Shown here: positions 1-64,000 of the stretch, one piece after another | How positions within the stretch are numbered: the stretch's first letter is position 1 | Layout of the letters: the number at the start of each line of letters is the position of its first letter | From: an uncultured Gemmatimonadales bacterium | Lineage (GTDB): Bacteria; Gemmatimonadota; Gemmatimonadetes; Gemmatimonadales; GWC2-71-9 | Reading direction: 5' to 3' | DNA length: 64,000 nt | Assembly (NCBI GenBank): GCA_963779755.1 | Contig: CAVZZO010000001.1 | Coordinates: 1,340,845-1,404,844, forward strand | The notes under the pieces: generated by a model | Told to the model about the DNA's origin: nothing | What the model saw: the letters and a program-made list of their open reading frames with translations, nothing else | The model's database searches: none | Translations under genes and position numbers: made by a program

Positions 1-311
1 GCGCCAGCTTCGTGAGCGAACTCGAAGGCGAAGTGCGCCGGCTGGGAGGCAGCCCCGGACGGGGCGGAAGCGCTCTCGGCGCGGTGCACCGCGGCTGGAT
101 GAACGTGAAGGGCTCCAGCGGCGGAGACCAGGAGAGCAGCATCATCTCCGAATGCGAACGGGGCGAGGACGGCGCGGTGCGCGATTATCGCAAGGCTCTG
201 CAACGGCCGCTCCCCTCCGATATCCGGACCCTCATCGAACGGCAGTTCGCGCATGTGCAGGATGCTCACGATCACATGCGGGCACTGGAGCGGGCCTATC
301 AGCATGGCTGA
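1..311 (+). CDS. PA2169/DUF2383-like four-helix-bundle protein, C-terminal part (5' end probably outside the window)
   Basis: The frame is open to the window edge (track ORF 12..311). The C-terminal pattern ...VRDYRKALQRPLPSDIRTLIERQFAHVQDAHDHMRALE resembles this family from memory. Third-position GC is high. Confidence 0.45.
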   Translation, partial: ASFVSELEGEVRRLGGSPGRGGSALGAVHRGWMNVKGSSGGDQESSIISECERGEDGAVRDYRKALQRPLPSDIRTLIERQFAHVQDAHDHMRALERAYQHG

Positions 312-1047
312 GCGCCGCGCCGGCGTCGCACTGGCCCTGATGCTGCTGGTCGGGTGCCAGGGGGGCGGGAATGCCGGCGAGCATGGCCGGCAGGACAGTG
401 AGCTGGGAGCTTCCCCCGCGGCACTGGTGCGGGTGGTACAGGCGGTGCCGGGCCGCGCGCTCGATCTGAGCCTGGTGGGCGACGTCACCTTCCGGGACCT
501 GCCCTTCCGGACCGTGACGCCCTATCGCCAGCTGCGGGACAACCAGGCCACCCTGAGGCTCTGGGCCCCGGGAGACAGTTCGGCGCTGGCCGAGGTGCGC
601 GAGATGCTGGTTGACGGCGAGCACTACACCGTGGTGGTACAGCCTGCTGCCGGCGGGGGCGCTCCGCGGCTCCGGGTGGTCAGCGACGACCCGTCAGGCT
701 GGGGGGAGGCGCGCAGCTGGGTCCGGGTCCTGCCGGCCCTGGTGGATACCACGGCGCTCGACCTCACCCTGAACGGCGCTCCGCTGCTGGGCACCATTAC
801 CCGCGGCAGTCAGTCCCAGTATCAGCCGGTACCGCCGGGGCGGGCGCAGTTTGCCCTGGCGCCGAGCGGTGGATCGGGAACGGTGCTGCGGATGCCCGCG
901 GCGACCCTGGTGCCGGGCCACCTGTACACGATCATCGTCACCGGGTCGCCGGGCGGAGCGCATCCCCTCGAGGCCATCACGGTTGAGGACCGCATGACCC
1001 ACCCGGATTCGGGCTACGTGGCGATCACCGGCCATCCCGAGCCCTGA
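304..1047 (+). CDS. DUF4397-like secreted lipoprotein
   Basis: An in-frame ATG at 304 gives MAERRAGVALALMLLVGCQ, a signal peptide with a lipobox-like LVGC. Two repeats show the DUF4397-type pattern (..GEHYTVVVQP.. and ..GHLYTIIVTG..). The start overlaps the stop of the upstream ORF. Confidence 0.55.
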   Translation: MAERRAGVALALMLLVGCQGGGNAGEHGRQDSELGASPAALVRVVQAVPGRALDLSLVGDVTFRDLPFRTVTPYRQLRDNQATLRLWAPGDSSALAEVREMLVDGEHYTVVVQPAAGGGAPRLRVVSDDPSGWGEARSWVRVLPALVDTTALDLTLNGAPLLGTITRGSQSQYQPVPPGRAQFALAPSGGSGTVLRMPAATLVPGHLYTIIVTGSPGGAHPLEAITVEDRMTHPDSGYVAITGHPEP

Positions 1048-1058
1048 AGGGAGCCATC

Positions 1059-2189
1059 ATGGAGCAGCCTTCCGCGCCCCGGAGGCGCACCCGCCGCAAG
1101 GTACGGTATGGCGTGGTTGGCCTGGGCCATATCGCCCAGGTGGCGGTGCTGCCGGCCTTTCCCCACGCCCGCCGCAATTCCACCCTGGGAGCCCTGGTCT
1201 CCAGCGATGATACCAAGCTCCGGAAGCTGGGCCAGCGCTACGGGGTCAAACGGCTGCACGGCTACGAAGCCTACGACGGTCTGCTCAAGAGCGGCGACGT
1301 GGACACGGTCTACCTGACCCTGCCCAACCACCTCCATGCCTCCTACGCCATCCGCGCCGCCGAAGCGGGGGTCCACGTGCTGGTGGAGAAGCCCATGGCG
1401 GTGACGGAGCGGGAGTGCCGGGACATGATCGCCGCCGCCAGCGGCAACGATGTCCGGCTGATGGTGGCGTATCGGCTGCATTTCGAGCCCGCGAATCTCC
1501 GCGCGGCCGAGCTGGTCCGCGAGCGCCGGCTGGGCACGCCCCGGTTGTTCAATTCGGTCTTCACCCAGCAGGTGAAGGCGGGGGATATCCGGCTGCGGCA
1601 GGAGACCGGCGGCGGCACCCTGTACGACGTGGGCGTGTACTGCATCAATGCCGTGCGCTACCTCTTCGGCGCCGAGCCGGTGGAGGCGACCGCGTTTGCC
1701 GGCAACAACGGCGAGGAGCGCTTTCGCGACGTCGATACGTCCATGTCGGCGGTGCTGCGCTATCCGGGCGATCGCCTGGCCAGCTTCACCGTCAGCTTCG
1801 GCACGGCCGATACGTCGGAGTACCGGGTGATCGGCACCGAGGGCGATCTGCGGCTGGAGCCGGCCTACGACTACAGCGGCGCGCTGCGGCACCACCTGAC
1901 GGTGGACGGCAAGACGTCGGTACGCACCTTCCGCAAGCGCGACCAGTTCGCGCCGGAGATTCTCTATTTCTCCGATTGCATCCGGGAGGGGCGCGAGCCC
2001 GAGCCGTCGGCCCGGGAGGGGCTGGCCGATGTGCGCATCATCGAGGCACTGCTGCGATCCGCCGAACTGGGACGCCCGGTTCCGCTCGAACCGCTGCCGC
2101 CCGGTGAGCTGCCCGGCGCGGAGCAGGCCTACGAGGTGCCGGCCGTGGAGAAGCCGGGACTGGTGCATACCGAATCCCCCACCCGGTAG
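1059..2189 (+). CDS. Gfo/Idh/MocA family NAD(P)-dependent oxidoreductase
   Basis: N-terminal Rossmann motif VRYGVVGLGHIAQVAVLPAF, then ..VYLTLPNHLHASYAIRAAEAGVHVLVEKPMA.. typical of glucose-fructose oxidoreductase-like enzymes. Confidence 0.85.
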   Translation: MEQPSAPRRRTRRKVRYGVVGLGHIAQVAVLPAFPHARRNSTLGALVSSDDTKLRKLGQRYGVKRLHGYEAYDGLLKSGDVDTVYLTLPNHLHASYAIRAAEAGVHVLVEKPMAVTERECRDMIAAASGNDVRLMVAYRLHFEPANLRAAELVRERRLGTPRLFNSVFTQQVKAGDIRLRQETGGGTLYDVGVYCINAVRYLFGAEPVEATAFAGNNGEERFRDVDTSMSAVLRYPGDRLASFTVSFGTADTSEYRVIGTEGDLRLEPAYDYSGALRHHLTVDGKTSVRTFRKRDQFAPEILYFSDCIREGREPEPSAREGLADVRIIEALLRSAELGRPVPLEPLPPGELPGAEQAYEVPAVEKPGLVHTESPTR

Positions 2190-2211
2190 GGGCCGGCGGA
2201 AGGAGCGGCAG

Positions 2212-3039
2212 ATGGCGCGACCATTGTGGAGCGGCAGTATCAGTTTCGGCATGGTGACCATCCCGGTGCGCATGTTCTCGGCCACCCGCAAGCACGATCT
2301 CCGCTTTCACCTGCTGCACGAGCTGTGCGGCACCCGGGTGCGGGAGCTGCGCTGGTGCCCCACCTGCGAACGTGAGGTGCCGTGGGACGAAATTCAGCGC
2401 GGCTACGAATACGCCAGCGACGAGTACGTCCCGCTCAGCAAGGAAGACTTCCAGAGCCTGCCCCTTCCCAGCCTCCATACTGTCGGCCTGAGCGCCTTCG
2501 TCCACGCCGGGGAGATCGACCCGATCTACTACGAGAAGAGCTATGCCCTGGAGCCGGATGAACAGGGCGAGCGTGCCTTTGTGCTGCTGCTCCGGACCCT
2601 GCAGCAGCGCGATCTGGTCGGCATCGGGACCGTAGCCCTGCGCCACCGGGAGCAGCTCTGCGCCCTCCGGGCCATGGACCACGTTCTCATGCTGGAAACG
2701 CTCTTCTATCCGGACGAAGTGCGGGTGGATGCGGCGAAACCGCTGCCTCGCGTGCGCCTCACCGACGCCGAGTTGACCATGGCGGCCAGCCTGGTGGAAG
2801 CCCTCACGCAGCCGTTCGACCCCGCGGCCTACCACGATCAGTACCGGGAAGCGCTGGAGGAGCTGATCGAGGAGCGGAAGAAGGGGCGGAAGGTCAGCCC
2901 GCCGGCTCCGGCAAGCGAGGAAGCGAAGGTGATCGACCTGGCCGAGGCGCTGCGGGCCAGCGTCGAGGCGGCAAGGCGATCCCGGCAGCCCCACAGCGGC
3001 CGCCGTGGGCGGCCTGCCCGCAGGGCCGCCGGCGGCTGA
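2212..3039 (+). CDS. ku: Ku protein (non-homologous end joining)
   Basis: ATG at 2212 preceded by GGAGCGG. The N-terminus MARPLWSGSISFGMVTIPVRMFSATRKHDLRFHLLH is the canonical bacterial Ku start. The basic C-terminal tail has the KVIDLAEALRASV motif. Confidence 0.9.
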   Translation: MARPLWSGSISFGMVTIPVRMFSATRKHDLRFHLLHELCGTRVRELRWCPTCEREVPWDEIQRGYEYASDEYVPLSKEDFQSLPLPSLHTVGLSAFVHAGEIDPIYYEKSYALEPDEQGERAFVLLLRTLQQRDLVGIGTVALRHREQLCALRAMDHVLMLETLFYPDEVRVDAAKPLPRVRLTDAELTMAASLVEALTQPFDPAAYHDQYREALEELIEERKKGRKVSPPAPASEEAKVIDLAEALRASVEAARRSRQPHSGRRGRPARRAAGG

Positions 3040-3084
3040 CCCGCTCCGGCTGGGCGGACCGTTTCCGCCCCGGTAGATTAGGGC

Positions 3085-3849
3085 ATGATCCCCTACCGGG
3101 ACGAGAATCCTACCCTCCGGACCCCGGTGGTGACGATCGGCGTCATCGCCGCCAACGTGTTGATGTGGCTGGTGGTGCAGCAGATGGGCGCCGAACCTGC
3201 CCTGTCCCGCTCCATATGCGAGCTGGGGCTCATTCCCGGCAGCTTCCTGCAGCGAGTGCCCGCCGGCACCGCCGTGCGGATGAGCCGGAGCGCCGTCTGC
3301 GTGATCGGCGGCGGGAGCAGTTGGTACACCCCGCTCAGCTCCATGTTTCTGCACGGCAGCTGGCTGCACATCTTGGGCAACATGTGGTTTCTCTGGGTCT
3401 TCGGGAACAACGTCGAGGACTCCATGGGACGCGCCCGCTTCCTCGCCTTCTATCTCCTCTGCGGCCTGGCCGCCGCCACGGCCCAGATGCTGGTGGCTCC
3501 CGGCTCGACCATCCCGATGGTGGGGGCCTCCGGCGCCATCGGCGGAGTGATGGGCGCCTACATCGTGCTCTATCCCCGGGTGCGGGTGCACATACTGGTC
3601 TTCCTGGGATTCTGGGTGACGACCATCGTCGTGCCGGCGTTCGTGATGCTGGGATTCTGGTTCCTGCTCCAGCTGCTGAGCGGGCTGCCCTCGCTGGGGG
3701 CGCAGACCGGCGGCGTGGCCTTCTGGGCCCACGTGGGCGGATTCCTCGGCGGGGCGCTGCTGGTCCTGGTGTTCCGCCGGGAGGATCTGGTGGCGCAGCA
3801 CCGGGCGCTCGCCCACACCTTCGGGCGGAGCCGGGTCCACCGATGGTGA
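3085..3849 (+). CDS. rhomboid family intramembrane serine protease
   Basis: Polytopic membrane protein with rhomboid signatures: HGSWLHILGNMWFLWVFG, GASGAIGGVMGAY (catalytic Ser) and AHVGGFLGG (catalytic His). Confidence 0.85.
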   Translation: MIPYRDENPTLRTPVVTIGVIAANVLMWLVVQQMGAEPALSRSICELGLIPGSFLQRVPAGTAVRMSRSAVCVIGGGSSWYTPLSSMFLHGSWLHILGNMWFLWVFGNNVEDSMGRARFLAFYLLCGLAAATAQMLVAPGSTIPMVGASGAIGGVMGAYIVLYPRVRVHILVFLGFWVTTIVVPAFVMLGFWFLLQLLSGLPSLGAQTGGVAFWAHVGGFLGGALLVLVFRREDLVAQHRALAHTFGRSRVHRW

Positions 3850-4010
3850 GTCGGCAGGGTGCCGGGGCGAACTCGTGTCGCCGGCTCAGCCGCCGCAATC
3901 GAGGCGTGCCCCGGAGGTGCCGTCCCGCTTCGGTGATATCTTTCCATATTCACGAGGCAGGCGACGTTCCCCTCCTCCGCTTCTGCGGCGTCATCATGTG
4001 AGCCGTCGGT

Positions 4011-5000
4011 ATGGCTGAGACTGTCCACGACCGCGATACCCTGATCCCGGTGGCCGCCCGCAATCCGGGGATCCCGCTGGAGCTCGACTGGGTCCGCGAC
4101 GTCCGGATCAACCGCAGCGCGGTCGAGCGGCGCGCCGCGACGCTGGGGCCGCGCCGCTCGGTCAAGCGCGAGTGGCAGGCGGCCTGGCTGCTGCGGGCCA
4201 TCACCTGCATCGATCTCACCACCCTTCAGGGCGATGACACGCCGGGCCGGGTCCGCCGGCTCTGCGCCAAGGCGCGGCAACCGGTGCGCCTGGATCTGCT
4301 GCAGGCGCTGGGCGCGGAGCGGCTGCCCATCCGGGCTGCCGCGGTCTGCGTCTACCACGCCTTCGTGGAGACGGCGGTGGAGGCGCTGCAGGGCTCGGGT
4401 ATTCCGGTGGCCGCGGTTTCCACCGGCTTCCCCGCGGGGTTGTCGCCGGTGGCTCAGCGTCTGGCGGAGATCCGCGCATCGGTTGCGGCCGGCGCCGAAG
4501 AAATCGACGTGGTGATCACCCGGGCTCACGTGCTCACCGGGAACTGGCCGGCACTATACGCCGAGGTCCGCAGCTTTCGCGATGCCTGCGGCGACACCCA
4601 TATCAAGACCATCCTTGCCACCGGAGAGCTGGCCACGCTGCGCAACGTGGCCCGGGCCAGCCTGGTGTGCATGATGGCCGGCGCCGATTTCATCAAGACG
4701 TCCACCGGCAAGGAGCCGGTGAATGCCACCCTTCCGGTCGGCCTGGTCATGGCCCGGGCCATCCGCGCCTATCGCGAGCGCACCGGCTACCGCGTGGGGT
4801 TCAAGGCCGCCGGCGGGATCCGGACCGCCAGACAGGCGCTCCAGTGGCTGGCCCTGCTGAAAGACGAGCTGGGCGCTCCCTGGCTGCGGCCCGAGCTGTT
4901 CCGCTTCGGGGCCAGCTCGTTGCTCCTGGACATCGAACGCCAGCTGGAACATTTCGCCACCGGGCGCTACTCGGCGGCCTATCGGCATCCGATGGCGTGA
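4011..5000 (+). CDS. deoC: deoxyribose-phosphate aldolase (long form)
   Basis: Motifs CIDLTTLQGDDT, KTILATGEL and ADFIKTSTGK (Schiff-base Lys region) are typical of DeoC. Confidence 0.85.
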   Translation: MAETVHDRDTLIPVAARNPGIPLELDWVRDVRINRSAVERRAATLGPRRSVKREWQAAWLLRAITCIDLTTLQGDDTPGRVRRLCAKARQPVRLDLLQALGAERLPIRAAAVCVYHAFVETAVEALQGSGIPVAAVSTGFPAGLSPVAQRLAEIRASVAAGAEEIDVVITRAHVLTGNWPALYAEVRSFRDACGDTHIKTILATGELATLRNVARASLVCMMAGADFIKTSTGKEPVNATLPVGLVMARAIRAYRERTGYRVGFKAAGGIRTARQALQWLALLKDELGAPWLRPELFRFGASSLLLDIERQLEHFATGRYSAAYRHPMA

Positions 5001-5003
5001 CCA

Positions 5004-5091
5004 CAGGGATCGGGGACCAGGGATCGGGAGTCAGGGCCCCTGATTCCTGATTCCTGATCCCTGGTCCCTGATCCCTGAATCCCCGATTCCC
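5004..5091. repeat. imperfect hairpin built from tandem heptamers (GGGATCG/GGGACCA arm against a TGATCCC/TGATTCC x6 arm)
   Basis: Read directly. The left arm cagggatcggggaccagggatcgggagtcaggg is roughly the reverse complement of the right arm ccctgattcctgattcctgatccctggtccctgatccctg. It fills the deoC-ALDH spacer. Confidence 0.8.
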
Positions 5092-5100
5092 GGTCTCTCT

Positions 5101-6600
5101 ATGGCCAGCATCCCCGAGATCTTCGAATCCCTCGACTACGGTCCCGCTCCCGAGTCGGCCGGCCCCGCCGTCGGCTGGCTGGAAAAGCACCAACGCCGGT
5201 TCGGGCTCTTCATCAACGGCGAGTGGGTGCAGTCCGGAGAGAGCTTTCCAACCGTGAATCCGGCTACCGGCGAGAGGCTGGCGGAGATCGCCCAGGCGGG
5301 GGAGCGGGAGGTCGAGCAGGCGGTGGCCGCGGCCGCGGCTGTGCAGCCGGCCTGGTGGAAACTCGGCGGCCACGGCAGGGCGCGCCATCTCTACGCCCTC
5401 GCCCGCCAGGTCCAGAAACACTCCCGGCTCTTTGCCGTGCTGGAATCGCTGGACAACGGCAAGCCCATCCGGGAGTCGCGCGATATCGACATCCCGCTGG
5501 TGGCGCGCCACTTCTATCATCACGCCGGATGGGCGCAGCTCATGGCCACCGAGCTGCCGGGCGAGGTGCCGGTGGGGGTGGTGGGGCAGATTATCCCCTG
5601 GAACTTCCCGCTGCTGATGCTGAGCTGGAAGATCGCGCCGGCGCTCGCCATGGGGAACACGGTGGTACTGAAGCCCGCCGAGTTCACCCCGCTGACCGCG
5701 CTGCTCTTTGCCGATCTCTGCCGGGAGGCGGGGCTGCCGCCCGGGGTGGTAAACATCATCACCGGCGATGGCCGCACCGGCGAGCTGCTGGTGCGCCACC
5801 CCGGCGTGGCCAAGATCGCCTTTACCGGCAGCACCGAGGTCGGCCGGCTCATCCGGACCGCCACGGCCGGCAGCGGCAAGCGGTTGTCGCTGGAACTGGG
5901 CGGCAAGTCGCCGTTCATGGTCTACGAAGACGCCGACCTCGACAGCGTCGTGGAAGGCGTGGTGGACGCGATCTGGTTCAACCAGGGGCAGGTCTGCTGC
6001 GCCGGGTCCCGTATTCTGGCGCAGGAGGGCGTGGCCGACGCTCTGGTATCGAAGCTGCGCGCCCGCATGGAATCCTTGCGCGTCGGCTCGCCGCTCGACA
6101 AGGCTGTGGATATCGGCGCCATCGTGGCGCCGGTGCAGCTGGAACGCATTCAGACCCTGGTGCGGCGCGGAGAGGAAGAGGGTGCCACCTGCTGGCAACC
6201 GTCCTGGGCCTGTCCCGAGGAGGGACTGTTCTACCCGCCCACCCTGTTTACCGATGTTGCTCCCTCGGCCACCATCGCCCAGGAGGAGATCTTCGGGCCG
6301 GTGGTGGTGCTCATGACCTTCCGCACGCCCGACGAATCGGTGGAGCTGGCCAACAACACACGCTACGGCCTGGCCGCCAGCCTCTGGACCGAGAACATCA
6401 ACCTGGCGCTCGATATCGCTCCCCGGGTGAAGGCGGGTACGGTCTGGATCAACTGCACCAACGTGTTCGATGCCGCCTCCGGCTTCGGCGGCTACCGGGA
6501 GAGCGGGTTCGGCCGCGAGGGCGGGAAGGAAGGCTTGTGGGAATACGTCCGGCCCACATGGGAATCCCAGGCCGGTGCGGAAGCACCGCCCGCCCCCCAC
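5101..6600 (+). CDS. aldehyde dehydrogenase, complete catalytic module; the literal ORF runs on without a stop to 7029 as off-frame-looking sequence
   Basis: ALDH motifs are present: PWNFPLLM, GNTVVLKPAEFTP, FTGSTEVG, ELGGKSP (catalytic Glu), QGQVCCAGSR (catalytic Cys), EEIFGPV and GYRESGFGREGG. Homology-like sequence ends near ..GLWEYVRPTWE (about 6560). The remaining 150 codons are Arg/Pro/Ala-rich junk. Confidence 0.8.
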
Positions 6601-7481
6601 CTGCCCGCCCGGCCGCCCGCCCGGTTGCGCTCCCTCCCATCGACCGCACCGCCAAGCTCTACATCGGCGGCAGGCAGGTGCGGCCCGACGGCGGCTACAG
6701 CGACCCGGTCCACGGCGCCGATGGCACGGTGCTGGGCGAGGTGGCCCGGGCCAACCGCAAGGACGTCCGCAACGCGGTGGAGGCAGCGCACCAGGCCGGC
6801 GGCTGGGCGCGCGCCACGGCGCACACCCGGGCGCAGATTCTCTACTATCTGGCCGAGAACCTCTCCGCCCGCTCGGAGGAATTCGTCCGCCGGGTGGCGG
6901 CGCTCACCGGTGAGCGCCGGGCCGCCGCGGCGCGCGAGGTGGCGCTCACGATCGAGCGGCTCTACACCTGGGCGGCCTGGGCGGACAAGTGGGACGGGGC
7001 GGTGCACCATACCCCGTTCCGCAATGTGACCCTTGCCATGCCGGAGCCGCTGGGGGTGCTGGGCATCGTCTGTCCGGCCGAGCGGCCGCTGCTGGGGCTG
7101 GTGGCCACCGTTGCTCCGGCCATCGCCATGGGCAATACCGTGGTCGCGGTGCCCTCGGAGGCGCTGCCGCTGGCCGCCACCGATTTCTATCAGGTCATCG
7201 ATACTTCCGATGTCCCGCCCGGCGTGGTCAACCTGTTGACCGGGCCGGCCGACGAGCTGACCCGGGTGCTGGCCGCGCACGACGATGTAGACGGACTCTG
7301 GTACTTCGGGTCCTCCCGGGGGAGCGCCGAAGTCGAGCGCCTCTCGGCCGCCAACATGAAACGGACCTGGGTGAGCTACGGCCGTGCGCGCGACTGGGCC
7401 GATCCCGTGCAGGGAGCCGGCCCGGAATTCCTGCGCCGGGCGACGCAGGTCAAGAACATCTGGATTCCCTACGGCGAGTAG
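6558..7481 (+). CDS. ALDH-like second module (NAD-binding half only, no catalytic Cys region). It is either the frameshifted C-terminal part of a fused two-module ALDH or a separate gene starting at ATG 6558.
   Basis: The frame of track ORF 5223..7481 becomes protein-like only from ..PPIDRTAKLYIGGRQVRPDGGY. It contains GNTVVAVPSE and PPGVVNLLTG, which parallel GNTVVLKPAE and PPGVVNIITG of module 1. It ends about 35 aa after the ELGGK-equivalent position. Confidence 0.65.
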   Translation: MGIPGRCGSTARPPPARPAARPVALPPIDRTAKLYIGGRQVRPDGGYSDPVHGADGTVLGEVARANRKDVRNAVEAAHQAGGWARATAHTRAQILYYLAENLSARSEEFVRRVAALTGERRAAAAREVALTIERLYTWAAWADKWDGAVHHTPFRNVTLAMPEPLGVLGIVCPAERPLLGLVATVAPAIAMGNTVVAVPSEALPLAATDFYQVIDTSDVPPGVVNLLTGPADELTRVLAAHDDVDGLWYFGSSRGSAEVERLSAANMKRTWVSYGRARDWADPVQGAGPEFLRRATQVKNIWIPYGE

Positions 7482-7493
7482 CGGGCTGGTCTC

Positions 7494-8237
7494 TCAGCCG
7501 GCGGACCGCGGTGCCTGCAGGATCTGGGCAGCCATGCGCTGTCCCCCGATTCGGTAGGGCGAAACCACATGCGTCGCGCCCGCGCGGAGCAGCTTGGCCT
7601 CCGCGCTGCGGTGGCTGGCGCGGGCCACGATCGTGAGGCGGGGTTGCAGGGTGCGCGCCGTCAGGCTGATCACGATGTTGGTCGAGTCGTCGCCCGTGGC
7701 CGCGACCAGCCCTGCGGCGCGCTGGATGCCCGCGCGTTCCAGCGCATCCTCGCTCGACGCATCGGCCTCGATGCAGAGCAGGCCCGGCTCCAGCGTGGCC
7801 AGGGGAGCCGGATCGGACTCGATGACCACCACCTCGGCCCCCTCGCCGCGGAGGTCCTCGACCACCTGCTGTCCCACCCGGCCATATCCGCAGACGATAT
7901 AGTGGCCCGTCAGGACGTCGATCGCGTGCTGCATGCGGCGTATCCTCAGTGTTCCGGTGAGTTCCCCGCCGATCAGGTACTCTACCAGCGTGCTCAGCAG
8001 GAAGGCCATGGTGCCGACCCCGCCCAGGATAAGCGCAATGGTAAAGACCCGCCCGGCGGACGAGAGCGTGTGGACCTCGCCGAACCCGACGGTGGTCAGG
8101 GTGATCACCGTCATGTAGAGCGCGTCCAGCGCCGAATAGCCCTCCAGCACCACATAGCCGGCCGTGCCCACCAGAGCAAAGGCGAGCAGGGCCAGGCCCA
8201 GCCGGATGAGCCGGAGGCGGAGGGTGCCCGAAGGCAT
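7494..8237 (-). CDS. potassium channel protein (2-TM pore plus RCK/TrkA-N domain)
   Basis: ATG at 8237 (MPSGTLRLRLIRLG). K+ selectivity filter TLTTVGFGE, then the Rossmann motif HYIVCGYGRVGQQVVEDL of the RCK domain. Confidence 0.8.
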   Translation of the reverse strand: MPSGTLRLRLIRLGLALLAFALVGTAGYVVLEGYSALDALYMTVITLTTVGFGEVHTLSSAGRVFTIALILGGVGTMAFLLSTLVEYLIGGELTGTLRIRRMQHAIDVLTGHYIVCGYGRVGQQVVEDLRGEGAEVVVIESDPAPLATLEPGLLCIEADASSEDALERAGIQRAAGLVAATGDDSTNIVISLTARTLQPRLTIVARASHRSAEAKLLRAGATHVVSPYRIGGQRMAAQILQAPRSAG

Positions 8238-8334
8238 GCGGGAGATCCTTCCAGTTGTCGGGGGACGCCGCGCGAAAACTATTGCGGATGGGTGGGCGGG
8301 GAAAGGAGTGACGCCGGGTCGGGGCTCCGGTTCC

Positions 8335-10392
8335 TCAGAGCAGCAGGTCGCCGCGGATCCGGCTCCGCAGCGCGTACCATGCGGCGCCCGCCAGCGTGCT
8401 CCGCCGCAGGACCAGCCTCGCTTCACCGGTAAAGCCCGGGCGCCATGCGGCCCCCGAGGGAAGCGCGATTCGCACTTCGACCGGCCCGGGGCCTGCGTCG
8501 GCGCCGGCGGCCGCCACGCTGGTCACGGTGCCGGTACCGGCCCCGGCCGCTGCGGCAAAGGGCAGCAGACGCACCGGCTGACCCGGATGAGCCAGGCTGC
8601 CGGCATCGCGATCCAGGAGTAGCCGCGCTTCGCGCGGACCTTCGGCCAGGAGCAGGGCCAGGGTGTCTCCCGGCCGCAATCCTTCGCCCAGTCGTTCCTC
8701 CAGGCGCGGGGTGGCGATCACGCCGCTTGCGGGGGCCCGCAGCTCGAGCTGCGCCATCCGCTCCCGCAGCCCGGTGAGTCGCGCGCGGGTCTGGTCCCCT
8801 TCCGCCTCGAGCCGTCCGGTCAGGCCCGCCGACCGCGCGGCCCGCGCGCGATACGCCAACAGAGCCAGCGAGTCGGCCTCGCGCTGTGCCTCGGCGGCTT
8901 CCCGCTGCAGCGGCGTACTGGCCATCCGGGCGACGAGGGCGCCGGCAGAGACACGGTTGCCCTCGCGGGCGAACACCTGGGCAACGGTGCCCCCTTCACC
9001 CGCCACCAGGGCGATGGTGAGCGGCGGCTCCACCGTGAAGCGGCCCCGCACCGTGACCGGCCAGGGCAGCAGGGCCAGGAGGAACAACCCCAGGGCGCTT
9101 CCCAGTATCCAGCGGCTGCGCAGGCGGGCGCGCCAGGTGTGCCGGTGTTCCCGCACCGAGGTGCGCAGCGCCCGGGCCGCCGAGCGCAGCTTTCCCCGGG
9201 CCATGGCCCAGACCAGCAGCAGGAAGCCGGCGACGCCCAGGAGCCCGAGCGTGCGGCTGGCCCAACCCAGCACGCCACCCCCGATCAGGTAGAAGAGAAA
9301 GCCGATGTACAGCGAGGCGAGCAGGGCATAGATCAGGAAGATCCGCCGTTCGCGCGGCGTGGCCGCCGGCTCCGGGGCCTGCAGACGCAACAGGTAATGC
9401 CTGGCGGCCCAGGACAGATAGCCGAAGGCGCGTTGCCGCAGGTTGGGGATTTCCAGATAGTCGCTCAGCGCGTAGTAGCCGTCGAGCGGAATGAGCGGGT
9501 TGGCGTTAGCCAGGACGGTCGTGACGCCGCCGATCAGCACGGCGGTGAGGGCGATCTGCGCGATGAGCGTACCGGGAGCCGCCAGCCACCACACGATGGC
9601 CGCGAGCCCCGCCAGCACCAGCTGGATCCAGGAACCGGCCACCGTCACCCAGAGGCGCGCGCGTAGATCGGGGAAGGTCCAGGCGTCGTTCACGTTGCAG
9701 TAGAACGCCGGCTCGAAGTACACCAGCATGGCGCCCATCTCGTGGACCTGCCCGCCGAAGTGCTTGCAGGCAAAGGCGTGGCCCAGCTCATGAATGGCGA
9801 TGATCCCGATGCCGGTGGCGTAGAACATCAGGATGAACCCGGCCGTGTACTGGCTGGGACTGTAGATCCGCGCCACCGCGGCGCTGAAGTCGGGCCAGCG
9901 CGCCAGGCACACGGCGAGGTAGATGGCGAACAGCACCAGCGAGAGGCCGATGAACGCCGGCGTAAAGAAGAACCGCAGCCGCGGCATCCAGCGTTCCAGC
10001 AGCTGATCGGGATCGCCCACCGACCAGCGCATCCGCAGCAGACTGCCGCGATACGACGCCGGGTGCAGCCGCCGTCGCCGGTCGGCTCGCAGCCGCTCGA
10101 GCTGCAGCACCGAGCGCTCCTGCAGGCTCCGCGCGAGCAACCCCATGCGGTGCAGCCGGGCGGCGAACTTCTCCACCGCGGCGGCCGAGACGGGGATCTC
10201 CTGCTCGGCCAGCCCCGCCGCGATATCCTCCGCGGCACGCTGGCCGTCGAATTCCTGCATCACCAGCGCCTCCAGCACACCGAACCGGTAGTACTTGTGG
10301 TTCTCCGGGTCCTTGAGGATGTAGCTCCGCTCGCCCCGGTAGGTCTGTTCCACCAGAACCAGATCGTCGCGGAGGCGCGGCGCGCGGGTCAC
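8335..10392 (-). CDS. tripartite fusion: N-terminal PqqD/RRE-like soluble domain, M50 (site-2 protease family) zinc metalloprotease, and a C-terminal HlyD-type periplasmic adaptor domain
   Basis: GTG at 10392 lies one nt after the upstream stop (TGA 10394-10396). HELGHAFACKH (HExxH) and NANPLIPLDGYYALSDY (M50 second motif) sit in a polytopic region. The C-terminal part has lipoyl-like (GTVAQVFAREGNRVSAGALVARM), coiled-coil and beta-barrel adaptor features. The N-terminal 90 aa contain YYRFGVLEALVMQEFDGQRAAEDIAAGL...KFAARLHRMGLL. Confidence 0.8.
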   Translation of the reverse strand: MTRAPRLRDDLVLVEQTYRGERSYILKDPENHKYYRFGVLEALVMQEFDGQRAAEDIAAGLAEQEIPVSAAAVEKFAARLHRMGLLARSLQERSVLQLERLRADRRRRLHPASYRGSLLRMRWSVGDPDQLLERWMPRLRFFFTPAFIGLSLVLFAIYLAVCLARWPDFSAAVARIYSPSQYTAGFILMFYATGIGIIAIHELGHAFACKHFGGQVHEMGAMLVYFEPAFYCNVNDAWTFPDLRARLWVTVAGSWIQLVLAGLAAIVWWLAAPGTLIAQIALTAVLIGGVTTVLANANPLIPLDGYYALSDYLEIPNLRQRAFGYLSWAARHYLLRLQAPEPAATPRERRIFLIYALLASLYIGFLFYLIGGGVLGWASRTLGLLGVAGFLLLVWAMARGKLRSAARALRTSVREHRHTWRARLRSRWILGSALGLFLLALLPWPVTVRGRFTVEPPLTIALVAGEGGTVAQVFAREGNRVSAGALVARMASTPLQREAAEAQREADSLALLAYRARAARSAGLTGRLEAEGDQTRARLTGLRERMAQLELRAPASGVIATPRLEERLGEGLRPGDTLALLLAEGPREARLLLDRDAGSLAHPGQPVRLLPFAAAAGAGTGTVTSVAAAGADAGPGPVEVRIALPSGAAWRPGFTGEARLVLRRSTLAGAAWYALRSRIRGDLLL

Positions 10393-10393
10393 G

Positions 10394-11386
10394 TCAGGGC
10401 CGTGGCACCAGGCGTTCGCCGGCCGCCACCCCGCTGGCGATCTCCCGTCGTCCGTCGGGGAGGAGGGCGCCCAGCCGGACCGGCCGCATGGTTGTCCGGC
10501 CATTGTCCCATACCAGCACGTAGCTGCTATCCACCACGGCGCGGTCCGGTACGGCCACCACCTGGCGGCGCTCGGCGCCCAGGCGCACTATCACCGCGGT
10601 GCCCACCCGGAAGCCGGGATGGGAGCCCACCTGCAGCACCACCTCGCGGGTGCCGCTGCCCGCGTCCACCGACGGCGAGGCCCGGATCACCCGGGCCGGT
10701 ACGGTGCCCAGGCCCGCCGCGACGACCTGGGCCGCGCTGCCCACTTCCACCGTGCGTGCCGGGGCCTCCGGCACGCGCACCGAGACCAGCAGCGGAGTCG
10801 TGGCCGTGACCTGGAAGAGGGAATCGCCCGGGCTGACCAGCCGCCGGGGACGGGCCATGCGCGCAGTGACGGCTCCCGCAAAGGGTGCCACGATGCGGGT
10901 GAGGTCGCGGTTGCGCTCTGCCTGGCGCAACGCGAGGGCGGCGTGCTGCACGGCGGTCGAGGCCAGTTCCGAGTCGGACGGGGCGACAAAGCCGGATTCC
11001 GCCAGCACCCGCTGGCGCTCCAGGATGCGGCCCGCATTCTCGAACGCCTCTTTCGCCTGGGCCACGGCAATATCCTGGTCCACGCTCTCCAGCCGGGCCA
11101 GCAGCTGGCCCTCCCGAACCCGGGCACCGAGATCCACATAGACCGATTCAATGATGCCCTCGGTCCGCGCGATGACCACCGCGTCGTGATCCACGTAGAG
11201 CTGCGCGGGCAGCTCCAGCGGCACGGCAACCGTCGCGGTCTCCGCCGCCACCAGTTGCACCTGCTCATCCCGGGATGGGGTGGCGGATGCCTCCCGCGGG
11301 GAGGGCGTCCCGTCGCAGGCAGGGAGCAGGGCGGCGCCGAGCAGGAGGGCCGCCGGCCCTGCACGGCGCAGGTGCGCGAATGTCAT
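10394..11386 (-). CDS. HlyD/RND-type periplasmic adaptor (membrane fusion protein), lipoprotein
   Basis: ATG at 11386 overlaps the upstream stop (ATGA). Signal peptide MTFAHLRRAGPAALLLGAALLPAC with a lipobox. Typical MFP pattern: ..IARTEGIIESVYVDLGARVREGQLLARLE.. then a coiled coil, then ..IVAPFAGAVTAR... Confidence 0.8.
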   Translation of the reverse strand: MTFAHLRRAGPAALLLGAALLPACDGTPSPREASATPSRDEQVQLVAAETATVAVPLELPAQLYVDHDAVVIARTEGIIESVYVDLGARVREGQLLARLESVDQDIAVAQAKEAFENAGRILERQRVLAESGFVAPSDSELASTAVQHAALALRQAERNRDLTRIVAPFAGAVTARMARPRRLVSPGDSLFQVTATTPLLVSVRVPEAPARTVEVGSAAQVVAAGLGTVPARVIRASPSVDAGSGTREVVLQVGSHPGFRVGTAVIVRLGAERRQVVAVPDRAVVDSSYVLVWDNGRTTMRPVRLGALLPDGRREIASGVAAGERLVPRP

Positions 11387-13323
11387 GGACGAACCCTCCA
11401 CCAGAACAGCCGAAGCCAGCGGGCCGGTCCCCGAAGCAGCCGGCCGGCGGCGGACATCGATCCGGTGAGGACCCGGGCGTGTGCCGCCATGCCGGGACGC
11501 AGCAGCCCCGCGGGGTTGGGGATCGCGGCCCGAACGGGAAACAGCACCTCCGGCAGGGTATCGAGCGGCAACACGCCGATCTGGGTGACCCGGCCGGTGA
11601 AGGTGTGCTGGGGCAGCGCGTCCACCCGCAGCCGGACCTCCTGGCCCGCCTGCACCCGGTCGAGGTCGCGCTGCTGGACCCCGAACTCCAGCAGGAGCGT
11701 GTCGGTCCGGCCCACGGTCACCACCGGATCGCCCGCGGCCAGCCGGAGGCCGATCCGTTCCTCCGGGCGGGCGGTCAGCACCAGGCCGGAGGACGGCGCA
11801 CGCACGGTGCTGGCGGCGATCTGCTGGTCCAGCAGGGACACCTCCTGGTGCAGCCCGTCGGCCCGGCTCCGCTGCAGGCGCTCTTCCGCCGCATCGGCCC
11901 GGCTGGCTGCCAGCGCGGCCGCGCGGTCGGCCGCCAGCGCTTCACCCGCCCGCTCCTGCCGTTGCGCCTGCAGGTCGATATCCCGCAACTGCGCGAGCAT
12001 CGTACCGCGGGCGACCCGCTCGCCCTCGCGCACGGCCACCTGCTCGATCACTCCGGGGACGGGGGTGCGCACGGGGAGCAGGGCGCTGGCGCGGAAGACG
12101 GGATGCGATCCGCCGACCCGCAGGGGCCACCGGATGAGCGTCGCGGCCGCGAGCACCAGGACCGCGGCCGCCAGCCAGGCCTGCTTCCGTCGCCGCGGCA
12201 AGGCGAGGAATGCCCGCTTGCGCGCGGCCAGCGCTCCCCAGGTGTCGGCCATCGGCACCTGATGGTAGAGCTGCGCGTTGCGCAGGGCGACCGTGGTCTG
12301 GTTGGCCAGGATTTCGGCCACCTCCCGCTGGGTCGCCTGCGCGAAGTCGGGGGCCCGCGCTTCGAAGAGCAGCACGCCGAGCAGCCCCTCCTCGTCCTTG
12401 AGCGGGAGGTAGAGCCCGCTGCGCAGCTCCTCCTCCGCCAGGTCGGACCCGAAGGCGCTGACGAACGCGGCATCGGTCTCGGAACCCGCCGCCTCGCGGT
12501 CGGGCAGATAGTACGCCTCGCCCCGTGTGCCGGCCCACATGGCGCGCTCCGCCAGGCGGCGTACCGGGGGCGACTTGGCGTCCACCGACTCCTGGCCCGC
12601 GATGGCCCGGACCTCCCAGCGGCGGTTGGCGAGCAGTACCACCGCCCCCCGATCGAACACCAGGGCGCGGGCGGCGAGGTTGACGACCGACTGCAGCACC
12701 CGGTCGAGGTCCAGGGTCGCGGTGATTTCGTGGCTGATCTCCAGCAACAGCGCCAGATCGCGGGCGCGGCGCTCGGCCGCATGCAGCTGCGCGTTGCGCA
12801 GGGCCACGGCCGCGCTGGCGGCCAGGCCCTCCAGCAGCTCACGGTCCTGCTGGTCGAAGATGCCGTCACCTCCGACCTTGTTGACCACCTGGATCGAGCC
12901 CACGGTGATGCCCTTGGCCACCATGGGAGTGGCCATGATCGTGGTGGCGATCATCTGGCTGGAACGGTCCACCCGCTGTTCGAACCGCGGGTCGCGCATG
13001 GCGTCGGTGACGATCGTGGTGCGCTGTTTCCGGGCCACATCGCCCACGAACCCGGCGCCCAGCGGCATGGCGGTGCCCACCAGTTTCCGGCTGGAGGCAC
13101 CCAGCGCCAGGCGGCAGCGGAGTTCGTCGCCTTCCGCGATCCAGAGGGATCCCCCCTGGGCGCCGACCGCGCTCAGGACGGCGTCAAAGACCCGCGGGAG
13201 CAGGGCATCGAAATCGAGGGACGAATTGAAGTCCTGGCTGATACGGTGCAGGAGGCGCAGCCGCTCGACCTCCGCCCGCAGTTCCGCCTCTTCAAAGGCT
13301 GCGATCTCGGGCGGCTCGGTCAT
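11383..13323 (-). CDS. GAF-GAF-TM-HlyD protein: two cytoplasmic GAF domains fused through one TM helix to a periplasmic adaptor domain
   Basis: Two GAF-like units (..LLHRISQDFNSSLDFDALLPRVF...GFVGDVARKQRTTIVTDAMRDPRF.. and ..LLLEISHEITATLDLDRVLQSVV..), each ending in ALRNAQL. The TM segment is AWLAAAVLVLAAATLI. Adaptor motifs follow (VIEQVAVREGERVARGTMLAQL, a coiled coil, VRAPSSGLVLT). Confidence 0.8.
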   Translation of the reverse strand: MTEPPEIAAFEEAELRAEVERLRLLHRISQDFNSSLDFDALLPRVFDAVLSAVGAQGGSLWIAEGDELRCRLALGASSRKLVGTAMPLGAGFVGDVARKQRTTIVTDAMRDPRFEQRVDRSSQMIATTIMATPMVAKGITVGSIQVVNKVGGDGIFDQQDRELLEGLAASAAVALRNAQLHAAERRARDLALLLEISHEITATLDLDRVLQSVVNLAARALVFDRGAVVLLANRRWEVRAIAGQESVDAKSPPVRRLAERAMWAGTRGEAYYLPDREAAGSETDAAFVSAFGSDLAEEELRSGLYLPLKDEEGLLGVLLFEARAPDFAQATQREVAEILANQTTVALRNAQLYHQVPMADTWGALAARKRAFLALPRRRKQAWLAAAVLVLAAATLIRWPLRVGGSHPVFRASALLPVRTPVPGVIEQVAVREGERVARGTMLAQLRDIDLQAQRQERAGEALAADRAAALAASRADAAEERLQRSRADGLHQEVSLLDQQIAASTVRAPSSGLVLTARPEERIGLRLAAGDPVVTVGRTDTLLLEFGVQQRDLDRVQAGQEVRLRVDALPQHTFTGRVTQIGVLPLDTLPEVLFPVRAAIPNPAGLLRPGMAAHARVLTGSMSAAGRLLRGPARWLRLFWWRVRP

Positions 13324-13386
13324 GGCCGGTCCTTTCGGCGCGACTGGTCAGGGGTGAACAGTCTCGATAGCGCCAGACATGGTCAG

Positions 13387-13668
13387 TCAGGGCCGCCTGG
13401 GCGGCCGCCCGGGCAACGGGACGGCAGGGTGCTCCCGTGTGAGGCGCAACCTGAGGCGCGACGCCCGGGGCGCCCCGCCCTGGCGATCCGGCCCGCGGCT
13501 AGCAGAGCGGGTGCAGAGCTCCCGCAGATCCGGCAGGCGGAACTCGAGGGCGGCTGCCTCGATAGACAGGATGTCACGAACCTGTCGCCGCTGCCGGGGC
13601 GTCAATCTCAGGCGGAATACGGGGGTGGAGCTTCTGGTCACAATGCTGCCTGGCTTCCCGATCGTCAA
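13387..13668 (-). CDS. possible third, divergent paralog of the leader-like micro-ORFs (C-terminal half looks degenerate)
   Basis: Track ORF 13387..13668. The segment PVFRLRLTPRQRRQVRDILSIEAAALEFRLPDLRE aligns by hand with the VRLVLTPEQREQVR...AEALELSVQELEE core of the two upstream micro-ORFs. The tail is Arg/Pro-rich and may be decayed. Confidence 0.35.
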   Translation of the reverse strand: MTIGKPGSIVTRSSTPVFRLRLTPRQRRQVRDILSIEAAALEFRLPDLRELCTRSASRGPDRQGGAPRASRLRLRLTREHPAVPLPGRPPRRP

Positions 13669-13714
13669 CTTCCCCCGGCCCGGCCCTCCTGGGGCCCGGG
13701 CCGGGGGGACCTGC

Positions 13715-13882
13715 TCATAAGGGATGGGTGGACCTCCAGCCCTGCGCCGTCATGGGAGCGATACGCTCCTCCAGCTCCTGCACGCTGAGTTCCAGAGCCT
13801 CAGCGTCCTTGTTGGTGGCCTGGCGCACCTGCTCCCGCTGCTCGGGAGTCAGCACCAGTCGCACCGACGATCGATTCGCCAT
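13715..13882 (-). CDS. leader-like micro-ORF B (55 aa): MANRSSVRLVLTPEQREQVRQATNKDAEALELSVQELEERIAPMTAQGWRSTHPL
   Basis: This ORF is below the size cutoff of the supplied track and was found by hand translation of the minus strand. ATG at 13882, TGA at 13715-13717, GAGG about 8 nt upstream. About 24 of 37 core positions are identical to micro-ORF A. Confidence 0.6.
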   Translation of the reverse strand: MANRSSVRLVLTPEQREQVRQATNKDAEALELSVQELEERIAPMTAQGWRSTHPL

Positions 13883-13949
13883 ACGAACCTCGCCGAACCA
13901 GATGGAGAAAGGATGGCGGGAGAGCCCGGCTCTCCCGCCGTGATCATCC

Positions 13950-14108
13950 TCAGTTGCCGCCCGGCGTCAGCTTGGCCGGAGCGATGCGCTCTTCCAGCTC
14001 CTCGGCGCTCAACTCGAGCGCATCGGCGTTCTTGCCGGTCACCTTGCGGATCTCGTTCTGCTGTTCCGGAGTCAGCTTGATCCGGACGGGTCCTTTGCTG
14101 TCGGCCAT
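13950..14108 (-). CDS. leader-like micro-ORF A (52 aa): MADSKGPVRIKLTPEQQNEIRKVTGKNADALELSAEELEERIAPAKLTPGGN
   Basis: It is the C-terminal 52 codons of the spurious long track ORF 13950..14861. ATG at 14108 is preceded by AGGGGG (caacagggggttaccATG). It is paralogous to micro-ORF B. Confidence 0.65.
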   Translation of the reverse strand: MADSKGPVRIKLTPEQQNEIRKVTGKNADALELSAEELEERIAPAKLTPGGN

Positions 14109-14172
14109 GGTAACCCCCTGTTGATGTGATGCGGTGAGTGGCGCGATCCACGGGAAGCAAGCTCGGGGGCGG

Positions 14173-14224
14173 CCGTGATATTTCCGTGATTTTCCCTTGC
14201 GGCCCCGTGATCGGGTGGTAGCTT
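14173..14224 (+). promoter_or_regulatory. three CCGTGAT heptad direct repeats (14173, 14184, 14205; spacing 11 and 21 nt) followed 7 nt later by a -10-like TAGCTT; candidate SARP-type activator site
   Basis: Read directly in the divergent spacer between micro-ORF A and the BTAD regulator. Helical-face phasing matches the known mode of SARP binding to heptameric repeats. Confidence 0.4.
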
Positions 14225-14252
14225 GGGAATCCCTCTCGGCAGCTTCGAGCCC

Positions 14253-16520
14253 ATGACCGGCCTCGTCATCAACCTGCTGGGCCCCCCCTCCGGGGTGCTT
14301 CCAGCCGCTGGCTCCAAGGCCTTGTCCAGCAAGGACATGGGCCTGCTGGCCTACCTCGTTCTCGAACCCGGTCCGCACCGGCGGGACGAGCTCGCCGCCC
14401 TGCTCTGGAGCGAGTCGGACGACGAGCACGCCCGGGCCTCCCTGCGCCAGGCCCTGAAGCGCCTGCGGGCCCAACTGGGCGAGACCTTGCTTGCCACCCG
14501 GAGCAGCGTTCAACTCGCCGGCGGCGTTGCCTGCGATGTCCTGGCCTTCCAGCGGGCGAGCTCTGCCGAACCGGAAACGGCCGCCCGGTATGACGTGAAC
14601 AGCTTCCTGAGCGGTCTGGTGGTGCGGCATGCGCCGGTCTTCGAGGAGTGGCTGGACACCACCCGCCTCCGCCTGCGCCGCCAGTACGAAGATCTGGTCA
14701 CCGGGCTGGCCCGCGCCGCCATGTTGCGCTGGCAGTGGCGTGAGGCCGGCGAGTGGGCCGGCTACGGCCTCGGCTCCAATCCCCTCTCCGAGGAGTGCGC
14801 CCGGATCGCCGTCGAAGCCCTCTACCTCTCCGGCAGCCGCCGGCGGGCGCTGGCGCTCCACGCCGAGTACGAAGCCCGCTGCATCCGCGAACTCGGAATG
14901 TCACCGGGGCCCGAGCTGCGGGCGCTGCGCGACCGCATCATGGCCGGGCCGGAGGACGGGCATCCCACGCCTATTTCGGCAGAGTGGTTTTCCCGCATGC
15001 CTGTCATCGACCCGCCGCTGGTGGGGCGGAGTGACGCCTGGGACCTGCTCATGAGTGTCTGGAAGTCTCTGCGGCGGGGGCAGGGGAGACTGGTTGTCAT
15101 TCAGGGCGATGCCGGCGTGGGAAAGAGCCGGCTGGCCGACGACTTCCTTCGCTGGGCGGCGGCGGAGGGCGCCACCGTGCTGCGGGGAGAGGGCTACGAC
15201 CCCCGGGCGGGGGTGCCGTACGGTCCGGTGGCTGCCGCCTTGCGGGCCAGCCTGGATGCGCCCGGCCTGGCGGGCACCGATCCGGAATGGCTGGCCGAAG
15301 TGGGGCGGCTCCTGCCGGAGCTGCGCCGCCGGTTTCCCGCGCTACCCACGCCTCCGGAGGGCGATGCCACCGCCCGCTGGCGGCTATTCGAGGGGCTGGC
15401 GCAGGTAGTGCTGGCCCTGGCCGAGGAGCGGCCGGTGGTCTTTCTGGTAGACGATCTCCAGTGGTGCGACAGCGAGAGTTGCGCGCTGCTGCACTTCCTC
15501 GCCCGCCGCTGGGCGGCCGCTCCGGTCGCGTTGGTTGCGTCCCTTACCCTGGGGGAGGCGGAAAGAGCGGCGCCGGCGGCCCGGCTCTCCCGCGCCCTGT
15601 GCAGCGAGGACCATGCCCGGGTCCTGACGCTGACGGCGCTCTCCGACACCGACGTCCGCCAGCTGATCCGCCAGTTGGGGAAGATCCACGACCCGCGGGG
15701 CGGTGCCCGCTTCGCCGCCCGGATTCATGCCGTCACCAAGGGAAATCCCTTCTATATCGTCGAGCTGCTCAAGACGCTGTTCGCCCAGGGGCTGCTCGCC
15801 ACGGATCCGGAAACGGGCGCCTGGATGGCCGGGCCGGAGGTGTCGCTGACGTCGGGACATTTTCCCCTGCCCCCATCGGTGCGCGAGGCCGTGGCCGCCC
15901 GGGTCGAGCGCCTGCCCTATCAGCTCCGCGATCTGCTCACCACCTCGGCGGTGGCGGCGGCACCGTGCCGGGCGGAGCTCATGTCACTGGTTCACGGCAT
16001 CTCGCGCCTGCACGCGGCGGCGCTTTGCGACGAGCTGGTGGAACGACACCTGCTGGTGGAGGAAGCCGGCGCGTATCGCTGCGCTCACCCGCTGATTGCG
16101 GACGTGGTCCGGGCGGAGGCGACCGCCAGCCGCCGGCGGGAAGTGCACCGCGCGATCGCGCTGGCGCTGATGCGCGAGGCAGCCGAAGGGCGCGATGAAA
16201 CGGGGCGGATAGCCTGGCATGCGGCGCGGGCGGGGGAGCACGCCCTGGCCTATCGCCATGCGCTGCTGGCCAGCGAGGAGTGCGCCAGCCGCTACGCTCC
16301 GGAGGAGGCGCTGATGTGGCTCGATATCGCCGCCACGGCCGCCGCGGACGACACCCAGCGGGAGGAGGTCAACCGCCGGACCGCGGGCGTGCTGGACCTG
16401 GCCGGCTGGCGCGAGCCGCCCCGGCGCTCGCTGCCGCGCGACAGTCTGGGCGCCGCCCTCCACGCCGAGGATATCGATTTCCGGGTGCTGATGAGCGAGG
16501 CACCGGGCCAGCCGGGCTAG
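14253..16520 (+). CDS. SARP/AfsR-like regulator: OmpR-type winged helix plus BTAD domain, AAA/NB-ARC-like ATPase and a C-terminal helical repeat region
   Basis: ATG at 14253 (MTGLVINLLGPP..); a TTG at 14223 is also possible. wHTH pattern DMGLLAYLVLEPGPHRRDELAALLWSE..ARASLRQALKRLRAQLG. BTAD region ..ALALHAEYEARCIRELGMSPGPELRALRDRI... Walker A GDAGVGKSRLADDF, Walker B VVFLVDDLQWCD. Confidence 0.8.
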   Translation: MTGLVINLLGPPSGVLPAAGSKALSSKDMGLLAYLVLEPGPHRRDELAALLWSESDDEHARASLRQALKRLRAQLGETLLATRSSVQLAGGVACDVLAFQRASSAEPETAARYDVNSFLSGLVVRHAPVFEEWLDTTRLRLRRQYEDLVTGLARAAMLRWQWREAGEWAGYGLGSNPLSEECARIAVEALYLSGSRRRALALHAEYEARCIRELGMSPGPELRALRDRIMAGPEDGHPTPISAEWFSRMPVIDPPLVGRSDAWDLLMSVWKSLRRGQGRLVVIQGDAGVGKSRLADDFLRWAAAEGATVLRGEGYDPRAGVPYGPVAAALRASLDAPGLAGTDPEWLAEVGRLLPELRRRFPALPTPPEGDATARWRLFEGLAQVVLALAEERPVVFLVDDLQWCDSESCALLHFLARRWAAAPVALVASLTLGEAERAAPAARLSRALCSEDHARVLTLTALSDTDVRQLIRQLGKIHDPRGGARFAARIHAVTKGNPFYIVELLKTLFAQGLLATDPETGAWMAGPEVSLTSGHFPLPPSVREAVAARVERLPYQLRDLLTTSAVAAAPCRAELMSLVHGISRLHAAALCDELVERHLLVEEAGAYRCAHPLIADVVRAEATASRRREVHRAIALALMREAAEGRDETGRIAWHAARAGEHALAYRHALLASEECASRYAPEEALMWLDIAATAAADDTQREEVNRRTAGVLDLAGWREPPRRSLPRDSLGAALHAEDIDFRVLMSEAPGQPG

Positions 16521-17422
16521 GGCGTCTGCTGGGGGACGGAATCCAGGGCGGACTGCATGGCTTCGGCGCTGGGCCAGCGGTCTTCCGGCCGCTTGGCCAG
16601 TGATCGCGCGATGGCCCGGGCGAACGGCTCCGGAGTCTCGGCCCGGAAGACCCGGATATCGGCGGGGGTTTCGGTCTGGTGCAGTTGCAGCACCACCGCC
16701 TCGCTCCGGTGCTGGAAGGGCGGCCGGCCGGCCAGGCACTCGTACAGCACGCAGCCGACCGAGTAGAGGTCGGTGCGATGGTCCATGCCCTTGAGGGCGG
16801 CCGCCTGCTCGGGACTCATGTAGGACGAGGTGCCGACGGTAAACCCGCTCCGCGTCAGGCGCTCGGTCCCCGCCGCTTCGATGGCCCGGGCGATGCCGAA
16901 ATCGAGCAGCATGGCGCCCGCCGGCGTCAGCACGATGTTGTCGGGCTTGACGTCGCGGTGGATGATGCCGCGCGCATGGGCATAGCCCAGCGCGCTCAGC
17001 AGGTCCTGGCCGATCCGCAGGCTGTCGGACACGCTGGCCCAGCGGCTCTGGTCCAGATGCTGGCGCAGGGTGGGGCCCTCGGCGAAGTCCATGGCGTAGT
17101 ACACCAGCCAGTCGCGTTCGCCGTAGTCGGTGAGCTTGGTAATGAGCGGATGCTCGAGAGTCGAGAGCAGCCGGATCTCCCGCAGGAAGCGGTCGGCGGT
17201 GACGCTCACGACCAGTTCGGGGTGGAGGATCTTCAGGGCCAGCCGGCGGCCTTCACGATCGCGGGCGATAAAGACACGTCCCGCCCCGCCTCGGGCCAGT
17301 TCCCGTTCGATCTCGTAGCGGTCGCCCAGGGCTTCACGGACAAGTGGAAGCAGGTCGCGACGGATGGCAGCCTCCGGAATGCGGGGATTTTGAATAGTCG
17401 AAGGATTGGGGCCGCCGTGCAA
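16517..17422 (-). CDS. Ser/Thr protein kinase, catalytic domain only
   Basis: Hanks kinase motifs: GGAGRVFIARD..LALKIL, HRDVKPDNIVL, LLDFGIA, SYMSPEQ. It probably starts at TTG 17422, one nt after the ppx stop (17424-17426). Its 3' end overlaps the regulator by 4 nt (convergent). Confidence 0.85.
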   Translation of the reverse strand: MHGGPNPSTIQNPRIPEAAIRRDLLPLVREALGDRYEIERELARGGAGRVFIARDREGRRLALKILHPELVVSVTADRFLREIRLLSTLEHPLITKLTDYGERDWLVYYAMDFAEGPTLRQHLDQSRWASVSDSLRIGQDLLSALGYAHARGIIHRDVKPDNIVLTPAGAMLLDFGIARAIEAAGTERLTRSGFTVGTSSYMSPEQAAALKGMDHRTDLYSVGCVLYECLAGRPPFQHRSEAVVLQLHQTETPADIRVFRAETPEPFARAIARSLAKRPEDRWPSAEAMQSALDSVPQQTP

Positions 17423-17423
17423 G

Positions 17424-18986
17424 TCAGAGGCCGGCTGGGCGGATCTGGACCGGCCGGCCGGCCGCCTTTTCCAGCACGTCGGATTTCTGGGCGGCGCTCC
17501 AGCATTCGAGGGCGATATCGGCGCCGATCCGGGCGGGCGCGGCGGTGATGGTCAGGCTGCCGGGGTTGAGCAGGACCTGGAGATGCTCCACCGCGCCGGT
17601 ATGGCCCCGGTCGAGGCCGTCGGCCACGCGGAGCAGGCCCGAGAGCCGCCGGACGATGGCCTGATCGCCCGCCGAGAGGCCGCCGAACGGCTGGTGCTTG
17701 CGCCGGGGGCCGCGGCGGCGGTGGTAGCGACTGATTAGTGCCACCAGCTGGCGCTCGCGCGGGGGCAGGTTGAGCCGGTCGGCGTGCAGGATGAGCTGAT
17801 AGCTGTGCTTGTGGTGTTTGCGGTAGCTCACCATCTGCCCCACATCATGCAGCAGGGCCGCCGCCTCCAGCAGAAAGCGCTCCTCGGCCGCGGCTCCGGT
17901 GACCTCCTGCAGCGGCTCGAACAGCTGCAGCGCCAGTTCCCGCACATGCTCCACATGCCGGCGGTCGCCGTGGCAGCGCTCCACGAATTCGCGGATCAGC
18001 CGGAGCGGGTCGGCGGCGACCGTGGCGGGCCGCTCGCCCACGGCTTCCAGCAGCAGCCCTTCGCGCAGCCCGTAGGCGCTGACCAGGACGTCGGGGGCCT
18101 CCACCCAGTCGAGAATGGACGCGGCGACCGCGATGCCGGCCACGATGATATCGGCCCGCTGCGGATTGAGACCGGGAACGCGCAGCCGGTGTTCCGGCTT
18201 CATCCGGGCCAGCCATTCCAGCAGTGCTTCGATCTCCGCCGCCTTGATGGCCAGCCCGTGAACCGGCTGGGCGGGGTCCAGGCCGCGGCGCGCCGCCACC
18301 ATCCGGCCCAGATTGGTGAACGTCCCGCCGCTGCCGATCACCCGCGCGCCGGTCCACTCCCGGCCGGGGAAGGCCTTGCGCAACTGGCGCCGGATGTAGC
18401 GGCGCAACTCGACCACTTCCTTCAGGGCCGGCCGCTTGCCGGGGAGCAGCGTCTCCGTGGTGCGCACCGCGCCGAAGGGCAGTGACCGGCTGTACTCCAC
18501 CAGCCCGCTGACCGCGCCCACCAGCTCGAGGCTCCCACCCCCGATGTCGGCGACGATGGTCCGGCCGCCCTCCAGCTGGAAATGGTGCATGACGGAGCGG
18601 AAGGAGAGGGCGGCTTCCGTTTCGCCGTCGATGATGCGAAGGGGGATATCCAGCTCCTCCCGGATGAGCTGGATGAAGGCCTCGCCGTTCCCGGCCTCGC
18701 GCACCGCCGAGGTCGCGACGGCATTGATCCGGGTCACGCCGCGCCGCTGGCAGACCTCGCGCATCCGCCGCAGCGTCTGGTAGGCCCGCTCCACCGACTC
18801 GTCGTCCAGCCGGCCGCTCGCGGCCAGCCGGGCCGCCAGCCGGGGCTGTTCCTTCACCTCGTCGATGATCGTGAGCCCGGCCCCGGGGGCGTATTCGGCG
18901 ATGACCAGGCGAATCGAGTTGGAGCCGACGTCGATGGCGGCGAGCCGCTCCCCCGGCGCCGCGCCGTTGGGGACGGGCGCCGTCAT
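17424..18986 (-). CDS. ppx: Ppx/GppA family exopolyphosphatase with C-terminal HD domain
   Basis: N-terminal AAIDVGSNSIRLVIAE, DIGGGSLEL, and the HD region LLHDVGQMVSYRKHHKHSYQLI. The ATG overlaps the phoU stop (ATGA at 18983-18986). Confidence 0.85.
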   Translation of the reverse strand: MTAPVPNGAAPGERLAAIDVGSNSIRLVIAEYAPGAGLTIIDEVKEQPRLAARLAASGRLDDESVERAYQTLRRMREVCQRRGVTRINAVATSAVREAGNGEAFIQLIREELDIPLRIIDGETEAALSFRSVMHHFQLEGGRTIVADIGGGSLELVGAVSGLVEYSRSLPFGAVRTTETLLPGKRPALKEVVELRRYIRRQLRKAFPGREWTGARVIGSGGTFTNLGRMVAARRGLDPAQPVHGLAIKAAEIEALLEWLARMKPEHRLRVPGLNPQRADIIVAGIAVAASILDWVEAPDVLVSAYGLREGLLLEAVGERPATVAADPLRLIREFVERCHGDRRHVEHVRELALQLFEPLQEVTGAAAEERFLLEAAALLHDVGQMVSYRKHHKHSYQLILHADRLNLPPRERQLVALISRYHRRRGPRRKHQPFGGLSAGDQAIVRRLSGLLRVADGLDRGHTGAVEHLQVLLNPGSLTITAAPARIGADIALECWSAAQKSDVLEKAAGRPVQIRPAGL

Positions 18987-19699
18987 GGAGCTGCCGGATG
19001 CGTCTCCTGGTCGTTGCGTGGCTCGCCTCCGCTCTCCGCATGGTGCTTGATGGACTTGCCTTCCACCAGGAAGACTACGTCCTCGGCGATGTTGGTCGCC
19101 AGGTCGGCCACCCGCTCCAGGTTGCGGCTCACCAGGAACAGCTCCATGCCGGCCCCGATCATGTGCGGGTCTTCCATCATGTGGGTGAGCAGGATCCGGA
19201 ACACTGAGCGATGCAGCGCGTCGACCTTGTCGTCCCGGCGGCAGAGCGCCCGGGCCGCGGCCGCGTCGCCGCGGATGAAGGCCTCGAGCGAGTCGGACAG
19301 CATCTCGCGGGCGAGCCGGGCCATTTCGACGATTTCCGGCTCCGGGGCGATGGGCCGCACCTCGCTCAGCCGGGAGGCCGACTGGGCAATGTTCACCGCG
19401 TGGTCGCCCACCCGCTCCAGGTCGTTGGCAATCTTGAGCGCGGACGTCAGCATGCGCAGGTCGCGGGCCATGGGCTGCTGCAGGGCCAGCAGGTTGATGG
19501 CCTGCTCCTCGATCTCCACTTCCATGTTGTCCACCACCCGGTCGCCCTGGATGACGTCTTTGGCCTTAGCCGGGTTGCGCTCCAGCAGCGCCTCGACCGC
19601 CAGGCCGAGCGCGGCTTCCGCCTCGCCCGACATGGTGAGGAGGCGCACCTTGACGTGATTCAACTCGTCATGAAAGTGCCGGTGGGCATCTGTGCTCAT
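18983..19699 (-). CDS. phoU: phosphate signalling complex protein PhoU
   Basis: Two PhoU repeats with ..[15 protein letters not shown].. and ..[15 protein letters not shown].. / ..[20 protein letters not shown]... ATGA overlap with pstB. Confidence 0.9.
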
Positions 19700-20544
19700 C
19701 CGAACCTCCCCGTAATGTACGCCTCGGTCTGTTCCTGCGACGGCGCGGTAAACATCTGCTCCGTCTCCCCGAATTCGATCAGCCTGCCCAGGTGGAAGAA
19801 CGCGGTGTGATCCGAGACCCGCGCCGCCTGCTGCAGGTTGTGGGTCACGATCACGATGGTGTAGTCCCGCTTCAGCTGTACGATCAGTTCTTCCACCCGC
19901 TGGGTGCTGACCGGGTCCAGCGCCGAGCAGGGCTCGTCCATGAGCAGCACCATCGGCTCATTGGCCAGCGCCCGGGCGATGCAGAGCCGCTGCTGCTGCC
20001 CGCCGGAGAGGCTGGTCCCCGGCTCGTTGAGCCGGTCCTTGACCTCGTCCCACAGGGCGGCGCGGCGCAGGCACCGCTCCACCAGATCGGGCAGGTCGCG
20101 GCGGCTCACCAGCGCATTGAGCGCCGGCCCGTATGCCACGTTGTCGAACACCGACTTGGGAAACGGATTGGGCCGCTGGAAGACCATCCCCACCCGCAGG
20201 CGCAGCGTGCCCAGGTCGGTGCCGGGGGCAAAGACCGACCGGTCGTCCAGCAGGATGTCGCCCTCGTGGCGGATGCCGGCAATCAGGTCGTTCATCCGGT
20301 TGATGGACCGGAGGAAGGTGGACTTGCCGCACCCCGAAGGGCCGATGATCGCCGTGACCTCCCGCGGCGCGATGTCCAGCGTGATCCCGTGCAGGGCCTG
20401 GCGCGCGCCGTACCAGAAGCGGAAATCGCGGGCCGCCACGGCGGGCGCCCCGGCCGCAGCGGCCGCGCCGTCCGGGCGGGGCCGGGGCGTCAGGGTGGGG
20501 CGGTTCATCGGAGGCATGGGCCTGGCCAGCTTCACGGGGGTCAT
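19696..20544 (-). CDS. pstB: phosphate ABC transporter ATP-binding protein PstB (copy 2)
   Basis: Walker [21 protein letters not shown], signature [16 protein letters not shown], Walker [14 protein letters not shown]-terminal ..EAYITGRFG. The ATG at 20544 overlaps the upstream stop (ATGA). Confidence 0.9.
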
Positions 20545-21311
20545 CCGAACCTTCCGGTAATATAGGCCTCGGTCTGATCGTTGACCGGGGCGGTGAACAT
20601 CTGTCCGGTGGGGCCGTGCTCCACCATGGTGCCGAGGTAGAAGAACGTCGTCGTGTCCGAGACCCGCGCGGCCTGTTGCATGTTGTGGGTGACGATCACG
20701 ATGGTGTACTCCCGCTTGAGCTCGAACAGCAGTTCCTCGATCCGGGCGGTGCCCCCCGGATCCAGCGACGCGGTCGGCTCGTCCAGCAGCAGCACCTCCG
20801 GCTGCGGCGCCAGGCTGCGGGCCACGCAAAGCCGCTGCTGCTGCCCGCCGGAGAGCCCCAGGGCGCTGGTCTTGAGCCGGTCCTTGACCTCCTCCCAGAG
20901 GGCCGCCTGGCGCAGGGCCCGCTCCACCACGTGGTCGAGTTCCTGGCGGCTCATCCGGCCGTTGATTCGCATGCCGGCCGCCACGTTGCCGTAGATGGAC
21001 ATCGTGGGAAACGGCGTAGGCCGTTGGAAGACCATGCCGATCCGGCGCCGCAGGATCATGGGGCTCACCCGGGGCGCGTAGACGTCCTCGCCGTCCAGCA
21101 GCACCCGGCCGGTGACCCAGGCGCCCTCGGTCATCTCGTGCATCCGGTTGAGCGCCCGCAGGAAGGTGGATTTCCCGCAGCCCGACGGGCCGATCAGGGC
21201 GTTGACCGTGTTGGCCTGGAACGCCACCGTGACGCTTTTCACCGCGGTGAATTTCCCGTACATCGCCGTCAGCCGGTCGGTGGCCAGCCGGGGAACCTCA
21301 GCGGGAGCCAT
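20541..21311 (-). CDS. pstB: phosphate ABC transporter ATP-binding protein PstB (copy 1)
   Basis: [48 protein letters not shown], ..EAYITGRFG. The start is either ATG 21311 (MAPAEV) or 21329. Confidence 0.9.
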
Positions 21312-22140
21312 GGGGTCGCCGGGTCGCAATGCGCGCAGAAAGGCTCAGCACCAGGACCAGCAGGATGAGTACCAGGGCCGCCGCCCAGGCCATCCGGTGC
21401 CAGTACTCGAACGGGCCGGTGGCATAGGTGAAGACCACCAGCGGCAGCGCCGCCATCGGCCGGGTGGGGTCGAGACTGAAGTACTGGCTGCCCAGCGCGG
21501 TGAACAGCAGGGGCGCCGTTTCGCCCGCAATCCGCGCCGTCGCCAGCAGGGTGCCGGTGACGATGCCGGGCAGGGTCGAGCGCACCACGATGCTCAGACT
21601 GGTGCGCCAGCGGGGATAGCCGAGCGCCAGCGCCGCCTCCCGCAGGGAATTGGGCACCAGCTTGATCATCTCCTCGGTGGTGCGGAGCACCATGGGGATG
21701 AGCAGCAGGGCCAGCGCGGCACTGCCGGCCAGCGCCGAAAAGTGTTTCTGCCGGGCGACGATCCAGGTCCAGGCGAACACCCCGACTACAATGGAGGGGG
21801 TGCCGTTCAGGACGTCGGAGATGAAACGCGTGGCCCAGGCCAGGCGGGTCCCCGGGTACTCGGCGCAGTAGATCCCCGCGCCGATGCCGACCGGCACGCC
21901 GATGACGCAGGCCAGCCCCACGATGATGAGCGTGCCTGCGATCGCGTTGGCCACCCCGCCGCCCGATTCCCCCGCCGGCGCCGGGTTGTGCAGGAAGAAG
22001 GCCAGGTTGAGGCTGCTGGCCCCCTTGATGATCAGGTTGACCAGAATGAAGAAGAGCGGCGCCAGCGCCAGCACCACCGCGGCCACCATGAGGCCCACCA
22101 TGAGATGCCCTCGCACCCGCCGCCAGGTGCGCCGGTTCAC
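21298..22140 (-). CDS. pstA: phosphate ABC transporter permease PstA
   Basis: GTG at 22140 overlaps the pstC stop (GTGA). Polytopic, with the EAA-loop-like region ..[31 protein letters not shown]... Confidence 0.9.
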
Positions 22141-23114
22141 AGGGCCTGGCTCCCGGTCGGCGCCCCGCGCGAGACCTTCCAGATCAGCAGCCGGGCCGCG
22201 GCATTGACCACCACGGTGACCCCGAAGAGCACCAGCGCCACATAGGTGAGGGCCGCGAAGTGCATCGGCGTCGCCGCCTCGCTGAATTCGTTGGCGATGG
22301 CGGCGGCCATGGTGTACCCCGGCGCGAAGAGCGAGGCGGTGATGTCGTGCCGGTTGCCGATCACCATGGTGACGGCCATGGTCTCGCCCAGCGCCCGGCC
22401 CAGGCCCAGGATCACCGCGCCGATGATGCCCGAGCGGGCGTAGGGAACCACGGCGCCGATCACCGCCTCCCAGCGGGTCGCGCCCAGCGCCAGCGCCGCT
22501 TCGCGCTGGGTGTTGGGCACCGCCCGCAGCACCTCCCGCGAGACCGCCATGATGAACGGCATGATCATGATCGCCAGGATGATCGCCGCCGCCAGCATCG
22601 AGGGGCCGTAGATGGGGCCGGAGAAGAAGGGCAGCCAGCCGAAGAGGCCGCGGAGCGCCGGGAAGAGCGTTTTCCGCATTACCGGAATCAGCACGAAGAT
22701 GCCCCACAGCCCGTAGACCACGCTCGGGATAGCCGCCAGCAGCTCGATCAGGAACGAGACCACGTTCGCCACCTTCCGGGGGGCGAACTCGGTCAGGTAG
22801 ATGGCGACGCCCAGCGAGAGCGGCACCGCGATCAGCAGGGCGAGGAACGACGACAGCAGCGTCCCGAAGATGAGCGGCAGGGCGCCGAACTGCCCGGCGA
22901 CCGGGTCCCAGGTGCTGGTAAAGAGGAAGTTGAAACCGAACTGCCCGATCGCGGGCCGGGAGCCCACGACCAGTTCGTAGAGCAGGAATCCCAGCAGCGT
23001 CGGGATGGTCACCGCCGCCAGGATCAACAGGCCCTTGAAGAGACGGTCGCCGTAATTGGCGCTCTCCAGCGAGCGCTCTGTTGCCTCGGCGGTCGGGACC
23101 ATGGTCGTCGCCAT
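22137..23114 (-). CDS. pstC: phosphate ABC transporter permease PstC
   Basis: Polytopic, with ..[46 protein letters not shown]... The start is ATG 23114 (MATTMV) or GTG 23156. Confidence 0.9.
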   Translation of the reverse strand: MATTMVPTAEATERSLESANYGDRLFKGLLILAAVTIPTLLGFLLYELVVGSRPAIGQFGFNFLFTSTWDPVAGQFGALPLIFGTLLSSFLALLIAVPLSLGVAIYLTEFAPRKVANVVSFLIELLAAIPSVVYGLWGIFVLIPVMRKTLFPALRGLFGWLPFFSGPIYGPSMLAAAIILAIMIMPFIMAVSREVLRAVPNTQREAALALGATRWEAVIGAVVPYARSGIIGAVILGLGRALGETMAVTMVIGNRHDITASLFAPGYTMAAAIANEFSEAATPMHFAALTYVALVLFGVTVVVNAAARLLIWKVSRGAPTGSQAL

Positions 23115-23205
23115 TAGGAGGCGGAGTCTAGCCGGGGGCCGCCGCCGGCCTGTCACGCCAATGTAACGGACGTGTCACGAGAGGGAGATGTGGTCAAAGC
23201 CCGTT

Positions 23206-23256
23206 CTCGACCCCCTCGACCCCACGAAACCGGTTGAGGGGGTCGAGAGGGTCGAG
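23206..23256. repeat. hairpin of CTCGACCC / GGGTCGAG octamer units in the pstS-pstC spacer
   Basis: ctcgaccccctcgacccc - loop - gagggggtcgagagggtcgag, read directly. The same unit occurs at 26816-26864. Confidence 0.8.
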
Positions 23257-23303
23257 GTCCGATGCGGAGCATGTGAAGCGCACCACCCGACCCCCTTGAC
23301 CTC

Positions 23304-24374
23304 CTACCGATACAGCGAATCCACCCGTCCCCTGATCAACTCCACCACCCGATCCGGCAGCGGCGCGTAGTGCAGATCCGCCGCCATCTGCTGCGCCTCC
23401 GGGGTGACCATCCACTTCAGGAAGTCTTTGAGTGTCCTGGCCTTGGCTGGATCGTCCATCTGAGGCCGGACCAGAAGCCAGGTGAAGGAGGAGATCGGGT
23501 AGGCCTGGGGGCCGGGGGCGTCGGTGATGCTCACCCGGAAATCGGTATTGGGCGGGAACGCCGCGCTGGCCGCCGCATTGCTGACCGTTTCCAGGCTGGG
23601 CGTGATGTAGTTCCCGGCGCTGTTCTTGAGGTCGGCGTACGGCAGGTTGTTGGAGATGGCGTAGATCAGCTCGACATAGCCGATGGACCCTTCGGTCTGC
23701 TTCACCTGCTGGGTGACGCCCTCGTTGCCCTTGCCGCCCAGGCCCACCGGCCAGTTGACGGAGGTGGCGTTGCCCACCTGGCTCTTCCAGTCGGTCGACA
23801 CCTTGCTCAGGTAGTCGGTAAAAATGTAGCTCGTGCCCGATCCGTCGGAGCGGTGGACCACGATGAGATCCTTGTCCGGCAGGGTGACGCCCGGGTTGAG
23901 GGCCGCGATCCGCCGGTCGTTCCACTTGGTGATCTTGCCCAGGTAGATGCCGGCGATGGTGACGCCATCCAGCTTGAGCTTCGTCTGGCCCAGCGCGGGA
24001 ACGTTCCAGGTCATGACCACTGCGCCCAGGACCGTCGGAAGGTGCAGGACCCGGCCGTTGACCGCGGCGATCTGCTCATCGGTCATGGGGCCGTCGGAGG
24101 CGCCGAAATCCACCGTACCATCGGTATACTGGCGGATGCCGGCCCCGGAGCCGACCGACTGGTAGTTGATCTCGGCGCCGGTCTTCTGGTGGTAGGCGTC
24201 GAACCACTTCTGGTAGATGGGGTTGGGGAAGCTGGCCCCCGCGCCGGTGAGGGAGATGCCGGTGTTGACGGGGGCCTGGGCCGCGGTATCCCCCGGCGCC
24301 GCCTTTTCCTTGCCGCCGCAGGCCGCAACGGCCGCCAGGAGCGCCAGGGGAGCGAGTCGCTTGACGAAGGGCAT
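23304..24374 (-). CDS. pstS: phosphate ABC transporter substrate-binding lipoprotein PstS (copy 2)
   Basis: ATG at 24374 gives MPFVKRLAPLALLAAVAACGG (lipobox). Also SLTGAGASFPNPIYQKWF, NYQSVGSGAGIRQ and GYVELIYA. Confidence 0.9.
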   Translation of the reverse strand: MPFVKRLAPLALLAAVAACGGKEKAAPGDTAAQAPVNTGISLTGAGASFPNPIYQKWFDAYHQKTGAEINYQSVGSGAGIRQYTDGTVDFGASDGPMTDEQIAAVNGRVLHLPTVLGAVVMTWNVPALGQTKLKLDGVTIAGIYLGKITKWNDRRIAALNPGVTLPDKDLIVVHRSDGSGTSYIFTDYLSKVSTDWKSQVGNATSVNWPVGLGGKGNEGVTQQVKQTEGSIGYVELIYAISNNLPYADLKNSAGNYITPSLETVSNAAASAAFPPNTDFRVSITDAPGPQAYPISSFTWLLVRPQMDDPAKARTLKDFLKWMVTPEAQQMAADLHYAPLPDRVVELIRGRVDSLYR

Positions 24375-24404
24375 GATGGACTCCGGTAAGAGTGCATGTA
24401 AGAA

Positions 24405-24457
24405 AGGACAGCGGCCGGCACCCGCAAGGGCACCGGCCGCCCACCTTGAAGCTGTCC
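24405..24457 (-). terminator. long imperfect stem-loop between the two pstS genes, followed on the minus strand by TTTCTT (attenuator or terminator candidate)
   Basis: aggacagcggccggcaccc-gcaa-gggcaccggccgc...gctgtcct. 11 of the 13 inner pairs form, plus an outer GGACAGC/GCTGTCC stem, by hand folding. Confidence 0.4.
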
Positions 24458-24466
24458 TGCGACGAC

Positions 24467-25519
24467 TCACCGCATGCTGAGCAGCTTGCCGTCGCCCTTC
24501 AGGGTGGAGAGTCTGGCCTTGATCAGTGCCACCACCGGCGCCGGCAGGGGGGCGTAGTGCAGTTCCTTCGCCATGGCGGCCGCGTCGGGCGTGACCATCC
24601 ACTCGAGGAAATTCTTCATCGCCTGGGCCTTGGTGCGATCCTGCATGTCGGGCCGGACCAGGAGCCAGGTGAAGGAGGAGATGGGATAGGCCGTCTTGCC
24701 AGGCGCGTTGGTGATGCTGACCCGGAAGTCGGTGTCCTTGCCGAACTTCGCCCTGGCCGCGGCATCGCTTACCGTCTCCAGGCTGGGGGTGACCCAGGTC
24801 CCGGCGGCGCTCTTGACGTCGGCGTAGGGCAGGTCATTGGAGATGGCGTAGATCAGCTCGACATACCCGATGGCACCCTCGGTCTGCTTCACCTGCTGGG
24901 TCACTCCCTCGTTCCCCTTGCCGCCCAGACCCACGGGCCAGTTGACCGAGGTGGCGTTGCCGACCTGTCCCTTCCACCCTGACGACACCTTGCTCAGGTA
25001 GTCGGTGAAGATGTAGGTCGTTCCCGACCCGTCGGAGCGGTGGACCACGATGATGTCCTGGTCGGGCAGCTTGACGCCCGGGTTGAGCGCCGCGATCCGC
25101 TGGTCGTTCCACTTGGTGATCTTGCCCAGATAGATGTCGGCGATGGTGGCGCCGTCGAACTTGAGCCGGGTGCTTCCCAGGGCCGGCACGTTCCAGGTCA
25201 TCACCACCGCGCCCATCACGGTCGGGAGGTGCAGGACCTTGCCGTTCACCGCGGCGATCTGCGCATCGGTCATCGGGCCGTCGGAGGCGCCGAAGTCCAC
25301 GGTACCCTCGGTGTACTGCCGGATGCCCGCGCCGGAGCCGACCGACTGGTAGTTGATCTGGACGCCGGTCCTCTTGTGGTACGCGTCGAACCACTTCTGG
25401 TAGATCGGGTTGGGGAAGCTGGCCCCCGCGCCGGTCAGCGACTGCGCCGCCAGCGGGGCTGCCGCGGCCGCCGCCACCAGGACTGCCAGGGTCGCGCGCT
25501 GCAGGAAGGTGCTTCGCAT
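24467..25519 (-). CDS. pstS: phosphate ABC transporter substrate-binding protein PstS (copy 1)
   Basis: ATG at 25519 gives MRSTFLQRATLAVLVAAAAAAPLAAQ (signal peptide). It has the same PstS motifs as copy 2 and the two copies are highly similar over their length. Confidence 0.9.
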   Translation of the reverse strand: MRSTFLQRATLAVLVAAAAAAPLAAQSLTGAGASFPNPIYQKWFDAYHKRTGVQINYQSVGSGAGIRQYTEGTVDFGASDGPMTDAQIAAVNGKVLHLPTVMGAVVMTWNVPALGSTRLKFDGATIADIYLGKITKWNDQRIAALNPGVKLPDQDIIVVHRSDGSGTTYIFTDYLSKVSSGWKGQVGNATSVNWPVGLGGKGNEGVTQQVKQTEGAIGYVELIYAISNDLPYADVKSAAGTWVTPSLETVSDAAARAKFGKDTDFRVSITNAPGKTAYPISSFTWLLVRPDMQDRTKAQAMKNFLEWMVTPDAAAMAKELHYAPLPAPVVALIKARLSTLKGDGKLLSMR

Positions 25520-25580
25520 CGTCGTCGTTCCTCCAGGATTGTTACGGGATGACCCGCCGGGCCGCTCACCGCCCCTAAGC

Positions 25581-25613
25581 AAACCGGGGGCAGTCACGTG
25601 CCGCCCCCGGTTT
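25581..25613 (-). terminator. 11-bp perfect GC-rich stem-loop downstream of the porin gene
   Basis: aaaccgggggc / gcccccggttt with an 11-nt loop. On the minus strand the stem ends in TTT and is followed by GCTT. Confidence 0.5.
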
Positions 25614-25645
25614 CGCTACGGTTGCGTAACGCGGCCAGGGGCGGC

Positions 25646-26689
25646 TCAGAAGCTGTATTCCACCTGGAACAGGCCGAGCGTGCTGACGGCGGTGTATTTG
25701 GAGGGGTCGGTGCCGGCGCCCTGCTGGCGCACATGGTCGATATCGGCCAGGACCCGCAGGTACTTGTTCACCGCATACGAGGCGCCGCCGATGATCTCCA
25801 TCTTCTTGTCGTTGATCGCCGCCGCATCCGTGTTGGGGTTGATCAGGTCCACCCGGCCGATGAAGGCGACCTTGGAGCGGGGGACGTTGAACACGCCGAA
25901 GGCGCTGATGACCAGGCCCTTCATTTCGGCGGTGGCGGCGGTGGTGGAACTGTCCTTGGTGGCGGCCACTTCGCCGGCCAGCGTCAGCATGGTGGACTTG
26001 TAGGACAGCTGGCCCAGGAAGCGCTGCCGCGCGCCGCCGCCGGTCGGCTTGCCGTAGAGGGCGAAGCCGGTGAGGCGCAGGCCTCCGACCCGGTTGCCCA
26101 CGTCGGTCGGCATCAGGCGGACGCTGACGCGTGCTTCTACGTCCTTGCGCTGGTCGCCGGCGCCACCGCTGTAGCCTTCGCCGTTGTAGACCCCGACCTG
26201 CATGTTTACCAGTTCGCTCTTCCAGGCGCCGTCAATGCCGGCGCCGAAGTCGGCCGAGGTGAGATAGTGATTCCGGTCCATGGCGATCGGGCCCTGCATC
26301 CGGTAGTCCCATAACGCTTCCGCCCAGTCCACAAACGGGGTGTGGATCAGGCCGAACTTGTACGCCAGGTTGCTGCCCTCCGGCTTGAGCTGCACGTAGG
26401 CATACTTGAGCCGGTAGGAGTAGGAGTTGTCTCCCGATGGATGGTAGATATCCGCGGTGACCCGGCCGGAGACCCCGTCGCCGAAGCTGCCCTTGACGTT
26501 CAGGTAGGCCCGGGTGACGTCGAAGCTGTTCGGGTGAGCGTTAAGGGTATCGCCGGTGTTCTTCAGCTGATAGCCGTACTGCCCGTATACCACGCCGCTG
26601 ACCGATACCGGCGACTGCGCCGCGGCGGTGGCCACCGCGGCCGCTGCCAGCGCCAGGACCGCAAGCTGCGCACGGAGAAGAGATCGCAT
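25646..26689 (-). CDS. outer-membrane beta-barrel porin, Pho-cluster associated (possibly phosphate-selective)
   Basis: Signal peptide MRSLLRAQLAVLALAAAAVATAAAQ, alternating beta-strand pattern and a C-terminal ..LFQVEYSF (terminal aromatic). Its position is directly upstream of pstS. Confidence 0.7.
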   Translation of the reverse strand: MRSLLRAQLAVLALAAAAVATAAAQSPVSVSGVVYGQYGYQLKNTGDTLNAHPNSFDVTRAYLNVKGSFGDGVSGRVTADIYHPSGDNSYSYRLKYAYVQLKPEGSNLAYKFGLIHTPFVDWAEALWDYRMQGPIAMDRNHYLTSADFGAGIDGAWKSELVNMQVGVYNGEGYSGGAGDQRKDVEARVSVRLMPTDVGNRVGGLRLTGFALYGKPTGGGARQRFLGQLSYKSTMLTLAGEVAATKDSSTTAATAEMKGLVISAFGVFNVPRSKVAFIGRVDLINPNTDAAAINDKKMEIIGGASYAVNKYLRVLADIDHVRQQGAGTDPSKYTAVSTLGLFQVEYSF

Positions 26690-26815
26690 GGACTCCTCGC
26701 ATCTGGGTGGTGTGGCGCCCCCCGCGCCACCTGGGTTGCCGTTGGGCGTGCTTAAAGACGCCTGCCGGTGTCACGGGGGGCCGGGGGGTCGGTAACAGTC
26801 GGGTAAATGACCGTG

Positions 26816-26864
26816 GTCGAGGGGGTCGAGATTTCGAATGGCGCCGGACCTCGACCCTCTCGAC
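26816..26864. repeat. hairpin of GTCGAGGG / CCCTCGAC octamer units
   Basis: gtcgagggggtcgag - 19-nt loop - ctcgaccctctcgac, read directly. It lies just downstream of the STAS gene. Confidence 0.8.
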
Positions 26865-26876
26865 TCCCTTGGCGAG

Positions 26877-27251
26877 TTATCGCCCGCTGTCAATCCCGGC
26901 ATCAAAAGGGTCCTGGAAGAGCGTCTCGTCACCCGCCCGGTATTCCAGCAGCGGATGCAGACGGAGCATGCGGCATACGTCGCCGGGCAGCCCCAGCAGC
27001 TCGACCCGGGTCCCCAGCCCCTGTTCCGTCTCGGCGCAGAGCAGCCAGAAGAGGGCGGCACCCACCGGGTCCACCCCGCTGATGCCGGAGCAGTCGATGC
27101 GGAGGATGCGGGGCGCGAGCGGCACCCGCTGGAGGGACTGCCGGAGGGACTCGACCCCGCCGGCGCTGATAGGGCCCTGGAAGGGCAGCAGAATCGTCTC
27201 GGGCCGGGGAAGAGTCACCGGCGGTGAAGCCAGAGGTTGAGTCGTGGTCAT
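26877..27251 (-). CDS. STAS domain protein (anti-sigma-factor-antagonist-like)
   Basis: ATG at 27251. ..LLPFQGPISAGGVESLRQSL...LRIDCSGISGVDPVGAALFWLL...VELLGLPGDVCRMLRL.. fits the STAS fold pattern. Confidence 0.6.
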   Translation of the reverse strand: MTTTQPLASPPVTLPRPETILLPFQGPISAGGVESLRQSLQRVPLAPRILRIDCSGISGVDPVGAALFWLLCAETEQGLGTRVELLGLPGDVCRMLRLHPLLEYRAGDETLFQDPFDAGIDSGR

Positions 27252-27384
27252 GCTGGATGATGGCGAGCCGCCCGCACAACCGGGTGACGGTGCCGTAACG
27301 CTCCGGCGACATGGTGATAGACGGCGAAAGCCGAAGCCGGGAGCTGTCCTGTGCTTCTTTCGACCTTTGACCTTTGACCCCTGC

Positions 27385-29088
27385 CTAGGCGCCGGGGAAC
27401 CAGCAGGTGATCGTGGTCCCCACCCCCACCTCGCTCTCCGCACCCACCCGCCCGCCATGCGCCTCCACCAGGTGCTTCACGATGGCGAGTCCCAGGCCGG
27501 TGCCGCCCTGCTCCCGCGAGCGGCTGCTGTCGGCCCGGTAAAACCGCTCGAAGATGCGGGGCAGGTGGTCGCGGGGGATGCCTGCGCCGCTATCGGACAC
27601 CGACAGCGCCGTGCCCCCGTCTTCAGGGGCGACGGTAACGGCGATGCGGCCACCCGACGGGGTATGACGCGCCGCATTCTCCAGCAGGTTGGTCAGCACC
27701 TGGCGCAGCGCATCGGGGTCGGAGTGGACGGGCCCGCCCTCTGCGGGCTCGACCACGAACTCGATCCGCCGGGTGCGCTTGCGGTTTTCCAGCGCGGCCC
27801 AGGTTTCCCGGGCGATCGCACCCGCGTCCTGCGGGGCCGGATGGGGCTGCCAGCGGCCCGACTCGATCCGGGACAGATCGAGGAGGCTGTCCACCAGCCG
27901 CTGCATCCGGCGCGCGTTGGCGAGGATGACGCCCAGGAACTGGCGCGCAGTGTCGTCCGGAGGCCGGTCGGTGAGCAGGGTCTCGGTGTAGCCGCTGATG
28001 GACGTGAGCGGCGTCTTCAGTTCGTGCGAGACATTGGCCACGAAGTCGCGGCGGACCGCCTCCAGCCGGCGCATCTCGCTCAGATCGAACAGCACCAGCA
28101 CCACGCCCCCCTGGGGCAGGGGCCGCGCGTTGAGGAGCAGGGTGCGGCCGTCGAGCTCCAGCTCCCGGCCCACGACCGCCGTGCCCGCCAGCCCCTGATC
28201 GACCACTTCGCGCGCGGCCTTGATGCGGAACAGCTGGGGCAGGTCGGGCAGGGGAACGTCGGGTTCGTATCCCAGCATCCGCCGGGCGGCGCCGTTGGCG
28301 GTGATGATGCGGCCCCGGGCGTCGGCGGCCACCACGCCCTCCACCATGGAATCGATCAGGGTCGCCATCTCGGCCTGCTCCCGCCGCAGCTGCTCGAACC
28401 GCTCGCTCAGCTGGGTGGTCATCTGCCGCAGCGCCTGGACCAGGCCGTCGATGTCGGAGATGCCGGAGCGGGGGAAGCGGGGCACGTTGCCGGCGGCGAT
28501 GGCCCGGGCCGCGCCGGCAATGCCGGTGAGCGGCCGGGCGATGGACTGCCCCGCGATCCAGGCCAGCGCGATGCCCAGCAGCAGTGCCAGAATGCCGGCG
28601 GTCAGCACCGAGCGCTGGGCGCCGCGCACCGTCCGGTTCACCAGCCCCAGGCCGGCCGCCACCCGGATGACGCCGGGGCCTCCCGGAACGGCCACATAGA
28701 GAAGCGGCTCGCCCACCGTGACGCTCACCCGTTCGGCGCTGCCGGCGCCCGTATCCAGCGCGGCCTGAACCTCGGGCCGGCGCAGGTGGTTCTCGACTGA
28801 GGCCAGCTGTTCCGGCGGGATATCGCTGTCGGTGCGGACGCGCCCGGTGCGGTCGATCAGGGTGATGCGGTTGCCGCTGGCCCGGGCCAGCCGCTGGATG
28901 GTGGCCTGCCACAGCAGCGAGTCGGCCGGGAGCTCGGCCCGGACCAGCCGGGCCTCCCGGCCCAGCAGCTCGGCATAGCCCTGCTCCAGCTCGGTGCGCA
29001 GCGAGAGCTCGGAGGTGGCGACCAGCACCAGGACGGTGATCGCTACGACCATCACCGTGCCCAGGACCAGCCGGCTGGCGAATCTCAC
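27385..29088 (-). CDS. phoR: phosphate regulon sensor histidine kinase (PhoR-like: TM, HAMP, PAS, HisKA, HATPase_c)
   Basis: H-box FVANVSHELKTPLTSISGY, N-box LTNLLENAARHTP, G-boxes VSDSGAGIP and GGTGLGLAIVKH. It overlaps phoB by 4 nt. Confidence 0.85.
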   Translation of the reverse strand: MRFASRLVLGTVMVVAITVLVLVATSELSLRTELEQGYAELLGREARLVRAELPADSLLWQATIQRLARASGNRITLIDRTGRVRTDSDIPPEQLASVENHLRRPEVQAALDTGAGSAERVSVTVGEPLLYVAVPGGPGVIRVAAGLGLVNRTVRGAQRSVLTAGILALLLGIALAWIAGQSIARPLTGIAGAARAIAAGNVPRFPRSGISDIDGLVQALRQMTTQLSERFEQLRREQAEMATLIDSMVEGVVAADARGRIITANGAARRMLGYEPDVPLPDLPQLFRIKAAREVVDQGLAGTAVVGRELELDGRTLLLNARPLPQGGVVLVLFDLSEMRRLEAVRRDFVANVSHELKTPLTSISGYTETLLTDRPPDDTARQFLGVILANARRMQRLVDSLLDLSRIESGRWQPHPAPQDAGAIARETWAALENRKRTRRIEFVVEPAEGGPVHSDPDALRQVLTNLLENAARHTPSGGRIAVTVAPEDGGTALSVSDSGAGIPRDHLPRIFERFYRADSSRSREQGGTGLGLAIVKHLVEAHGGRVGAESEVGVGTTITCWFPGA

Positions 29089-29792
29089 CGCGTTCGGCCC
29101 TGGTGGTCGTTCCCCCGGAACCGGTAGCCGAAGCCCCGGACCGTTTCGATCAGGTTGGAGGCCGGGCCCAGCTTGGTCCGGAGCCGCTGCACGTGCATGT
29201 CCACGGTACGGGTCTGGATGTCCGGCTGGGCCTCCCAGACGGTTTCCAGCAGCTGGGGCCGCGTCTGCACCCGTCCGCGGCGCTCCAGCAGGGTAAGCAG
29301 CAGCTTGTATTCGGTGGCCGTGAGGTCGAGCGCCTGGCCGTTGACCGTCACCCGGTGGGAGGAGCGGTCGATGGCCACCTGCCCCGCCACCAGGGTGCTG
29401 CCGGCGGTGACCGCCGGCGAGCTGAGGCGCCGCAGCAGCGCGTTCACCCGCAGCGTCAGCTCCTGCGGCGAGAAAGGCTTGGTGAGGTAGTCGTCGGCCC
29501 CCAGCTGCAGCCCGCGAATCCGGTCGACCTCCTCCCGGCGGGCGGTGAGCAGAATGACGCCGACTTCCCGGGTCTCCTCCCGGCGCCGCAGATCGGCCAG
29601 CACGTCGTAGCCGCTGACCCCCGGCAACATGACATCCAGAATGACGATATCGGGTCGTTCCTCCCGGGCCGCCTCCAGCGCCTCCGCGCCGGAGGCCGCG
29701 GTGGAGACGCGGAAGCCCGCCTTGGCCAGGTGATAGGCCACCAGGGCGGTGATGTCCGGCTCGTCGTCGACCACCAGAATCCGCTGGGTCAT
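29085..29792 (-). CDS. phoB: OmpR-family response regulator (PhoB/PhoP-like)
   Basis: ATG at 29792 (MTQRILVVDDEPDI). Receiver Asp in IVILDVMLPG. C-terminal wHTH ..LTATEYKLLLTLLERRGRVQTRPQLL..VDMHVQRLRTKL..IETVRGFGYRF. Confidence 0.9.
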   Translation of the reverse strand: MTQRILVVDDEPDITALVAYHLAKAGFRVSTAASGAEALEAAREERPDIVILDVMLPGVSGYDVLADLRRREETREVGVILLTARREEVDRIRGLQLGADDYLTKPFSPQELTLRVNALLRRLSSPAVTAGSTLVAGQVAIDRSSHRVTVNGQALDLTATEYKLLLTLLERRGRVQTRPQLLETVWEAQPDIQTRTVDMHVQRLRTKLGPASNLIETVRGFGYRFRGNDHQGRTR

Positions 29793-29814
29793 GGCTCTCC
29801 TTGCGCGCTCCGGC

Positions 29815-30180
29815 TCATGCGGTCTCGGCATCCACCAGCCGCAGGCGCGTGTGGTTGCGGCTGCGCTCCCAGGCCCGGTGCCGTTCGCGTTTCATGATCT
29901 CGTCGTGGGCCACGGCCTCCAGCACCGCCGACAGCAGACGGCCCCGGGCATCGCCGCCCGGCCGCAGCCGGTAGAGCACGAACTGGGCGACCGGCGTGTC
30001 GCGCACCACGTCCGCACTGCGCAGTACCCTCAGATGCCGCGAGACGGTCGGCTGCGGCAGGTCCAGCACCTGTTGCAGGTCCTGCACGAAGAGCGGCGCC
30101 GCCGCCAGGCAGTTGAGGATACGGAGCCGGGTGGGCTCGGCAACCGCCAGCAGCAGGGTGGTGATCGAGGGGGCGCTCAT
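29815..30180 (-). CDS. ArsR/SmtB family transcriptional regulator
   Basis: LLAVAEPTRLRILNCLAAAPLFVQDLQQVLDLPQPTVSRHLRVLRSADVV is the canonical ArsR HTH. Confidence 0.8.
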   Translation of the reverse strand: MSAPSITTLLLAVAEPTRLRILNCLAAAPLFVQDLQQVLDLPQPTVSRHLRVLRSADVVRDTPVAQFVLYRLRPGGDARGRLLSAVLEAVAHDEIMKRERHRAWERSRNHTRLRLVDAETA

Positions 30181-30279
30181 ATGCGGCTAAACGAATATCC
30201 CCGCAGCCCGTCCGCCGCAAGCCCCTCGCGCCGGGCGCTCTACTCCCCCCGGCTTCCGTCATACCGTATCTTGTTGCGC

Positions 30280-33200
30280 ATGTTCCTTCCCATACTCCTG
30301 GCCGGGCTGGTTGCGGTCCAGGCTCCCGATACCGCGCACCTGGTCGTCGTCGCCACCACCGACGTGCACGGCTATGTCACCGACCGGGACTACTTCACCG
30401 GGCGGCCCTTCCCCGGCGGGCTGGAGCGCGCCGCCACGGTGGTCGACTCGCTGCGCCGCCGCTATCCCGGCTCGGTTGTGCTGGTGGACGCCGGCGATCT
30501 GATCCAGGGGAGCCCCTTCGCGACCTACTTCGCCCGCGAAGACCAGCGCTCGCCCGACCCGGTGATCGATGCCATGAGCGCCATGGGCTACGACGCGGCG
30601 ACCCCGGGCAACCACGAGTACAACTTCGGCATTCCCTTCATGCGCCGGGCGCTGGCCGCCGCCGCGTTCCCCTATGTCAGCGGCAACACCCGGGCGCTGC
30701 CGGCCGATACGCTCGCCTTTCCCTCCTGGGTGGTGGTGCAGCGGGCCGGTGTGCGGGTGGGGATCACCGGCTTCACCACTCCGGGCGTGGAGGTCTGGGA
30801 CGGCGACAAGATCAAGGGGCTCATCCGCATCGATCGCATCGCCGCCGCCGCGCCGCGGGTGCTCCGCGGCCTGGCCGGCGAATCCGATGTGACCATTGCG
30901 CTGGTGCACAGCGGGATGGACGAGCCGTCGAGCTACGATACCGCCGGCGTGGGCCCGGAGAACGATGCGGCGGCGCTGGCCCGCCTGCCGGTGAAGCCCG
31001 ATCTCGTGATCGTGGGCCACACTCACCGGGCAATGGCCGATTCGGTGCTGAACGGGGTTCACTTCGTCCAGCCGAAGAACTACGCCCAGAGCGTCTCGGT
31101 GGTCCACCTGAGCCTGGTGCGGGTGGAGGGACGCTGGAAGGTGCGGTCGGTGCATGCCGACCTGGTGCCGCTCGCCGGCGTGCCGCCCTGGCCGCCGCTG
31201 GTCCGCCGGCTGGCCGGCGCCGACCAGGAAGTCGCCCGCTGGGTGGCCCAGCCGATCGGCCGGGCCGGCGGGCCCATGCCGGCAGCGCTGGCCCGAGCGC
31301 AGGCCACGCCCATCATCAACTTCATCAACGACGTCCAGCGCCGGCACACCGGGGCGGATCTCTCCGCCGCCTCGGCCTTCAACCTGCGTGCCGGGTTTGC
31401 GCCGGGCGACATCCGCATCGCCGACGTGGCGGCGCTGTACCCGTACGAGAACACGCTGCGGGTGGTGCGGATCACCGGCGCGCAGCTCAAGGACTATCTG
31501 GAGCAGAGCGCCCGCTACTTCAGCGTGGCCCCGGGCGGTGCCATCGGCATCAACCCCGAGATTCCGGGCTACAACTTCGACATCATCGGCGGGGCGGAGT
31601 ACGCCATCGATCTGCGGCTGCCGCCGGGCAACCGCATTCGCGGGCTGTCGGTCCACGGCCGCCCGGTGCAGCCGGACGACCGCTTCACCCTGGCGGTGAA
31701 CAGCTATCGGCAGGCGGGCGGCGGCGGCTACGACATGCTGAAGGGCGCGCCGGTGGTCTACGACCGGAACGAGAACATCCGCGACCTGCTGATCGAGGCC
31801 ATCCGGCAGCGCCAGTACATCCAGCCGGACAACTACGCTTCGCAGAGCTGGCGCATCGTGCCCGAGGAAGCGGCCGACGCCGTCCGCCGGCTCTTCACCG
31901 CCCGGGCCGAGGCGCCGGTCGCGCCGCTGCCGGCGGCCGCGCCTGCCCCGGCCCGGGATACCGTGCTGCTGCGTATCGTGGCGCTCAACGACTTCCATGG
32001 GGCCCTGCTGCCGGAGGTGCGCAGCTGGAGCCAGGGACGGCCGGCCGGGGGGATTGCCGCGCTGAAGCGGGTGATGGACAGCCTCCAGGCGGATTGCGGC
32101 TGCGCCGAGCTGCGGCTCGACGCCGGCGACGAGATGCAGGGGTCGCTCGCCTCCAACCTCACCGGGGGGCGAACCGTCATCCAGGCGTTCAACCGCCTGG
32201 GGATTCGCGCCGCCGCCATCGGCAATCACGATTTCGACTGGTCGGTGGACACGCTGCTCCAGCGCATGGCCGAATCGCGCTATGTCTGGCTCTCCGCCAA
32301 TGTGGTGGATTCCGTCACTGGTGCGCGGCCCACCTGGGCCACCCCCTGGAAGGTGCTGGATACCGGCCGGCTCAAGGTGGGCGTCATCGGCTACACCACG
32401 CCGGCCACGCCGTCCATGGTGCGCGCCGGGCTGCTGCGGGGGCTGCGGTTCGATTCCGGACCCGCCGACATCGAGCAGGCCGCGCGGGAGATGGCGGCCC
32501 AGCACCCCGACCTGACCGTGCTCCTGGCGCACGCCGGCGGCTTCTGCGACTCGCTGGCCTGCCGGGGCGAGATCATCGACCTGGCCCGCTCGCTGGACAG
32601 CGGCACGGTGGACGCCATCGTGAGCGGCCACACCCATACCATCATCGACACACGGGTCCGGGGCATGCCGGTGGTGCAGGCCGGCAGCAAGGGCGGGGCG
32701 GTGGCGGTGATCGACGTGGTCAGGACCCCGGTCGGCACCACGCTGCTTCGGTCGCGGCTGGTGGATGTCTATGCCGACAGCGCCGCGCCCGACACGGCCA
32801 CCGCCGCTTGGCTGGCGTCGCTCCACGCCCAGGCCGACTCGGTCGCGTCCGCGCCGGTCGCCGCCCTCAAGGTTCCGCTGGAGCACACCCGGGGCCAGAA
32901 CGCGCTGGGAAACCTCATCGCCGACGCGAACCGGAATGCCGCACGGGCCGATTTCGGGCTCGTCAACAACGGCGGCATCCGGGGTGATCTGCCGGCCGGC
33001 GTGGTGACCTGGGGCGAGCTGTACGAGGTCGAGCCGTTCCAGAACGCCATCGTGCGGATGCAGCTCAGCGGCGCGGAGGTGCGCCGGCTGATGGAACAGA
33101 TCGTCGCGTCCGGACGCCCGGCCTTTCATATCTCGGGGGCTCGGGTGGTCTGGGACTCCACCCGCCCGGCGGGCCGGCGCGTGCGGGAGATCCGGCTGGT

Positions 33201-33318
33201 GACCGGGCGCAGACTGGACGACAGATCGGTCTATACCGTCGGCCTGGCCGATTATCTGGCGGGGGAAAGAGCGGGCTCACCATGCTCGCCGGCCGGCCGA
33301 CCTCGCCCGCCGGGGTGA
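30280..33318 (+). CDS. tandem double-module 5'-nucleotidase / 2',3'-cyclic-nucleotide phosphodiesterase (UshA/CpdB-like). The C-terminus is apparently frameshifted and the homology-supported end is at 33407.
   Basis: ATG at 30280 (MFLPILLAGLVAVQA signal). Two metallophosphoesterase units (VVVATTDVHGY..DAGDLIQGSP..GNHEYNFG and IVALNDFHGAL..DAGDEMQGS..GNHDFDW) are each followed by a 5'-nucleotidase C-terminal domain. After the G5 run at 33261-33265 the next frame reads GKSGLTMLAGRPTSPAGVTDLEALANYLRRLPQPV... Confidence 0.85.
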   Translation: MFLPILLAGLVAVQAPDTAHLVVVATTDVHGYVTDRDYFTGRPFPGGLERAATVVDSLRRRYPGSVVLVDAGDLIQGSPFATYFAREDQRSPDPVIDAMSAMGYDAATPGNHEYNFGIPFMRRALAAAAFPYVSGNTRALPADTLAFPSWVVVQRAGVRVGITGFTTPGVEVWDGDKIKGLIRIDRIAAAAPRVLRGLAGESDVTIALVHSGMDEPSSYDTAGVGPENDAAALARLPVKPDLVIVGHTHRAMADSVLNGVHFVQPKNYAQSVSVVHLSLVRVEGRWKVRSVHADLVPLAGVPPWPPLVRRLAGADQEVARWVAQPIGRAGGPMPAALARAQATPIINFINDVQRRHTGADLSAASAFNLRAGFAPGDIRIADVAALYPYENTLRVVRITGAQLKDYLEQSARYFSVAPGGAIGINPEIPGYNFDIIGGAEYAIDLRLPPGNRIRGLSVHGRPVQPDDRFTLAVNSYRQAGGGGYDMLKGAPVVYDRNENIRDLLIEAIRQRQYIQPDNYASQSWRIVPEEAADAVRRLFTARAEAPVAPLPAAAPAPARDTVLLRIVALNDFHGALLPEVRSWSQGRPAGGIAALKRVMDSLQADCGCAELRLDAGDEMQGSLASNLTGGRTVIQAFNRLGIRAAAIGNHDFDWSVDTLLQRMAESRYVWLSANVVDSVTGARPTWATPWKVLDTGRLKVGVIGYTTPATPSMVRAGLLRGLRFDSGPADIEQAAREMAAQHPDLTVLLAHAGGFCDSLACRGEIIDLARSLDSGTVDAIVSGHTHTIIDTRVRGMPVVQAGSKGGAVAVIDVVRTPVGTTLLRSRLVDVYADSAAPDTATAAWLASLHAQADSVASAPVAALKVPLEHTRGQNALGNLIADANRNAARADFGLVNNGGIRGDLPAGVVTWGELYEVEPFQNAIVRMQLSGAEVRRLMEQIVASGRPAFHISGARVVWDSTRPAGRRVREIRLVTGRRLDDRSVYTVGLADYLAGERAGSPCSPAGRPRPPG

Positions 33319-33407
33319 CCGACCTGGAAGCGCTGGCCAACTACCTGCGCCGGTTGCCGCAGCCGGTGTCGCCGTCGGACGACGCCCGCTTCATTCTCCG
33401 TCACTGA

Positions 33408-33647
33408 TTGCGCATGCGAGTGTTCGTGAATGAACGCCCGGTGGAGATCGACCGGGATCAGGATGTGCTGCATGCCGTCCGTGCGCTGGACCCGGCGCTG
33501 GCGGCCCGGCTGGGCGAGCCCGGGGTCTTCGTCACCGACGGCCGCGGGGTCCGGATCGAGCCCGGCGACCGGCTGAGTCCCGGTGCCATTCTCCGGGTCG
33601 TGGTCTCGGCCCGCCGGGGGAGCGAGGAGCCCGATGCTGACGCGTGA
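33408..33647 (+). CDS. small hypothetical protein (79 aa), possibly beta-grasp-like
   Basis: ORF with coding-like third-position GC. MRVFVNERPVEIDRDQDVLHAVRAL...PGAILRVVV. It overlaps the add start by 14 nt. No recognisable motif. Confidence 0.35.
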   Translation: MRMRVFVNERPVEIDRDQDVLHAVRALDPALAARLGEPGVFVTDGRGVRIEPGDRLSPGAILRVVVSARRGSEEPDADA

Positions 33648-34659
33648 GCTGCTCGCCCGCATGCCCAAGGCGGAGCTGCACGTGCACCTCGACGGTTCTC
33701 TGCGGCCCGGGACCCTGCTCGAGCTGGCCCGGGCCGCCGGGGTCGACCTGCCCGCCACCGAGCCCGAGGCGCTCCGGCGCTACATGCTGGTGGACGACGC
33801 GCGCGACCTGGAGGATTATCTCCGCCGCTTCGAGATCACCATCGCGGTGCTGCAGACGCCTGAGGCGATCGAGCGGGTCGCCTACGAAATGGTCGAGGAC
33901 GCCGCCCGGGACAACGTGCACCGGCTGGAGGTGCGCTACTGCCCCCGGCTCAGCACCCGCGGCGGGCTTACCATCCGCCAGGCCCTGGGGGCGGAGCATC
34001 GCGGCCTGGCCCGGGGCGAGCGCGACTTCGGCGTCAGCACCGGGATCATCAACTGTTCGCTGCGGCACTATGACCCGGCGGTGTCGCTCGCGATCGCCGA
34101 GGCCTCGGTCGCTTCCCGCGACCTGGGCGTGGTGGCGTTCGATCTGGCGGGCGGCGAAGCCGGCCGGCCGCCCGGCGTCCACGCGCAGGCGTTCGATGCG
34201 GCGGCGGAAGGCAACCTGCGCATCACCGTTCATGCCGGCGAAGCGGCCGGCCCCGACTCCATTCGCGAGGCCATCCACCGCTGTCACGCCGAGCGTATCG
34301 GACACGGGACCCGGCTGGGAGAAGATCCCGACCTGGAGAACTACGTCCGTGACCGGCAGATCCCGCTGGAGATCAACATCTCCAGCAACCTGCAGACCCG
34401 GGTGGTGGCCCGGCCGGCGGAGCACCCGGTCCGGCGCTTCTACGACGCCGGCATCCCGGTAACGCTCTGCACCGACAGCTGGCTGATGAGCGGCACCTCT
34501 CTCACCGATGAGTACTGGATGGCGCACACCGAGCTCGGCTTCGGCCGGGAGGAGATCGAGCGGATGATCCTGAACGGCTTCGCGGCGGCGTTCCTCTCCT
34601 GGCCGGCCAAACAGGACCTGATGGGCCGGGTCCGTGCCGAACTGGCGGCGCTCCCGTGA
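33634..34659 (+). CDS. add: adenosine deaminase
   Basis: MPKAELHVHLDGSL, ..VVAFDLAGGE.., ..ITVHAGEAAG.., ..ERIGHG.., ..TLCTDSW.. (metal and catalytic residues of the ADA family). Confidence 0.9.
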   Translation: MLTRELLARMPKAELHVHLDGSLRPGTLLELARAAGVDLPATEPEALRRYMLVDDARDLEDYLRRFEITIAVLQTPEAIERVAYEMVEDAARDNVHRLEVRYCPRLSTRGGLTIRQALGAEHRGLARGERDFGVSTGIINCSLRHYDPAVSLAIAEASVASRDLGVVAFDLAGGEAGRPPGVHAQAFDAAAEGNLRITVHAGEAAGPDSIREAIHRCHAERIGHGTRLGEDPDLENYVRDRQIPLEINISSNLQTRVVARPAEHPVRRFYDAGIPVTLCTDSWLMSGTSLTDEYWMAHTELGFGREEIERMILNGFAAAFLSWPAKQDLMGRVRAELAALP

Positions 34660-36029
34660 CCACGCCCTTCCTGCTCCAGACCGCCGCCGAGCGCCTGGCG
34701 CAGGCGCACGCCGGGCTGCATACGCCGCTGCTGCAGCGGCTGGTGGGGATCCTGGGCATCGTGACCATGATCGCCATCGCCTGGCTCCTGTCCTACGACC
34801 GCAAGCGCGTCAAGTGGCGGCTGGTGGCCTCCGGCCTTGCCCTCCAGCTGATCTTCGGCTTCCTGGTTCTGAAGACCGGAGTGGGCCGGGACGTGTTCGC
34901 CTTCGCGGGCCGGGTGGTGACCGGGTTGCTCGCGTTCCAGGAGCAGGGCGCCCGGTTCGTCTTCGGCAACCTGGTGCAGAACACGGTGCCGGTCGGCGTG
35001 CCGGGCGTCAACGGCGCGCTGGACAGCAGCGCCGGGCTGGTGGCCAGTACCGGCGCCTATTTCGCGTTCAATGTCCTGCCCACCATCATCTTCTTTTCGT
35101 CCCTCATGTCGGTCCTCTACTACCTGAACGTCATGCAGGTGGTGGTGAAGGGGATCGCGTGGGTGATGCAGAAGACCCTGGGCACCTCGGGCGCCGAAAC
35201 GCTCTCGGCCTCCGGCAACATCTTCCTGGGGCAGACGGAGGCGCCGCTCCTCATCAAGCCCTTTGTCCGGGCGATGACGCCTTCCGAGCTGACCACCGTC
35301 ATGGTGGGCGGCTTCGCCACGGTGGCCGGCGGCGTGCTGGCCGCGTACATCGGCATGCTGGCCGGATACTTTCCCGACATCGCCGGGCATCTGCTCGCCG
35401 CCAGCGTGATGAACGCCCCCGCCGGACTCTATCTCAGCAAGATCCTGATGCCCGAGACGGGCGAGCCGGTGACCAAAGGCTCGCTCAAGATGGAAATCGA
35501 GAAGACCGAGAAGAGCGTGATCGAGGCCGCGGCCGGCGGGGCGGCCCAGGGCGTCCAGCTCGCCATCAATGTCGCCGCCATGCTGATGGCGTTCGTGGCG
35601 CTGGTGGCGATGCTCAACTTCGGGCTGCACTGGATGGGCGGCCTCTGGGGACAGGACAACCTGAGCCTCCAGTGGGCGCTGGGCAAGCTGCTCCAGCCGC
35701 TGGCCTGGGTCATGGGGGTGCCCTGGAAGGACACCTCCTACGTGGGCGGCCTCATCGGGCTCAAGACCACGCTCAACGAGTTCATCGCCTACGCGCAGTT
35801 CGCCGGCGACCTGAGCAACGGCATCGTGCTCTCACCCCGTTCGGCGGTCATCCTGACCTACGCGCTGCTCGGCTTCGCCAACTTCAGCTCCATCGCCATC
35901 CAGATCGGCGGCATCGGCGGCCTGGCGCCCGAACGGCGCAGCGAGCTGGCCCGCTTCGGCCTGCGCGCCATGATCATGGGCAATCTGGCCGCCTTCATCT
36001 CGGCCAGCATCGCGGGGATGCTGCTGTGA
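34656..36029 (+). CDS. nupC: NupC/NupG-family concentrative nucleoside transporter
   Basis: Polytopic. ..SGNIFLGQTEAPLLIKPF..MTPSELTTVMVGGFATVAGGVLAAY.. is diagnostic of the CNT family. GTGA overlap with add. Confidence 0.9.
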   Translation: MTTPFLLQTAAERLAQAHAGLHTPLLQRLVGILGIVTMIAIAWLLSYDRKRVKWRLVASGLALQLIFGFLVLKTGVGRDVFAFAGRVVTGLLAFQEQGARFVFGNLVQNTVPVGVPGVNGALDSSAGLVASTGAYFAFNVLPTIIFFSSLMSVLYYLNVMQVVVKGIAWVMQKTLGTSGAETLSASGNIFLGQTEAPLLIKPFVRAMTPSELTTVMVGGFATVAGGVLAAYIGMLAGYFPDIAGHLLAASVMNAPAGLYLSKILMPETGEPVTKGSLKMEIEKTEKSVIEAAAGGAAQGVQLAINVAAMLMAFVALVAMLNFGLHWMGGLWGQDNLSLQWALGKLLQPLAWVMGVPWKDTSYVGGLIGLKTTLNEFIAYAQFAGDLSNGIVLSPRSAVILTYALLGFANFSSIAIQIGGIGGLAPERRSELARFGLRAMIMGNLAAFISASIAGMLL

Positions 36030-36037
36030 AGGGGAAA

Positions 36038-36092
36038 AGGCGGCAAGACGGCAGGTGGAGCGCTCACGTGCCGTCCTGCCGTCCTGCCGCCT
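36038..36092. repeat. 18-bp hairpin of GGCAAGAC/GGCAGG units (aggcggcaagacggcagg ... cctgccgtcctgccgcct), ending 3 nt before the punA ATG
   Basis: Read directly. One mismatch, 19-nt loop. Member of the GGCARGRC family. Confidence 0.85.
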
Positions 36093-36095
36093 ACC

Positions 36096-36914
36096 ATGAC
36101 GACTGATCTGATTTCGGCCGCGGCTACGGTTGTGCGCGAACGGCTCGGCGCGCCGCTCCCGGCCACTGCCATCGTCCTCGGCTCCGGGCTGGGCGGGCTC
36201 ACCCGGCGGATCCAGGATCCGGTGCGCCTTCCCTACCAAGAGATCCCGGGTTTCCCGCTGCCCACCGTCGAAGGACACGCCGGCGAGCTGGTCGCCGGGC
36301 TGCTGGGCGGAAGGCGCGTGCTGGCGCAGAGCGGCCGCTTTCATATGTATGAAGGTCACGATGCGGCCACCGCGGCGCTGCCGGTACGGGTGTTCGCCGA
36401 GTTGGGAGTGCGGACCCTGCTCCTCACCAACGCCGCGGGCGGCATTCGCCGGACCTTCCGCGCGGGCGCGCTCATGCTGCTGTCCGATCACCTGAACCTG
36501 ACCTTTCGCAATCCGCTGATCGGCGGGGTCCTGGCGGGGGAAGAGCGATTCCCCGATATGTCCGATCCCTACGATCCCGGGTTGCGCCGCCTGGCCCGCG
36601 AAGTGGCGGCGGAGCGGAAGATCCCGCTGGAAGAGGGGGTGTACGCCGGGCTGCTGGGGCCGAGCTACGAGACGCCGGCCGAGGTGCGGATGCTGGAGCG
36701 AATGGGCGCCGATGCGGTGGGAATGAGCACCGTGCTTGAAGTCATCGCCGCCCGGGCGCGAGGGATCCGCTGCCTGGGCGTCAGCATCGTCACCAACCCC
36801 GCCAGCGGCCTGGGCGCGCCGCTGTCGCACCAGGAAGTGATGGAAAGCGCCGGGAAGGCCGGGGCGCAGCTGGAGGAGCTGATCGAAGGAATCGTCGCCT
36901 CCTCGGCGGGCTGA
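36096..36914 (+). CDS. punA: purine nucleoside phosphorylase (trimeric PNP/MTAP family)
   Basis: ..AIVLGSGLGGL...FPLPTVEGHAGELVAG...SGRFHMYEGH...LLLTNAAGG...YETPAEVRML...GADAVGMSTV.. Confidence 0.9.
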   Translation: MTTDLISAAATVVRERLGAPLPATAIVLGSGLGGLTRRIQDPVRLPYQEIPGFPLPTVEGHAGELVAGLLGGRRVLAQSGRFHMYEGHDAATAALPVRVFAELGVRTLLLTNAAGGIRRTFRAGALMLLSDHLNLTFRNPLIGGVLAGEERFPDMSDPYDPGLRRLAREVAAERKIPLEEGVYAGLLGPSYETPAEVRMLERMGADAVGMSTVLEVIAARARGIRCLGVSIVTNPASGLGAPLSHQEVMESAGKAGAQLEELIEGIVASSAG

Positions 36915-36920
36915 TGGAGG

Positions 36921-37070
36921 TAAACCGCAAAGACGCGAAGGGCGCGAAGGGACGCGAAGGCTGCTTCTACACTGAGAGGCGGTCTCTTGGCCTCTGCGAT
37001 CCGCGCAGGGGTTGGGGGACGCGGTTGTACCGAGTTGCAGTTGTTCGCGCTCTTCGCGTCTTCGCGGTTA
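36921..37070. repeat. long-loop inverted repeat: about 24-bp arms AACCGC(A/G)AAGACGCGAAG(G/A)GCGCG of CGCGAAG-type units around a ~90-nt loop, between convergent punA and thiD
   Basis: The left arm at 36923-36946 against the reverse complement of 37046-37069 matches at 22 of 24 positions by hand. The left arm continues as further CGCGAAGG units to 36960. Confidence 0.8.
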
Positions 37071-37074
37071 GCAG

Positions 37075-37869
37075 TTAATCCGACGATGGCGCCGGGACTG
37101 AGTGATTGAGCGGCCCATGGCCCCGGCCCAGGCCGGGCGCGGATTCGATGGCGCGGTGGACGTAATCGAGCGCATCCTCCACCGCGCGCTCCAGGTCGCG
37201 GCCCAGGGCCAGCCCGGCGGTGACGGCCGCGGAGAGGGTGCAGCCGGTACCGTGCGTCGAGGTCGTGTCGATCTTCGCGTGCCGGAAGCGGCGGGTGGTG
37301 TTCGGCGTGACCAGGAGGTCGATTACCTCCGCGCCCGGCAGGTGGCCGCCGGTGATGAGCGCGGCCCCGGCGCCCCGCTGAAGCAGTGCCCGGGCGGCGC
37401 GCTCCATGTCCGGCTCGCTCTCTACCGGGATGCCGGCCAGCAGCGCGGCCTCCGCCAGGTTGGGCGTCACCAGCCGGCAGAGCGGCAGCAGGTCGGCGCG
37501 GACCGCGTCTTCGCCCTCGGCGGTCAACAACCGGTCGCCTGAGGTGGCGACCATGACCGGATCGAGCACGTAAGGGCCCCAGTCGCGCGAGCGCAGCGCC
37601 CCGGCCACCAGCCGCACCAGCGGTGCCGTGGCCAGCATGCCGGTCTTGACTGCCGCGGGCGGCAGATCCTCGGCCAGCGCCTCGAGCTGGGCCGCGACGA
37701 TCGTCTCGGGGACCACATGCACTCCGTGCACGCCCCGGGTATTCTGCGCCGTAATTGCCACGATGGCGCTGGTGCCGAAGACGCCGAACTGGTGGAAGGT
37801 CTTGAGGTCGGCCTGGATGCCGGCCCCGCCGCCGGAATCCGAGCCGGCAATGGTCAGTGCGACACGCAT
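37075..37869 (-). CDS. thiD: bifunctional hydroxymethylpyrimidine / phosphomethylpyrimidine kinase
   Basis: ATG at 37869. [60 protein letters not shown]. Confidence 0.9.
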
Positions 37870-37896
37870 GGGCCCGGTCTCCCGGCCGAAAGGGAC

Positions 37897-38664
37897 ATGA
37901 GCAGCTCCCTGCAGACGATCATTCGAGATCTCCGCCGCCGCCGCGGCCGCGAGCGGCGCGGGCTGGCGCTGGCCGAAGGCGTCCGGCTGGTGGAGGAGGC
38001 GCTGCGGGCGGGCGTCGCCTTTCGCGGCGCCGCCGTTGCGCCCGCGCTGGAAAGTAGCCCCCGCGGCCGGGAGCTTGCAGCGGCGCTGGAGCGGAGGAGC
38101 GTCCCGCTGGAGCGGATGGACGACCGCGCCCTCGCCGGCCTGGCCGACACCGAGCATCCGCAGGGGATCGTCGCCGTCATCGAGCCGCCTCACCCCACGC
38201 TGAGCGAACTGTTTCCCGCGGCGGGCGAGGTCGTGCTGGTGCTGGACGCGGTGCAGGACCCGGGCAACGTCGGGACCATGCTTCGCACCGCGCTGGCGCT
38301 GGGCGTCGCGGGCGTCATCGCGCTCGACGGCACCGCGGAGCTGACCAACCCCAAGGTGCTGCGGGGCGCGATGGGCGCGCATTTCCACCGGCCCGCCGTG
38401 ATGGCGCGGCAGGAAGAGTTCCTCGCGTGGTGTGCGGAGCGGAAGGCGGAGCTTTGGGTGGCGGACATGGACGGCGAGCCGGTGCAGGGAAGGCCCGCCG
38501 CGCCGCTGGCCCTGGTGGTGGGCAACGAAGGGGCCGGCGTGCGCGAGGCGCTGCGGGAGCGCGCGGCGCGGCGGGTGGGCATTCCCCTCGCTGCCGGGGC
38601 CGAATCGCTGAACGTGGCCGTGGCCGCGGGCATCCTCCTCTACGAGGTGATGCGTGAGCGCTGA
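37897..38664 (+). CDS. TrmH/SpoU-family RNA 2'-O-methyltransferase
   Basis: ATG at 37897. ..[18 protein letters not shown]...[10 protein letters not shown]...[22 protein letters not shown] (SpoU motifs 1-3). Confidence 0.8.
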
Positions 38665-39427
38665 TCCGTTCGTGGTGCTCGTCGCCGGGCTCTTCGGCGC
38701 CGTCATCGGAAGCTTCCTCAACGTCTGCATCCTGCGGCTGCCGCCGGGCGAATCGGTGGTCTCGCCGCCATCCGCCTGCCCCAGGTGCCATCAGCGGATC
38801 GCCTGGTATGACAACGTCCCCATTCTTTCCTGGCTCTTCCTGCGGGGACGCTGCCGCCGCTGCGGCAATCGCATCTCGGTCCAGTATCCTCTGATCGAGC
38901 TGGCCACGGCGCTTCTCTGGGTCTGGATGGCCTGGCGCTTTCCCGACCTGCTGGAGGCCCTGCGCGCCGCCCTGTTCCTCACCCTGCTCCTGGGCATCGC
39001 CATGACCGATGCGCGGGAATACATCATCCCGGATGAATTCTCCATCGGCGGGCTGGTGCTGGGCCTGGGCCTGAGCCTCATCCACGGGCTGGACGGACTG
39101 TTGACGGCGGCGATCGGCGCGGCGGTCGGATTTACGACGCTGTGGCTGGTGGCCGAGGGCGGGAAGCGCATGTTCCGGCGCGAAGCGATGGGCGGCGGCG
39201 ACATCAAGATGATGGCCATGATCGGCGCCTTCCTCGGCTGGCAGGGCGTCTTCCTCACCATCTTCCTGGGGTCGGTGGTGGGGACCCTCGTGTTCGGGCC
39301 GCTGGCGCTCTTCGGGCGGAAGAAGGAAGTGCCGTTCGGCATCTTCCTCGCGCTGGGTGCCGCCGTCACCTTCCTGTGGGGCGGGCTGCTGATCGACTGG
39401 TACCGGGGATATCTGGGAGGCATGTGA
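38654..39427 (+). CDS. pilD: prepilin peptidase (A24 family)
   Basis: GSFLNVCILRLP, the zinc-ribbon CPRCHQRIAWYDNVPILSWLFLRGRCRRCG, and the catalytic region GGGDIKMMAMIGAFLGW. Confidence 0.85.
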   Translation: MSADPFVVLVAGLFGAVIGSFLNVCILRLPPGESVVSPPSACPRCHQRIAWYDNVPILSWLFLRGRCRRCGNRISVQYPLIELATALLWVWMAWRFPDLLEALRAALFLTLLLGIAMTDAREYIIPDEFSIGGLVLGLGLSLIHGLDGLLTAAIGAAVGFTTLWLVAEGGKRMFRREAMGGGDIKMMAMIGAFLGWQGVFLTIFLGSVVGTLVFGPLALFGRKKEVPFGIFLALGAAVTFLWGGLLIDWYRGYLGGM

Positions 39428-39428
39428 G

Positions 39429-40640
39429 GTGAAACGAAGGAATACGCTGGGGCTGATCTGTGCAGCGGGCATGGTGGCCGCCATGCTCCCCGGCTGCCGG
39501 GGCGAACCGCAGCGGGTCGCGCCCGGCCGCCTCCAGGTGCTGGTGGACAGCCTGCGCCCCCAGGTGGAGCGGGTGACCGGCCTCCAGTTCAAGGGTCCCA
39601 TCCAGTCCGCCATGCAGACCAAGGACCAGGTCCGCTCCTACCTGCTGCGCCGGTTCGACGAGGAGATCCCGCCGGCGAAGCTCACAGGCATCGAGGACGC
39701 CTACCGGCTCTTCGGGCTCATCCCCGATACGCTCGACCTGCGCGGGCTGCTGCTCGATCTCTACACCGAGCAGGTGGCGGGCTACTACGACCCCGAGAGC
39801 AACACGCTCTTCGGTGTCGAGGGCGCCGATCCCGCGCAGCTGAAGCTGGTCCTGGCGCACGAGCTGGTGCACGCGTTGCAGGATCAGTATACCAACCTCG
39901 ATTCGCTGCTCTCGCTGAAGGGCGACGACGACCGTCAGTCGGCGGCCCAGGCCATTCTGGAGGGCCAGGCCAACCTGGCCTCGCTCCAGCTCATCGCTCC
40001 CGAGCGGGCCAACGATCCCGCCTTCTGGGACACCTTCCTCGACGCCCTGCGGCAGCAGCAGTCCACCATGCCGGTCTTTGCCCGCTCACCTCTGGTGGTG
40101 CGGGAGGACCTGCTCTTTCCCTACGTGGCCGGCGCGGAGTTCATGCGCTGGTGGGCCACCTCGCCGCTCAAGGATACCGTCCCCTACGGGCCCCGGATGC
40201 CGGTCTCGACCGAGCAGATCCTGCATCCCGAGCGGTATCTCAATGGCGATGAGCCGGACGGCTTGCGCTTCGCCGATACCGATTCGGCCGAGTATGACAA
40301 TGTCCTGGGAGAGCTGGAGCTGCACGTGCTGGACGCGGTGCTCAAGGGCAGTGAGGATGTCGTGACCCGCACCGTCCCCGGCTGGGGCGGCGACCGGTTC
40401 CGGGTCTATGCGACCCCCAATGGCCCCGCGCTGGTGTGGTATACCGTGTGGGACAGTCCGGTCTATGCCCAGCGCTTCGAGCTGGGCCTGGGAGCCCGGA
40501 TGGCGATGCGCTCGCGGCAGGGCTATCGCACGGCGATGGATACGCTGACGGTGGACAGCCTGCCCGCCGTACGCATCACCGTGGCGCCGGCCGGGTGGAC
40601 GCGGTGGGGTCGGGAGCCCGGGGTGGAGCTCCGTCGGTAG
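39429..40640 (+). CDS. putative zinc-metalloprotease lipoprotein (HExxH)
   Basis: GTG start. MKRRNTLGLICAAGMVAAMLPGC (lipobox). Single HExxH in LVLAHELVHALQDQ followed by ..EGQANLAS... Family not recognised. Confidence 0.55.
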   Translation: MKRRNTLGLICAAGMVAAMLPGCRGEPQRVAPGRLQVLVDSLRPQVERVTGLQFKGPIQSAMQTKDQVRSYLLRRFDEEIPPAKLTGIEDAYRLFGLIPDTLDLRGLLLDLYTEQVAGYYDPESNTLFGVEGADPAQLKLVLAHELVHALQDQYTNLDSLLSLKGDDDRQSAAQAILEGQANLASLQLIAPERANDPAFWDTFLDALRQQQSTMPVFARSPLVVREDLLFPYVAGAEFMRWWATSPLKDTVPYGPRMPVSTEQILHPERYLNGDEPDGLRFADTDSAEYDNVLGELELHVLDAVLKGSEDVVTRTVPGWGGDRFRVYATPNGPALVWYTVWDSPVYAQRFELGLGARMAMRSRQGYRTAMDTLTVDSLPAVRITVAPAGWTRWGREPGVELRR

Positions 40641-40652
40641 GACAGCTCCGGA

Positions 40653-40800
40653 ATTCACCGCGAAGACGCCAAAGGCGCGAAGGTTGCGAAGTCATGTTGT
40701 GTGGGTCTATCCGTCGGGACCAGGCTGCGCCTGACACCCTGGGAGGGCCGCCAACAGAACACAGATTACTCTTCGCGCCCTTCGCGTCTTCGCGGTGAAT
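40653..40800. repeat. long-loop inverted repeat: 30-bp arms ATTCACCGCGAAGACGC..GGCGCGAAG around a ~88-nt loop, between convergent genes
   Basis: 40653-40682 against the reverse complement of 40771-40800 matches at about 27-28 of 30 positions by hand. It uses the same CGCGAAG unit family as 36921-37070. Confidence 0.85.
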
Positions 40801-40803
40801 CAG

Positions 40804-42369
40804 TCATCGCCCCAACATGACGTTGATCCCGAACGCGATCGCGCCCACGATCGCTCCCAGCACGTAACCCAGGTTCACGATCAGGTCCAGCTCCTTCTGC
40901 GTCACGTTGCGGACGATCTCCTCCATCCGCTGCGTGCTGAACCCCAGCACCTTCTGCTCCACCATCTCCTGGACCTGGATCTGCCCCACCAGCATGGGGA
41001 TCTGGCTCTGCACCCAGCCCCAGGCGGCCTCCACCAGATCCTGCCTGACCCGTGCCGAGCGCTCCTCGCCCAGCCAGCCGGCGGGGCGGCCCAGCGGGCG
41101 GTCGAGCAGGTGGTTCGCCACCGAGCGTACCGTCTCCTCCACCCACTGCTTCCCCCGCGGCCCCGCGGCGGCATCGGCAATGAGCCGGGCCAGCGTCTCG
41201 GCCGGGATGGCGTCCAGCACGTCTCCCCAGGTCCGTTGCTCGGCGGCGTGCAAGGCGCGGTCGACCGTCTGGCCGATCACCCGCCGGGTACCGGCATCGC
41301 GCGCCAGCTTTACCGCCCAGTCGCCCAGGGTCTTCTCCAGATCGGCCCGGCGTTGCTCGCCCAGCCGGCGGAATCGCTCGGCCAGGGGAATGCGCAGGAA
41401 GCTCACCACCGCATCGTTCACCGCGCGGGCAACCTGGGCCTCGATGGCCGGACTCTTCAGCTCGAAGCCCAGCCGGTCCAGCCCCCGCCTCTCGAACCCG
41501 TCCACCAGCCGCGCGATGGTGCGGTCGGTCACCACCATCTTGGCAAGGATGCGCTCGTGCAGCAGCAGATCGCGCACCGTATGGTCGAACGCGTCGCGCA
41601 GGGCGCCCTCGACCTGCCGCCGGGTATCGGGGTTCTGCAGCACCGAGCCGAGCCGCTCCACCGCGACGGGGAGATAATCGGTGATCCCCTGCTCGACGGC
41701 CCCCACCAGCCCGGGCGGCAGCCGCTCCAGCAGGGGCCGGTCGTCGCGTGCCAGGCTGTCCATCTGCTGCGTGATGAACCCGCGTACCGCGTTCTCCAGT
41801 GCCTCGCCCTCGGCCATCTGCCCCACCCACTCGTCCACCTTGCGGGCCAGTGACTCCCGGCGGCCGGCCGTCAGCACCTCGCCCAGCGGCCGGTCGCCCA
41901 GCTCGGCGCGGAGCTTCTCCTGCCAGACCTCCACCCGGGCGACGAAAGCAGGGCCGGCCGTGTACTCCGCCAGCCGCCGGGCCACTACATCGCTCAGTTC
42001 GGGCAGCGCCTGCTCGACGGTCTCCAGCAGGGACGGGCTCAGGCCCTGGCGGAGGGGGCCGCGATCGCGCTCCAGCAGGTCGTTCAGGAAACCGCCGATG
42101 GCCCGGGCGAAGGTCTCATAGACGCTCGGCGTGCTGAGCCGCTGGGCCAGGTCCTCCGGCGTCAGCAGCCGCTCGCCCACCGCCTTGCCCACGCTCTTCG
42201 CCAGACGGGCCTTGTTCTTGGGGATGGCGCCATGAAACCGGAACGGCCCGAACCCGCGCCGGTCGTGGGGATGAAACAGCATCCAGACGGCGACGGCGTT
42301 GGTGATGCCGCCGGACAAGGCACCGACCAGGACGGTGACGATGCCGGTGACGAGGAGCTGGTGGTTCAT
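40804..42369 (-). CDS. DUF445 family membrane-associated protein
   Basis: ATG at 42369. MNHQLLVTGIVTVLVGALSGGITNAVAVWMLFHP...GAIPKNKARLAKSVG.. is the DUF445 N-terminal signature. There is a C-terminal TM helix. Confidence 0.75.
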   Translation of the reverse strand: MNHQLLVTGIVTVLVGALSGGITNAVAVWMLFHPHDRRGFGPFRFHGAIPKNKARLAKSVGKAVGERLLTPEDLAQRLSTPSVYETFARAIGGFLNDLLERDRGPLRQGLSPSLLETVEQALPELSDVVARRLAEYTAGPAFVARVEVWQEKLRAELGDRPLGEVLTAGRRESLARKVDEWVGQMAEGEALENAVRGFITQQMDSLARDDRPLLERLPPGLVGAVEQGITDYLPVAVERLGSVLQNPDTRRQVEGALRDAFDHTVRDLLLHERILAKMVVTDRTIARLVDGFERRGLDRLGFELKSPAIEAQVARAVNDAVVSFLRIPLAERFRRLGEQRRADLEKTLGDWAVKLARDAGTRRVIGQTVDRALHAAEQRTWGDVLDAIPAETLARLIADAAAGPRGKQWVEETVRSVANHLLDRPLGRPAGWLGEERSARVRQDLVEAAWGWVQSQIPMLVGQIQVQEMVEQKVLGFSTQRMEEIVRNVTQKELDLIVNLGYVLGAIVGAIAFGINVMLGR

Positions 42370-42384
42370 GGGTTGGGGAGTATA

Positions 42385-42420
42385 GGCGGCAGGGCGGCAG
42401 GGCGGCAGGGCGGCAGGTGG
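42385..42420. repeat. (GGCAGGGC)x4 octamer array ending GGCAGGTGG
   Basis: Read directly. Its reverse complement (CGCCCTGC)n matches the array at 42973-43052. Confidence 0.9.
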
Positions 42421-42506
42421 GCCGACCCGGACGCCTCCGCGGGCTTCTGAAACGCCCAGCGCTCGAATGATGACAGTCGAGAGGCAGGCGCTGAATACCG
42501 TGGAGC

Positions 42507-42932
42507 ATGCCAAACGCCACCTCCAAGCCCTCGAGGCTCAGTTCCTTTCAGCGCCTCACGGCCTGGCGCGCCTGCCACGAGCTGACTCTCGCGATATATA
42601 GGCAATCCGACTCATGGCCCGAGACCGAGCGCTATGGCCTGATCTCGCAGGTCCGGCGGGCGGCCGTGTCGTGCTGCTGCAACATTGCGGAGGGCAGCGC
42701 AAAGCGTGGGAGTGCCGAGTTCAGGCGTTTTCTCGACATGGCCCTCGGTTCACTGGCCGAGATCGAGGCTCTGTTTCTCATCGCGAGAGATCTTGGGATT
42801 CTCCAGAAGACCACCTGGGGAGAACTTGAGGCTTTCCGCGACCACGCTGGCAAATTGGTTTGGGGTCTGTACCTGGCTGTCGGGAGGCGGACAACGCCGC
42901 GGCCTGCCAAGCCCAGAACGGAGAAGGGATAA
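42507..42932 (+). CDS. four-helix-bundle protein of the 23S rRNA intervening-sequence / Avd-like family
   Basis: ..FQRLTAWRACHELTLAIYRQSDSWPETERYGLISQVRRAAVSCCCNIAEGSAKRGSAEFRRFLDMALGSLAEIEALFLIARDLG.. matches the family pattern (F..L.vW..a..L....Y......P..E.y.L..Q.rRAa.Si..NIAEG..r....e...fl..A.GS..E). Confidence 0.8.
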   Translation: MPNATSKPSRLSSFQRLTAWRACHELTLAIYRQSDSWPETERYGLISQVRRAAVSCCCNIAEGSAKRGSAEFRRFLDMALGSLAEIEALFLIARDLGILQKTTWGELEAFRDHAGKLVWGLYLAVGRRTTPRPAKPRTEKG

Positions 42933-42972
42933 GGGAACGGTCTGGCACGCCGGGCTCTTGTGCAGCATTCTC

Positions 42973-43052
42973 CGCCTTGCCGCCTTGCCGCCTTGCCGCC
43001 TTGCCGCCTTGCCGCCTTGCCGCCTTGCCGCCTTGCCGCCCTGCCGCCTTGC
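42973..43052. repeat. (CGCCTTGC)x10 octamer array (units 1-8 and 10 CGCCTTGC, unit 9 CGCCCTGC)
   Basis: Read directly. It is in inverted orientation relative to 42385-42420. It creates the spurious N-terminal ORF extension ..PPCRLAALPPCRL.. of the ffh track ORF. Confidence 0.9.
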
Positions 43053-43087
43053 TCCTAACCCCATGTCCGCGCTATAATTCCCGGCTT

Positions 43088-44476
43088 ATGTTCGAGGAGC
43101 TTTCGTCCAAACTGACCTCCACCCTGGCCCGCTTCACGGGCCGGGGTGTTCTGACCGAAGAGGCAGTCCGGGAGGGCCTGCGGGAGATCCGCCGGATCCT
43201 GCTCGAGGCGGACGTCAGCTTCGACCTCACGAGGGAATTCCTCGAACATGTGCAGGCCAAAGCGGTTGGGGCGGACGTGCTCAAGAGCGTCCGGCCCGGC
43301 CAGCAGCTGGTCAAGGTCGTCTACGACGAGCTGGTGGCCATGCTGGGCGAGACGCGCGCCCCGCTGGCCGTCGCCTCGGTGCCGCCCACCCTCATCCTGG
43401 TGGTGGGGCTCCAGGGCTCGGGCAAGACGACCACCGTGGCCAAGCTGGCCCGGCGGCTCAAGCAGGAGCAGAAGGCGCCCTTCGTGGTGGCGGCCGACGT
43501 CTACCGTCCCGCCGCCGAAGAGCAGCTGAAGCAGCTGGCGAAGCAGGTGGAGGTCGGTGCCTTCGGCATGACGGATTGGGTGGGGCAGGGTGGACCTGCC
43601 GTCCTGCCGTCTTCCCGTCCTGCGGCGGGGTCGGTGGATGTGGTGGGGCTCGTCCGCTCGGGCATGGAGGCCGCGGGCAAGGCCCGGGCCCGGACGGTCA
43701 TCGTGGATACCGCCGGCCGGCTGCAGATAGACGAAGAGATGATGCACGAGCTGCAGGGCCTGAAGGGCGCCCTGCGGCCGCAGGAGATCCTCCTCGTGGC
43801 CGACGGCATGACCGGCCAGGATGCGGTCCGCATCGCCCGCGGGTTCCACGAGGCGCTGGGCATCACCGGGGTGGTGCTCACCAAGATGGACGGCGACAGC
43901 CGCGGCGGCGCGGCGCTTTCCATCTATGGCGTCACCCACGCGCCCATCAAGTTCGTGGGCACCGGCGAGCGGGTGGATGCGCTGGAGCCGTTCCACCCCG
44001 AGCGGATGGCGGGGCGCATTCTCCAGCAGGGGGATATCCTCTCGCTGGTGGAGAAGGCCCAGGCCACGGTGGACGAGGCCGAGGCCGAGAAGCTGGCGAA
44101 GAAGGCGGGCAGCAAGAAGGGGCTCGATCTGGGCGACTTCCTCACCGCCATGAAGCAGCTCCAGAAGATGGGGCCGCTCAAGAACGTGCTGGGGATGCTG
44201 CCGGGGGTGAACCCGGCGATGCTCAAGTCGGCCAACGTGGACGAAAAGCGGATCCGCCACATCGAGGCGATCGTGCTCTCCATGACGCCCAAGGAACGGG
44301 CCGACCCCGACGTCCTGAACGGATCGCGCCGGCTGCGCATCGCCAAAGGCTCGGGCCGGACGGTGCAGGAGGTAAATCAGCTGCTGAATCAGTTCAAGCA
44401 GATGAAAAAGTTCATGAAGGTGGCCGGGCGTCCCGGCATGAAGCTCCCGCTGGGGGGGATGTTCCCCGGGATGTAA
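43088..44476 (+). CDS. ffh: signal recognition particle protein Ffh
   Basis: ATG at 43088 (MFEELSSKLTSTLARFTGRG). GLQGSGKTTTVAKLA, DTAGRL, TKMDGDSRGGAALS and a Met-rich M domain. It contains an extra segment of about 18 codons (see findings). Confidence 0.95.
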   Translation: MFEELSSKLTSTLARFTGRGVLTEEAVREGLREIRRILLEADVSFDLTREFLEHVQAKAVGADVLKSVRPGQQLVKVVYDELVAMLGETRAPLAVASVPPTLILVVGLQGSGKTTTVAKLARRLKQEQKAPFVVAADVYRPAAEEQLKQLAKQVEVGAFGMTDWVGQGGPAVLPSSRPAAGSVDVVGLVRSGMEAAGKARARTVIVDTAGRLQIDEEMMHELQGLKGALRPQEILLVADGMTGQDAVRIARGFHEALGITGVVLTKMDGDSRGGAALSIYGVTHAPIKFVGTGERVDALEPFHPERMAGRILQQGDILSLVEKAQATVDEAEAEKLAKKAGSKKGLDLGDFLTAMKQLQKMGPLKNVLGMLPGVNPAMLKSANVDEKRIRHIEAIVLSMTPKERADPDVLNGSRRLRIAKGSGRTVQEVNQLLNQFKQMKKFMKVAGRPGMKLPLGGMFPGM

Positions 44477-44528
44477 CCGGCAGTCTGGACCGCGGCGCCA
44501 CCGGCGCCGCCTGCGACAGGAAGAGCTA

Positions 44529-44795
44529 ATGGCAACTCGCATTCGTCTGCGCCGCGTGGGCCGCAAGGGCGTGCCCCTCTATCGGATCGTCGTCGCCGAC
44601 CGGGAAAGTCCCCGGGACGGGCGCTTCATCGAGGTCATCGGGAGCTACAACCCGAAGTCCGAGAAGGCCCCGGTGACGGTCGATCAGGACAAGGCGCGGA
44701 ACTGGCTGGCCAAGGGCGCGACCCCCACGGAAACCGTGGCATCGCTGCTCAAGAAGGCCGGCGTCTTTCAGCCGGCGGCCGCGGCCTCGGAGTGA
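44529..44795 (+). CDS. rpsP: 30S ribosomal protein S16
   Basis: MATRIRLRRVGRKGVPLYRIVVADRESPRDGRFIEVIGSYNP. Confidence 0.95.
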   Translation: MATRIRLRRVGRKGVPLYRIVVADRESPRDGRFIEVIGSYNPKSEKAPVTVDQDKARNWLAKGATPTETVASLLKKAGVFQPAAAASE

Positions 44796-45325
44796 CCGCA
44801 CCCCGCCTGCTGGTCGTGGGGCGGCTGCGCAAGCCCCACGGCCTGAAGGGCGAGATGACGGTCTTTCCGCTCACCGACGCTCCCGAAACGGCGCTGGCCG
44901 CCGGACGGACGCTGCAGCTGATGGACCTGGAAGGCGCGATGGTGGGCGAGCCGGTGGTGATCGAACGCAGCCGGAGCTACCATCGCGAGTGGCTGGTGAA
45001 GTTCCGCGGGCACGACGACCGCGAAAGTCTCGAAGCCCTGCGCGAGCGGTTTCTCGCCGCGCCGGCCGACCAACTGGCGCCGCTGCAGCAGGACGAGGTC
45101 TACCTGCATGAGCTGGCCGGCTTCGCGGTCCGTTCCGAGGACGACGCCCCGCTGGGGGTCGTGAGCGATGTCTACGACGTCCCCTCGGGGCTCATGATCG
45201 AGGTGCAGGGGCCGAAGCGCGAGTTTCTTCTGCCCTACCGGCGCGAGTTCATTCGCGCGGTCGATCGCGATGCCCGGCGTCTGGTGGTGGCGCTCCCCGA
45301 AGGGCTGCTGGACCTCGAGAGCTGA
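44792..45325 (+). CDS. rimM: 16S rRNA processing protein RimM
   Basis: ..VVGRLRKPHGLKGEMTVFPLTD.. then a PRC barrel ..EVYLHELAGFAV.... GTGA overlap with rpsP. Confidence 0.9.
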   Translation: MTAPRLLVVGRLRKPHGLKGEMTVFPLTDAPETALAAGRTLQLMDLEGAMVGEPVVIERSRSYHREWLVKFRGHDDRESLEALRERFLAAPADQLAPLQQDEVYLHELAGFAVRSEDDAPLGVVSDVYDVPSGLMIEVQGPKREFLLPYRREFIRAVDRDARRLVVALPEGLLDLES

Positions 45326-45339
45326 CCCCGGGAGCGGGC

Positions 45340-46026
45340 ATGCTGGCGATCAACGTGGTCACGCTCTTCCCGGAGGTCTTCGAGCCCTGGCTCCGGACCA
45401 GCATCCCCGGGCGGGCGGCCGAGGCGGGGCTGGTGCGCTACCGGCTGGTGCAATTGCGGAGCTTCACGCACGACCGGCACCAGACGGTGGACGACTACCC
45501 CTACGGCGGCGGGGCCGGCATGGTGCTGAAGCCGCAGCCGTTCTTCGAGGCGGTGGAGTCGCTGAAGCCCGCGGGGCCCGTGGTCCTGATGTCGGCACGG
45601 GGGAAGCCCTTCGGGCATGCCGATGCAGTACGGTATGCGGTGGCGCCGGAGTTGACGCTGCTCTGCGGCCACTACAAGGATGTGGACCAGCGGGTGGCCG
45701 ACTTCCTGGCCACGGAGGAGCGGTCGGTGGGCGATGCGGTCCTTTCCGGGGGCGAGCCCGCGGCGCTCTGTGTACTGGATGCCGTGGTGCGGCTGCTGCC
45801 GGGCGCCCTGGGCGACCACGAAAGCGCCAGCGGCGACTCGCATTACGACGGGCTGCTGAGCCCGCCCAGCTATACCCGCCCGCCGGAATACCGGGGGCAC
45901 GGCGTGCCCGAGGTGCTGCGCTCGGGCAACCACGCGGAGATCGACGCGTGGCGCCAGGCGGAGGCCCGGCGCCTCACGCGCGAGCGGCGGCCCGATCTGT
46001 GGCGGGCCTGGGACGAGCAGGAGTAG
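45340..46026 (+). CDS. trmD: tRNA (guanine37-N1)-methyltransferase
   Basis: ..NVVTLFPEVFEP...DDYPYGGGAGMVLKP...LLCGHYKDVDQRV...SGGEPAALCVLDAVVRLLPG.. Confidence 0.95.
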   Translation: MLAINVVTLFPEVFEPWLRTSIPGRAAEAGLVRYRLVQLRSFTHDRHQTVDDYPYGGGAGMVLKPQPFFEAVESLKPAGPVVLMSARGKPFGHADAVRYAVAPELTLLCGHYKDVDQRVADFLATEERSVGDAVLSGGEPAALCVLDAVVRLLPGALGDHESASGDSHYDGLLSPPSYTRPPEYRGHGVPEVLRSGNHAEIDAWRQAEARRLTRERRPDLWRAWDEQE

Positions 46027-46096
46027 CATTACAACACCGGCCGGCGCTCAGCGCCGGCGACATTGACGGCGCGATACCGGCGCGGAGGATACGGCT

Positions 46097-46444
46097 ATGG
46101 AGCGGTTGGCGGAGTTGAACCGGGAGAACCTGCGGGCGGACTTTCCCGCCTTCCAGCCGGGTGACACGGTGCGGGTGGCGGTTCGGGTCCGGGAAGGCGA
46201 CAAGGAACGTCTCCAGGCCTTCGAAGGTGTCTGCATCGCGCGCCGGGGCGGCGGGCTGCAGGAGTCGTTCACGGTGCGCAAGGTGTCGGCCGGCGTCGGG
46301 GTGGAGCGCATCTTCCCCCTGCACAGCCCGTCCATCGCCTCCATCGAGCTGGTGCGGCGCGGCCGGGTCCGCCGGGCCAAGCTCTACTACCTGCGGGCGG
46401 TGAGTGGCAAGGCCGCCCGGATCCGGGAGAAGCGCGAGAACTGA
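46097..46444 (+). CDS. rplS: 50S ribosomal protein L19
   Basis: ..[44 protein letters not shown]...ERIFPLHSP.. Confidence 0.95.
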
Positions 46445-46447
46445 GCC

Positions 46448-47116
46448 GTGCGGCGCCAGCGCCCCTCCCTCGCGCGCGAAGCCGAGGTCTGGGCGTCGGA
46501 ACGTCTGCTGGTCGGTGTGGATGAAGTCGGCCGCGGCCCCCTGGCTGGTCCAGTGGTGGCCGCGGCCGTCGTCTTTCCTCCCCACGTCACCCGCCTGTAT
46601 GGCCTGCGCGACAGCAAAGTCCTGACCGCCCGCCAGCGCGAGAAGCTGGCCGGCCGCATTCGCCAGCGGGCCCTGGCGCTGGCCGTGGGCGCCGCGTCCT
46701 GCCGCGAGATCGACCGCCTCAATATCCGGGTCGCCAGCGCGCTGGCCATGCGCCGCGCGGTCCGGCGGGTGCTCGTCCTTCTGCGCCGGGCCGAGCCGCC
46801 GGCCGCGCTGGCCGATCCCGCCGCCCGCTACCAGGTCCTGATCGACGGCCTGCCGCTGCCCGAGTTGGGCCTGCCGCACGACGCCCTGGTGGACGGCGAC
46901 GCGCTCTGCGACTCCATCGCCGCCGCCGCCGTCATCGCCAAGACGGTGCGCGACCATCTCATGGCGCGCCTGGCGCAGCGCTACCCCGGCTACGGCTGGG
47001 AGTCCAACATGGGCTACGCCACCGCCGATCACTGCGCGGCGCTGGGCCGGCGCGGCCCCACCCGGCACCACCGCCTCAGCTTCGAGCCATTGAGCCAGCT
47101 CCGGCTGCCGCTGTAG
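46448..47116 (+). CDS. rnhB: ribonuclease HII
   Basis: ..VGVDEVGRGPLAGPVVAAAV...DSKVLTARQRE...YPGYGWESNMGYAT..H.. Confidence 0.9.
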   Translation: MRRQRPSLAREAEVWASERLLVGVDEVGRGPLAGPVVAAAVVFPPHVTRLYGLRDSKVLTARQREKLAGRIRQRALALAVGAASCREIDRLNIRVASALAMRRAVRRVLVLLRRAEPPAALADPAARYQVLIDGLPLPELGLPHDALVDGDALCDSIAAAAVIAKTVRDHLMARLAQRYPGYGWESNMGYATADHCAALGRRGPTRHHRLSFEPLSQLRLPL

Positions 47117-47250
47117 AAGAACCGCGACACGGAGGCACGGAGGCACGGAGCAAGCGAGCTACTACGGCGGCGGCGCCTACGGGGTTATGTATTTAGAACT
47201 TATGTTCCTCCGTGTCTCCGTGTCTCCGTGTCTCCGTGTCACAGTTCTTC
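47116..47250. repeat. long-loop inverted repeat: arms GAAGAAC(CGC/TGT)GACACGGAG(G/A)CACGGAG.. of CACGGAG octamer units (3 units on the left, 4 on the right) around a ~57-nt lower-GC loop
   Basis: 47116-47150 against the reverse complement of 47208-47250, read directly. The right arm ends just before the pepN RBS (caggaga). Confidence 0.85.
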
Positions 47251-47263
47251 CAGGAGATCAGCT

Positions 47264-49714
47264 ATGAGACGTTTTCTCGTTATTGCTCTGATCCTCGCCC
47301 TCCCCGCCCCGCTCGCCGCCCAGTCCAATGCCGAGCGGATGGCCAACGACTGGTATACCCGCTCGCATGATTACGATCTGGTGCACCAGCGCATCCAGCT
47401 CCGCGACATCAACTGGGATTCCACCAGCTTCAAGGGCCGGGTCACCAGCACGCTCGTTGCCCTGCGGCCCGGGCTCGATTCGGTCATCCTCGACGCCGGG
47501 CACCTGCTGAGCATCCAGAGCGTCGTCACCCCGGCCGGCAGGCCGCTCAACTTCAGCACCTCGGGCGATACCCTGGTGGTGCACCTCGCCCGCCCCGCCG
47601 CGTTCCACGACACGGTCCGATTCAGTATCGCCTACGACGCCAGGATCCAGAACGGCCGCGGCCTCACCTTCATCGACGCCGACACCGGTGCCAACTGGCG
47701 GCCGCAGCAGATCTGGAGCCAGGGCGAGGACGACAACAACCACGACTGGTTCCCCACCTACGACTTCCCCAACGACAAGATGTCCTGGGAGATGATCGTG
47801 ACCCTGCCCACGCGGTTCAGTGTGGTCTCCAACGGGAAGCTGGTGAGCGACCGGCCGGCGGAGAAGGGGCAGCATACGGTGACCTGGAGCGAGACGGAGC
47901 CGAGTGCCACCTACCTGGTCTCGCTCATCGTCGCGCCCCTGGTCAAGGTGCACGATACCTGGCAGGGGAAGCCGGTGGATTACTACGTCTACGCCAGGGA
48001 CAGCACCCTGGCCTGGCGCCTCTTCCATGTGACGCCGGACATGATCCAGACCTATTCCGATCTCACCGGCATCAAGTACCCGTGGGCCAAGTATGCCCAG
48101 ACCACCGTCGCGGATTTCTTCGGCGGCATGGAGAACGTGAGCGCCACCACGCTGGTGGACTGGCTGCCCGACGCCACCGCCTACCTCGACCGGCCCTGGT
48201 ACCAGTACATCCTCATTCCCCACGAACTGGCCCACCAGTGGTTCGGCGACTACGTCACCACCGAGAACTGGGCCAACATGTGGCTCAACGAAGGCTTCGC
48301 CGAGTTCATGCCGGGGCAGTACTGGGCGAAGAAGCTGGGCCGCCATGCGGAAGAGGACTACTACCTGGACGAGTACAACTCGTTCATGCGCATCGACCAG
48401 CGCCGCCGGATGCCGCTGGCCTCGCTGGGCAGCAACAACATCTATCCCAAGGGCGCCCTGGTGCTGGAGATGCTGGAGCACTACCTGGGCCCGCAGGCGT
48501 TCTGGGCGTCCGTCAACCGGTACCTGAAGGACCACGCCTTCGACAACGCCACCAGCGACGACCTGCGCCAGGCCGTGCTGGATGCCACCGGACAGAACCT
48601 CGACTGGTGGTGGCAGCAGTGGGTCTACGATGCGGGCTATCCCGAGTTCACGGTCGGCGCGCAGTACGACAGCGCGGGCCACGCGCTGGTCCTGGATGTG
48701 AAGCAGACCCAGGTGGACACCAGCTCGGCCGACAGCACCGGGCTGCGCTATGGCACGCCCCAGGCCTTCCGCATGCCCGTCACGGTGCGGGTGGGCACCG
48801 CCGGGGGCGAGGTGACCCGGACCTTCCAGCTGGCACATCGTGAGGATACCCTGCGGGTGGAACAGGTGCAGTCACCGCCCACCATGGTGATCTTTGACGA
48901 CAACAATCAGATCCTGAAGAAGCTCACCTTCGACCAGCCCAGTGCCTGGCTGGCGCAGCAGCTGAGCCACGATCCCGATCTGTGGAACCGCTGGTGGGTG
49001 ATCGGCCAGCTGGCCGCGCGTGACAGCGATACGGTTGCCGTGAACGCCCTGGCCGACGCGGCGACCGGCGCGGATTACTACCTCACCCGGGTGCAGGCCA
49101 TCGGCGCGCTGGCCGACCTGGCGGGCGAGCGCGCCATGCCCACGCTTACCCAGGCGCTGCGCGACACCTCGGCGACGGTGCGAGGAGCTGCGGTGGAAGC
49201 CATGGGGCAGATCCCCGGGGGCCACGCCGTGGCGCTGCTCAAGCGGGTGCTGGCCGGCGATTCCAGCTACGCGGTGCGCGCCGCCGCTATCGGCGCGCTG
49301 GCGGTGGCGGACTCCGCCAATCGCCGGGAATACATCCAGCAGGGGCTCAGCACGCCGTCCTATCGCGGTGCCCTGCAGAACGCCGCGCTGGGCGTCATCG
49401 CCCGCAGCGGGGATACCAGCTACGTCGAGCCGGTGGCCCATCTCCTGGGCGACGTGCAGAACGCCGCCTTCGTGCTGGCCAGCTTCGCCAACCGGGGGAA
49501 CGCCCGGGCGCTCGACGTGCTGGTCAAGAACCTGGACAGTCCGCGTTCCACCGTCCGCAATTCCGTCCTCCAGGCCTTCCGCTTCGTGGTGCAGCCCAAG
49601 GTAGGGCTGCCCGCGCTCCAGGCCGCGGTGGACAGCCTCTCGCCCCGGGTGAAGGAGCAGGTGCAGGGGGTGCTCAAGCAGATGGAACAGCGGCAGGCGG
49701 GTAACGGGAGGTAA
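47264..49714 (+). CDS. pepN: M1 family aminopeptidase (aminopeptidase N-like) with C-terminal HEAT-like repeats
   Basis: ATG at 47264 with a signal peptide MRRFLVIALILALPAPLAAQ. GGMENVS exopeptidase motif and HELAHQWFGD..(18)..WLNEGFAEF zinc site. The C-terminal region is repetitive and helical. Confidence 0.85.
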   Translation: MRRFLVIALILALPAPLAAQSNAERMANDWYTRSHDYDLVHQRIQLRDINWDSTSFKGRVTSTLVALRPGLDSVILDAGHLLSIQSVVTPAGRPLNFSTSGDTLVVHLARPAAFHDTVRFSIAYDARIQNGRGLTFIDADTGANWRPQQIWSQGEDDNNHDWFPTYDFPNDKMSWEMIVTLPTRFSVVSNGKLVSDRPAEKGQHTVTWSETEPSATYLVSLIVAPLVKVHDTWQGKPVDYYVYARDSTLAWRLFHVTPDMIQTYSDLTGIKYPWAKYAQTTVADFFGGMENVSATTLVDWLPDATAYLDRPWYQYILIPHELAHQWFGDYVTTENWANMWLNEGFAEFMPGQYWAKKLGRHAEEDYYLDEYNSFMRIDQRRRMPLASLGSNNIYPKGALVLEMLEHYLGPQAFWASVNRYLKDHAFDNATSDDLRQAVLDATGQNLDWWWQQWVYDAGYPEFTVGAQYDSAGHALVLDVKQTQVDTSSADSTGLRYGTPQAFRMPVTVRVGTAGGEVTRTFQLAHREDTLRVEQVQSPPTMVIFDDNNQILKKLTFDQPSAWLAQQLSHDPDLWNRWWVIGQLAARDSDTVAVNALADAATGADYYLTRVQAIGALADLAGERAMPTLTQALRDTSATVRGAAVEAMGQIPGGHAVALLKRVLAGDSSYAVRAAAIGALAVADSANRREYIQQGLSTPSYRGALQNAALGVIARSGDTSYVEPVAHLLGDVQNAAFVLASFANRGNARALDVLVKNLDSPRSTVRNSVLQAFRFVVQPKVGLPALQAAVDSLSPRVKEQVQGVLKQMEQRQAGNGR

Positions 49715-49816
49715 GGCGGTAAGGCGGGAAGACGGGAAGGTGGGAAGAGGGAAAGGGGAATGGGGAACGGGCCGTTTCCCTGTTCCCCATTCCCGTTTCC
49801 CTTTAGTTTTCCCGCT
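49711..49816. repeat. purine-rich / pyrimidine-rich octamer-unit hairpin (GGTAAGGC GGTAAGGC GGGAAGAC GGGAAGGT ... against ..CTGTTCCC CATTCCCG TTTCCC..)
   Basis: The centre ggggaatggggaacgggccgtttccctgttccccattccc is a near-perfect palindrome. It starts inside the pepN stop codon region and ends 5 nt before the tRNA. Confidence 0.8.
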
Positions 49817-49820
49817 CTCC

Positions 49821-49893
<73 letters not shown>

Positions 49894-49902
49894 TTAGAGG
49901 GC

Positions 49903-49982
49903 GGCAAGACGGCAAGACGGCAAGACGGCAAGACGGCAAGACGGCAAGGCGGCAGGACGGCAAGACGGCAGGACGGCAGGTG
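49903..49982. repeat. 10-unit octamer array (GGCAAGAC x5, GGCAAGGC, GGCAGGAC, GGCAAGAC, GGCAGGAC, GGCAGGTG) directly 3' of the tRNA
   Basis: Read directly. No clear complementary arm nearby. It ends with the GGCAGGTGGA terminus shared with other arrays. Confidence 0.9.
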
Positions 49983-50158
49983 GACGAAACCAGAACGGTC
50001 CTCCGGGTGTGGGGGCCGCCTTTCCATTCTCCTACTGCCCTCCAACCCCTGTAGGTGTAAACCCTTACTTGCCGCCGCTGTCCTGGATGCTACAGTAGAT
50101 GTGTACGTTCAGCAGAACCCTGCTGCGACAGACCACCGCATAGCCCGTCTCGCTGCAC

Positions 50159-51016
50159 ATGACTGACACGCGAACCCGCCGCCGCGGCAACCGCGCAAAC
50201 CGGGATATTCCATCGCCTGTCGAGGCCGGAGATGGAGCGCAGCTGGCGCTCGACAACGCGCACCGTCACTTCGAGGCAGCCGGCATCCTGCGCGATGCTG
50301 AGCTCTACGCTTCCGCCCAGAGCCATCTGGTGCTGGCCACAGAGGAACTGGCCAAGGCAACCGCCCTGGCCACGGTCGCGGCCGGATTCCGCTGGCCGCC
50401 CGGCCACCTGGTGGAAGTCCTGTTCCATCGCGGTCCCCGGAACGCCCTGACCTTCGGCGATGTGCTGCTGGTCAGCATGCTGGGCGTGGCGCGGCGGGCG
50501 GCAGAGGTGGTGCAGGAGCGGAATGGCGTCCAGCGCTTTGTCCCTGAGCTGTGGAACGAGTTCAAGGCCGAATTCGAGCGCGAGAGCCGCGAGCTGACGG
50601 AGGGGTCGGGGGCTTCCGATCTCATGCAGAAGCTGCTGGGCTGGGTTCGGGAGGCCTCGAGCCGCAGAGACCAGGGCTTCTATGTTGACTTCACGGCGCG
50701 ATCAGGCTGGTGGGACCCGGGCAGCATCACCGCCGGGCAGCTGGCCCGGGACTACGAAATCGTAAAGGGATTGCTCGCGTTCCGCGGCCGGCAGATTACC
50801 GAAATGCTCGACCTGCAGCCCCAGCTCGATGAAACCGCCGCTACCCGGTTCACTGCCCTCCTCCAGGAGGCCAACTCTCTGGAGTTCGAGGAGATGCTGG
50901 CGCGCTTCATCTCCGTCGCCGAAGCCGATCCGGCTGCCATCTTCCTGCTCGCGCGCCACAGCTCGGACGCCGGTGACTGCGAAGGCGCGCTGCCCGAATC
51001 CCGGCAGGAGGCCTAG
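50159..51016 (+). CDS. AbiV-like (HEPN-type) abortive-infection family protein, tentative
   Basis: N-terminal pattern ..ALDNAHRHFEAAGILRDAELYASAQSHLVLATEELAKA.. and later ..RDQGFYVDF.. resemble the AbiV family as I remember it. No other motif was recognised. Confidence 0.4.
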   Translation: MTDTRTRRRGNRANRDIPSPVEAGDGAQLALDNAHRHFEAAGILRDAELYASAQSHLVLATEELAKATALATVAAGFRWPPGHLVEVLFHRGPRNALTFGDVLLVSMLGVARRAAEVVQERNGVQRFVPELWNEFKAEFERESRELTEGSGASDLMQKLLGWVREASSRRDQGFYVDFTARSGWWDPGSITAGQLARDYEIVKGLLAFRGRQITEMLDLQPQLDETAATRFTALLQEANSLEFEEMLARFISVAEADPAAIFLLARHSSDAGDCEGALPESRQEA

Positions 51017-51022
51017 GCCGGC

Positions 51023-51403
51023 CTACGGTTCCCGGAACCCCACCACGCTCCACCTCAGCCGTCCCGCCGCGGGGTCATGGGCGAACATCACCCAGCCCCG
51101 CTTGCTTCCGTGGCCGGTCAGATAGCTCAGGTGCACCAGGCCATGCTCGGCCTCTCCCTCACCCTCCAGGGTCACCCGCACCCGCAAATCCTCCGCCGTC
51201 ACGTCGCCTGCGTTCCTGACGGTGACCGGTAACGCGTAGCGCCCCGCGCGGGGCTCAGGCTGGCCCAATTCCACCTGAATCCGCGGCGGTATAGCGTCCG
51301 ACCGTGCCATTTCGTATACCAGCACCCCGGCGCAAGCCAGCACCAGCGCTCCGCCCGCAACGAGCACCAGCCATTCGAGCCAGTTCTTGCCTTGATCAGC
51401 CAT
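51023..51403 (-). CDS. small single-TM protein, TIGR02588-like partner of the upstream membrane protein
   Basis: ATG at 51403 shares one nt with the upstream stop (TGATG). N-terminal TM WLEWLVLVAGGALVLACAGVLVY, then a beta-rich domain ..YALPVTVRNAGDVTAEDLRVRVTLEG... Confidence 0.5.
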   Translation of the reverse strand: MADQGKNWLEWLVLVAGGALVLACAGVLVYEMARSDAIPPRIQVELGQPEPRAGRYALPVTVRNAGDVTAEDLRVRVTLEGEGEAEHGLVHLSYLTGHGSKRGWVMFAHDPAAGRLRWSVVGFREP

Positions 51404-52317
51404 CAGACCTGCAGCAGCAGTCGGCCCGCCGAGGAGCCGAGGGAAGCGGGAAGGCCGAGGACCACTACCTCGGCAATGGCCCGGTGCAGCGGCAGCTGCG
51501 TGAGGCGGCCGAAGAACCACAGCATGAGGGCGGAGACGAGCAGTGCCGCGGTGTACATGATCACGATACCCGCCGCCGCATCGTCGGGCCCGCTGGCCTG
51601 GCGGACCCAGCGTTGGTGCCCGTGGAAATCGGCCCAGTAGAGTACGCCCCCGCCGATAAGAATCGACAACAGCATGATGAGCAGGATCTGGCCGGGCGCC
51701 GCCTGGGTCCCCACGATGACGATCTCCTGAGTCGGGGCGACATTGGAGGCGACGAACACGGCCCCGCAGAGCGAGAGCACGAACTGACCCAGAAAGCGGG
51801 GAGTATCCTCCTCGCGGCGGCTCCCCTGATCCTGTTGCCCCTGCCGGCTGCCCAGTTGCGCTTTGCCCACCGAGACGCCGATCGCCACCATCATCGAGGC
51901 GATCACCACGATGCCGACCGCTTCCCGGATGCCGCTCGAGGCGTTGATCCGGCCCATGAGCCACAGCGCGAGTGCCGCCACCACCATGCCCAGCCCCATC
52001 TCTTCCACACTCTCGGCCATGACATCCAGCAGGGTGTGGGACCGGCGCAGGCCCGCATAGGCGTTGTAGCCCAGCAGGAGGAGGAAAGTGGCCCCCATAT
52101 AGCCCAGCAATGGGCCCGGGGCCATGGTCGCTCCCGTCTGCCACAACTCCATGGTGTAGAGCAGGGGAATGCTGAACAGCAGGCCGCCCGCCATGGCGCG
52201 GGCGTATTCACTGAGGGACTGCCGGACCGGCTTGGTCACGCCGCTGCTCCTCCCCTGGGTTCCTCTGCCTCCGGTATTCTCGCGGTGCAACGATACCGGC
52301 GCGTTGATGCCTGTCAC
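51403..52317 (-). CDS. polytopic membrane protein, TIGR02587-like (conserved two-gene pair of unknown function)
   Basis: ..SLSEYARAMAGGLLFSIPLLYTMELWQ.. followed by about 6 TM segments. The start is uncertain (GTG 52317 or GTG 52239). Confidence 0.55.
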   Translation of the reverse strand: MTGINAPVSLHRENTGGRGTQGRSSGVTKPVRQSLSEYARAMAGGLLFSIPLLYTMELWQTGATMAPGPLLGYMGATFLLLLGYNAYAGLRRSHTLLDVMAESVEEMGLGMVVAALALWLMGRINASSGIREAVGIVVIASMMVAIGVSVGKAQLGSRQGQQDQGSRREEDTPRFLGQFVLSLCGAVFVASNVAPTQEIVIVGTQAAPGQILLIMLLSILIGGGVLYWADFHGHQRWVRQASGPDDAAAGIVIMYTAALLVSALMLWFFGRLTQLPLHRAIAEVVVLGLPASLGSSAGRLLLQV

Positions 52318-52423
52318 AGAGCGGCGCCTTGCAGAGCACCACCCTGCCCGGTGCCTGGCTCAGCCGCCCACTCCCCGCCCGCTCCCCAATCGAGTAGCCT
52401 TGGAGGTCCCAACCAGGCCTCTC

Positions 52424-53380
52424 ATGCGCAATGTTCGCCTCCGCCGCTTCGCCGGCTACTTCTTCGCCCTGGCTGCGGGTACCGTCTGGGGCACCACCGG
52501 CCCGCTCTCGACCGCGCTCTACGGCCAGGGGGCCGACATTACGGGCATCGGCTTCTGGCGGGTGCTGCTGGGAACCGCGGGGCTGGTCGCTTACGGTGCC
52601 CTCTTCTACCGAGACATGTTCCGCATCGACTGGCGGGGATTCCTGCTGGTGGGTCTGGGCGGCGGCGCGCTGGTGGCGCTCTTCGAGGTGGCCTACCAGT
52701 TCGGTATCGCGGGCGCCGGGGTGGCCGGGGCCGCCGCGTTGCTGTATACCGCGCCCGTGCTGGTGGCGATCCTCGCCCTGCCGCTTCTGGGCGAAAAGCT
52801 GACCAGCATCCGGCTGATCCTGGCCGTGGTGGTCATGGTCGGCGCCGCCCTGACCGTCACCGGCGGGCGGCTGGGCGCCAGTGGCGCGGGGCCCGCCACT
52901 CTGGTGCAGGGCGTGGTGGGCGGGCTGCTGGCCGCGGCCAGCTACGCCGGGACCACCATTCTCGCCCGCTTCGCCGTGCCGCGCTACGGCACGCTGCGGG
53001 TGCTGTTCCTCGAGATCGCGGGTGGGGCGCTGCTCCTGGGCATCATCCTGCCGCTCGCTGGGCGGCCGCCGGCGGCTCCCACGGCAACTGAAGGCTGGAT
53101 CTATCTCGCGGCCCTCGCCGCCGGCCCGGTGCTGCTGGCCAATTTCTTCTTCTTCGCCGGCGTGAAGCGGATCGAGGCCGCACCCACCGCGGTGGCGGCC
53201 ACCATTGAACCGGTGGTGGGGGCGCTCCTCGCGCTCATCCTTTTCAGCCAGCGGCTCAGCCCCGTCGGGTGGCTCGGGCTGGCTCTGGTGGTGGGAGGGG
53301 TAGCGGCGGGCTACTGGCTGGAGGGCTCGGGAGAGCCGGATGTGACGCCCGTCCTCCCGGAGGCGGCCGAACGGATATAA
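52424..53380 (+). CDS. EamA/DMT-family transporter
   Basis: ATG at 52424 (MRNVRLRRFAGYFFALAAGTVWGTTGP). Ten predicted TM segments in two EamA-like halves (..LLYTAPVLVAILALPLLGEKL..). Confidence 0.8.
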   Translation: MRNVRLRRFAGYFFALAAGTVWGTTGPLSTALYGQGADITGIGFWRVLLGTAGLVAYGALFYRDMFRIDWRGFLLVGLGGGALVALFEVAYQFGIAGAGVAGAAALLYTAPVLVAILALPLLGEKLTSIRLILAVVVMVGAALTVTGGRLGASGAGPATLVQGVVGGLLAAASYAGTTILARFAVPRYGTLRVLFLEIAGGALLLGIILPLAGRPPAAPTATEGWIYLAALAAGPVLLANFFFFAGVKRIEAAPTAVAATIEPVVGALLALILFSQRLSPVGWLGLALVVGGVAAGYWLEGSGEPDVTPVLPEAAERI

Positions 53381-53459
53381 CGTCAGAGAAGACCCACGCA
53401 GGCCCGGGCGAGTCGGACCGCCTGGCCGGCCGCCCGCCTGCTCACCGCGCGGAGGGCCT

Positions 53460-53858
53460 GTGGTCAACGCTGTTCTGTTCGCCCTGTCGGTCGGGTTCTG
53501 CCTCACGTTCCTGCTGGTGGGCGTCTTCCGCTGGCGCCACCCGCGCCATCCGGCCATGTGGAAGGCCGCCGTCTTTCTCTTCGCCATCCTCTTTCTGGTA
53601 GTCCTGGTCGCCGGAGTCTGGCAGCCCAATTACGGGTCGCCCTGGGGGCAAGGGTACTGGGTCACGTTCGTGCTGGTCGGCTCCGTCGCGGCCATGTTTC
53701 TCGCCGCCGCCCCGCCGGAGCGGCGTCCGCCGCCGGAAGCGACAGCCGAGGTGGCCGAGTACCACGAGAAGGAGATTTCCGGCACCGTCTTCGGCGTGTT
53801 CTTCTGGATGCTGCTTCTTTCGCTGGGCCTGGTGCTGGGAATCCGGCTGATACACTAG
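53460..53858 (+). CDS. hypothetical membrane protein (4 TM)
   Basis: GTG start. Hydrophobic segments VLFALSVGFCLTFLLVGVF, AAVFLFAILFLVVLVAGVW, WVTFVLVGSVAAMFLAA and VFGVFFWMLLLSLGLVLGI. Confidence 0.5.
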   Translation: MVNAVLFALSVGFCLTFLLVGVFRWRHPRHPAMWKAAVFLFAILFLVVLVAGVWQPNYGSPWGQGYWVTFVLVGSVAAMFLAAAPPERRPPPEATAEVAEYHEKEISGTVFGVFFWMLLLSLGLVLGIRLIH

Positions 53859-53995
53859 GACGGCAGGACGGCCCTGAAGGACCTCCTCGCGGCCTCTTCG
53901 TTGGAGGGCCGCTCGGTCGCAGGACGGCAGGACGGCCCTAAAGGACTTCCTCGCGGCTCTCTATTGGAGGCCGCTCGGTCGCAGGACGGCAGGGG
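53858..53995. repeat. 2.2 tandem copies of a ~62-nt unit beginning AGGACGGCAGGACGGCCCT
   Basis: 53858-53920 and 53921-53982 align nearly base for base, with a few substitutions and a 1-nt length difference, followed by a partial third start. Read directly. Confidence 0.9.
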
Positions 53996-54037
53996 AAGGT
54001 GCCCACGCTCCGCGCCTGTTGGACGCCGATCTTCGCT

Positions 54038-54128
54038 CAGCCATCAGCCATCAGCCATCAGCCATCAGCCATCAGCCATCAGCCATCAGCCATCAGCCAT
54101 CAGCCATCAGCCATCAGCCATCAGCCCT
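54038..54128. repeat. perfect (CAGCCAT)x12 heptamer microsatellite plus one degenerate unit, continuing into CGCCTTCC-type octamers to about 54180
   Basis: Read directly. It causes the spurious ..SAISHQPSAISHQP.. ORF translations in three frames. Confidence 0.95.
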
Positions 54129-54209
54129 CCGTCCTCCGCCCTTCCCGCCTTCCCGCCCTGCCGCCTTCCCGCCTATTTTCCCCCCATCCTTCTTCAGGAT
54201 CAGTCACTC

Positions 54210-55067
54210 TTGGCCACGACGATCTGGCTCGACGGGAAGTGGTGCACCCGCGAGGATGCGGCGGTCTCCGTTTTCGACCATGGTCTGCTCTATGGCGACG
54301 GCGTCTTCGAGGGCATCCGGGCCTATGAGGGGCGGCTGTTCCAGCTGCAGGACCATCTGAAGCGCCTCTATGCTTCGGCCCGCTCCATCCTGCTGACGCC
54401 GCCGTTGTCGCTGGAGGAGATGACCTCGGTGACCGAGGAGGCGTTCCGGCGCTCGGGGCTCAGGGACGCCTACCTGCGACACATCGTCACCCGCGGTGTC
54501 GGCGATCTGGGCCTGAGTCCGCGCAACTGCCCCCGGCCGACGGTGATCATCATCGTGGACCAGATCAGGCTCTGGCCTCCAGAGCGCTACGAGCGGGGGC
54601 TGGACGTGATCACCGCGGCCACGCCCATTCCGCACCGTGAGGCGCTGTCGCCCCGGGTGAAGTCGCTCAACTATCTCTGCCACATCATGGCCAAGGTGGA
54701 GGGCATCAACGCCGGGGCAGACGAGGCCCTGATGATGGATCCGAACGGCATGGTGGTGGAAGCCAGCGGGCAGAATCTCTTCGTCGTGAAAGACGGCGTG
54801 CTCACCACCCCGCCCGCCTGGGCCGGCATTCTGCGGGGCATCACGCGCGACGCCGTCATGGGCCTGGCCCTGGAAGCCGGGCATCAGGTGGTGGAGCAGC
54901 CCCTGAACCGCTATGACATCTACACCGCCGATGAGGCCTTCCTGACCGGGACCGCCTCGGAAGTGGTGGCTATCCGGTCGCTGGACGCCCGGATCATCGG
55001 AGATGGCCGCCGTGGGCCCGTCACCCGGGCCCTGGCGGAGGCCTTCGCCCGGCTGGTCCGCAGCTGA
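54210..55067 (+). CDS. ilvE: branched-chain amino acid aminotransferase (class IV fold)
   Basis: Probable TTG start at 54210 with AGGA 10 nt upstream. ..IWLDGKW...VFDHGLLYGDGVFEGIRAYEGRLFQLQDHLKRL...VKSLNYL...EAFLTGTASEV.. Confidence 0.85.
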   Translation: MATTIWLDGKWCTREDAAVSVFDHGLLYGDGVFEGIRAYEGRLFQLQDHLKRLYASARSILLTPPLSLEEMTSVTEEAFRRSGLRDAYLRHIVTRGVGDLGLSPRNCPRPTVIIIVDQIRLWPPERYERGLDVITAATPIPHREALSPRVKSLNYLCHIMAKVEGINAGADEALMMDPNGMVVEASGQNLFVVKDGVLTTPPAWAGILRGITRDAVMGLALEAGHQVVEQPLNRYDIYTADEAFLTGTASEVVAIRSLDARIIGDGRRGPVTRALAEAFARLVRS

Positions 55068-55398
55068 AGCCGGGCGGCCTTGACCGCCCGCGCGCGTGGC
55101 CTGCATATTGCCCGTCCACCCCAGGTACCCTCAGGCTTGGAGTTCCCCCATGGCATGGCGCAGAGTCTCGCACGGGAATACCGTGTACGACGTCATGGCT
55201 GCCGCCGAACGAACCGGACCATCCGCTGCCTGGCGGCTGGTGCTTGCTTTCAGGACCAGCGGCCGCCGGGCAGTGTGGGCCCCGTATCCGCTCATCTCGA
55301 GTTCACGATCGTCCCTGTTTGCGCAGGCCGACCAGCTGTCGGACGAGAAAATCAGCGCCGTCCTCGCCGATCACCTGTCCTAATCTCCCAGGAGAACA

Positions 55399-55653
55399 AT
55401 GCCCCAGGCCTCACTGCAGGATCTCCGGCGGATCGCCGAGTCCCTGGAGAGTCTGCGCGGGCACTCGGTACTCGAGACTTCCGTCCGCTCCGATTTCCGC
55501 CAGCTCCGGCTGGAGCTGTCCGATGGGATGATCCTGGTCGTCGCGCTGGAGAGCGATGAGAACGGCCGGCCCCGTATCGACGTGGATGTCGTCCGCCAGC
55601 CCGAGGAAATGAACCGCCAGCAGCTCGAGGTGCGATTCGACACGGCGGTCTGA
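55399..55653 (+). CDS. hypothetical small protein (84 aa)
   Basis: Strong RBS (cccaggagaacaATG), coding-like composition, no recognisable motif. Confidence 0.5.
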   Translation: MPQASLQDLRRIAESLESLRGHSVLETSVRSDFRQLRLELSDGMILVVALESDENGRPRIDVDVVRQPEEMNRQQLEVRFDTAV

Positions 55654-55662
55654 GCCACAGCT

Positions 55663-55741
55663 GAAAGAGAAAAGCCGACAAAACCTGAGAGAGGGGGAGG
55701 AACCACGATTCCTTCCCTTTCCTCTTTTCTCCTTCCTCTTC
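55663..55741. repeat. imperfect purine-rich / pyrimidine-rich hairpin between convergent genes
   Basis: gaaagagaaaag...gagagagggggaggaa - ccacga - ttccttccctttcctcttttctccttcctcttc. The pairing is only approximate. Confidence 0.5.
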
Positions 55742-56640
55742 TACTCCGACGCGCCCCCGGTCAGTCCGTTCCAGACTTGCTTCGAGATCGCCGCGATGAG
55801 CCGGGCGGAGTCGCCGGATTCCAGCCCGGTCGTCAGTACGACCAGCACATAGGGCGCCCGGTGCGCCGGGTAGACGATCCCGGCATCGTGGGCCAGCCGG
55901 GTAATCTCTCCTGTCTTGTGGGCCACGCGGACCCCTGGTGGCAGCCCCGCGGGTATCCGCGCATTGAATTCCTGGGCCGAGAGAATATCCAGCATTTCCC
56001 GGGAGCGCTCGGCCGAGGCCGCCTGCCCGTCCGCCAGGGCGACAAACAGACGCGCCAGATCGCGGGCCGTCGTGGTGTTGTTGCGGCCGGCGTCATACGC
56101 CTTCAGGTCTTCCACTCCCCGCAGCACCTCGATCGAATCCGCCCCCAGCGCGTGCGCCGTCGCGTTTACCCGCTTCGCGTCCAGCAGGTCGATAAGGACA
56201 TTGGTCGCCAGGTTGCTGCTGCGATCGATCATGTGCCGTGCCAGGTAGCGGAGGGTGACCGGCCGGCCCGCCATCGCGTACATGCTCGAATCGGAATCGT
56301 CGGACGGATCGAGGGCATACGATGAGCCGTCCACGATGGAGCGGAACCGGTTCTGCACCACCAGCGTGTCGTCCCAATGCAGCGTGCCGGCGTCGATCCG
56401 GCGGGCCAACTCGATCAGGACCGGTACTTTCATGGTGCTCGCGGCGTGAAAGCGCTGGTCCGGATGGAGGAAAAGGGTGTCGCGGGTTCCCAGGTCCACC
56501 AGCGCCACGGCCACCGTCGCGCCTGTCGGCGCGATGATGGCCCGAAGGGAGTCGGCCAGTGCGGCAGGGGCGGGGATCTGGGCGGCCAGGGAGGCGGGCA
56601 GGAGGGCGGCCAGAACCGCCCCAAGGCATGAGATTCGCAT
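55741..56640 (-). CDS. class A beta-lactamase-related serine hydrolase
   Basis: Signal peptide MRISCLGAVLAALLPASLAAQ, S-x-x-K motif FHAASTMKVPVL, later ..RSSNLATNVLI.. (SxN-like) and ..HKTGE.. (KTG). Confidence 0.8.
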   Translation of the reverse strand: MRISCLGAVLAALLPASLAAQIPAPAALADSLRAIIAPTGATVAVALVDLGTRDTLFLHPDQRFHAASTMKVPVLIELARRIDAGTLHWDDTLVVQNRFRSIVDGSSYALDPSDDSDSSMYAMAGRPVTLRYLARHMIDRSSNLATNVLIDLLDAKRVNATAHALGADSIEVLRGVEDLKAYDAGRNNTTTARDLARLFVALADGQAASAERSREMLDILSAQEFNARIPAGLPPGVRVAHKTGEITRLAHDAGIVYPAHRAPYVLVVLTTGLESGDSARLIAAISKQVWNGLTGGASE

Positions 56641-56696
56641 CCCCCCAAGTTAGCTTCAAGGCGATTATCGGCCGATCCCCTGCCAGGAAACCCCGC

Positions 56697-57116
56697 ATGA
56701 CGAGCCCCGAGAAGCCTCGTGAACGGCTGCGGTTCAGCGATTTTCACCTGGAGCGTCTGCCCAATGGCCGCTGCCGGTCGTCGGTCACGCTCACCTGGCT
56801 CAACGACTATGCCTATAGTGCCCAGACCGAAGGGCTCTCCTCTCCGGCGGGAGAGCTGCGCTGCTGCGCCCAGGCCTGTCTCGACGCGCTCACCCAGGCG
56901 ATCAACAAGGCCATGAGTTTTGAGCTCTTCGGCGTGAAAGCGGTGCGGGCGTTCGACTCCACGGTCGTTATCGTCTCACTGGCCGCCGAGGGGGCGGATG
57001 GCGGCCACCGTCTGGTTGGGTGTGTTCTGACGAACGAAGACCCGGCGCGCGGGGCGGCACTGGCCGTGCTCAATGCAACCAACCGGGTCCTGGGGAACCG
57101 GTTCTTCGTGCGCTAA
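56697..57116 (+). CDS. hypothetical protein (139 aa)
   Basis: An in-frame ATG at 56697 is the first Met after the divergent promoter. Coding-like composition. No motif recognised. Confidence 0.45.
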   Translation: MTSPEKPRERLRFSDFHLERLPNGRCRSSVTLTWLNDYAYSAQTEGLSSPAGELRCCAQACLDALTQAINKAMSFELFGVKAVRAFDSTVVIVSLAAEGADGGHRLVGCVLTNEDPARGAALAVLNATNRVLGNRFFVR

Positions 57117-57460
57117 GGTCCCGCTACGCGACGATTTGTCCCCGCGGGTCATCGGTGGGGCAGGCGGCCGGGGCAGGGAGTTGCCTCGAAAAACGCCAGA
57201 ACCGGGGTCAATTCGCACGTGCAGGAATCCGCGCCCCTGCCGAAGATGCCCCGAACCCAGGGGAGCCCGGTTTCGTCGGGGTGGGGCGGCAGTTTGTTGC
57301 ACCCGCGGCGTGTGAGATGTGTCCTCGCGCACCGAACGGTTGTCGGCCACACTGGCAGCGCAATGGAACTGTCGGCCGGTCCATGACGTTGGGCATTCTG
57401 AGAATCCCGCCGGGAGCGCTCTGCCCTCCCGTTGCTGCCGCAGGAAAGGAGTCGTCGCCG

Positions 57461-59155
57461 ATGAAGCGCTGGGTCTTTGTATTGCCTCTGGCCGCCGGTC
57501 TGGGGTGTGCCGGCCATGGTCCCGCCACCTCCGGCCCTGCTCCGGAAACGGCGGCGGCAGCCTCAGCCGGGAGCGCCTCGCTTCCCGGCGATTCCGCCGT
57601 GATCGCCCTGAGCGACAGCGCCTCTCCCGACACGCTGGATCCGGAAACGGCCGCCGATCTTCGTGCCGCCGCCGATTCGGCCGCGGACGCCGCCGTGCTG
57701 GAGCAGCTCGACTCCGCGTCGGCCGAGGTGGCCGACCGCCCGTCCGATCATTCCACCGCATCCGGCGGTGCCAAGACCGTGGGCAACAGCGGCGTCACCT
57801 GGGACATCGACGTCGAGTCCTTCACCGGGCACGACCGGGTCCAGTATTATCTCGATTTCTTCCAGGGTCCGGCGCGCGACCGCATGGCGGTCTGGCTGCA
57901 GCGGATGCCCCGCTATGAGCCCATGATCCGCCGCCGGCTGGCCGAGCGGGGCCTTCCGGGCGATCTGGTCTATCTCGCGCTCATCGAGAGCGGCTTCTCC
58001 AATAGCGCGGTGAGCCGGTCGCGGGCGGTGGGCATGTGGCAGTTCATGAAGGGAACCGCCCGTCTTTACGGGCTGCGGATCGACAGCTGGGTGGATGAGC
58101 GGCGCGATCCTTACAAGGCCACCATCGCCGCGGCGCACCACCTGGCCGACCTGCGCGACCGCTTCGGCTCCCTCTACCTCGCGGCGGCGGCCTACAATGC
58201 CGGTGCCGGACGGGTGACCCGCGGCCTGCGGCGGCTGCCGGACGACGACGAAGACAGTCTCTATTCCGACGCGACCTTCTTCCGCCTCTATGATTCCCGC
58301 AGTCTCCGGCGGGAAACCAAGGACTACGTTCCCAAGCTGATCGCCGCGGCCCTCATCGCCAAAGAGCCGGAGCGGTATGGTTTCGATCCGGAGACGCCGG
58401 TCGATCCCACCACCTGGGATTCGATTACCGTGACCGGCATGACCGGACTTGATGTGATCGCCAGGCTGGCGGATACCACGGTGGCGGTCATCCGCAATCT
58501 GAATCCCGAATATCTCCGGCTGGCCACGCCGCCGGGCGCCAGGAGCGTCATTCGTCTTCCGGCCGGCCGCGGGCCGGGCGTGGCGGCAGCGTATGCCCGC
58601 CTCCCGGCCAATCAGCGGGTCTCGTTCGTCGAGCACTTCGTGAAGCGGGGCGAAACCTACGGACACATCGCGCGCCGCTACCACGTGTCGGTGCGCGACC
58701 TGGAAGACGCCAACCCGCGCGTCCGTCCCACGCAGCTTCGGGTGGGGCAGCGGATCGTGGTGCCGACCAGTGGGGTGAGCACTGCCCGCGCGGCGGCGGC
58801 GGCGGAAGAGCGCAGCGCGGCGGTGCACCGATCGGTGTCCTCCACCCATCGGGTTCGCTCCGGCGAGACGCTCTCCGGTATTGCCGTGCGCTATCACGTC
58901 TCCGTGGGACAGTTGCGGGCATGGAACGGGCTGCGGGGCAGCGCGATTCGTGCGGGACAGGTGCTGCGGGTGGTTGGCGGGTCGCATCCCGCGGCCGGGC
59001 GGACCGGCGCCCGGGTCTATGTGGTGCGCCGGGGCGATACCCTCTCCGGCATCGCGCAGCGCTATGGCGTATCCGTGGCCGCTCTTCAGGACGCCAACGA
59101 ACTTGGCTCCAGCTCGACCATTCGAGCTGGAGCCAGGCTCAGGATCCCGCGCTGA
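57461..59155 (+). CDS. membrane-bound lytic murein transglycosylase (MltD-like) with three C-terminal LysM domains
   Basis: ATG at 57461 after aggaaaggag. Lipoprotein signal MKRWVFVLPLAAGLGCAG. SLT domain ..LALIESGFSNSAVSRSRAVGMWQFM..AAYNAG... Three LysM repeats (HFVKRGETYGHIARRY.., HRVRSGETLSGIAVRY.., YVVRRGDTLSGIAQRY..). Confidence 0.85.
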   Translation: MKRWVFVLPLAAGLGCAGHGPATSGPAPETAAAASAGSASLPGDSAVIALSDSASPDTLDPETAADLRAAADSAADAAVLEQLDSASAEVADRPSDHSTASGGAKTVGNSGVTWDIDVESFTGHDRVQYYLDFFQGPARDRMAVWLQRMPRYEPMIRRRLAERGLPGDLVYLALIESGFSNSAVSRSRAVGMWQFMKGTARLYGLRIDSWVDERRDPYKATIAAAHHLADLRDRFGSLYLAAAAYNAGAGRVTRGLRRLPDDDEDSLYSDATFFRLYDSRSLRRETKDYVPKLIAAALIAKEPERYGFDPETPVDPTTWDSITVTGMTGLDVIARLADTTVAVIRNLNPEYLRLATPPGARSVIRLPAGRGPGVAAAYARLPANQRVSFVEHFVKRGETYGHIARRYHVSVRDLEDANPRVRPTQLRVGQRIVVPTSGVSTARAAAAAEERSAAVHRSVSSTHRVRSGETLSGIAVRYHVSVGQLRAWNGLRGSAIRAGQVLRVVGGSHPAAGRTGARVYVVRRGDTLSGIAQRYGVSVAALQDANELGSSSTIRAGARLRIPR

Positions 59156-59161
59156 CGGCAG

Positions 59162-59875
59162 TTAGTTGGTCGCGCCGCGGGGCCCCAGGTTCTTCATGAC
59201 GGCCTGCTCGTAACCGTTCGCCGGGTCGCCGCCCTGCGCCAGGATTTCGGCCACGCGGCCCGGCCCCCGGTTGTATGCCAGTAGCGCCAGCTTCATGTTC
59301 GAATCGTACCGGCGCAGCAGGTCCTTCAGAAAGCGGAACCCCAGCCGCAGGTTGGTCTCCCGGTCGTACAGCGCCGCCGGTTGGATGCCCGGCTCGTAGA
59401 AACGGGCCGTGGCGGGCTGAATCTGGGTGTAGCCGTAGGCGTTGGCACCGCTCCTGGCCCGCGGATTGAAATTGCTCTCCACTTTTACCAGCCGGAACGC
59501 GATCACCGGCTCGATGCCCTCGCTCAGTGCAATGTCGTAGATGGATCCCGCCACGTCGGCCGGAATCGCGTATTGCGCCGAGTAATCCATGACCGTGCTG
59601 GCCCGCTCCAGCTGGACGCGCGCCACCGCCAGCTCGCCCCGGACGGAATCGAGCTCACGGCCCATGGTCTGCAGCTGCCGGGCAGCCGCCTCTACCCCCA
59701 CCGGCGTCGCAATATCCGCGGCCCGGGCCCGCCCCACCGATCCTCCCAGCAGACTGATTGCCAGCGCCCCTGCCAGCACCAGCGCCCCGCGGGCGATCAG
59801 CACGCCCGTGCGGTGCGGACCAGACAGCTCATGCGTTGGCTTGTGCATCGTGCCTCCTCGATCTGGCCGGTTCAT
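59162..59875 (-). CDS. lytic transglycosylase domain protein (SLT family)
   Basis: ..[25 protein letters not shown]...[11 protein letters not shown]... The ATG at 59875 overlaps the moaC stop (ATGA). Confidence 0.8.
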
Positions 59876-60345
59876 CCGCGCTTGAAGTCGCCTCGGACTC
59901 CCCCGGTTTTCTCCAACAACCGCACTCCCTCAATGGTCATCTCGCGATCTAGCGCCTTGACCATGTCATACACTGTGAGGCAGGCCACGCTGACCGCCGT
60001 GAGTGCCTCCATCTCGACCCCGGTTCGGCCCACCGTGCCTACAGTGGCCCGAACCCGGACGCCGGGAAGATCAGGGTCGGGGTTCACCCGGACCTCGATC
60101 GCATCCAGACCCAGCGGATGGCAGAGCGGAATCAGCTCGCCGGTGCGTTTGGCCGCCATGATGCCGGCCGTCTGGGCCACGCCGAGCACATCGCCCTTGG
60201 CCAGCGCGTTGCGCTCCACCTGCTCAAAGGCGGCCCGGCTCATCCGCACGGCGCCTTCCGCTACTGCGCGCCGTTCACTGGCCGGCTTGCCGCTCACATC
60301 AACCATGCGGGCCCGGCCCGTCTCATCCACGTGCGACAGCTTCAT
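59872..60345 (-). CDS. moaC: cyclic pyranopterin monophosphate synthase MoaC
   Basis: [20 protein letters not shown]...[29 protein letters not shown]...[21 protein letters not shown].. Confidence 0.95.
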
Positions 60346-61406
60346 GACGCGCCTGCCAGGTTCCGTCCCAGCACTGCCAGCAGCAGCTGGGGATTTACGT
60401 TCTGCTGCGCCGCCTCTCGCGCCTCGGCGATCTGCTCCAGGGCGGCCAGCAGGTCGTCCGGGGTCGCACCGGCGCCTGGTTGCTCCAACCCCTGACGGAG
60501 TTCCGTGCCCAGCTGCCGGGCCAGCGCGTCGAGCAATGCCGTGAAGTCTCCGCGGGCGGAGAAGGGCGGTTGCTTGAGAGCAACCTCCCAGGCGGCCGGC
60601 CCTCCCTGCCGGAGAGCGCCGAGCAGGGCCGCTGCCGTCGCGCGAGCTTTCCCCGCGTCTTCATCTTCGGCCACTGCTGCCCCGATTGCGCCCTCGGCAC
60701 GAGCGACGCGCGCATCCAGATCGCGCCCCCGTGACATGCCTGCCTGCGCCCCCAGGAACTCCAGTACTGTGGCGTCGTCCAGCCGTCCCAATCCGAGCCG
60801 CACCGCCCGCGAGCGGATGGTCGGGAGAATGTCTTCGGCATCGGCCGCCGTCAGGATGAACCAGGTATCCTGGGGCGGTTCCTCGAACAGCTTGAGCAGC
60901 GCATTTGCCGCTTCCGGACTCGACTCCTGCGGCACCAGTCGCTCGGCATAGCCGATGAGGAAGACCTTTCCTCGCTCCTGCACCGGCCGCATCGAGGCCC
61001 GACGGGCGACCAGCCGCGAAGTGGCCACGAAATGGCCCGCCATGCCTTCGGGGGGCCCGTACAGCGGTTGTTTTCTGCGCGCCTCCATGGCCTCGCCCAG
61101 CGCGTCGGCCAATTCATCTACCTGCCGGTCGGCATCACCGCCCTTGGGACGGAGCACCGGGACCACCCAGTGAAGATCCGGATGGGTAAGTCCCAGAACC
61201 TGGCGACAGGAACGGCACCTGCCGCACGGTTCCGTCTCACCGGGTGTTTCGCAGAACAACCGCTGGGCAATCCACAGGCCCAGGCGCTGCTTGCCGATGC
61301 CGGCCGTCCCGGTCAGAAGGAGAAGCTGCGGCAGACTACCCCTGTTGATGGCGTGCGCGATCCTCTGCCGTTCGGTGGTATGCCCTATCAGGGGGTGCAT
61401 TGGCAT
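60342..61406 (-). CDS. holB: DNA polymerase III subunit delta' (HolB-like)
   Basis: ..[29 protein letters not shown]...[10 protein letters not shown]...HPDLHWV...[10 protein letters not shown]...[12 protein letters not shown]...SRAV.. Confidence 0.8.
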
Positions 61407-61539
61407 GGCGAGAAGCTAGAGCAGGAAGGTGACCAGCGGTAGCAGGATCTCTGTAACATCTTTTTCAACAATAACTTACGGTGTTGGATCACCGCCAATT
61501 TGGCCGAACAATGCGGAGACTTCCGACCTCAATTGTATT

Positions 61540-61582
61540 GCGAGCGCTCACTATTCATTGTAAAGAGATAGCGAGCGCTCAC
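61540..61582. promoter_or_regulatory. two identical 12-mers GCGAGCGCTCAC (palindromic core GAGCGCTC) 31 nt apart in the most AT-rich stretch of the window; candidate operator pair upstream of holB
   Basis: Read directly at 61540-61551 and 61571-61582. Both are flanked by AT-rich sequence. On the minus strand a TTTACA and an AATACAAT lie around the proximal site. Confidence 0.3.
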
Positions 61583-61758
61583 ATTTAATCGAAACACCAT
61601 TTGGCACAAGGGAATAGCTCGTGGGGCCTTTCCGGGTTCGTTGGAGCCCTTTCGGCCCCCTCTGCCATTCTGTCTGGAGAGAATGGCCTGGCCTCAGGAT
61701 GGCCTCGGGCAGGCGCTGGCTTTGCCGGGCCTGCTCGCTGCGGCAGCTGTACCGCTGA

Positions 61759-62796
61759 CTAGGCAGAAATGTCGCGGATCTGCGACGGGTGGACCCGGTG
61801 AAACGCGCCTCGTTCGGGGCGGGGGACATGACGCCGTTCCCGCGCTGGAAGGGTGAGCGCGCGTTCTCCCCGCACCCGGTAGCCGGCGCGCCGGGAAGCG
61901 TTGAGGTGCACGATCATCTCTCCGATGAGGCCCAGGGCGATCGCCTGAATCCCGAGGGTCAGCAGCAGGACACCGAGCAGCAGCCAGGGGCGGTCGGCGA
62001 TCCCCGAGGCCCCCGAGAGCCGTTCCACCAGCAGGATCGCCAGCATGGCACCGCCCGCGAGCGAGAGCAGCGAGCCGAGAAACCCGAAGAACCGCAGCGG
62101 TTTGTCGGTGAAGCGGAAGAGGAACATCAACGCCAGAATATCGAGCAACCGGCGCAGGTAGAGGCCGAGGCCATAACCGCGGCGGCCCATGGCGCGGGGG
62201 TGCACCGGGCTCTGCACCTCTTCTACCAGGAATCCTTCGCGCCGCGCCACCAGGGGGAGGTAGCGGACGATATCCCCGTAGAGCCGGATTTCACGCAGCA
62301 CGTAGGGGCGCATTGCCCGTGCGCCGCAGGCGATATCGTGCAGGCGCCCCCCGGCCAGGCGCCCGACCATCGCGTGTAGCAGGCGGGTACGCAGCCCGTT
62401 GATCCAGGCATCGTGCCGCGGCCAGCGCCACGCCACCGCCAGATCGGCTCCCTGCCGCACCCGCTCGATGAGCCCGAGAACGCACCCGGCCTCCACCTGA
62501 CGGTAGGCCGGCAGCGTGACGATGATTTCCCCTTGGCACTGCAAGACGGCGGTGCGCAGCATGGCCGCCTCTCCTACGGGGTGCCCGAACTCCAGGGCGC
62601 GAACCGGGGCGTGCACTCCCTGCAGGGCCTCGAGCGGGCCCAGCAGCGCACTGGTGCCGGGGTGGGTGGCGAAGATGAACTCGTGGCTCAGGCCGGCCGT
62701 CTCGAGCGGCTGCCGGAACTCCTGGTAGAGGTCCACCAGCGACTCCGGCCGCTCCAGCACCGGAACGATGACCGAGACTTCGACGTCGCCCTTCAC
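61759..62796 (-). CDS. family 2 glycosyltransferase with C-terminal TM helices
   Basis: GTG at 62796 overlaps the upstream stop. VSVIVPVLERPESL.. then two C-terminal TM segments and ..LIGEMIVHL... Confidence 0.75.
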   Translation of the reverse strand: MKGDVEVSVIVPVLERPESLVDLYQEFRQPLETAGLSHEFIFATHPGTSALLGPLEALQGVHAPVRALEFGHPVGEAAMLRTAVLQCQGEIIVTLPAYRQVEAGCVLGLIERVRQGADLAVAWRWPRHDAWINGLRTRLLHAMVGRLAGGRLHDIACGARAMRPYVLREIRLYGDIVRYLPLVARREGFLVEEVQSPVHPRAMGRRGYGLGLYLRRLLDILALMFLFRFTDKPLRFFGFLGSLLSLAGGAMLAILLVERLSGASGIADRPWLLLGVLLLTLGIQAIALGLIGEMIVHLNASRRAGYRVRGERALTLPARERRHVPRPERGAFHRVHPSQIRDISA

Positions 62797-63752
62797 AGGA
62801 CCCGCACCCCGGCGAGCAGGGGAGGCTCTTCCTGCTCCTCGCGCGACTTCCGGAGGGCGATCTCTCCCACCAGGCCGACCAGCAGGAGATAACAGCCCAG
62901 CATCAGCCAGAGCAGCATGGAGGCCGGCAGGACGAAGGCATCGGCCATCTGGGCCCGCACCCGGAGCAGCCCCGCAAGCGATGCGCCGCCGAAGATCGCC
63001 GCGGCCGCGAACGCCCCCAGGGCCCCCAGCCCGAACATCTGCAGGGGGCGCTCGCGGAACCAGGAGATCAGCATGATCGTGAGCAGATCAGCCAGAATCT
63101 TGAGGATCCGCGAGAGGCCATACTTGCTCTGGCCGCGCCGCCGGGCGTGGTGGCGGACCGGCATTTCGGTAATCCGGGCTCCGGCGGTAGCCGCCGCGAG
63201 GGCCGGCAGGAAGCGGTGCATGTCGGAGTAGAGCGCCAGTCGCTGGAGCGTCCAACGCCGGTATGCCTTGAGGGAGCAGCCGTTGTCGCGGATATCTACG
63301 TGAGTGATGGCGCGGATGAGGCGATTGGCCACCAGCGAAGGGAGTTTCCGGGTGAGCATCCGGTCCTTCCGCCGCACCCGATATCCCGCTACCAGGTCGT
63401 AGCCCTGGTTCAGCCTGCCCACCAGGCGGGGGATATCCGCCGGATCGTTCTGCAGGTCCCCATCCATGCTCACAACGATGTCCCCCCGTGCAGCATCGAA
63501 CCCGGCCTGCATCGCCTGGGTCTGACCGTAATTACGCGCCAGTTGCAGGGGCCGCACGCGCGGATCGGCTGCGGCCGCGGCCGCACAGCGCTGCGCGCTG
63601 CCGTCGCCGCTGCCGTCATCGACCAGGATCAGCTCCCAGGGGGTGCTGTCACCCAGCGACGAGCGCACCGCGTCCACGAGAGGCTCGATATTGTCCTCTT
63701 CGTTGTAGACGGGGACCACGACCGACAGAAGACCAGGTGGTGCAGGCGTCAT
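62793..63752 (-). CDS. family 2 glycosyltransferase, polyprenyl-phosphate glycosyltransferase-like (GtrB/ArnC/DPM1 type)
   Basis: LSVVVPVYNEEDNIEPL...ELILVDDGSGDGS...NYGQTQAMQAGF...VVSMDGDLQNDP... followed by two C-terminal TM helices. Confidence 0.85.
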   Translation of the reverse strand: MTPAPPGLLSVVVPVYNEEDNIEPLVDAVRSSLGDSTPWELILVDDGSGDGSAQRCAAAAAADPRVRPLQLARNYGQTQAMQAGFDAARGDIVVSMDGDLQNDPADIPRLVGRLNQGYDLVAGYRVRRKDRMLTRKLPSLVANRLIRAITHVDIRDNGCSLKAYRRWTLQRLALYSDMHRFLPALAAATAGARITEMPVRHHARRRGQSKYGLSRILKILADLLTIMLISWFRERPLQMFGLGALGAFAAAAIFGGASLAGLLRVRAQMADAFVLPASMLLWLMLGCYLLLVGLVGEIALRKSREEQEEPPLLAGVRVL

Positions 63753-64000
63753 GGGCTCTTGGGGTTACGGCTCTGGCGAATCCGTGAAAAAGCGCTGTCC
63801 GCACGGTACCCCGCCGCGCGGCCGCGGGCTGTGCGATGTGTCACAGGAAAACTGCGACGCCGGACCCGGACCGCCCTCCGTCCGCAGGCGAAATTCCTAC
63901 TCGGTTCACGTCGCGCCCACCCCGCCGGGCCGGGCGCGGCGCCGCCGGTAGCCATACTCTCAGGAACCCCGAAGCAAAAGGAGCCGCCTGTGCGCCGCGA

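Follow-up and report, generated by a model that had tools for sequence, protein, structure and literature searches.

Mirrored tandem arrays of 7-9-nt units form fast-evolving intergenic hairpins in an uncultured Gemmatimonadales bacterium

Results and discussion

Repeat loci in the window

The window analysed here is one 64-kb stretch (64,000 nt) from an uncultured Gemmatimonadales bacterium from soil. Its genes are interspersed with the following repeat loci, with folding z values given where applicable.

5004-5091: hairpin filling the spacer from a deoC-like gene to an aldehyde dehydrogenase gene; heptamer arms of the GGGATCN/GGGAATC type
23206-23256: hairpin (CTCGACCCC)2 ... (GGGTCGAGR)2.8 in a co-directional minus-strand spacer; 18-nt arms, 94%; z -4.39
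26816-26864: hairpin of the GTCGAGGG family in a co-directional spacer on the minus strand, its arms in the opposite order to those at 23206; z -2.95
27361-27383: unpaired array, GACCTTT x3, directly 3' of the stop codon of the minus-strand gene 27385-29088
36038-36092, plus strand: 55-nt hairpin of the GGCARGRC family, exactly between the SD AGGGGA and the ATG; z -6.14
36921-37070: 150-nt element between convergent genes; arms of 26-30 nt (AACCGCAAAGACGCGAAGGGCGCGAAGG) and a structured 95-nt centre; z -7.9
40653-40800: 148-nt element between convergent genes; arms ATTCACCGCGAAGACGCCAAAGGCGCGAAG, same family as 36921-37070; z -7.0
42385-42420, plus strand: array (GGCGGCAG)4 ending in GGCAGGTGG; left arm of a long-range stem
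42507-42932, plus strand: PF05635 gene (23S rRNA intervening-sequence protein family; Pfam E 5.8e-28) between two inverted arrays
42973-43052, plus strand: array (CCGCCTTG)10; right arm of the long-range stem
43567-43625, minus strand: in-frame 8-mer array, CCTGCCGT x3.6, of the GGCAGGAC family, translated as an insertion of 18 aa in a loop of Ffh
47116-47250, plus strand: 135-nt hairpin 3' of rnhB; arms GAACCGCGA(CACGGAGG)3 and (CTCCGTGT)4CACAGTTC; z -8.87
49711-49816, plus strand: graded array (GGTAAGGC, then GGGAAGAC, then GGGAAWG) with an inverted arm; 24-nt arms, 92%; z -4.0
49903-49982, plus strand: array (GGCAAGAC)9.6 ending in GGCAGGTGG, 10 nt 3' of tRNA-Lys (49821-49893)
53858-54180, plus strand: composite spacer with (AGGACGGC)2 within a 64-nt repeat x2.2, TCAGCCA x12.9 (54037-54126) and CCTTCCCG x4.4 (54136-54174)
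55663-55741: weak purine-rich/pyrimidine-rich hairpin between convergent genes, without tandem units; z -1.52

The initial annotation had assigned 14 loci to a single hairpin architecture. Nine of these hold up as strong hairpins whose arms consist of tandem 7-9-mers; another four are arrays without a nearby partner, and the purine/pyrimidine hairpin at 55663-55741 is probably not a member. Hairpins were confirmed individually at 5004, 23206, 26816, 36038, 36921, 40653, 47116 and 49711 (z -2.95 to about -9, with stems of 15-45 bp among the mirrored arrays). The locus 53858-54180 is a composite whose ends are complementary but whose overall fold is no better than that of shuffled sequences (z +0.48). 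The period-7 hairpin at 5004-5091 has a stem of ~34 bp, a loop of 8-10 nt and 91% complementary arms (-72.3 kcal/mol, z -8.45); variant units are mirror-symmetric between its arms, and each of the three mismatches between them is a G·U pair on the sense strand. Heterogeneous arms scored better in register than when shifted by one period (23 vs 14/8, 24 vs 3/11 and 18 vs 5/2), showing that one arm mirrors the other more closely than a common period alone would explain.

Individual loci differ in extent and setting. The hairpin at 26816-26864 has only two units per arm, that at 36038-36092 precedes a purine-nucleoside phosphorylase gene, and 49711-49816 lies between the stop codon of an M1 peptidase gene and tRNA-Lys. 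The two ~150-nt elements have nothing in common at their centres and so are not copies of one MITE. A search for an inverted partner of 27361-27383 found none, and 49903-49982 is not a hairpin on its own; in the relatives L008 and L003 (L numbers denote loci used for comparison), different arrays lie directly 3' of tRNA-Lys.

A long-range stem around a PF05635 gene

Neither 42385-42420 nor 42973-43052 is a hairpin alone; together they pair as one stem of ~45 bp around the small PF05635 gene (z -5.75), with duplex energies of -88.5 kcal/mol on the plus strand and -76.4 kcal/mol on the minus strand. The left array abuts the -10-like ATACTC of the minus-strand DUF445 gene, and the last unit of the right array provides the -35-like TTGC of the ffh promoter. 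PF05635 genes between inverted arrays also occur in L209 and L208, and in all three genomes the sense strand can accommodate the differences between the arms as G·U pairs (-88.5/-76.4, -66.8/-61.3 and -35.5/-29.5 kcal/mol). In the 23S rRNA intervening sequences of Leptospira and other bacteria, a PF05635 reading frame likewise sits inside a long flanking stem. The arrangement here shares the gene between long complementary flanks but differs in that the gene is not within an rRNA gene and the flanks are 8-mer arrays. The neighbouring ffh is an essential gene, and one array family runs in frame in a loop of the encoded protein; in L207, L208 and L209 another 8-mer array occupies the same place.

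Abundance and placement

Arrays of period 7-9 are strongly non-random and intergenic. The window contains 19 of them, against a mean of 2.2 and a maximum of 5 in 100 dinucleotide shuffles (a ~9-fold excess), and 536 array bases against a mean of 4. Although intergenic DNA makes up 9% of the window, it holds 17 of the 20 period-7-8 arrays (binomial p ~2e-15), and the listed elements account for 24% of it. Spacers of at least 40 nt carry an element in 14 of 33 cases: 3/3 convergent, 10/25 co-directional and 1/5 divergent. Four convergent gene pairs have spacers of 12 nt or less. Across phyla, array load reached 5.1 bases/kb in Gemmatimonadota loci, whereas 1.25 Mb of DNA from other phyla gave 0.35 bases/kb, and inverted partners accompanied 27/134 arrays in Gemmatimonadota versus 10/301 elsewhere. 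Within Gemmatimonadales, counts per locus ranged from 0 in L001, L005, L007 and L009 to 12-15 in L207-L209; the pattern is lineage-wide, characteristic of one Gemmatimonadales lineage.

These figures bear on the possibility, raised in the initial annotation, that such repeats are no commoner than composition predicts: within the window, shuffles never came near the observed load. A compositional or assembly artefact is for practical purposes refuted. In its favour, the source is probably a metagenome-assembled genome and the contig of the relative L084 breaks inside an array; against this, the dinucleotide shuffles fall far below the observed load, a Logan assembly made independently agrees at 100% identity over 2190 nt, ffh array included, and the same architecture recurs at orthologous sites in more than ten independent assemblies.

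Unit families and turnover at orthologous spacers

The units had been described as locus-specific; instead, they fall into a few dispersed, heritable families with conserved ends, common to loci and to related genomes, and each family therefore behaves like a REP or STRR family with its own consensus. In the window, GGCARGRC occurs at seven loci (30 matches vs 0.85 expected), the TTCACCGCGAAG type at two to three and GTCGAGGG at two, while ACCGCGAAGACGCGAAGG occurs four times against 0.08 expected. The (GGCARGRC)n arrays end in GGCAGGTGG/GGCAGGTCC at 36038, 42385, 49903 and in ffh, and also in L084, L092 and L147; TTCACCGCGAAG termini are found at 36921 and 40653 and in L082, L084 and L085. 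Families are common to several genomes, related families recur in related genomes, and the consensus shifts genome-wide between species, from GGCARGRC in the window and L084 to GGAARGRC in L208 and L209. Relatives contain further units (GTGCTTG, GCTATCA and CACGCTG). The original observation that no single REP/MITE consensus unites the elements was borne out.

At orthologous spacers the hairpin is kept while the unit, the copy number and even the period change jointly in both arms. In the rnhB spacer, CACGGAGG arms in the window correspond to CGCGAAG arms in L082, with identical outer ends and flanking genes at 82-87% nucleotide identity. The SD-ATG site carries GGCAAGAC in the window and L084 at differing copy numbers, GGTCAGAC in both arms of L085/86, and TGATGGAGAACCGATG without a hairpin in L006. 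The DUF445 3' spacer has GACGCGAAG (period 9), GACGCAAR and GACGGAAA (both period 8) in three genomes, the latter two in L208 and L209, respectively, as hairpins orthologous to 40653-40800. Absence and size differences are also evident: the site of 36921-37070 holds a ~70-nt version in L084, a ~26-nt remnant in L085/86 and nothing in L010, and some relatives have hairpin-free spacers of 14-30 nt at sites occupied in the window. Arms may be unequal (3 vs 4 copies at 47116-47250; 4 vs 10 around the PF05635 gene), and in L006 one arm contains a 14-nt two-unit duplication.

Comparison with known repeats

Contrary to the initial view that nothing similar had been described, Rehm et al. 2015 (PMC4692102) reported 70-75 inverted GGGAATC heptamer-array pairs with stem-loop potential per Xanthomonas genome, and Mrazek et al. 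2007, as summarised in PMC4679880, found repeats with 5-11-nt units over-represented in large GC-rich genomes. The Xanthomonas pairs are the closest precedent, and 5004-5091 is of that GGGNATC type. As with the GGGAATC and GGGGA(C/T)T repeats of Xanthomonas and Nostoc, the arrays here cluster in non-coding DNA close to the ends of genes, with under-representation in divergent spacers, and as in Xanthomonas they form inverted pairs with stem-loop potential (PMC4692102). Between Xcc and Xac, length and sequence vary while the single or inverted-pair type is preserved, much as in the window elements. Unlike those repeats, however, the Gemmatimonadales arrays do not share a single G-rich consensus but comprise many unit families with periods of 7-9, most of them octamers; most families lack G4 potential, the arms change unit in concert between species and one family lies in frame in ffh.

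Cyanobacterial STRR heptamers and long simple sequence repeats (LSSRs) of 5-11 nt, so far as they are summarised in PMC4679880 and PMC4692102, are likewise few dispersed tandem families of the 7-nt class, over-represented in large, GC-rich or cyanobacterial genomes, with periods that are not multiples of 3 confined to intergenic DNA and polymerase slippage proposed as generator. Among those repeats the inverted-pair hairpin is the exception, whereas here it is the rule; the main period here is 8, and unit drift is documented at orthologous loci. REP/BIME/REPIN sequences (Bertels & Rainey 2011, PMC3116915) are also short, species-specific extragenic families, several of which may coexist in a genome, commonly as inverted doublets forming hairpins 3' of genes and in spacers between cistrons. 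They differ in that each arm is a single imperfect palindrome, whereas the arms here are tandem arrays and neither their spacing nor the centres are conserved. No RAYT gene was identified in the 64-kb window. The TAACTGA direct repeats of marine Beggiatoaceae (MacGregor 2015, PMC4679880) resemble the arrays as intergenic heptamers near start codons with a phylogenetically sporadic distribution, but have a single unit that is almost never inverted (one indirect repeat) and a low-GC host.

Possible origin and role

We lean, at somewhat better than even confidence, towards several dispersed STRR/LSSR-like families of long-unit (7-9 nt) simple repeats that very often form mirrored inverted arrays folding into hairpins. 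Arrays occupy nearly any position in a spacer that can be dispensed with, and replication slippage together with arm-to-arm templated copying is the probable way in which they evolve. Arms would grow and shrink by slippage, as supported by unequal copy numbers and two-unit duplications; new unit variants would then spread along an arm and be copied onto the opposite one through intramolecular template switching. This quasipalindrome correction, familiar from E. coli genetics, would keep the arms mirror-identical. The joint arm changes and mirror-copy arms fit the slippage and template switch suggested at the outset. New loci may be seeded by occasional ectopic copying or insertion. Once transcribed, the hairpins could act in a REP-like manner, punctuating operons or 3' ends and perhaps serving as substrates of RNase III; this role as dispensable RNA/DNA structural punctuation is put forward more tentatively than the mechanism, dispensability being indicated by the many sites in relatives without hairpins.

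An active mobilising enzyme would explain at least as well as slippage the clean insertions (between SD and ATG, and in frame within ffh), the conserved array ends and the shared families. Overall, we consider it rather unlikely that these are REP/REPIN- or MITE-like non-autonomous elements whose family head is recognised by a RAYT, an IS200/IS605-type HUH transposase or similar, the tandem units being secondary. Dispersed families with conserved ends (GGCAGGTGG/GGCAGGTCC; TTCACCGCGAAG termini), the 55-nt SD-ATG insertion without target duplication, and dense arrays in some Gemmatimonadales (L207-L209) with absence from others (L001, L005, L007, L009) speak for such elements. Yet the two ~150-nt elements have unrelated centres, single arms are not themselves palindromic as REPs are, no target-site duplications were seen, and ~25 window proteins scanned against Pfam included no transposase-like gene; orthologous elements swap the unit in place with outer ends retained, and a metagenome scan for the family head returned almost only chance matches. 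Arrays bound by a protein that follows a 7-8-nt register along DNA or RNA and co-evolves with the family consensus would account for the genome-wide GGCARGRC/GGAARGRC shift and for arrays adjoining promoter elements of ffh and the DUF445 gene. This is improbable given several unrelated families and periods within one genome, an 8-bp period at odds with helical phasing and no candidate protein identified.

Selection on structural RNA signals (terminators without U-tracts, stabilisers of 3' ends or stems processed by RNase III, their structure kept by compensatory evolution and the tandem units a by-product) is a possible, if less than probable, account. Elements occur in all 3/3 convergent spacers above 40 nt and 10/25 co-directional ones, lie directly 3' of tRNA genes in the window, L003 and L008, and keep position and architecture across species despite sequence turnover; differences in the PF05635 stem (three genomes) and the 3/3 mismatches at 5004-5091 are G·U-compatible on the sense strand. 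Canonical terminators are depleted, with 2 terminator-like sites versus 6.7 expected in the window, in agreement with the reported absence of U-tracts, and the hairpins are not U-tract terminators. On the other hand, folding energies of 25 hairpins showed no consistent advantage of the sense strand, several being far more stable antisense, so RNA-level selection is not demonstrated. The same gene junctions lack hairpins in relatives, four convergent spacers in the window are 12 nt or less, and arrays also lie upstream of promoters and within a coding loop. Hairpins without U-tracts are, moreover, poor terminators for mycobacterial RNA polymerase in vitro. We give little credence to G-quadruplex or i-motif regulatory repeats, as proposed for GGGAATC in Xanthomonas and Nostoc. 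The unit type of 5004-5091 is that of PMC4692102, with at least five GGG tracts at 7-nt spacing on the G-rich arm of each strand, and G3-4 tracts also occur in GTCGAGGGG and GGGAAGRC units. Most families, however, have GG tracts only or none (GGCAAGAC, CACGGAGG, CGCGAAG, TCAGCCA and GACCTTT in the window; GTGCTTG, GCTATCA and CACGCTG in relatives), four-unit arrays are not preferred, and quadruplexes in the main families GGCAAGAC and CGCGAAG are unlikely judging by their sequence.

The elements are a real, fast-evolving and little-described variant of repeats that Xanthomonas and cyanobacteria are already known to carry. Species whose Ffh proteins are ~77% identical have retained hairpins in the same spacers, which suggests stronger selection than the term dispensable, used above for the slippage-and-copying reading, implies. 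In L085 and L086, two samples of one relative (99.9% identical), the arrays are identical, and they are therefore not hypermutable on short time scales.

Tandem arrays of 7–9-mers are abundant and intergenic

The window has a G+C content of ~69% and was assigned to the order Gemmatimonadales by a search with its Ffh protein, for which the closest genomes in our collection show 74–77% identity; a 2.2-kb Logan contig is 100% identical to the window. Coding density is high, and only ~9% of the window is intergenic according to a codon-usage gene map with Pfam checks. Tandem Repeats Finder detected 19 arrays with a period of 7–9, of up to 12.9 copies, versus 2.2 in 100 dinucleotide shuffles (maximum 5), well above compositional expectation. 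These arrays cover 536 bases, compared with 4 in the shuffles. Seventeen of 20 period-7–8 arrays are intergenic (p ~2e-15), and arrays of period 6, 9 and 12 are mostly coding. Among spacers of at least 40 nt, 14 of 33 carry an element, including 3/3 convergent, 10/25 co-directional and 1/5 divergent spacers. The listed elements occupy 24% of the intergenic DNA; with about a quarter of such DNA in this window consisting of arrays, annotation of promoters, terminators, small RNAs and 5' or 3' UTRs in this phylum must take them into account.

Such arrays account for 5.1 bases/kb in Gemmatimonadota loci, compared with 0.35 bases/kb in a 1.25-Mb set of sequence of other phyla. An inverted partner accompanies 27 of 134 arrays in Gemmatimonadota and 10 of 301 elsewhere, five of the latter ten lying on one Deltaproteobacteria MAG contig. 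Array load differs among the comparison loci, from none in L001, L005, L007 and L009 to 6–7.6 arrays per 10 kb in L207–L209.

Hairpins, paired arrays and plain arrays

Candidate loci were examined with Tandem Repeats Finder and an inverted-repeat search, and their folding was compared with dinucleotide shuffles.

Elements of the window and their architecture
5004–5091: hairpin with tandem 7–9-mer arms
23206–23256: hairpin with tandem 7–9-mer arms
26816–26864: hairpin with tandem 7–9-mer arms
36038–36092: hairpin with tandem 7–9-mer arms
36921–37070: hairpin with tandem 7–9-mer arms
40653–40800: hairpin with tandem 7–9-mer arms
47116–47250: hairpin with tandem 7–9-mer arms
49711–49816: hairpin with tandem 7–9-mer arms
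42385–42420 and 42973–43052: paired arrays 550 nt apart, forming a ~45-bp stem around a small gene (z −5.75)
27361–27383: plain array, no partner found within the window
49903–49982: plain array, no partner found within the window
53858–54180: contains a plain TCAGCCA x12.9 block, no partner found within the window
55663–55741: weak purine/pyrimidine hairpin without tandem units (z −1.5)

All of these had been proposed as tandem-armed hairpins. The description holds for eight loci, with 15–34-bp stems, folding energies as low as −90 kcal/mol and z from −3 to −9, and for 42385/42973 as a single pair; it fails for 27361, 49903 and 55663, and for 53858–54180 as a whole, which as a single hairpin folds no better than shuffles. 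Loops of the inverted pairs measure 7 to 550 nt.

Unit families recur across loci and genomes

The units were initially regarded as locus-specific, a view that the recurrence of families across loci and related genomes does not sustain. Seven window loci together contain 30 GGCARGRC dimers versus 0.85 expected, and the arrays of this family usually end in one variant unit, GGCAGGTGG. The arms of 36921–37070 and 40653–40800 have ~30 nt in common (ACCGCGAAGACGCGAAGG; 4 matches versus 0.08 expected) around unrelated centres, and the unit GTCGAGGG is present at two window loci. Related genomes draw on a limited, partly shared repertoire: GGCARGRC in the window and L084, GGAARGRC in L208 and L209, AAAGACGC in L002, L008 and L208, GGTGAGA in L003 and L207, and CACGCTG in L010 and L083. 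In a metagenome scan with the family head GGCARGRCGGCAGGTGG, 118 of 120 stretches were single chance matches, and arrays appeared only in loci L147 and L092.

Position is inherited while units are replaced

Synteny around ffh is conserved among relatives, which makes orthologous spacers comparable. Between the nucleoside transporter and purine-nucleoside phosphorylase (PNP) genes, locus L006 reads TGA-TGGAGAACCG-ATG and the L010 spacer is 30 nt long, whereas the window reads TGA-AGGGGAAA-[55-nt hairpin]-ACC-ATG, the Shine-Dalgarno (SD) sequence and the start codon being cleanly separated by an additional segment. A hairpin is present here in 3/3 close-relative contigs (PNP 88–90% amino-acid and ~82% nucleotide identity): L084 uses the window's unit, GGCAAGAC, one arm holding 8 copies or more, and L085 and L086 carry GGTCAGAC-type units in both arms. 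The convergent PNP–thiD spacer holds a CGCGAAG-type hairpin of differing length: the window has the 150-nt form, L084 one of ~70 nt, and L085 and L086 keep only a 26-nt remnant; the 14-nt spacer of L010 has no hairpin.

Downstream of rnhB, where the flanks of the window and L082 share 82–87% nucleotide identity, the elements have the same outer ends (GAACCGCGA ... TTCTTCC) around different arms, (CACGGAGG)3/(CTCCGTGT)4 in the window versus CGCGAAG-type in L082. In the convergent spacer at the 3' end of the DUF445 gene, the window uses the period-9 unit GACGCGAAG, L208 uses GACGCAAR and L209 uses GACGGAAA; the array that follows tRNA-Lys differs among the window, L008 and L003. The proposal that structure is kept while unit sequence varies is thus borne out at these orthologous sites: element position and architecture are inherited, and unit, copy number and even period change jointly in both arms.

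Heterogeneous arms mirror each other in register (23 vs 14/8, 24 vs 3/11 and 18 vs 5/2 for one-period shifts), which favours arm-to-arm copying over independent drift. Unequal copy numbers between arms (3 vs 4; 4 vs 10) and a two-unit duplication in one arm of an L006 hairpin are footprints of slippage. Arrays were identical in two samples of one relative (99.9% identical), arguing against rapid turnover at population time scales. The arrays offer a natural case of structure kept and sequence replaced, and could serve to estimate rates of slippage and quasipalindrome correction in nature.

A coding array within ffh

43088–44476 (+): ffh, encoding an essential SRP protein, with 18 extra loop residues relative to seven orthologues
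43567–43625: in-frame 8-mer array within ffh, CCTGCCGT x3.6, of the GGCAGGAC family

The inserted segment comprises 54 nt, or 18 codons, so that the frame is kept although the period is not a multiple of 3. Many Gemmatimonadales Ffh proteins have 12–23 variable residues at this loop and a length of 455–466 aa, versus 443–445 aa. In L207, L208 and L209 the insert is a near-perfect 8-mer array of other units (CCCGTCCT, CGTCCTTC and CCGCCCGA, respectively). A recent insertion confined to the window was considered and rejected, insertion at that loop being common in the order. Read in frame, (GTCCTGCC)n gives VLPSCRPA, which matches PAVLPSSRPA in the window Ffh and PSFRPSVLPS in the comparison protein P0264; arrays can thus supply protein sequence, the window loop PAVLPSSRPA being in-frame (GTCCTGCC)n.

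Upstream, the ffh promoter (43053–43090) is conserved in L001–L010, with a TTGAAC-like −35 element and a TATAAT/TATCTT −10 element followed by GGCTTATG, a layout implying a leaderless or nearly leaderless mRNA. In the window, the −35-like TTGC is provided by an array.

Paired arrays bracketing a PF05635 gene

The small gene enclosed by the 42385 and 42973 arrays belongs to PF05635, the 23S rRNA intervening-sequence protein family of Pfam. The bracketed arrangement is kept in three genomes: the window and, with drifted units, L209 (5645–6167; (GGGCGGAA)4.8, PF05635 gene, (CCGCCTTT)3.8) and L208 (1707–2082; arrays flanking a 65-aa ORF). Where the arms differ, the sense strand of the gene can still form G·U pairs in 3/3 genomes, making the plus-strand duplex the more stable. 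A PF05635 gene within a ~45-bp long-range stem resembles rRNA intervening sequences, which RNase III cuts. At the corresponding position in L010, a weak PF05635-like ORF lies on the opposite strand.

Relation to described repeats

The initial annotation knew of no description of such hairpins; however, in the closest precedent, Rehm et al. 2015 (PMC4692102) reported Xanthomonas GGGAATC arrays with 70–75 inverted pairs per genome and stem-loop potential. These arrays lie between genes; their length varies from species to species although the type is preserved, and no function is known for them (PMC4692102). The 5004–5091 units are of this type, and this is the only window locus with at least two copies of GGGAATC/GGGGA(C/T)T, the remaining families being different. 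As cited in PMC4679880 and PMC4692102, Mrazek et al. 2007 describe repeats with 5–11-nt units, chiefly heptamers, as over-represented in large GC-rich genomes and propose polymerase slippage as their cause. Cyanobacterial STRRs and the TAACTGA repeats of Beggiatoaceae are further relatives.

The arrays share the defining traits of LSSRs and STRRs: head-to-tail units of 5–11 nt extending beyond chance length, periods other than multiples of 3 confined to non-coding DNA (the ffh array being an exception), and a few dispersed families common to relatives. Most lack the G4 potential of at least four G3 tracts, their units containing GG or no G-tract, and four units are not preferred, copy numbers spanning 2–13 with no peak at 4. 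A permissive search included, Rfam 15 returned only tRNA-Lys at gathering score, the hairpins giving sub-threshold generic miRNA-precursor matches. A literature search of incomplete coverage found no repeat description specific to Gemmatimonas or Gemmatimonadetes.

Several points are new with respect to known systems: the host belongs to another phylum, octamers predominate, more than one family is present and the mirrored arrangement is near-systematic. At orthologous sites, moreover, both arms are replaced in concert, and ffh carries a coding array. The architecture probably extends beyond Gemmatimonadota: L042, a contig of 54% G+C labelled as a Deltaproteobacteria MAG, has heptamer hairpins (CGTAAAT, GTAGGCA, CATAGAG) at 4317–4401, 4961–5010 and 10518–10585. 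Reports of heptamer repeats in Xanthomonas, cyanobacteria and Beggiatoaceae are hereby extended to Gemmatimonadales, which, together with the probable Deltaproteobacteria case, suggests that spacers evolve in this way more generally.

Origin and maintenance of mirrored arrays

Non-random and intergenic, the elements fall into families, are inherited at their loci and evolve in concert. Quasipalindrome correction is established in E. coli genetics, and a comparable process, together with slippage, probably accounts for this behaviour: arms would expand and contract by slippage, intramolecular template switching would keep them mirror-identical, and occasional ectopic copying would found new loci.

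Spread may alternatively, though less probably, be enzyme-driven and RAYT-like. In favour of this are array ends that are conserved, an element that sits cleanly between SD and ATG, a consensus that shifts genome-wide from one species to another and the patchy lineage distribution. A simple MITE or REPIN model fits less well, given unrelated centres, absent target duplications and replacement of units in place. Three ~140-nt elements align in their arms alone, on which grounds a MITE reading was rejected; the arms are TIR-like, and no target-site duplications were seen at element flanks. A single arm, for instance ACCGCGAAGACGCGAAGG or (GGCAAGAC)n, is no palindrome, unlike the short imperfect palindrome with a conserved head that forms the unit of a REP or REPIN, although the arrays nonetheless have conserved ends; inverted pairs are present without the conserved spacing of REPIN doublets. 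No RAYT gene was found among the scanned window proteins (64 kb of a 2.37-Mb contig).

Beyond slippage and template switching, mirrored octamer arrays could conceivably be made and homogenised genome-wide by an active copying process restricted to the lineage and driven by an enzyme or by the replication fork, but we consider this improbable. It would explain why many loci move together from GGCARGRC to GGAARGRC from one species to another, and also the fixed polar array end GGCAGGTGG, the clean insertion between SD and start codon, and the turnover of the Ffh-loop 8-mer array between species. If such a process is real, the arrays would be self-renewing palindromic micro-satellites, a class not seen before, rather than passive slippage products.

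Possible role at gene 3' ends

Elements lie at gene 3' ends, between cistrons and after tRNAs, a placement resembling that of REP/BIME elements. Together with the scarcity of canonical terminators, this suggests RNA 3'-end stabilisation or processing signals. The elements themselves have stems without U-tracts, in agreement with the initial annotation, and do not qualify as intrinsic terminators; within 33000–52999 (20 kb), 2 sites combining a stem and a U-tract were found versus 6.7 expected from shuffles. A strong or essential role is countered by the lack of consistent bias between sense and antisense folding across 25 hairpins, by relatives without hairpins at the same junctions and by arrays that also adjoin promoters. 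Plain GC-rich hairpins without U-tracts occur at several 3' ends, e.g. 24375–24466, 25520–25645 and 13865–13949.

Other features of the window

The ~4 kb at 49894–53858 separate tRNA-Lys from a class IV aminotransferase gene, which lie close together in L001, L003 and L008. This stretch, of slightly lower G+C, holds an AbiV-type HEPN gene (50159–51016), a 126-aa ORF, a DUF2391 gene, an EamA transporter gene and a 132-aa ORF, and may be an island inserted beside the tRNA. Two long ORFs overlap in different frames at 5101–7481: a full aldehyde dehydrogenase gene (5101–7029; Pfam match over residues 42–485) and a partial aldehyde-dehydrogenase-like frame (about 6700–7481; profile positions 12–236), perhaps through truncation of a paralogue or through a frameshift. 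A relatively AT-rich spacer at 61500–61600 contains two direct copies of AGCGAGCGCTCAC ~30 nt apart, each with the palindrome GAGCGCTC and hence resembling a putative pair of operator sites. In the divergent spacer at 14150–14215, CCGTGAT occurs three times, the first two copies 11 nt apart (Tandem Repeats Finder, 14173–14195), and may represent a regulator binding site.

Follow-up and report, generated by a model that had tools for sequence, protein, structure and literature searches.

The window, a stretch of 64 kb of Gemmatimonadales DNA, holds a gene for a 141-aa four-helix-bundle protein between two divergent neighbours, a DUF445 gene and ffh. Arrays of short tandem repeats, inverted relative to each other, lie on either side of the gene, which is the sole open reading frame between them. 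From left to right the features are:

40804-42369, minus strand: DUF445 gene, the left neighbour (PF04286 at E 3e-32), with its ATG at 42369-42367, pointing away from the cassette
42367-42384, no strand assigned: non-repetitive outer extension of the left arm, CATGGGTTGGGGAGTATA, pairing with the reverse complement of 43052-43065
42385-42420, no strand assigned: left (5') G-rich arm, (GGCGGCAG)x4.1 and then GGTGGGC (Tandem Repeats Finder, TRF, score 66, 100% matches)
42421-42506, plus strand: spacer of 86 nt from the left arm to the ORF, by sequence reading
42507-42932, plus strand: 141-aa four-helix-bundle protein of the S23p / 23S_rRNA_IVP / XCC0516 family (PF05635, TIGR02436, AF2, Foldseek)
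42933-42971, plus strand: spacer of 39 nt from the stop codon to the right arm, by sequence reading
42972-43052, no strand assigned: right (3') C-rich arm, (CCGCCTTG)x10.1 (TRF score 155, 97% matches; inverted-repeat pairs I1-I11)
43052-43065, no strand assigned: outer extension of the right arm, CTCCTAACCCCATG, matching the left extension in the inverted sense
43073-43078, plus strand: TATAAT box just beyond the stem, from its sequence the likely −10 element of ffh
43088-44476, plus strand: ffh (SRP54), the right neighbour (PF00448, PF02978, PF02881), pointing away from the cassette

The DUF445 start at 42369 corrects that of the longest ORF. The best match of this gene in the searched genome contigs is 58% identical, and the divergent ffh/DUF445 pair is kept in 16 Gemmatimonadales loci. 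The left outer extension takes in the start codon of DUF445 and also a TATACT box, both on the minus strand. TRF places the (GGCGGCAG)x4.1 repeat itself at 42385-42417, and the 86-nt spacer contains a likely ribosome-binding site, GGAG, at 42502-42505. On the other side, the last right-array unit supplies a TTGCTC that precedes the TATAAT box by 18 nt. A scanning tool called no promoter at this box, and a scan of the locus found no consensus sigma-70 promoter or terminator; across 33 clusters of related loci, candidates for a sigma-70-like promoter in the stretch from the 5' arm to the ATG did not outscore shuffles. No Rfam match was obtained in 41800-43600, relaxed thresholds included. The Pfam-scanned neighbours are ThiD, an A24 peptidase, DUF6782, DUF445, Ffh, S16, RimM, TrmD, L19 and RNase HII, with no transposase, recombinase or reverse transcriptase among them, and no second copy of the four-helix-bundle gene is present within the 64 kb.

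The 141-aa protein matches PF05635 (E 5.8e-28, 97.7 bits against a cut-off of 33.8) and TIGR02436 (E 1.4e-25, 89.6 bits against a cut-off of 24). Its AF2 model (pLDDT 88) has four helices, and Foldseek aligns the model with 2gsc at E 2e-7, TM 0.89-0.92 and 40% identity; the profile E value to the same entry is 8e-29. XCC0516 and BT_0352, both S23p/TIGR02436 proteins (PDB 2gsc and 2rld respectively), are close relatives and differ from the window protein at the protein level in nothing except sequence divergence. To our knowledge, S23p/TIGR02436 proteins are very abundant and multi-copy and have two crystal structures and no assigned function. The motif RxxxSxxxNxxE is conserved in the family (Lin 2006; Zhang 2013, PMC3936711). 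It is present in the 141-aa protein as R-x3-S-x3-N-x2-E; R51, S55, N59 and E62 are nearly invariant in two family alignments, and an alignment of 31 family sequences has 31 invariant columns. Purifying selection probably acts on the protein. The GC3 of its gene is 0.74, against 0.91 in the neighbours. PADLOC and PHROGs searches gave no match, and neither an IMG/VR scan nor tblastn against phages found relatives of the protein.

The first-pass annotation had called the gene Avd-like, and this kinship holds for the fold and fails for the sequence. Foldseek superposes the model on 4dwl and 8ub7 with target-normalised TM 0.8-0.87 and an rmsd of ~2 Å, a common four-helix-bundle fold, whereas identity is 9%, the Foldseek E value is 0.056, and no PDB sequence match to Avd (4dwl) was found at E <= 0.01. 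Judged from the predicted model, Avd is a relative at the fold level only. Avd is moreover an accessory of diversity-generating retroelements (DGRs) that works with a reverse transcriptase, whereas the Pfam scan of the neighbours from 37 to 50 kb found none beside the window gene, as the annotation had also stated.

The left and right arrays are inverted over 39-nt arms with 85-91% complementarity. TRF confirmed the arrays that the annotation had placed around the gene, with its units in another register, and unit 9 of the right array, CCGCCCTG, does complement the left unit exactly; a single C>T change in the other right-array units produces a G:T pair. Beyond the arrays, the inverted repeat continues into the two outer extensions. 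A stem of ~50 bp around the ORF appears in both the minimum-energy and the centroid fold of the predicted RNA (z = −7.1), in agreement with the proposal that the arrays can pair as a long-range stem enclosing the ORF. The window contains ~20 short-unit arrays, several of a related GGCRG family, and at least 5 further inverted array pairs with short, gene-free loops; since such pairs exist, a coincidental bracket was conceivable.

We scored complementarity by aligning each flank with the reverse complement of the other, taking >= 40 as a strong and >= 35 as a laxer cut; the window locus scores 60. Scores of >= 40 were found at 57% of 69 homologue loci and for 1% of 479 other genes in related loci, whose median was 19. 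None of 137 control genes under 200 aa reached this cut, nor did any homologue flanks compared in direct orientation, and cross-locus pairs did so in 6%. When the Gemmatimonadales homologues were dereplicated into 47 clusters and scores measured from the ends of the domain, 32 clusters (68%) reached 40 and 39 (83%) reached 35. The arrays bracket the gene more often than chance would allow. Loop lengths are bimodal, either <100 nt or gene-sized (400-650 nt), and the loops hold almost only S23p/PF05635 genes in these data. One cluster, with an outer and an inner array pair, holds a further gene in between.

The G-rich arm comes first in 87 of 88 array pairs, gene-free pairs included, and lies upstream of the ORF in all 32 clusters. 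We rejected the idea that this polarity is tied to the gene, as the order is the same on both strands of any inverted repeat and recurs in the gene-free pairs. In 37 of 46 Gemmatimonadales clusters the gene and its downstream neighbour are convergent; in 16 clusters it runs antisense to the genes on both sides, and in 4 it points the same way as both. Such orientations argue against co-transcription with the neighbours in this clade; the gene is not usually within a sense operon transcript. In 8 of 39 clusters the 5' arm is separated from the ORF by a terminator, a stem followed by a T-run, and the gene's own mRNA therefore probably lacks that arm there.

The orthologous locus L116, where the gene is 71% identical and synteny and outer flanks are kept (including GGGGAGTATAGG of the left and CCTAACCCCATGTCCG of the right outer extension), shows how the arms evolve. 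Both have switched together, from GGCAGGGC/GCCTTGCC in the window to GGACGGTC/GACCGTCC, and such co-variation speaks against two independent elements. Similarly, clusters downstream of rpmA have either GGCGGCA/TGCCGCC or GGCGGTA/TACCGCC. Between close orthologues the unit is constant while copy number varies independently in each arm, and several gene contexts, that downstream of rpmA among them, are inherited stably from cluster to cluster. The arm units are not the same from locus to locus, even inside one genome. Arm mismatches on the sense strand comprise 31 G:T/T:G and 26 A:C/C:A (8 clusters versus 9), so a test for G·U wobble is neutral.

The annotation suggested that the gene may travel with such stems; in that form the idea is not supported, the arrays being no private part of a cassette that moves with the gene. 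The window genome and its relatives are rich in inverted array pairs that lack the gene, gene-free arrays far outnumber occupied ones, and relatives without the gene often retain a compact hairpin of inverted arrays at the same site upstream of ffh, between ffh and DUF445; it follows that the gene does not simply carry the hairpins as cargo. This ffh-upstream spacer holds two gene lineages in opposite orientations. Their 50-54% identity is no higher than that to copies at unrelated loci, and an explanation by simple inversion of a single ancestral ffh-upstream cassette was rejected because the lineages are only 50% identical.

Other family members were also found between inverted arrays outside the Gemmatimonadales clusters. 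We observe the gene-in-hairpin layout around homologues in Cyanobacteria (plasmid copies included), Bacteroidota and Gemmatirosa. BT_0352-like genes are bracketed by AATTGAC/ATTGTCA arrays, and in Bacteroidota and cyanobacterial operon copies the arrays abut the gene's own ATG. In helix 45 of Azospirillum lipoferum 23S rRNA (locus L104), a homologue in sense orientation is enclosed by TCAGAGGACGGATGACAGAGGACGGAGGACAGA and its complement, and the units of the 5' arm of this intervening sequence are GGACGGA/GGACAGA. In Coxiella, the stem of the intervening sequence is 28 bp long and is cleaved by RNase III, and the element's tandem GACAGAT heptamers differ in number from strain to strain (PMC4990558); judged from the literature, this element also fits the plan. 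The same layout thus occurs in at least four bacterial phyla, copies inside 23S rRNA included, and the rRNA intervening sequences therefore look like one case of a wider cassette, which apparently has gone undescribed. A GGGAATC x4 array at the start of XCC0516 is given in the supplement of PMC4692102; we found no description of flanking arrays around XCC0516/BT_0352-type genes in the searchable literature.

We consider it very probable that, by its gene and its pairing arms, the window locus is a member of a widespread class of cassettes built to a fixed plan. In this plan, an S23p/XCC0516-family gene sits in the loop of a long hairpin whose arms consist of 7-10-nt tandem repeats in inverted arrays, the 5' arm on either strand being G/purine-rich and the 3' arm C/pyrimidine-rich, and ORF-bearing 23S rRNA intervening sequences are built alike. 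Hairpins of the lineage also stand alone in many intergenic spacers, and the gene has come to occupy the one upstream of ffh. The arms probably base-pair in vivo, which would be why they change together while unit and copy number drift. RNA is the most likely paired form: a transcript crossing the whole cassette, from either strand, would fold into a duplex of ~40-50 bp around the ORF. By analogy with the rRNA copies our best guess, with a chance slightly short of even, is an RNase III-type RNA stem. RNase III would cut the duplex as it does in rRNA intervening sequences and part the cassette RNA from the RNAs of the flanking genes, so that on this proposal DUF445 and ffh would hardly suffer from the insertion. 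The Avd pentamer is basic and binds RNA jointly with the reverse transcriptase of diversity-generating retroelements, and by analogy the four-helix-bundle protein probably binds nucleic acid. We give the explanation as a whole, that is the cassette plan together with an in vivo RNA stem and RNase III cutting, an even chance. The frequent antisense orientation, the terminators behind the 5' arm in 8 of 39 clusters and the want of a G·U bias point away from a stem in the gene's own mRNA. Arms that pair as DNA strands, with template switching from one to the other, would likewise stay complementary, which counts against the RNA stem.

In a rather unlikely alternative, the cassette or the gene moves as DNA and targets or creates hairpin-forming inverted arrays, the protein being a nucleic-acid-binding factor and the arms being kept complementary by template switching or gene conversion, in a RAYT-REPIN-like manner. 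Much of what is described above suits it: the excess of gene-free arrays and their presence at the orthologous position in relatives, the two lineages (50% identical) in opposite orientations upstream of ffh, the lower GC3 of the gene, the near-exclusive occupancy of loops by this one family, the lack of a G·U bias between arms, and the G-rich-first order, the same on both strands as expected for a DNA feature. It sits less well with the neighbourhood, in which there is no transposase, recombinase or reverse transcriptase, with the want of a direct target-site duplication (sequences just outside the arms are inverted), with arm sequences that are locus-specific within one genome, unlike transposon ends or REP, and with contexts as stably inherited as that downstream of rpmA.

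We regard as improbable a reading in which the arrays belong to the neighbours as terminators, insulators or promoter-adjacent elements and the stem does nothing for the gene, which would survive best in a hairpin loop because the neighbours are left undisturbed there. Arrays do lie directly against the stop codons of neighbours that converge on them (ACTAG...CTAGT) and against the −35 region of ffh, the last G-rich unit is often the stem of a T-run terminator, and gene-free hairpins are common between genes, as in Xanthomonas, where 70-75 convergent GGGAATC array pairs occupy intergenic DNA (Rehm et al. 2015, PMC4692102). This reading nevertheless leaves unexplained why one family occupies the loops, given the rarity of strong scores among the control genes, and why the layout recurs in 23S rRNA and in Bacteroidota and cyanobacterial operons. 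An invertible switch, in which recombination between the arms would reverse the gene's direction with respect to a promoter outside, would account for both orientations upstream of ffh in different genomes; it is very improbable, as the opposite copies are too diverged and no closer than copies at unrelated loci, no recombinase is nearby, and the arms are short and imperfect. Coincidence, two independent arrays flanking a gene in a tandem-repeat-rich genome with its many GGCRG-family arrays, has a negligible probability and is refuted by the 68-83% in homologues against 1% in controls and by the joint change of both arms in the L116 orthologue.

The cassette plan joins the origin of 23S rRNA intervening sequences, the reason why some carry an ORF, the role of S23p/TIGR02436 proteins and the reason for intergenic inverted arrays of 7-10-nt tandem repeats into one testable question, for which Bacteroides thetaiotaomicron, Nostoc and Xanthomonas are cultured, genetically tractable carriers. 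If the plan is general, four-helix-bundle genes between cas genes or inside ara/mevalonate operons are probably insertions rather than pathway partners. A bolder and unlikely generalisation is that S23p/PF05635 proteins and inverted tandem-repeat hairpins form one pan-bacterial two-part system, in which the protein, RAYT-like, would bind, maintain, generate or enter the hairpins, and of which ORF-bearing 23S rRNA intervening sequences, cyanobacterial STRR arrays, Xanthomonas GGGAATC pairs and 'cas-associated' four-helix-bundle genes would all be products.

Several known systems resemble the window locus in part. Stems cut by RNase III around 16S/23S rRNA and between the early cistrons of phage T7 also form by long-range pairing around an RNA or cistron; they are unique sequences, whereas the stem at the window locus consists of tandem arrays and is a putative substrate for cutting. 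A transposon or MITE with terminal inverted repeats was rejected, as arm units differ by locus, there is no transposase and the outer flanks are inverted and not direct. RAYT genes with REP/REPIN may offer a likeness, a gene flanked by an inverted repeat that is also dispersed as gene-free intergenic hairpins; the window gene, however, is no HuH/Y1 transposase, and its arms are locus-specific tandem arrays and not a conserved 20-40-nt REP. Here too gene-free hairpins are common, yet those in the same loci carry other units (in the window's own genome, 64 kb was covered). Cyanobacterial STRR heptamers and Xanthomonas GGGAATC pairs share with the present arrays units of 7-9 nt, an intergenic position that is conserved while length is variable, and frequent convergent inverted pairs with the G-rich arm first. 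Unlike these, arrays in the window genome differ in unit from locus to locus, and the reports on STRR and GGGAATC arrays draw no tie to four-helix-bundle genes.

A close parallel is with ORF-bearing 23S rRNA intervening sequences, known from Leptospira, Coxiella and Brucella. The window copy lies between protein-coding genes and not in helix 25 or 45 of 23S rRNA, and RNase III cutting is established for the rRNA copies only, the window copy having no known abundant precursor RNA. Both, however, hold the same protein family in the loop of a terminal inverted-repeat stem of ~30-50 bp, with a purine-rich 5' arm of short tandem units, whose copy number in the rRNA elements varies by strain.

The four-helix-bundle gene lies between DUF445 (minus strand) and ffh (plus strand), inside an inverted repeat whose arrays were delimited by sequence reading and tandem-repeat detection:

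42367-42384: CATGGGTTGGGGAGTATA, including the DUF445 start codon
42385-42417: left, G-rich array, (GGCGGCAG)x4.1
42507-42932, plus strand: four-helix-bundle ORF, 141 aa
42972-43052: right, C-rich array, (CCGCCTTG)x10.1
43052-43065: CTCCTAACCCCATG

The arrays are mutually inverted, with 39-nt arms of 85-91% complementarity, and the repeat continues beyond them, where CATGGGTTGGGGAGTATA pairs with CTCCTAACCCCATG. Units of the right array carry a T where perfect complementarity would require C, with the exception of unit 9, the exact complement of the left unit. The first-pass annotation had described inverted arrays around the ORF, singled out unit 9 and seen no reverse transcriptase nearby, all of which is borne out; none occurs among the neighbours, which are housekeeping genes (ThiD, A24 prepilin peptidase, DUF6782 and DUF445 to the left; Ffh, S16, RimM, TrmD, L19 and RNase HII to the right). 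The GC3 of the gene is 0.74, against 0.91 for its neighbours.

Profile search matches the ORF to PF05635 (E 5.8e-28) and to TIGR02436, and an AlphaFold model (31 homologues in the alignment, pLDDT 88) has four helices. The gene is a clear member of the S23p/XCC0516 family. Since the top structural matches are XCC0516 (2gsc; TM ~0.9, 40% identity) and BT_0352 (2rld), while Avd is matched weakly by structure (4dwl, 8ub7; E 0.056-0.09, 9% identity) and not at all by sequence comparison, the earlier label "Avd-like" holds for the fold and not for the sequence.

At 43049-43078 the last right-array unit supplies TTGCTC, 18 nt 5' of TATAAT and ahead of ffh, and a −35-like TTGCCG is present in every unit of 42972-43052; a change in array length would move the upstream promoter-like sites and leave the proximal one in place. 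On the other side, an AT-rich box is conserved in the window (42379-42384, AGTATA) and in six of the gathered loci (L021, L025, L089, L097, L095, L116; AAATATAG in loci other than the window), and it separates the G-rich arm from the ATG of the gene that diverges upstream. Read on the opposite strand it is TATACT or TATATT, lies 5-9 nt from that ATG, and looks like the −10 element of a leaderless or nearly leaderless mRNA.

The analysis covered 64 kb of the source genome, the window, which holds ~20 arrays with 7-10-nt units. It has at least five more inverted pairs, intergenic and with gene-free loops of a few to ~85 nt, each with the G/purine-rich arm first:

5001-5095: CAGGGAT/CCCTGAT
36926-37070: CGCGAAG/CTTCGCG
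40655-40800: CGCGAAG/CTTCGCG
47128-47240: CACGGAGG/CTCCGTGT
49713-49800: GGGAAAG-like unit

The two CGCGAAG sites are 3.7 kb apart with unrelated loops, and DUF445 therefore has a gene-free hairpin 3' and an occupied one 5'. Two further repeat-rich sites were seen. tRNA-Lys(UUU) (49821-49893, block 49821-49978) has a repeat-built hairpin in front of it and (CGGCAAGA)x9.6 behind it, a unit akin to those flanking the four-helix-bundle gene and with no clear complementary partner downstream. A single spacer (53857-54174) is filled, in this order, by a 64-nt unit x2.2 that GGACGGCAGGACGGC bounds, by (TCAGCCA)x12.9 and by a CCTTCCCG/CCCTGCCG array. A bracket of inverted arrays is thus in itself nothing special in this genome, and coincidence, that is, independent arrays in a repeat-rich genome, was a serious rival that needed testing against relatives.

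A metagenome-contig search with a 32-homologue alignment gave 80 loci, the best 80 of at least 563 matches and mostly from soil Gemmatimonadales. Flanks were scored by aligning 300 nt of upstream sequence to the reverse-complemented 300 nt that follow the gene (match +2, mismatch −3); control genes were predicted with a GC3 heuristic.

Flank complementarity (number; median score; fraction with a score of 40 or more)
Four-helix-bundle genes, inverted: 69 loci; 44; 57%
These flanks compared in direct orientation: 69 loci; 19; 0%
Flanks of different loci paired with each other: 69 pairs; 19; 6%
Remaining predicted genes of these loci: 479; 19; 1%
Remaining genes shorter than 200 aa: 137; 19; 0%

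The gap between 57% of homologue loci and 1% of other genes speaks strongly against coincidence, despite the gene-free pairs. Dereplication at 85% protein identity left 54 clusters, 47 with usable flanks, which were re-measured from the Pfam domain ends because some ORF tails run into the 3' array. Scores were at least 40 in 32/47 clusters and at least 35 in 39/47 (direct orientation, 0/47), so that the inverted arrays anticipated for other family members were indeed found; most clusters below the cut-off have short inverted arrays all the same. Units vary between loci (GGCGGTAA, GGCGGCAG, GACGGGAA, GGAATGAT, GGGCGGAT, GGGGCAGC and others) and the arms of one locus match. Across inverted pairs in 99 loci and the window, loop lengths are bimodal, 17 being under 100 nt and ~60, which enclose the gene, measuring 400-650 nt. 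Of 88 pairs, 87 begin with the G-rich arm, an order that is identical on either strand and so uninformative on gene orientation. A transcript starting inside the loop meets the C-rich arm, which might be a Rho loading site.

The locus of the closest homologue (L116; protein P0002, 71% identity) has the order A24 peptidase, DUF6782, DUF445(−), four-helix-bundle gene(+), and its gene is a true orthologue. It retains the outer flanks GGGGAGTATAGG and CCTAACCCCATGTCCG, and its arms consist of about ten copies of GGACGGTC, and of GACCGTCC, where the window has GGCAGGGC and GCCTTGCC. Similarly, GGCGGCA/TGCCGCC is carried by some of the clusters that recur downstream of rpmA and GGCGGTA/TACCGCC by others. 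Between orthologues at least 85% identical, the unit is kept throughout and copy number varies independently per arm (CATCATTC x4 vs x12; GGAATGAT x4 vs x14). That both arms change together shows, from these comparisons, that they exchange information or that their pairing is selected; either requires physical pairing at some stage.

In one orthologue group (L062, L065, L085, L091, L092, L094) the ORF continues into the C-rich array with the tail ...SPPTAHYRPIPPVTA (e.g. L062 4992-5408), and a change in copy number would therefore alter the C-terminus. The same loci encode a 277-aa secreted-looking protein between two G-rich arrays, one just after rpmA and one before the four-helix-bundle gene. 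Eight other loci (L067, L061, L031, L080, L028, L060, L090, L096) have an intrinsic terminator just before the gene, made of the last G-rich unit, a single complementary unit and a T-run (e.g. GGCGGCAAGCATCGACTTGGCCGCCTTTTTTT), which serves the upstream gene, often rpmA.

A DUF445 search of genome-collection contigs found 19 Gemmatimonadales loci, and the divergent ffh/DUF445 arrangement is conserved in 16 of the order's loci. In ten relatives the spacer is only 95-230 nt and lacks the gene, and in several of these an inverted short-unit hairpin still stands at the same position: GAGAAGC.../(CTTCTCG)x7 in L008, (GAGAAGC)x3/CTCGCTTCTCGC in L011 and GATGTTG/CCAACAT in L007. L034 has GCGGGAGCA with a 60-nt loop at this spot. 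Thus hairpins occur here without the gene, which does not fit the earlier proposal that gene and stems travel together. In two loci, L001 and L055, the spacer holds a four-helix-bundle gene that is oppositely oriented and likewise bracketed by inverted arrays. Their proteins share 66% identity with one another and 50-54% with the window protein, the latter no closer than copies from unrelated loci. A single inversion is therefore ruled out, and the spacer was occupied independently by two lineages. The spacer is an insertion hot spot. L001, the closest genome-collection relative, has a gene for a 308-aa putative zinc metallopeptidase (HExxH; 6457-7383) outside the hairpin, and L004, L009 and L017-L019 have insertions of 1.7-3.6 kb.

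Beyond Gemmatimonadales metagenomes, plasmid tblastn matched 27 records, of which 16 were examined:

Gemmatirosa: GGGCAGGA/CTCCTGCC bracket the gene
Nostoc edaphicum, between nrdB and nrdA: TAGGGAG/TCCCTAC
Aulosira and two Nostoc plasmids: AGTCAGG/CCTGACT, directly adjoining the ATG
N. punctiforme and Calothrix brevissima: GGGTGTA/CTACACC
Anabaena 90, between cas6 and cas4: GGTGACA/TGTCACC
Geminocystis: AAGGGAA/TTTCCCT
Picosynechococcus (between cmr2 and cmr3), Stanieria, Calothrix 7716: weaker inverted arrays

Two PCC 7120 copies have the 3' arm only, beside an insertion sequence, and the Pseudanabaena arrays are for the most part direct. In Bacteroidota, BT_0352-like genes sit between araD and araA, with (AATTGAC)x5 abutting the gene's ATG and (ATTGTCA)x4 that of araA, and in flavobacteria the genes on either side of the copies encode mevalonate decarboxylase and mevalonate kinase (arms AATTGATAAT/ATTATCAATT). 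Scores of at least 40 were reached by 11/16 plasmid and 4/5 distinct Bacteroidota loci, both small samples without gene-level controls. The Azospirillum lipoferum match is a genuine 23S rRNA helix-45 intervening sequence, in the order rRNA ...TACCGAAGCTGCGGAT, TCAGAGGACGGATGACAGAGGACGGAGGACAGAAAG, gene in sense, CTATCCGTCCTCTGTCTTCTGTCATCCGTCTTCTGA, rRNA again.

We tentatively favour, at somewhat below even odds, a stem that acts as an RNase III-type RNA duplex, which would isolate the cassette from its neighbours. According to the literature the rRNA copies are RNase III substrates at the RNA level, and the predicted fold of the 697-nt locus transcript closes a ~50-bp stem (z = −7.1). Where the gene sits co-directionally in tight operons, as in Bacteroidota and at many loci of cyanobacteria, a transcript that spans it is very likely. 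Other results are neutral or count against an RNA stem. Sense-strand mismatches are not enriched in G·U; no promoter was located for the gene, in a scan of the window locus or between 5' arm and ATG in 33 clusters; a terminator separates 5' arm and ORF in 8/39 clusters; and the gene converges with its downstream neighbour in 37/46 Gemmatimonadales clusters. Both neighbours run antisense to the gene in 16 clusters, and in 4 both share its direction. Given the symmetry of the inverted repeat, an antisense transcript across the cassette would form the same stem, and antisense placement is therefore compatible with RNA-level excision from host transcripts. Set against the RNA duplex, an element that targets or maintains hairpins at the DNA level is a less probable account, and a passive safe-harbour effect is more doubtful still.

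Whichever way the stem acts, the window locus very probably belongs to a cassette type found in at least four phyla, an S23p four-helix-bundle gene looped in a hairpin of inverted tandem arrays, which includes the ORF-bearing rRNA intervening sequences. The full-text literature searched, which leaves older subscription papers outside its coverage, holds no statement of a general gene-in-hairpin rule. Family genes have been described between cas genes, flanking repeats unmentioned (PMC3936711). We note genes wedged, each with its own flanking arrays, between cas6/cas4 and cmr2/cmr3 (cyanobacterial plasmids L103, L110, L111) and between araD/araA and mevalonate decarboxylase/kinase (Bacteroidota L117-L119, L122-L124). 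The published cas association may be due to insertion in the spacers of operons and not to a common function. In X. campestris, a GGGAATC x4 array overlaps the annotated start of XCC0516 (PMC4692102, supplement), and the genome has 70-75 convergent GGGAATC pairs, likewise with the G-rich arm first (PMC4692102). The intervening sequence of Coxiella, whose 28-bp stem is cleaved by RNase III, has tandem GACAGAT heptamers, variable in number between strains, before the S23p ATG (PMC4990558).

Follow-up and report, generated by a model that had tools for sequence, protein, structure and literature searches.

A tandem-repeat insert of variable sequence in a loop of the signal recognition particle protein Ffh of Gemmatimonadales

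The ffh gene and its upstream neighbourhood

The window, a stretch of 64,000 nucleotides from an uncultured soil bacterium of the order Gemmatimonadales, contains an ffh gene that is preceded by a small gene of the PF05635 family and by two tandem-repeat arrays. These features are located as follows:

42384-42422, + strand: (GGCGGCAG)4 array, left arm of an inverted pair around the PF05635 gene
42507-42932, + strand: PF05635 gene (23S rRNA intervening-sequence protein/four-helix-bundle, Avd-like; Pfam E = 5.8e-28)
42972-43052, + strand: (CCGCCTTG)10 array directly 5' of ffh, right arm around the PF05635 gene (Tandem Repeats Finder score 155)
43088-44476, + strand: ffh, coding for the signal recognition particle protein Ffh/SRP54 (462 aa plus stop; from the open reading frame and its translation)

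ffh is essential in the bacteria studied so far and is one of the marker genes of bacterial phylogenomics. Its product in the window possesses an N domain, an SRP54-type GTPase domain and a methionine-rich M domain (PF02881, PF00448 and PF02978, assigned by Pfam on the identical protein P0001), and solved Ffh chains are full-length phmmer matches to it (E = 3e-131). The GTPase motifs GLQGSGKT (residues 107-114), DVYRPAA (137-143), DTAGR (207-211) and TKMD (265-268), as read from the translation, are intact on either side of the insert described below; the reading frame is unbroken through this insert and all GTPase motifs downstream of it are retained. The NG fold is otherwise intact, with this domain of the Ffh model superimposing on B. 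subtilis Ffh (7o9f) with a TM of 0.93 and an rmsd of 2.0 Å (Foldseek).

An exact TATAAT is found 8 nt 5' of the ffh ATG. The PF05635 gene, which is context of ffh and lies outside the insert, is the only repeat-flanked gene seen. Its arms are inverted octamer arrays, with 39 nt that are 85-87% complementary, and a PF05635 gene is likewise found between long complementary arms in the related locus L163 (5646-6167). The idea that the ten-unit array serves as a promoter was discarded, as a consensus scan of positions 42300-43700 revealed no sigma-70-type site; the same scan gave no terminator.

The insert in the Ffh loop

The feature of main interest lies between GTPase motifs II and III, where the following parts can be distinguished:

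43565-43636, + strand: expanded loop of the insertion-box subdomain (aa 160-183, GMTDWVGQGGPAVLPSSRPAAGSV; from alignments and AlphaFold2)
43577-43594, + strand: G-rich half of the insert (TGGGTGGGGCAGGGTGGA), encoding WVGQGG
43596-43627, + strand: C-rich octamer array with the four units CTGCCGTC, CTGCCGTC, TTCCCGTC and CTGCGGCG

The presence of about 18 extra codons in this interval, first proposed in an earlier note on this DNA, is confirmed. The note had counted 47 against 29 residues; on recounting, the values are 44 against 26, and hence the absolute numbers had to be corrected while the difference of 18 stands. The span to which the extra codons had been assigned, 43574-43630, corresponds to codons D163-G181, and the DNA quoted for it is located at 43583-43625. 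Orthologues without the insert have a loop of 8 residues, which the expanded loop exceeds by about 18 codons; where exactly the extra codons begin and end is ambiguous. In phmmer alignments with solved chains (B. subtilis 7o5b_g and E. coli 2xxa_A) a gap of about 15-18 residues stands opposite query residues ~167-184, and at the loop the window Ffh exceeds ten Gemmatimonadales orthologues from GTDB genomes by exactly 18 residues. In the AlphaFold2 model, a strand (157-159) and a short helix (161-166) are followed by coil up to residue 184 and by a helix at 185-198. The pLDDT drops below 50 at residues 175-181, and the block 171-180 has a mean of 49 compared with 82-95 in the flanks; the insert site is predicted to be a low-confidence coil between confidently predicted flanks.

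At the DNA level, the insert starts with a G-rich stretch closing in GGCAGGGTGGA and continues with four C-rich octamers. According to Tandem Repeats Finder, positions 43595-43623 form an array of period 8 (3.6 copies, 80% matches). It is imperfect, with two exact and two degenerate units, and is read in all three phases to give the product (P)AVLPSSRPAA. Together with the insert-less orthologues, this array bears out the earlier claim that repeat DNA lies in frame within the Ffh G domain. The G-rich half ends in a GGCAGG(G)TGGA junction, and the same junction is present at the inner ends of G-rich intergenic arrays; GGCAGGTGG occurs seven times against 1.57 expected, three of these occurrences being at array ends (36050, 42412 and 49975). 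The loop of the insert-less locus L001, GAAGCGGGCAGC, is similar to the 5' part of the inserts and, judged by its sequence, the G-rich half (43577-43594) is probably in part native loop. The layout of the insert is that of an intergenic array hairpin with a shortened left arm. The GGCAGG/CCTGCC mini-hairpin to which the earlier note had drawn attention is present, but a role for it as a meaningful structure was ruled out, as the predicted folding of the insert is not stronger than that of shuffled sequence (z = -0.30 for the + strand and -1.0 for the - strand).

An octamer family dispersed in the window

The 16-mer CTGCCGTCCTGCCGTC has 19 matches in the window at no more than two mismatches, compared with 0.23 expected, in agreement with the earlier proposal that the insert belongs to the octamer family of the intergenic spacers. 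The arrays that it marks are located at 36039-36091, 42385-42416, 49908-49979 and 53859-53938, and all four are read as intergenic; the only matches outside these four are two in ffh and one at 62499. Seven period-8 arrays of at least 22 nt (0.05 expected) and three period-7 arrays (0.15 expected) are present in the window, and the same array count gave none with a period of 5, 10, 11 or 13. Three features are of particular relevance for the insert:

36038-36092, + strand: intergenic octamer-family hairpin, consisting of a G-rich arm, a TGGA-containing loop and a C-rich arm with CTGCCGTC x2
49821-49893: tRNA-Lys, the only match in an Rfam scan of the window
49902-49983, - strand: intergenic octamer array adjoining tRNA-Lys; no other sequence of the window is as close to the ffh insert as its inner end

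Positions 43594-43623 in ffh and 49981-49952 (- strand) are identical at 29 of 30 positions (E = 1.3e-9), and the two sequences, 6.3 kb apart, share the same array boundary and the same order of unit variants. The hairpin at 36038-36092 is the full-size counterpart of the insert layout, with an 18-nt inverted repeat that is 94% complementary and an MFE of -43.3 kcal/mol (z = -7.3). Intergenic imperfect palindromes or inverted pairs are found at 5004-5077, 36038-36092, 47116-47250 and 49748-49802, and the z values for folding of the intergenic arrays range from -4.5 to -8.9, whereas the ffh copy forms no significant hairpin or other RNA structure.

Distribution in relatives

Among the 120 closest Ffh clusters, 48 have an expanded loop with 6-23 extra residues, all of them from Gemmatimonadales where named and all in frame, while the loop of the other 72 comprises 7-8 residues. 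The spacing between motifs II and III is 51-54 residues in 154 of the 171 fetched loci, which cover many phyla, and reaches 63-73 residues only in the 11 insert carriers; by the same spacing check, none of six Gemmatimonadales loci from metagenome contigs has an expanded loop. A loop that is otherwise length-invariant across bacteria is thus shown to be polymorphic in Gemmatimonadales, and the expansion is absent in most lineages. The suggestion that the insertion might be strain-specific was abandoned, as a variable insert is present in 48 of the 120 nearest clusters. The outcome that the earlier note had named as refuting its reading, in which every orthologue carries a segment of similar length but unrelated DNA sequence, is not observed either: the segment is not a native loop, because many orthologues lack it.

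On a neighbour-joining tree from which the loop was excluded, carriers and insert-less lineages interleave; this tree has no support values and therefore provides no count of gains and losses. A single clean gain was rejected on account of the interleaving, with repeated gain, loss and allelic recombination being inseparable. Neither a residue nor a length is conserved among the inserts.

Turnover of the insert DNA

In the 12 lineages whose insert DNA was compared, the period is 8 in nine and 7 in one, and each insert is internally homogeneous and built from the lineage's own 8-nt (once 7-nt) unit. Arrays are present in most related loci and are also found inside ffh and rnhB. Over 37 nt, the insert of L168 shares 89% identity with an intergenic array of its own, and its 14-mers match only L168; for L167, an array in its relative L163 reaches 96% identity with the insert over 26 nt. 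The ffh gene of L170 carries (CGGTCAA)4, which is identical at 29 of 29 positions to an array inside rnhB of the sibling strain L169, where the heptamer array is in frame in a loop of RNase HII unrelated to the Ffh loop; L170 rnhB has a run of N where L169 has its heptamer arrays. The 5-21 kb of sequence searched per locus contain no array that matches the insert in L163, L165, L166 or L169. The CTGCCGTC family also occurs in loci of other species (L168, L163), and so part of the own-genome similarity could reflect a widespread family and not recent transfer.

Where close relatives differ in the insert, the adjoining sequence has diverged as well, with substitutions concentrated within 60 nt on either side. 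The ffh genes of L169 and L170 carry unrelated arrays and differ at 9 of 120 flanking sites compared with 3 of 1207 far sites (p = 5e-8), and L169 and the insert-less L171 differ at 25 of 120 flanking and 57 of 1207 far sites (p = 8e-9), all relatives being metagenome assemblies in which strain mixing could inflate SNP clusters beside the insert. Unrelated arrays are seen in ffh pairs that are ~99.5% identical in DNA outside the insert, and in other pairs with 98-99.5% identity at the protein level. For the protein flanks (±21 residues), the excess of divergence is 3.8-fold in close pairs with different loops and 1.7-fold in those with similar loops.

There is no duplication of flanking bases and there are no defined insert ends in the 12 lineages. 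We can only infer the mechanism of copying, since neither a target-site duplication nor a terminal inverted repeat nor an enzyme was found for the insert. It also has no family consensus and consists of a variable number of 7-8-nt units. Hence, of the 'repeat element' described previously, the repeat DNA is upheld and the discrete element with fixed ends is not; the insert is a short array that is swapped wholesale between near-identical strains.

Origin of the insert

We consider it likely that the insert is a tolerated, translated and rapidly exchanged piece of a repeat array, with no function shown. The segment would come from the 7-8-nt tandem-repeat DNA of the genome itself, a short stretch of which is placed between a beta-strand and the next helix of the insertion-box subdomain and simply translated in frame. 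Non-reciprocal copying may have brought the array in and may go on replacing it. It could proceed by template switching or ectopic gene conversion where G-rich microhomology is shared with other arrays, by recombination of alleles between strains, or by slipped-strand events that add or remove units. Selection might act as a filter only, admitting arrays whose length is a multiple of three and which bring neither a stop codon nor a strong mRNA hairpin. Since translation passes through an 8-nt unit in each of the three phases, any register is acceptable and yields a low-complexity peptide that is rich in P/S/R/A/V/L or in G. Flexibility and probable exposure of the loop would make such a peptide tolerable; given its variability, the peptide is most likely without function. 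The element had been called 'domesticated or tolerated'; toleration is supported by the intergenic-family DNA, the insert-less orthologues and the low-confidence coil, whereas domestication is unsupported.

As slippage is the simplest process for tandem arrays, it could be argued that an ancestral loop extension acquired its 8-nt periodicity in situ, as a microsatellite, by local slippage and point mutation without outside sequence. The 5' G-rich part (GGGGCAGGG) is common to the inserts of several clades and resembles the native L001 loop, and the units differ by 1-2 bases among lineages, as divergence combined with homogenisation would give. However, we regard this origin as unlikely in view of the 29/30 match to an intergenic array of the same genome with the same boundary and unit-variant order, the swap of an octamer array for a heptamer array identical to that of the sibling rnhB in an otherwise 99.5% identical gene, and the clustering of divergence in non-repetitive flanks. 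Persistence in many lineages, at one site and in an essential protein, has also to be set against a neutral reading, and extreme variability with mosaic flanks is likewise typical of arms-race loops. The insert could then be a partner-binding site, the diversifying-selection target of an Ffh-directed antagonist or, with the PF05635 gene and the ten-unit array directly 5' of ffh, a regulatory site of this gene. That it is functional or adaptive in one of these ways is nevertheless improbable to an even greater degree: 72 of the 120 closest relatives do without the insert, including lineages nested among carriers, neither residues nor length are conserved among inserts, its composition is exactly that of an octamer read in three phases, a similar array is present in the unrelated RNase HII loop, and the RNA structure is not significant.

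We give hardly any credence to programmed variation, although the loop is hypervariable, the array unit within the coding region is not a multiple of three and a gene of the Avd family (PF05635) adjoins ffh. A slip by one unit would frameshift Ffh before motifs III-V and the M domain, making an on/off switch implausible in a gene that is essential in bacteria studied; together with the imperfect array (two exact and two degenerate units) and the 48 variant loops that are all in frame, this led us to reject a phase-variable contingency locus. A diversity-generating retroelement target was rejected as well: apart from the Avd-family gene, no reverse transcriptase is present among the neighbouring genes in the window and ten related loci, the only repeat partners of the insert are arrays and not a template repeat, and allele differences are not adenine-specific. 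Repeats can cause misassembly, as in the run of N in L170 rnhB opposite the L169 heptamer arrays, and the exact window Ffh protein is found on one contig only in the protein collection. Even so, that the insert is an error of assembly or annotation, or a native loop only resembling repeats, is very improbable with the frame and all later GTPase motifs intact, homologous octamer inserts at the same codons in separate-study assemblies (L161, L162, L166 and L167), several insert types recurring across separate samples, and strong statistics against chance for the period-8 arrays, the 16-mer matches and the 29/30 match.

Wider significance

A highly length-constrained GTPase interval (51-54 residues in other sampled lineages) takes 6-23 residues of arbitrary low-complexity sequence, and the loop of the Ffh insertion-box subdomain is a natural permissive site. 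On the preferred reading, the loci provide strain-level snapshots of non-coding repeat DNA that would be turned into, and repeatedly exchanged as, coding sequence in essential genes. In practical terms, alignments, trees and bins of this phylum can be distorted by a hypervariable insert with mosaic flanks and by assembly-breaking arrays, an example being the N-gap of L170 rnhB. The array hairpins linked to PF05635 genes may be a family so far undescribed. Going further, we tentatively hypothesize, while remaining doubtful, that Gemmatimonadales possess an undescribed repeat class, in which lineage-specific 7-8-nt arrays would be arranged as inverted pairs forming transcript hairpins, bracket PF05635 genes as REPs bracket RAYTs, and be actively copied from one locus to another, with permissive loops in the essential genes ffh and rnhB among the targets, giving rise to strain-level hypervariable segments and new coding sequence.

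Comparison with known systems

Searches of the literature on tandem repeats in Gemmatimonadetes or Gemmatimonas and on an SRP signature indel gave nothing relevant, and no description of the array hairpins, including the pair flanking PF05635, was found in the literature searched. Cyanobacterial STRR are families of tandem heptanucleotide arrays scattered in non-coding DNA, for which no function is known. The heptamer and octamer arrays described here are scattered in a similar manner, but occur in a different phylum and have different units. No report of STRR within a conserved protein domain, or of inverted pairs of such arrays, was found in the papers searched. STRR repeats have been applied to fingerprinting (PMC5088731). 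In Geobacter metallireducens, heptanucleotide elements (GGGACCG x4) are present at 49 sites between and within genes, alongside sites with octanucleotide repeats (PMC2700814). The arrays here are likewise numerous, GC-rich, built from 7-8-nt units and dispersed between and within genes. However, the G. metallireducens elements belong to another phylum, differ in sequence and have a fixed number of four copies. A role as regulatory RNA elements or as binding sites was proposed for them, and none was reported as a hypervariable insertion in a universal gene. The units here (CTGCCGTC, CCGCCTTG, ACACGGAG, TCAGCCA, CCCTGAT and others) share no consensus with GGGACCG or GTTGCTYN.

REP, BIME and REPIN sequences are intergenic palindromes, often in inverted pairs, and RAYT genes, coding for Y1 transposases of the IS200/IS605-like type, are bracketed by REPs. 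Similarly, the intergenic arrays here are lineage-specific hairpins between co-directional genes, and one gene is bracketed by an inverted pair; in contrast to the REP/RAYT arrangement, the arms are 7-8-nt tandem arrays, the bracketed gene codes for a PF05635 four-helix-bundle protein and not a Y1 transposase, and no transposase was identified. With 23S rRNA intervening sequences containing PF05635 ORFs, the locus shares a PF05635 gene enclosed by arms able to pair in the transcript (42384-43052; L163 5646-6167), but this gene lies between protein genes and not in an rRNA helix, and its arms are tandem octamers. As in contingency loci, the unit of the ffh array is not a multiple of three, lies in coding sequence and is prone to slippage; contingency loci, however, are dispensable surface or restriction genes with on/off states, whereas ffh is essential and its array is imperfect with only in-frame outcomes.

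The closest analogue of the ffh insert is provided by the Rickettsia palindromic elements (RPE), palindrome-type repeats that are intergenic but also occur in frame inside conserved genes, where the extra peptide is translated and thought to be compatible with fold and function (review PMC10969869). The ffh insert, too, is repeat DNA of a kind shared with intergenic regions; it keeps the frame of a conserved gene and is missing from orthologues. In contrast to RPE, which are discrete, ~150 bp long and have a family consensus and a conserved peptide, the ffh insert measures ~54 nt, consists of 8-nt tandem units, lacks both a set consensus and set ends, and turns over between strains that are nearly identical.

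Repeat DNA within the ffh G domain

The product of ffh in the window aligns end to end with solved Ffh chains (HMMER; best match B. subtilis 7o5b_g, E = 3e-131), and the SRP54 N, GTPase and M Pfam domains are present in P0001, the database protein identical to it. The HMMER alignments open a gap of ~15–18 residues in B. subtilis and E. coli Ffh opposite query residues ~167–184, confirming the extra codons described in an earlier note made from the sequence alone; the insert DNA quoted there is found within its interval, 43574–43630 (codons D163–G181). Tandem Repeats Finder places a period-8 array at 43595–43623, and a G-rich TGGGTGGGGCAGGGTGGA precedes the octamer units.

43088–44476, +, ffh, ORF for a 462-residue Ffh
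43596–43627, +, octamer array in the ffh insert, in-register units CTGCCGTC, CTGCCGTC, TTCCCGTC, CTGCGGCG

With expected counts taken from dinucleotide shuffles and a minimum array length of 22 nt, the window holds seven period-8 arrays (0.05 expected) and three period-7 arrays (0.15 expected), and none of period 5, 10, 11 or 13. A 16-mer of the insert has 19 matches with at most two mismatches (0.23 expected); apart from two in ffh and that at 62499, all lie in arrays at 36039–36091, 42385–42416, 49908–49979 and 53859–53938, which we read as intergenic. Positions 43594–43623 align with the reverse complement of 49952–49981 at 29/30 nucleotides (local alignment, E = 1.3e-9), a match that spans the inner boundary of that array and preserves the order of unit variants (CTG-, CTG-, TTG/TTC-, CTGC-). 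The array excess, the 16-mer excess and this alignment therefore bear out the note's claim that repeat DNA of the spacer family lies inside ffh: the extra Ffh peptide results from translation of a repeat array that shares homology with intergenic ones. The 'mini-hairpin' also proposed is not borne out: predicted folding of the insert is no more stable than that of shuffled sequence (z = -0.30), as against z = -4.5 to -8.9 for intergenic arrays. GGCAGGTGG ends G-rich arms in the window (seven occurrences versus 1.57 expected, three at array ends) and the ffh insert carries GGCAGGGTGGA at the corresponding junction; it is therefore laid out like a hairpin element whose left arm is truncated.

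An exact TATAAT lies 8 nt before the ffh ATG (43074–43090); because this leaves no space for a ribosome-binding site, the sequence suggests that ffh mRNA may be leaderless. No complete sigma-70-type promoter was found near the ffh start by consensus scan.

Spacer hairpins and the PF05635 gene

Most arrays in the window form inverted pairs. Read along the strand of the neighbouring genes, the G-rich arm precedes the C-rich one, and the pairs fold into long hairpins in spacers between co-directional genes.

Predicted RNA folds of array pairs (z versus shuffles) and the bracketed gene
5004–5077, hairpin, heptamer CCCTGAT, z = -8.9
36038–36092, hairpin, octamer, z = -7.3
47116–47250, hairpin, octamer, z = -7.1
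49748–49802, hairpin, heptamer, inside the 49700–49815 fold, z = -4.5
42507–42932, PF05635 gene (23S rRNA intervening-sequence / Avd-like four-helix-bundle), directly upstream of ffh

Arm mismatches at 47116–47250 are G-U-compatible on the + (gene) strand only, which folds 5 kcal/mol better, hinting at a possible RNA-level role. The PF05635 gene lies between inverted octamer arrays, (GGCGGCAG)4 and (CCGCCTTG)10 (42384–43052), whose mismatches are likewise G-U-compatible on the strand of that gene only. In L163, one of the fetched ffh loci of other genomes (L-coordinates are positions within the locus), a 59%-identical PF05635 gene (5646–6167) is bracketed by (GGCGGAAA)4 and (CCGCCTTT)3.7, a different unit, so both arms changed together. 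At the corresponding place upstream of ffh, locus L010 carries a PF05635 gene that is 35% identical and lies on the opposite strand.

Comparable spacers of related loci hold other repeat units, and arrays also occur in species with an insert-less ffh, so arrays are general in Gemmatimonadales and the ffh insert is not. A tRNA-Lys gene (anticodon ttt, 49821–49893) sits between a G-rich array hairpin and an (CGGCAAGA)n array (49700–49990), the inner end of which matches the ffh insert most closely. In the complex spacer at 53857–54175, a 64-bp repeat (x2.2) bounded by GGACGGCAGGACGGC is followed by (TCAGCCA)13 at 54037–54129 and then by C-rich octamers (CCTTCCCG-type), which run up to where a class IV aminotransferase gene starts.

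Distribution and structural setting of the expanded loop

The genomes closest to the window are Gemmatimonadales at 74–77% identity, and 10 ffh genes of the nearest ones have exactly 18 codons fewer at the insert site. L016 (CP070716) has a 14-codon insert unlike the window's in sequence; its Ffh was compared over residues 1–318 only because a masked N run (L016 3943–4042) lies inside ffh just past the NG domain. Loop length was measured, from the strand ending in Y/H/F to the conserved D-V-V, in the best 120 matches in a large protein collection (75–81% identical), and the spacing from motif II (D-x-Y-R-P-A-A) to motif III (D-T-A-G-R) in 171 fetched loci.

Loop lengths and motif II–III spacings
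Loop of 8 residues: 71 clusters
Loop of 7 residues: 1 cluster
Loop of 14–31 residues (6–23 extra): 48 clusters
Spacing of 51–54 residues: 154 loci, many phyla
Spacing of 63–73 residues: 11 loci, all Gemmatimonadales carriers of an expanded loop
Motifs not found: 6 loci

The interval, 70 residues in the window Ffh, is thus normally length-invariant and its expansion confined to Gemmatimonadales. Long loops are of low complexity and often 8-residue periodic (e.g. PSSRPAVLPS, PSFRPSVLPS, DRPTARPS, GPSARPPVRPS), which is the expected product of an octamer read in three phases. Carriers and non-carriers are interleaved in a neighbour-joining tree built with the loop left out, forming at least six carrier groups.

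In an AlphaFold2 model built with a 120-sequence alignment (mean pLDDT 74.8), the NG domain is confident, 10-residue blocks averaging 91–95 before the insert and 82–94 after it, and superposes on NG structures of Ffh from B. subtilis and E. coli with TM 0.93 and rmsd 2.0 A (316 alignment columns, 300-residue target). The insert lies between strand 157–159 and helix 185–198, modelled as a short helix (161–166) and coil; pLDDT falls below 50 at residues 175–181 (block 171–180 averages 49), and the site is predicted to be flexible. GTPase motifs are intact on either side, and the position between motifs II and III identifies the region as the insertion-box subdomain of SRP GTPases.

Turnover of the insert

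Insert DNA was compared between the window and 11 further carriers.

Repeat units of ffh inserts in other carriers
L161, L162: CTGCCGTC
L166: CTCCCGTC
L167: CTTCCGTC
L163, L165: CCGCCCGA
L168: CTGACCGT / CCGACCGT
L169: CCCGNCCG-type octamers
L170: heptamer CGGTCAA x4
L016, L164: degenerate

A G-rich stretch is followed by a C-rich array in 10 of the 12 inserts. Nine inserts have a best local period of 8, one of 7 and two of 4. Over 37 nt, the L168 insert shares 89% identity with an intergenic array lying 8 kb away on its own contig, and its 14-mers match no other locus; over 26 nt, the L167 insert shares 96% identity with an array of its relative L163, and the L170 ffh heptamers match an L169 array at 29/29 positions. 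No partner arrays for the L163, L165, L166 and L169 inserts were found within the 5–21 kb of sequence per locus.

Ffh proteins sharing 98–99.5% identity beyond the loop have inserts that are unrelated to one another, or have no insert (among database proteins, P0005/P0026/P0006/P0027/P0078, P0093/P0115 and P0002/P0010). The L169 (472–1845) and L170 (3001–4374) ffh genes, from two samples of one study, have C-rich octamers and (CGGTCAA)4, respectively, despite being near-identical: 3/1207 sites differ away from the loop versus 9/120 in the 60-nt flanks on each side (Fisher p = 5e-8). For L169 and the insert-less L171 (2808–4145), 25/120 flanking versus 57/1207 distant sites differ (p = 8e-9). 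Among close protein pairs, divergence in the ±21-residue flanks is 3.8-fold that elsewhere where the loops differ and 1.7-fold where they are similar. The insert is thus polymorphic and rapidly replaced in a loop otherwise constant in length, and the clustered substitutions point to a separate history for the loop and ~60 nt on each side; imported (recombination) tracts or local mutagenesis could cause this divergence.

In-gene arrays are not peculiar to ffh, since the L169 RNase HII ORF (3793–4638) contains three in-frame (CGGTCAA)n blocks (4199–4295) that lengthen a variable loop by ~27 residues; this loop is short in the window and most relatives. The heptamers are in the stop-free orientation; the reverse would read TGA. 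At the corresponding position L170 has an assembly gap (run of N, about 6700–6800); in this sibling strain CGGTCAA x4 sits inside ffh. In L163, arrays at 8194–8243, 12265–12377 and 14260–14283 overlap ends of called genes (an HlyD-like C-terminus, the trmD N-terminus and a 40-residue C-terminal extension of RNase HII). Such boundary arrays may frequently become part of proteins, or may mislead gene callers.

Origin of the insert

An artefact is contradicted by homologous inserts in independent assemblies. Generation of the array purely by slippage in situ is unlikely, being hard to reconcile with a distant array that matches at 29/30 and with the replacement of octamers by heptamers. That the loop is functional or adaptive we consider somewhat less probable still, given that no feature is conserved among inserts and most relatives lack them, and we infer that the peptide itself is without function. 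Programmed variation of the loop is very improbable because ffh is essential in the bacteria studied, no reverse transcriptase was found among neighbouring genes in the window or in ten related loci, the arrays themselves are the only repeat partners of the insert, and allele differences are not adenine-specific. Most probably the array entered ffh, and is renewed there, by non-reciprocal copying, for which template switching or ectopic conversion at G-rich microhomology, allelic recombination and slippage are candidate routes, and that selection would act as a filter passing only in-frame, stop-free, weakly structured outcomes. The earlier interpretation was essentially right, the phenomenon being broader and more dynamic than it proposed, except that there is no evidence for a 'domesticated' repeat.

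Comparison with known repeat systems

The ffh insert is a case of repeat DNA co-opted as coding sequence, and the arrays, of which no description in Gemmatimonadetes was found in the searchable literature, offer a lead to a repeat system that may not have been described. In behaviour, they come closest to the Rickettsia palindromic elements, whose insertions lie in frame within conserved genes (PMC10969869); the ffh insert falls outside the structural definition of that family, as it lacks a discrete consensus element, terminal repeats and a target duplication. Elements of Geobacter metallireducens, a GC-rich heptanucleotide x4 at 49 inter- and intragenic sites (PMC2700814), are alike in kind but not in sequence, architecture or dynamics. 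Hairpins in the spacers of the window resemble REP/REPIN elements; unlike these, they are made of tandem units, and the gene that they bracket is PF05635 and not a RAYT.
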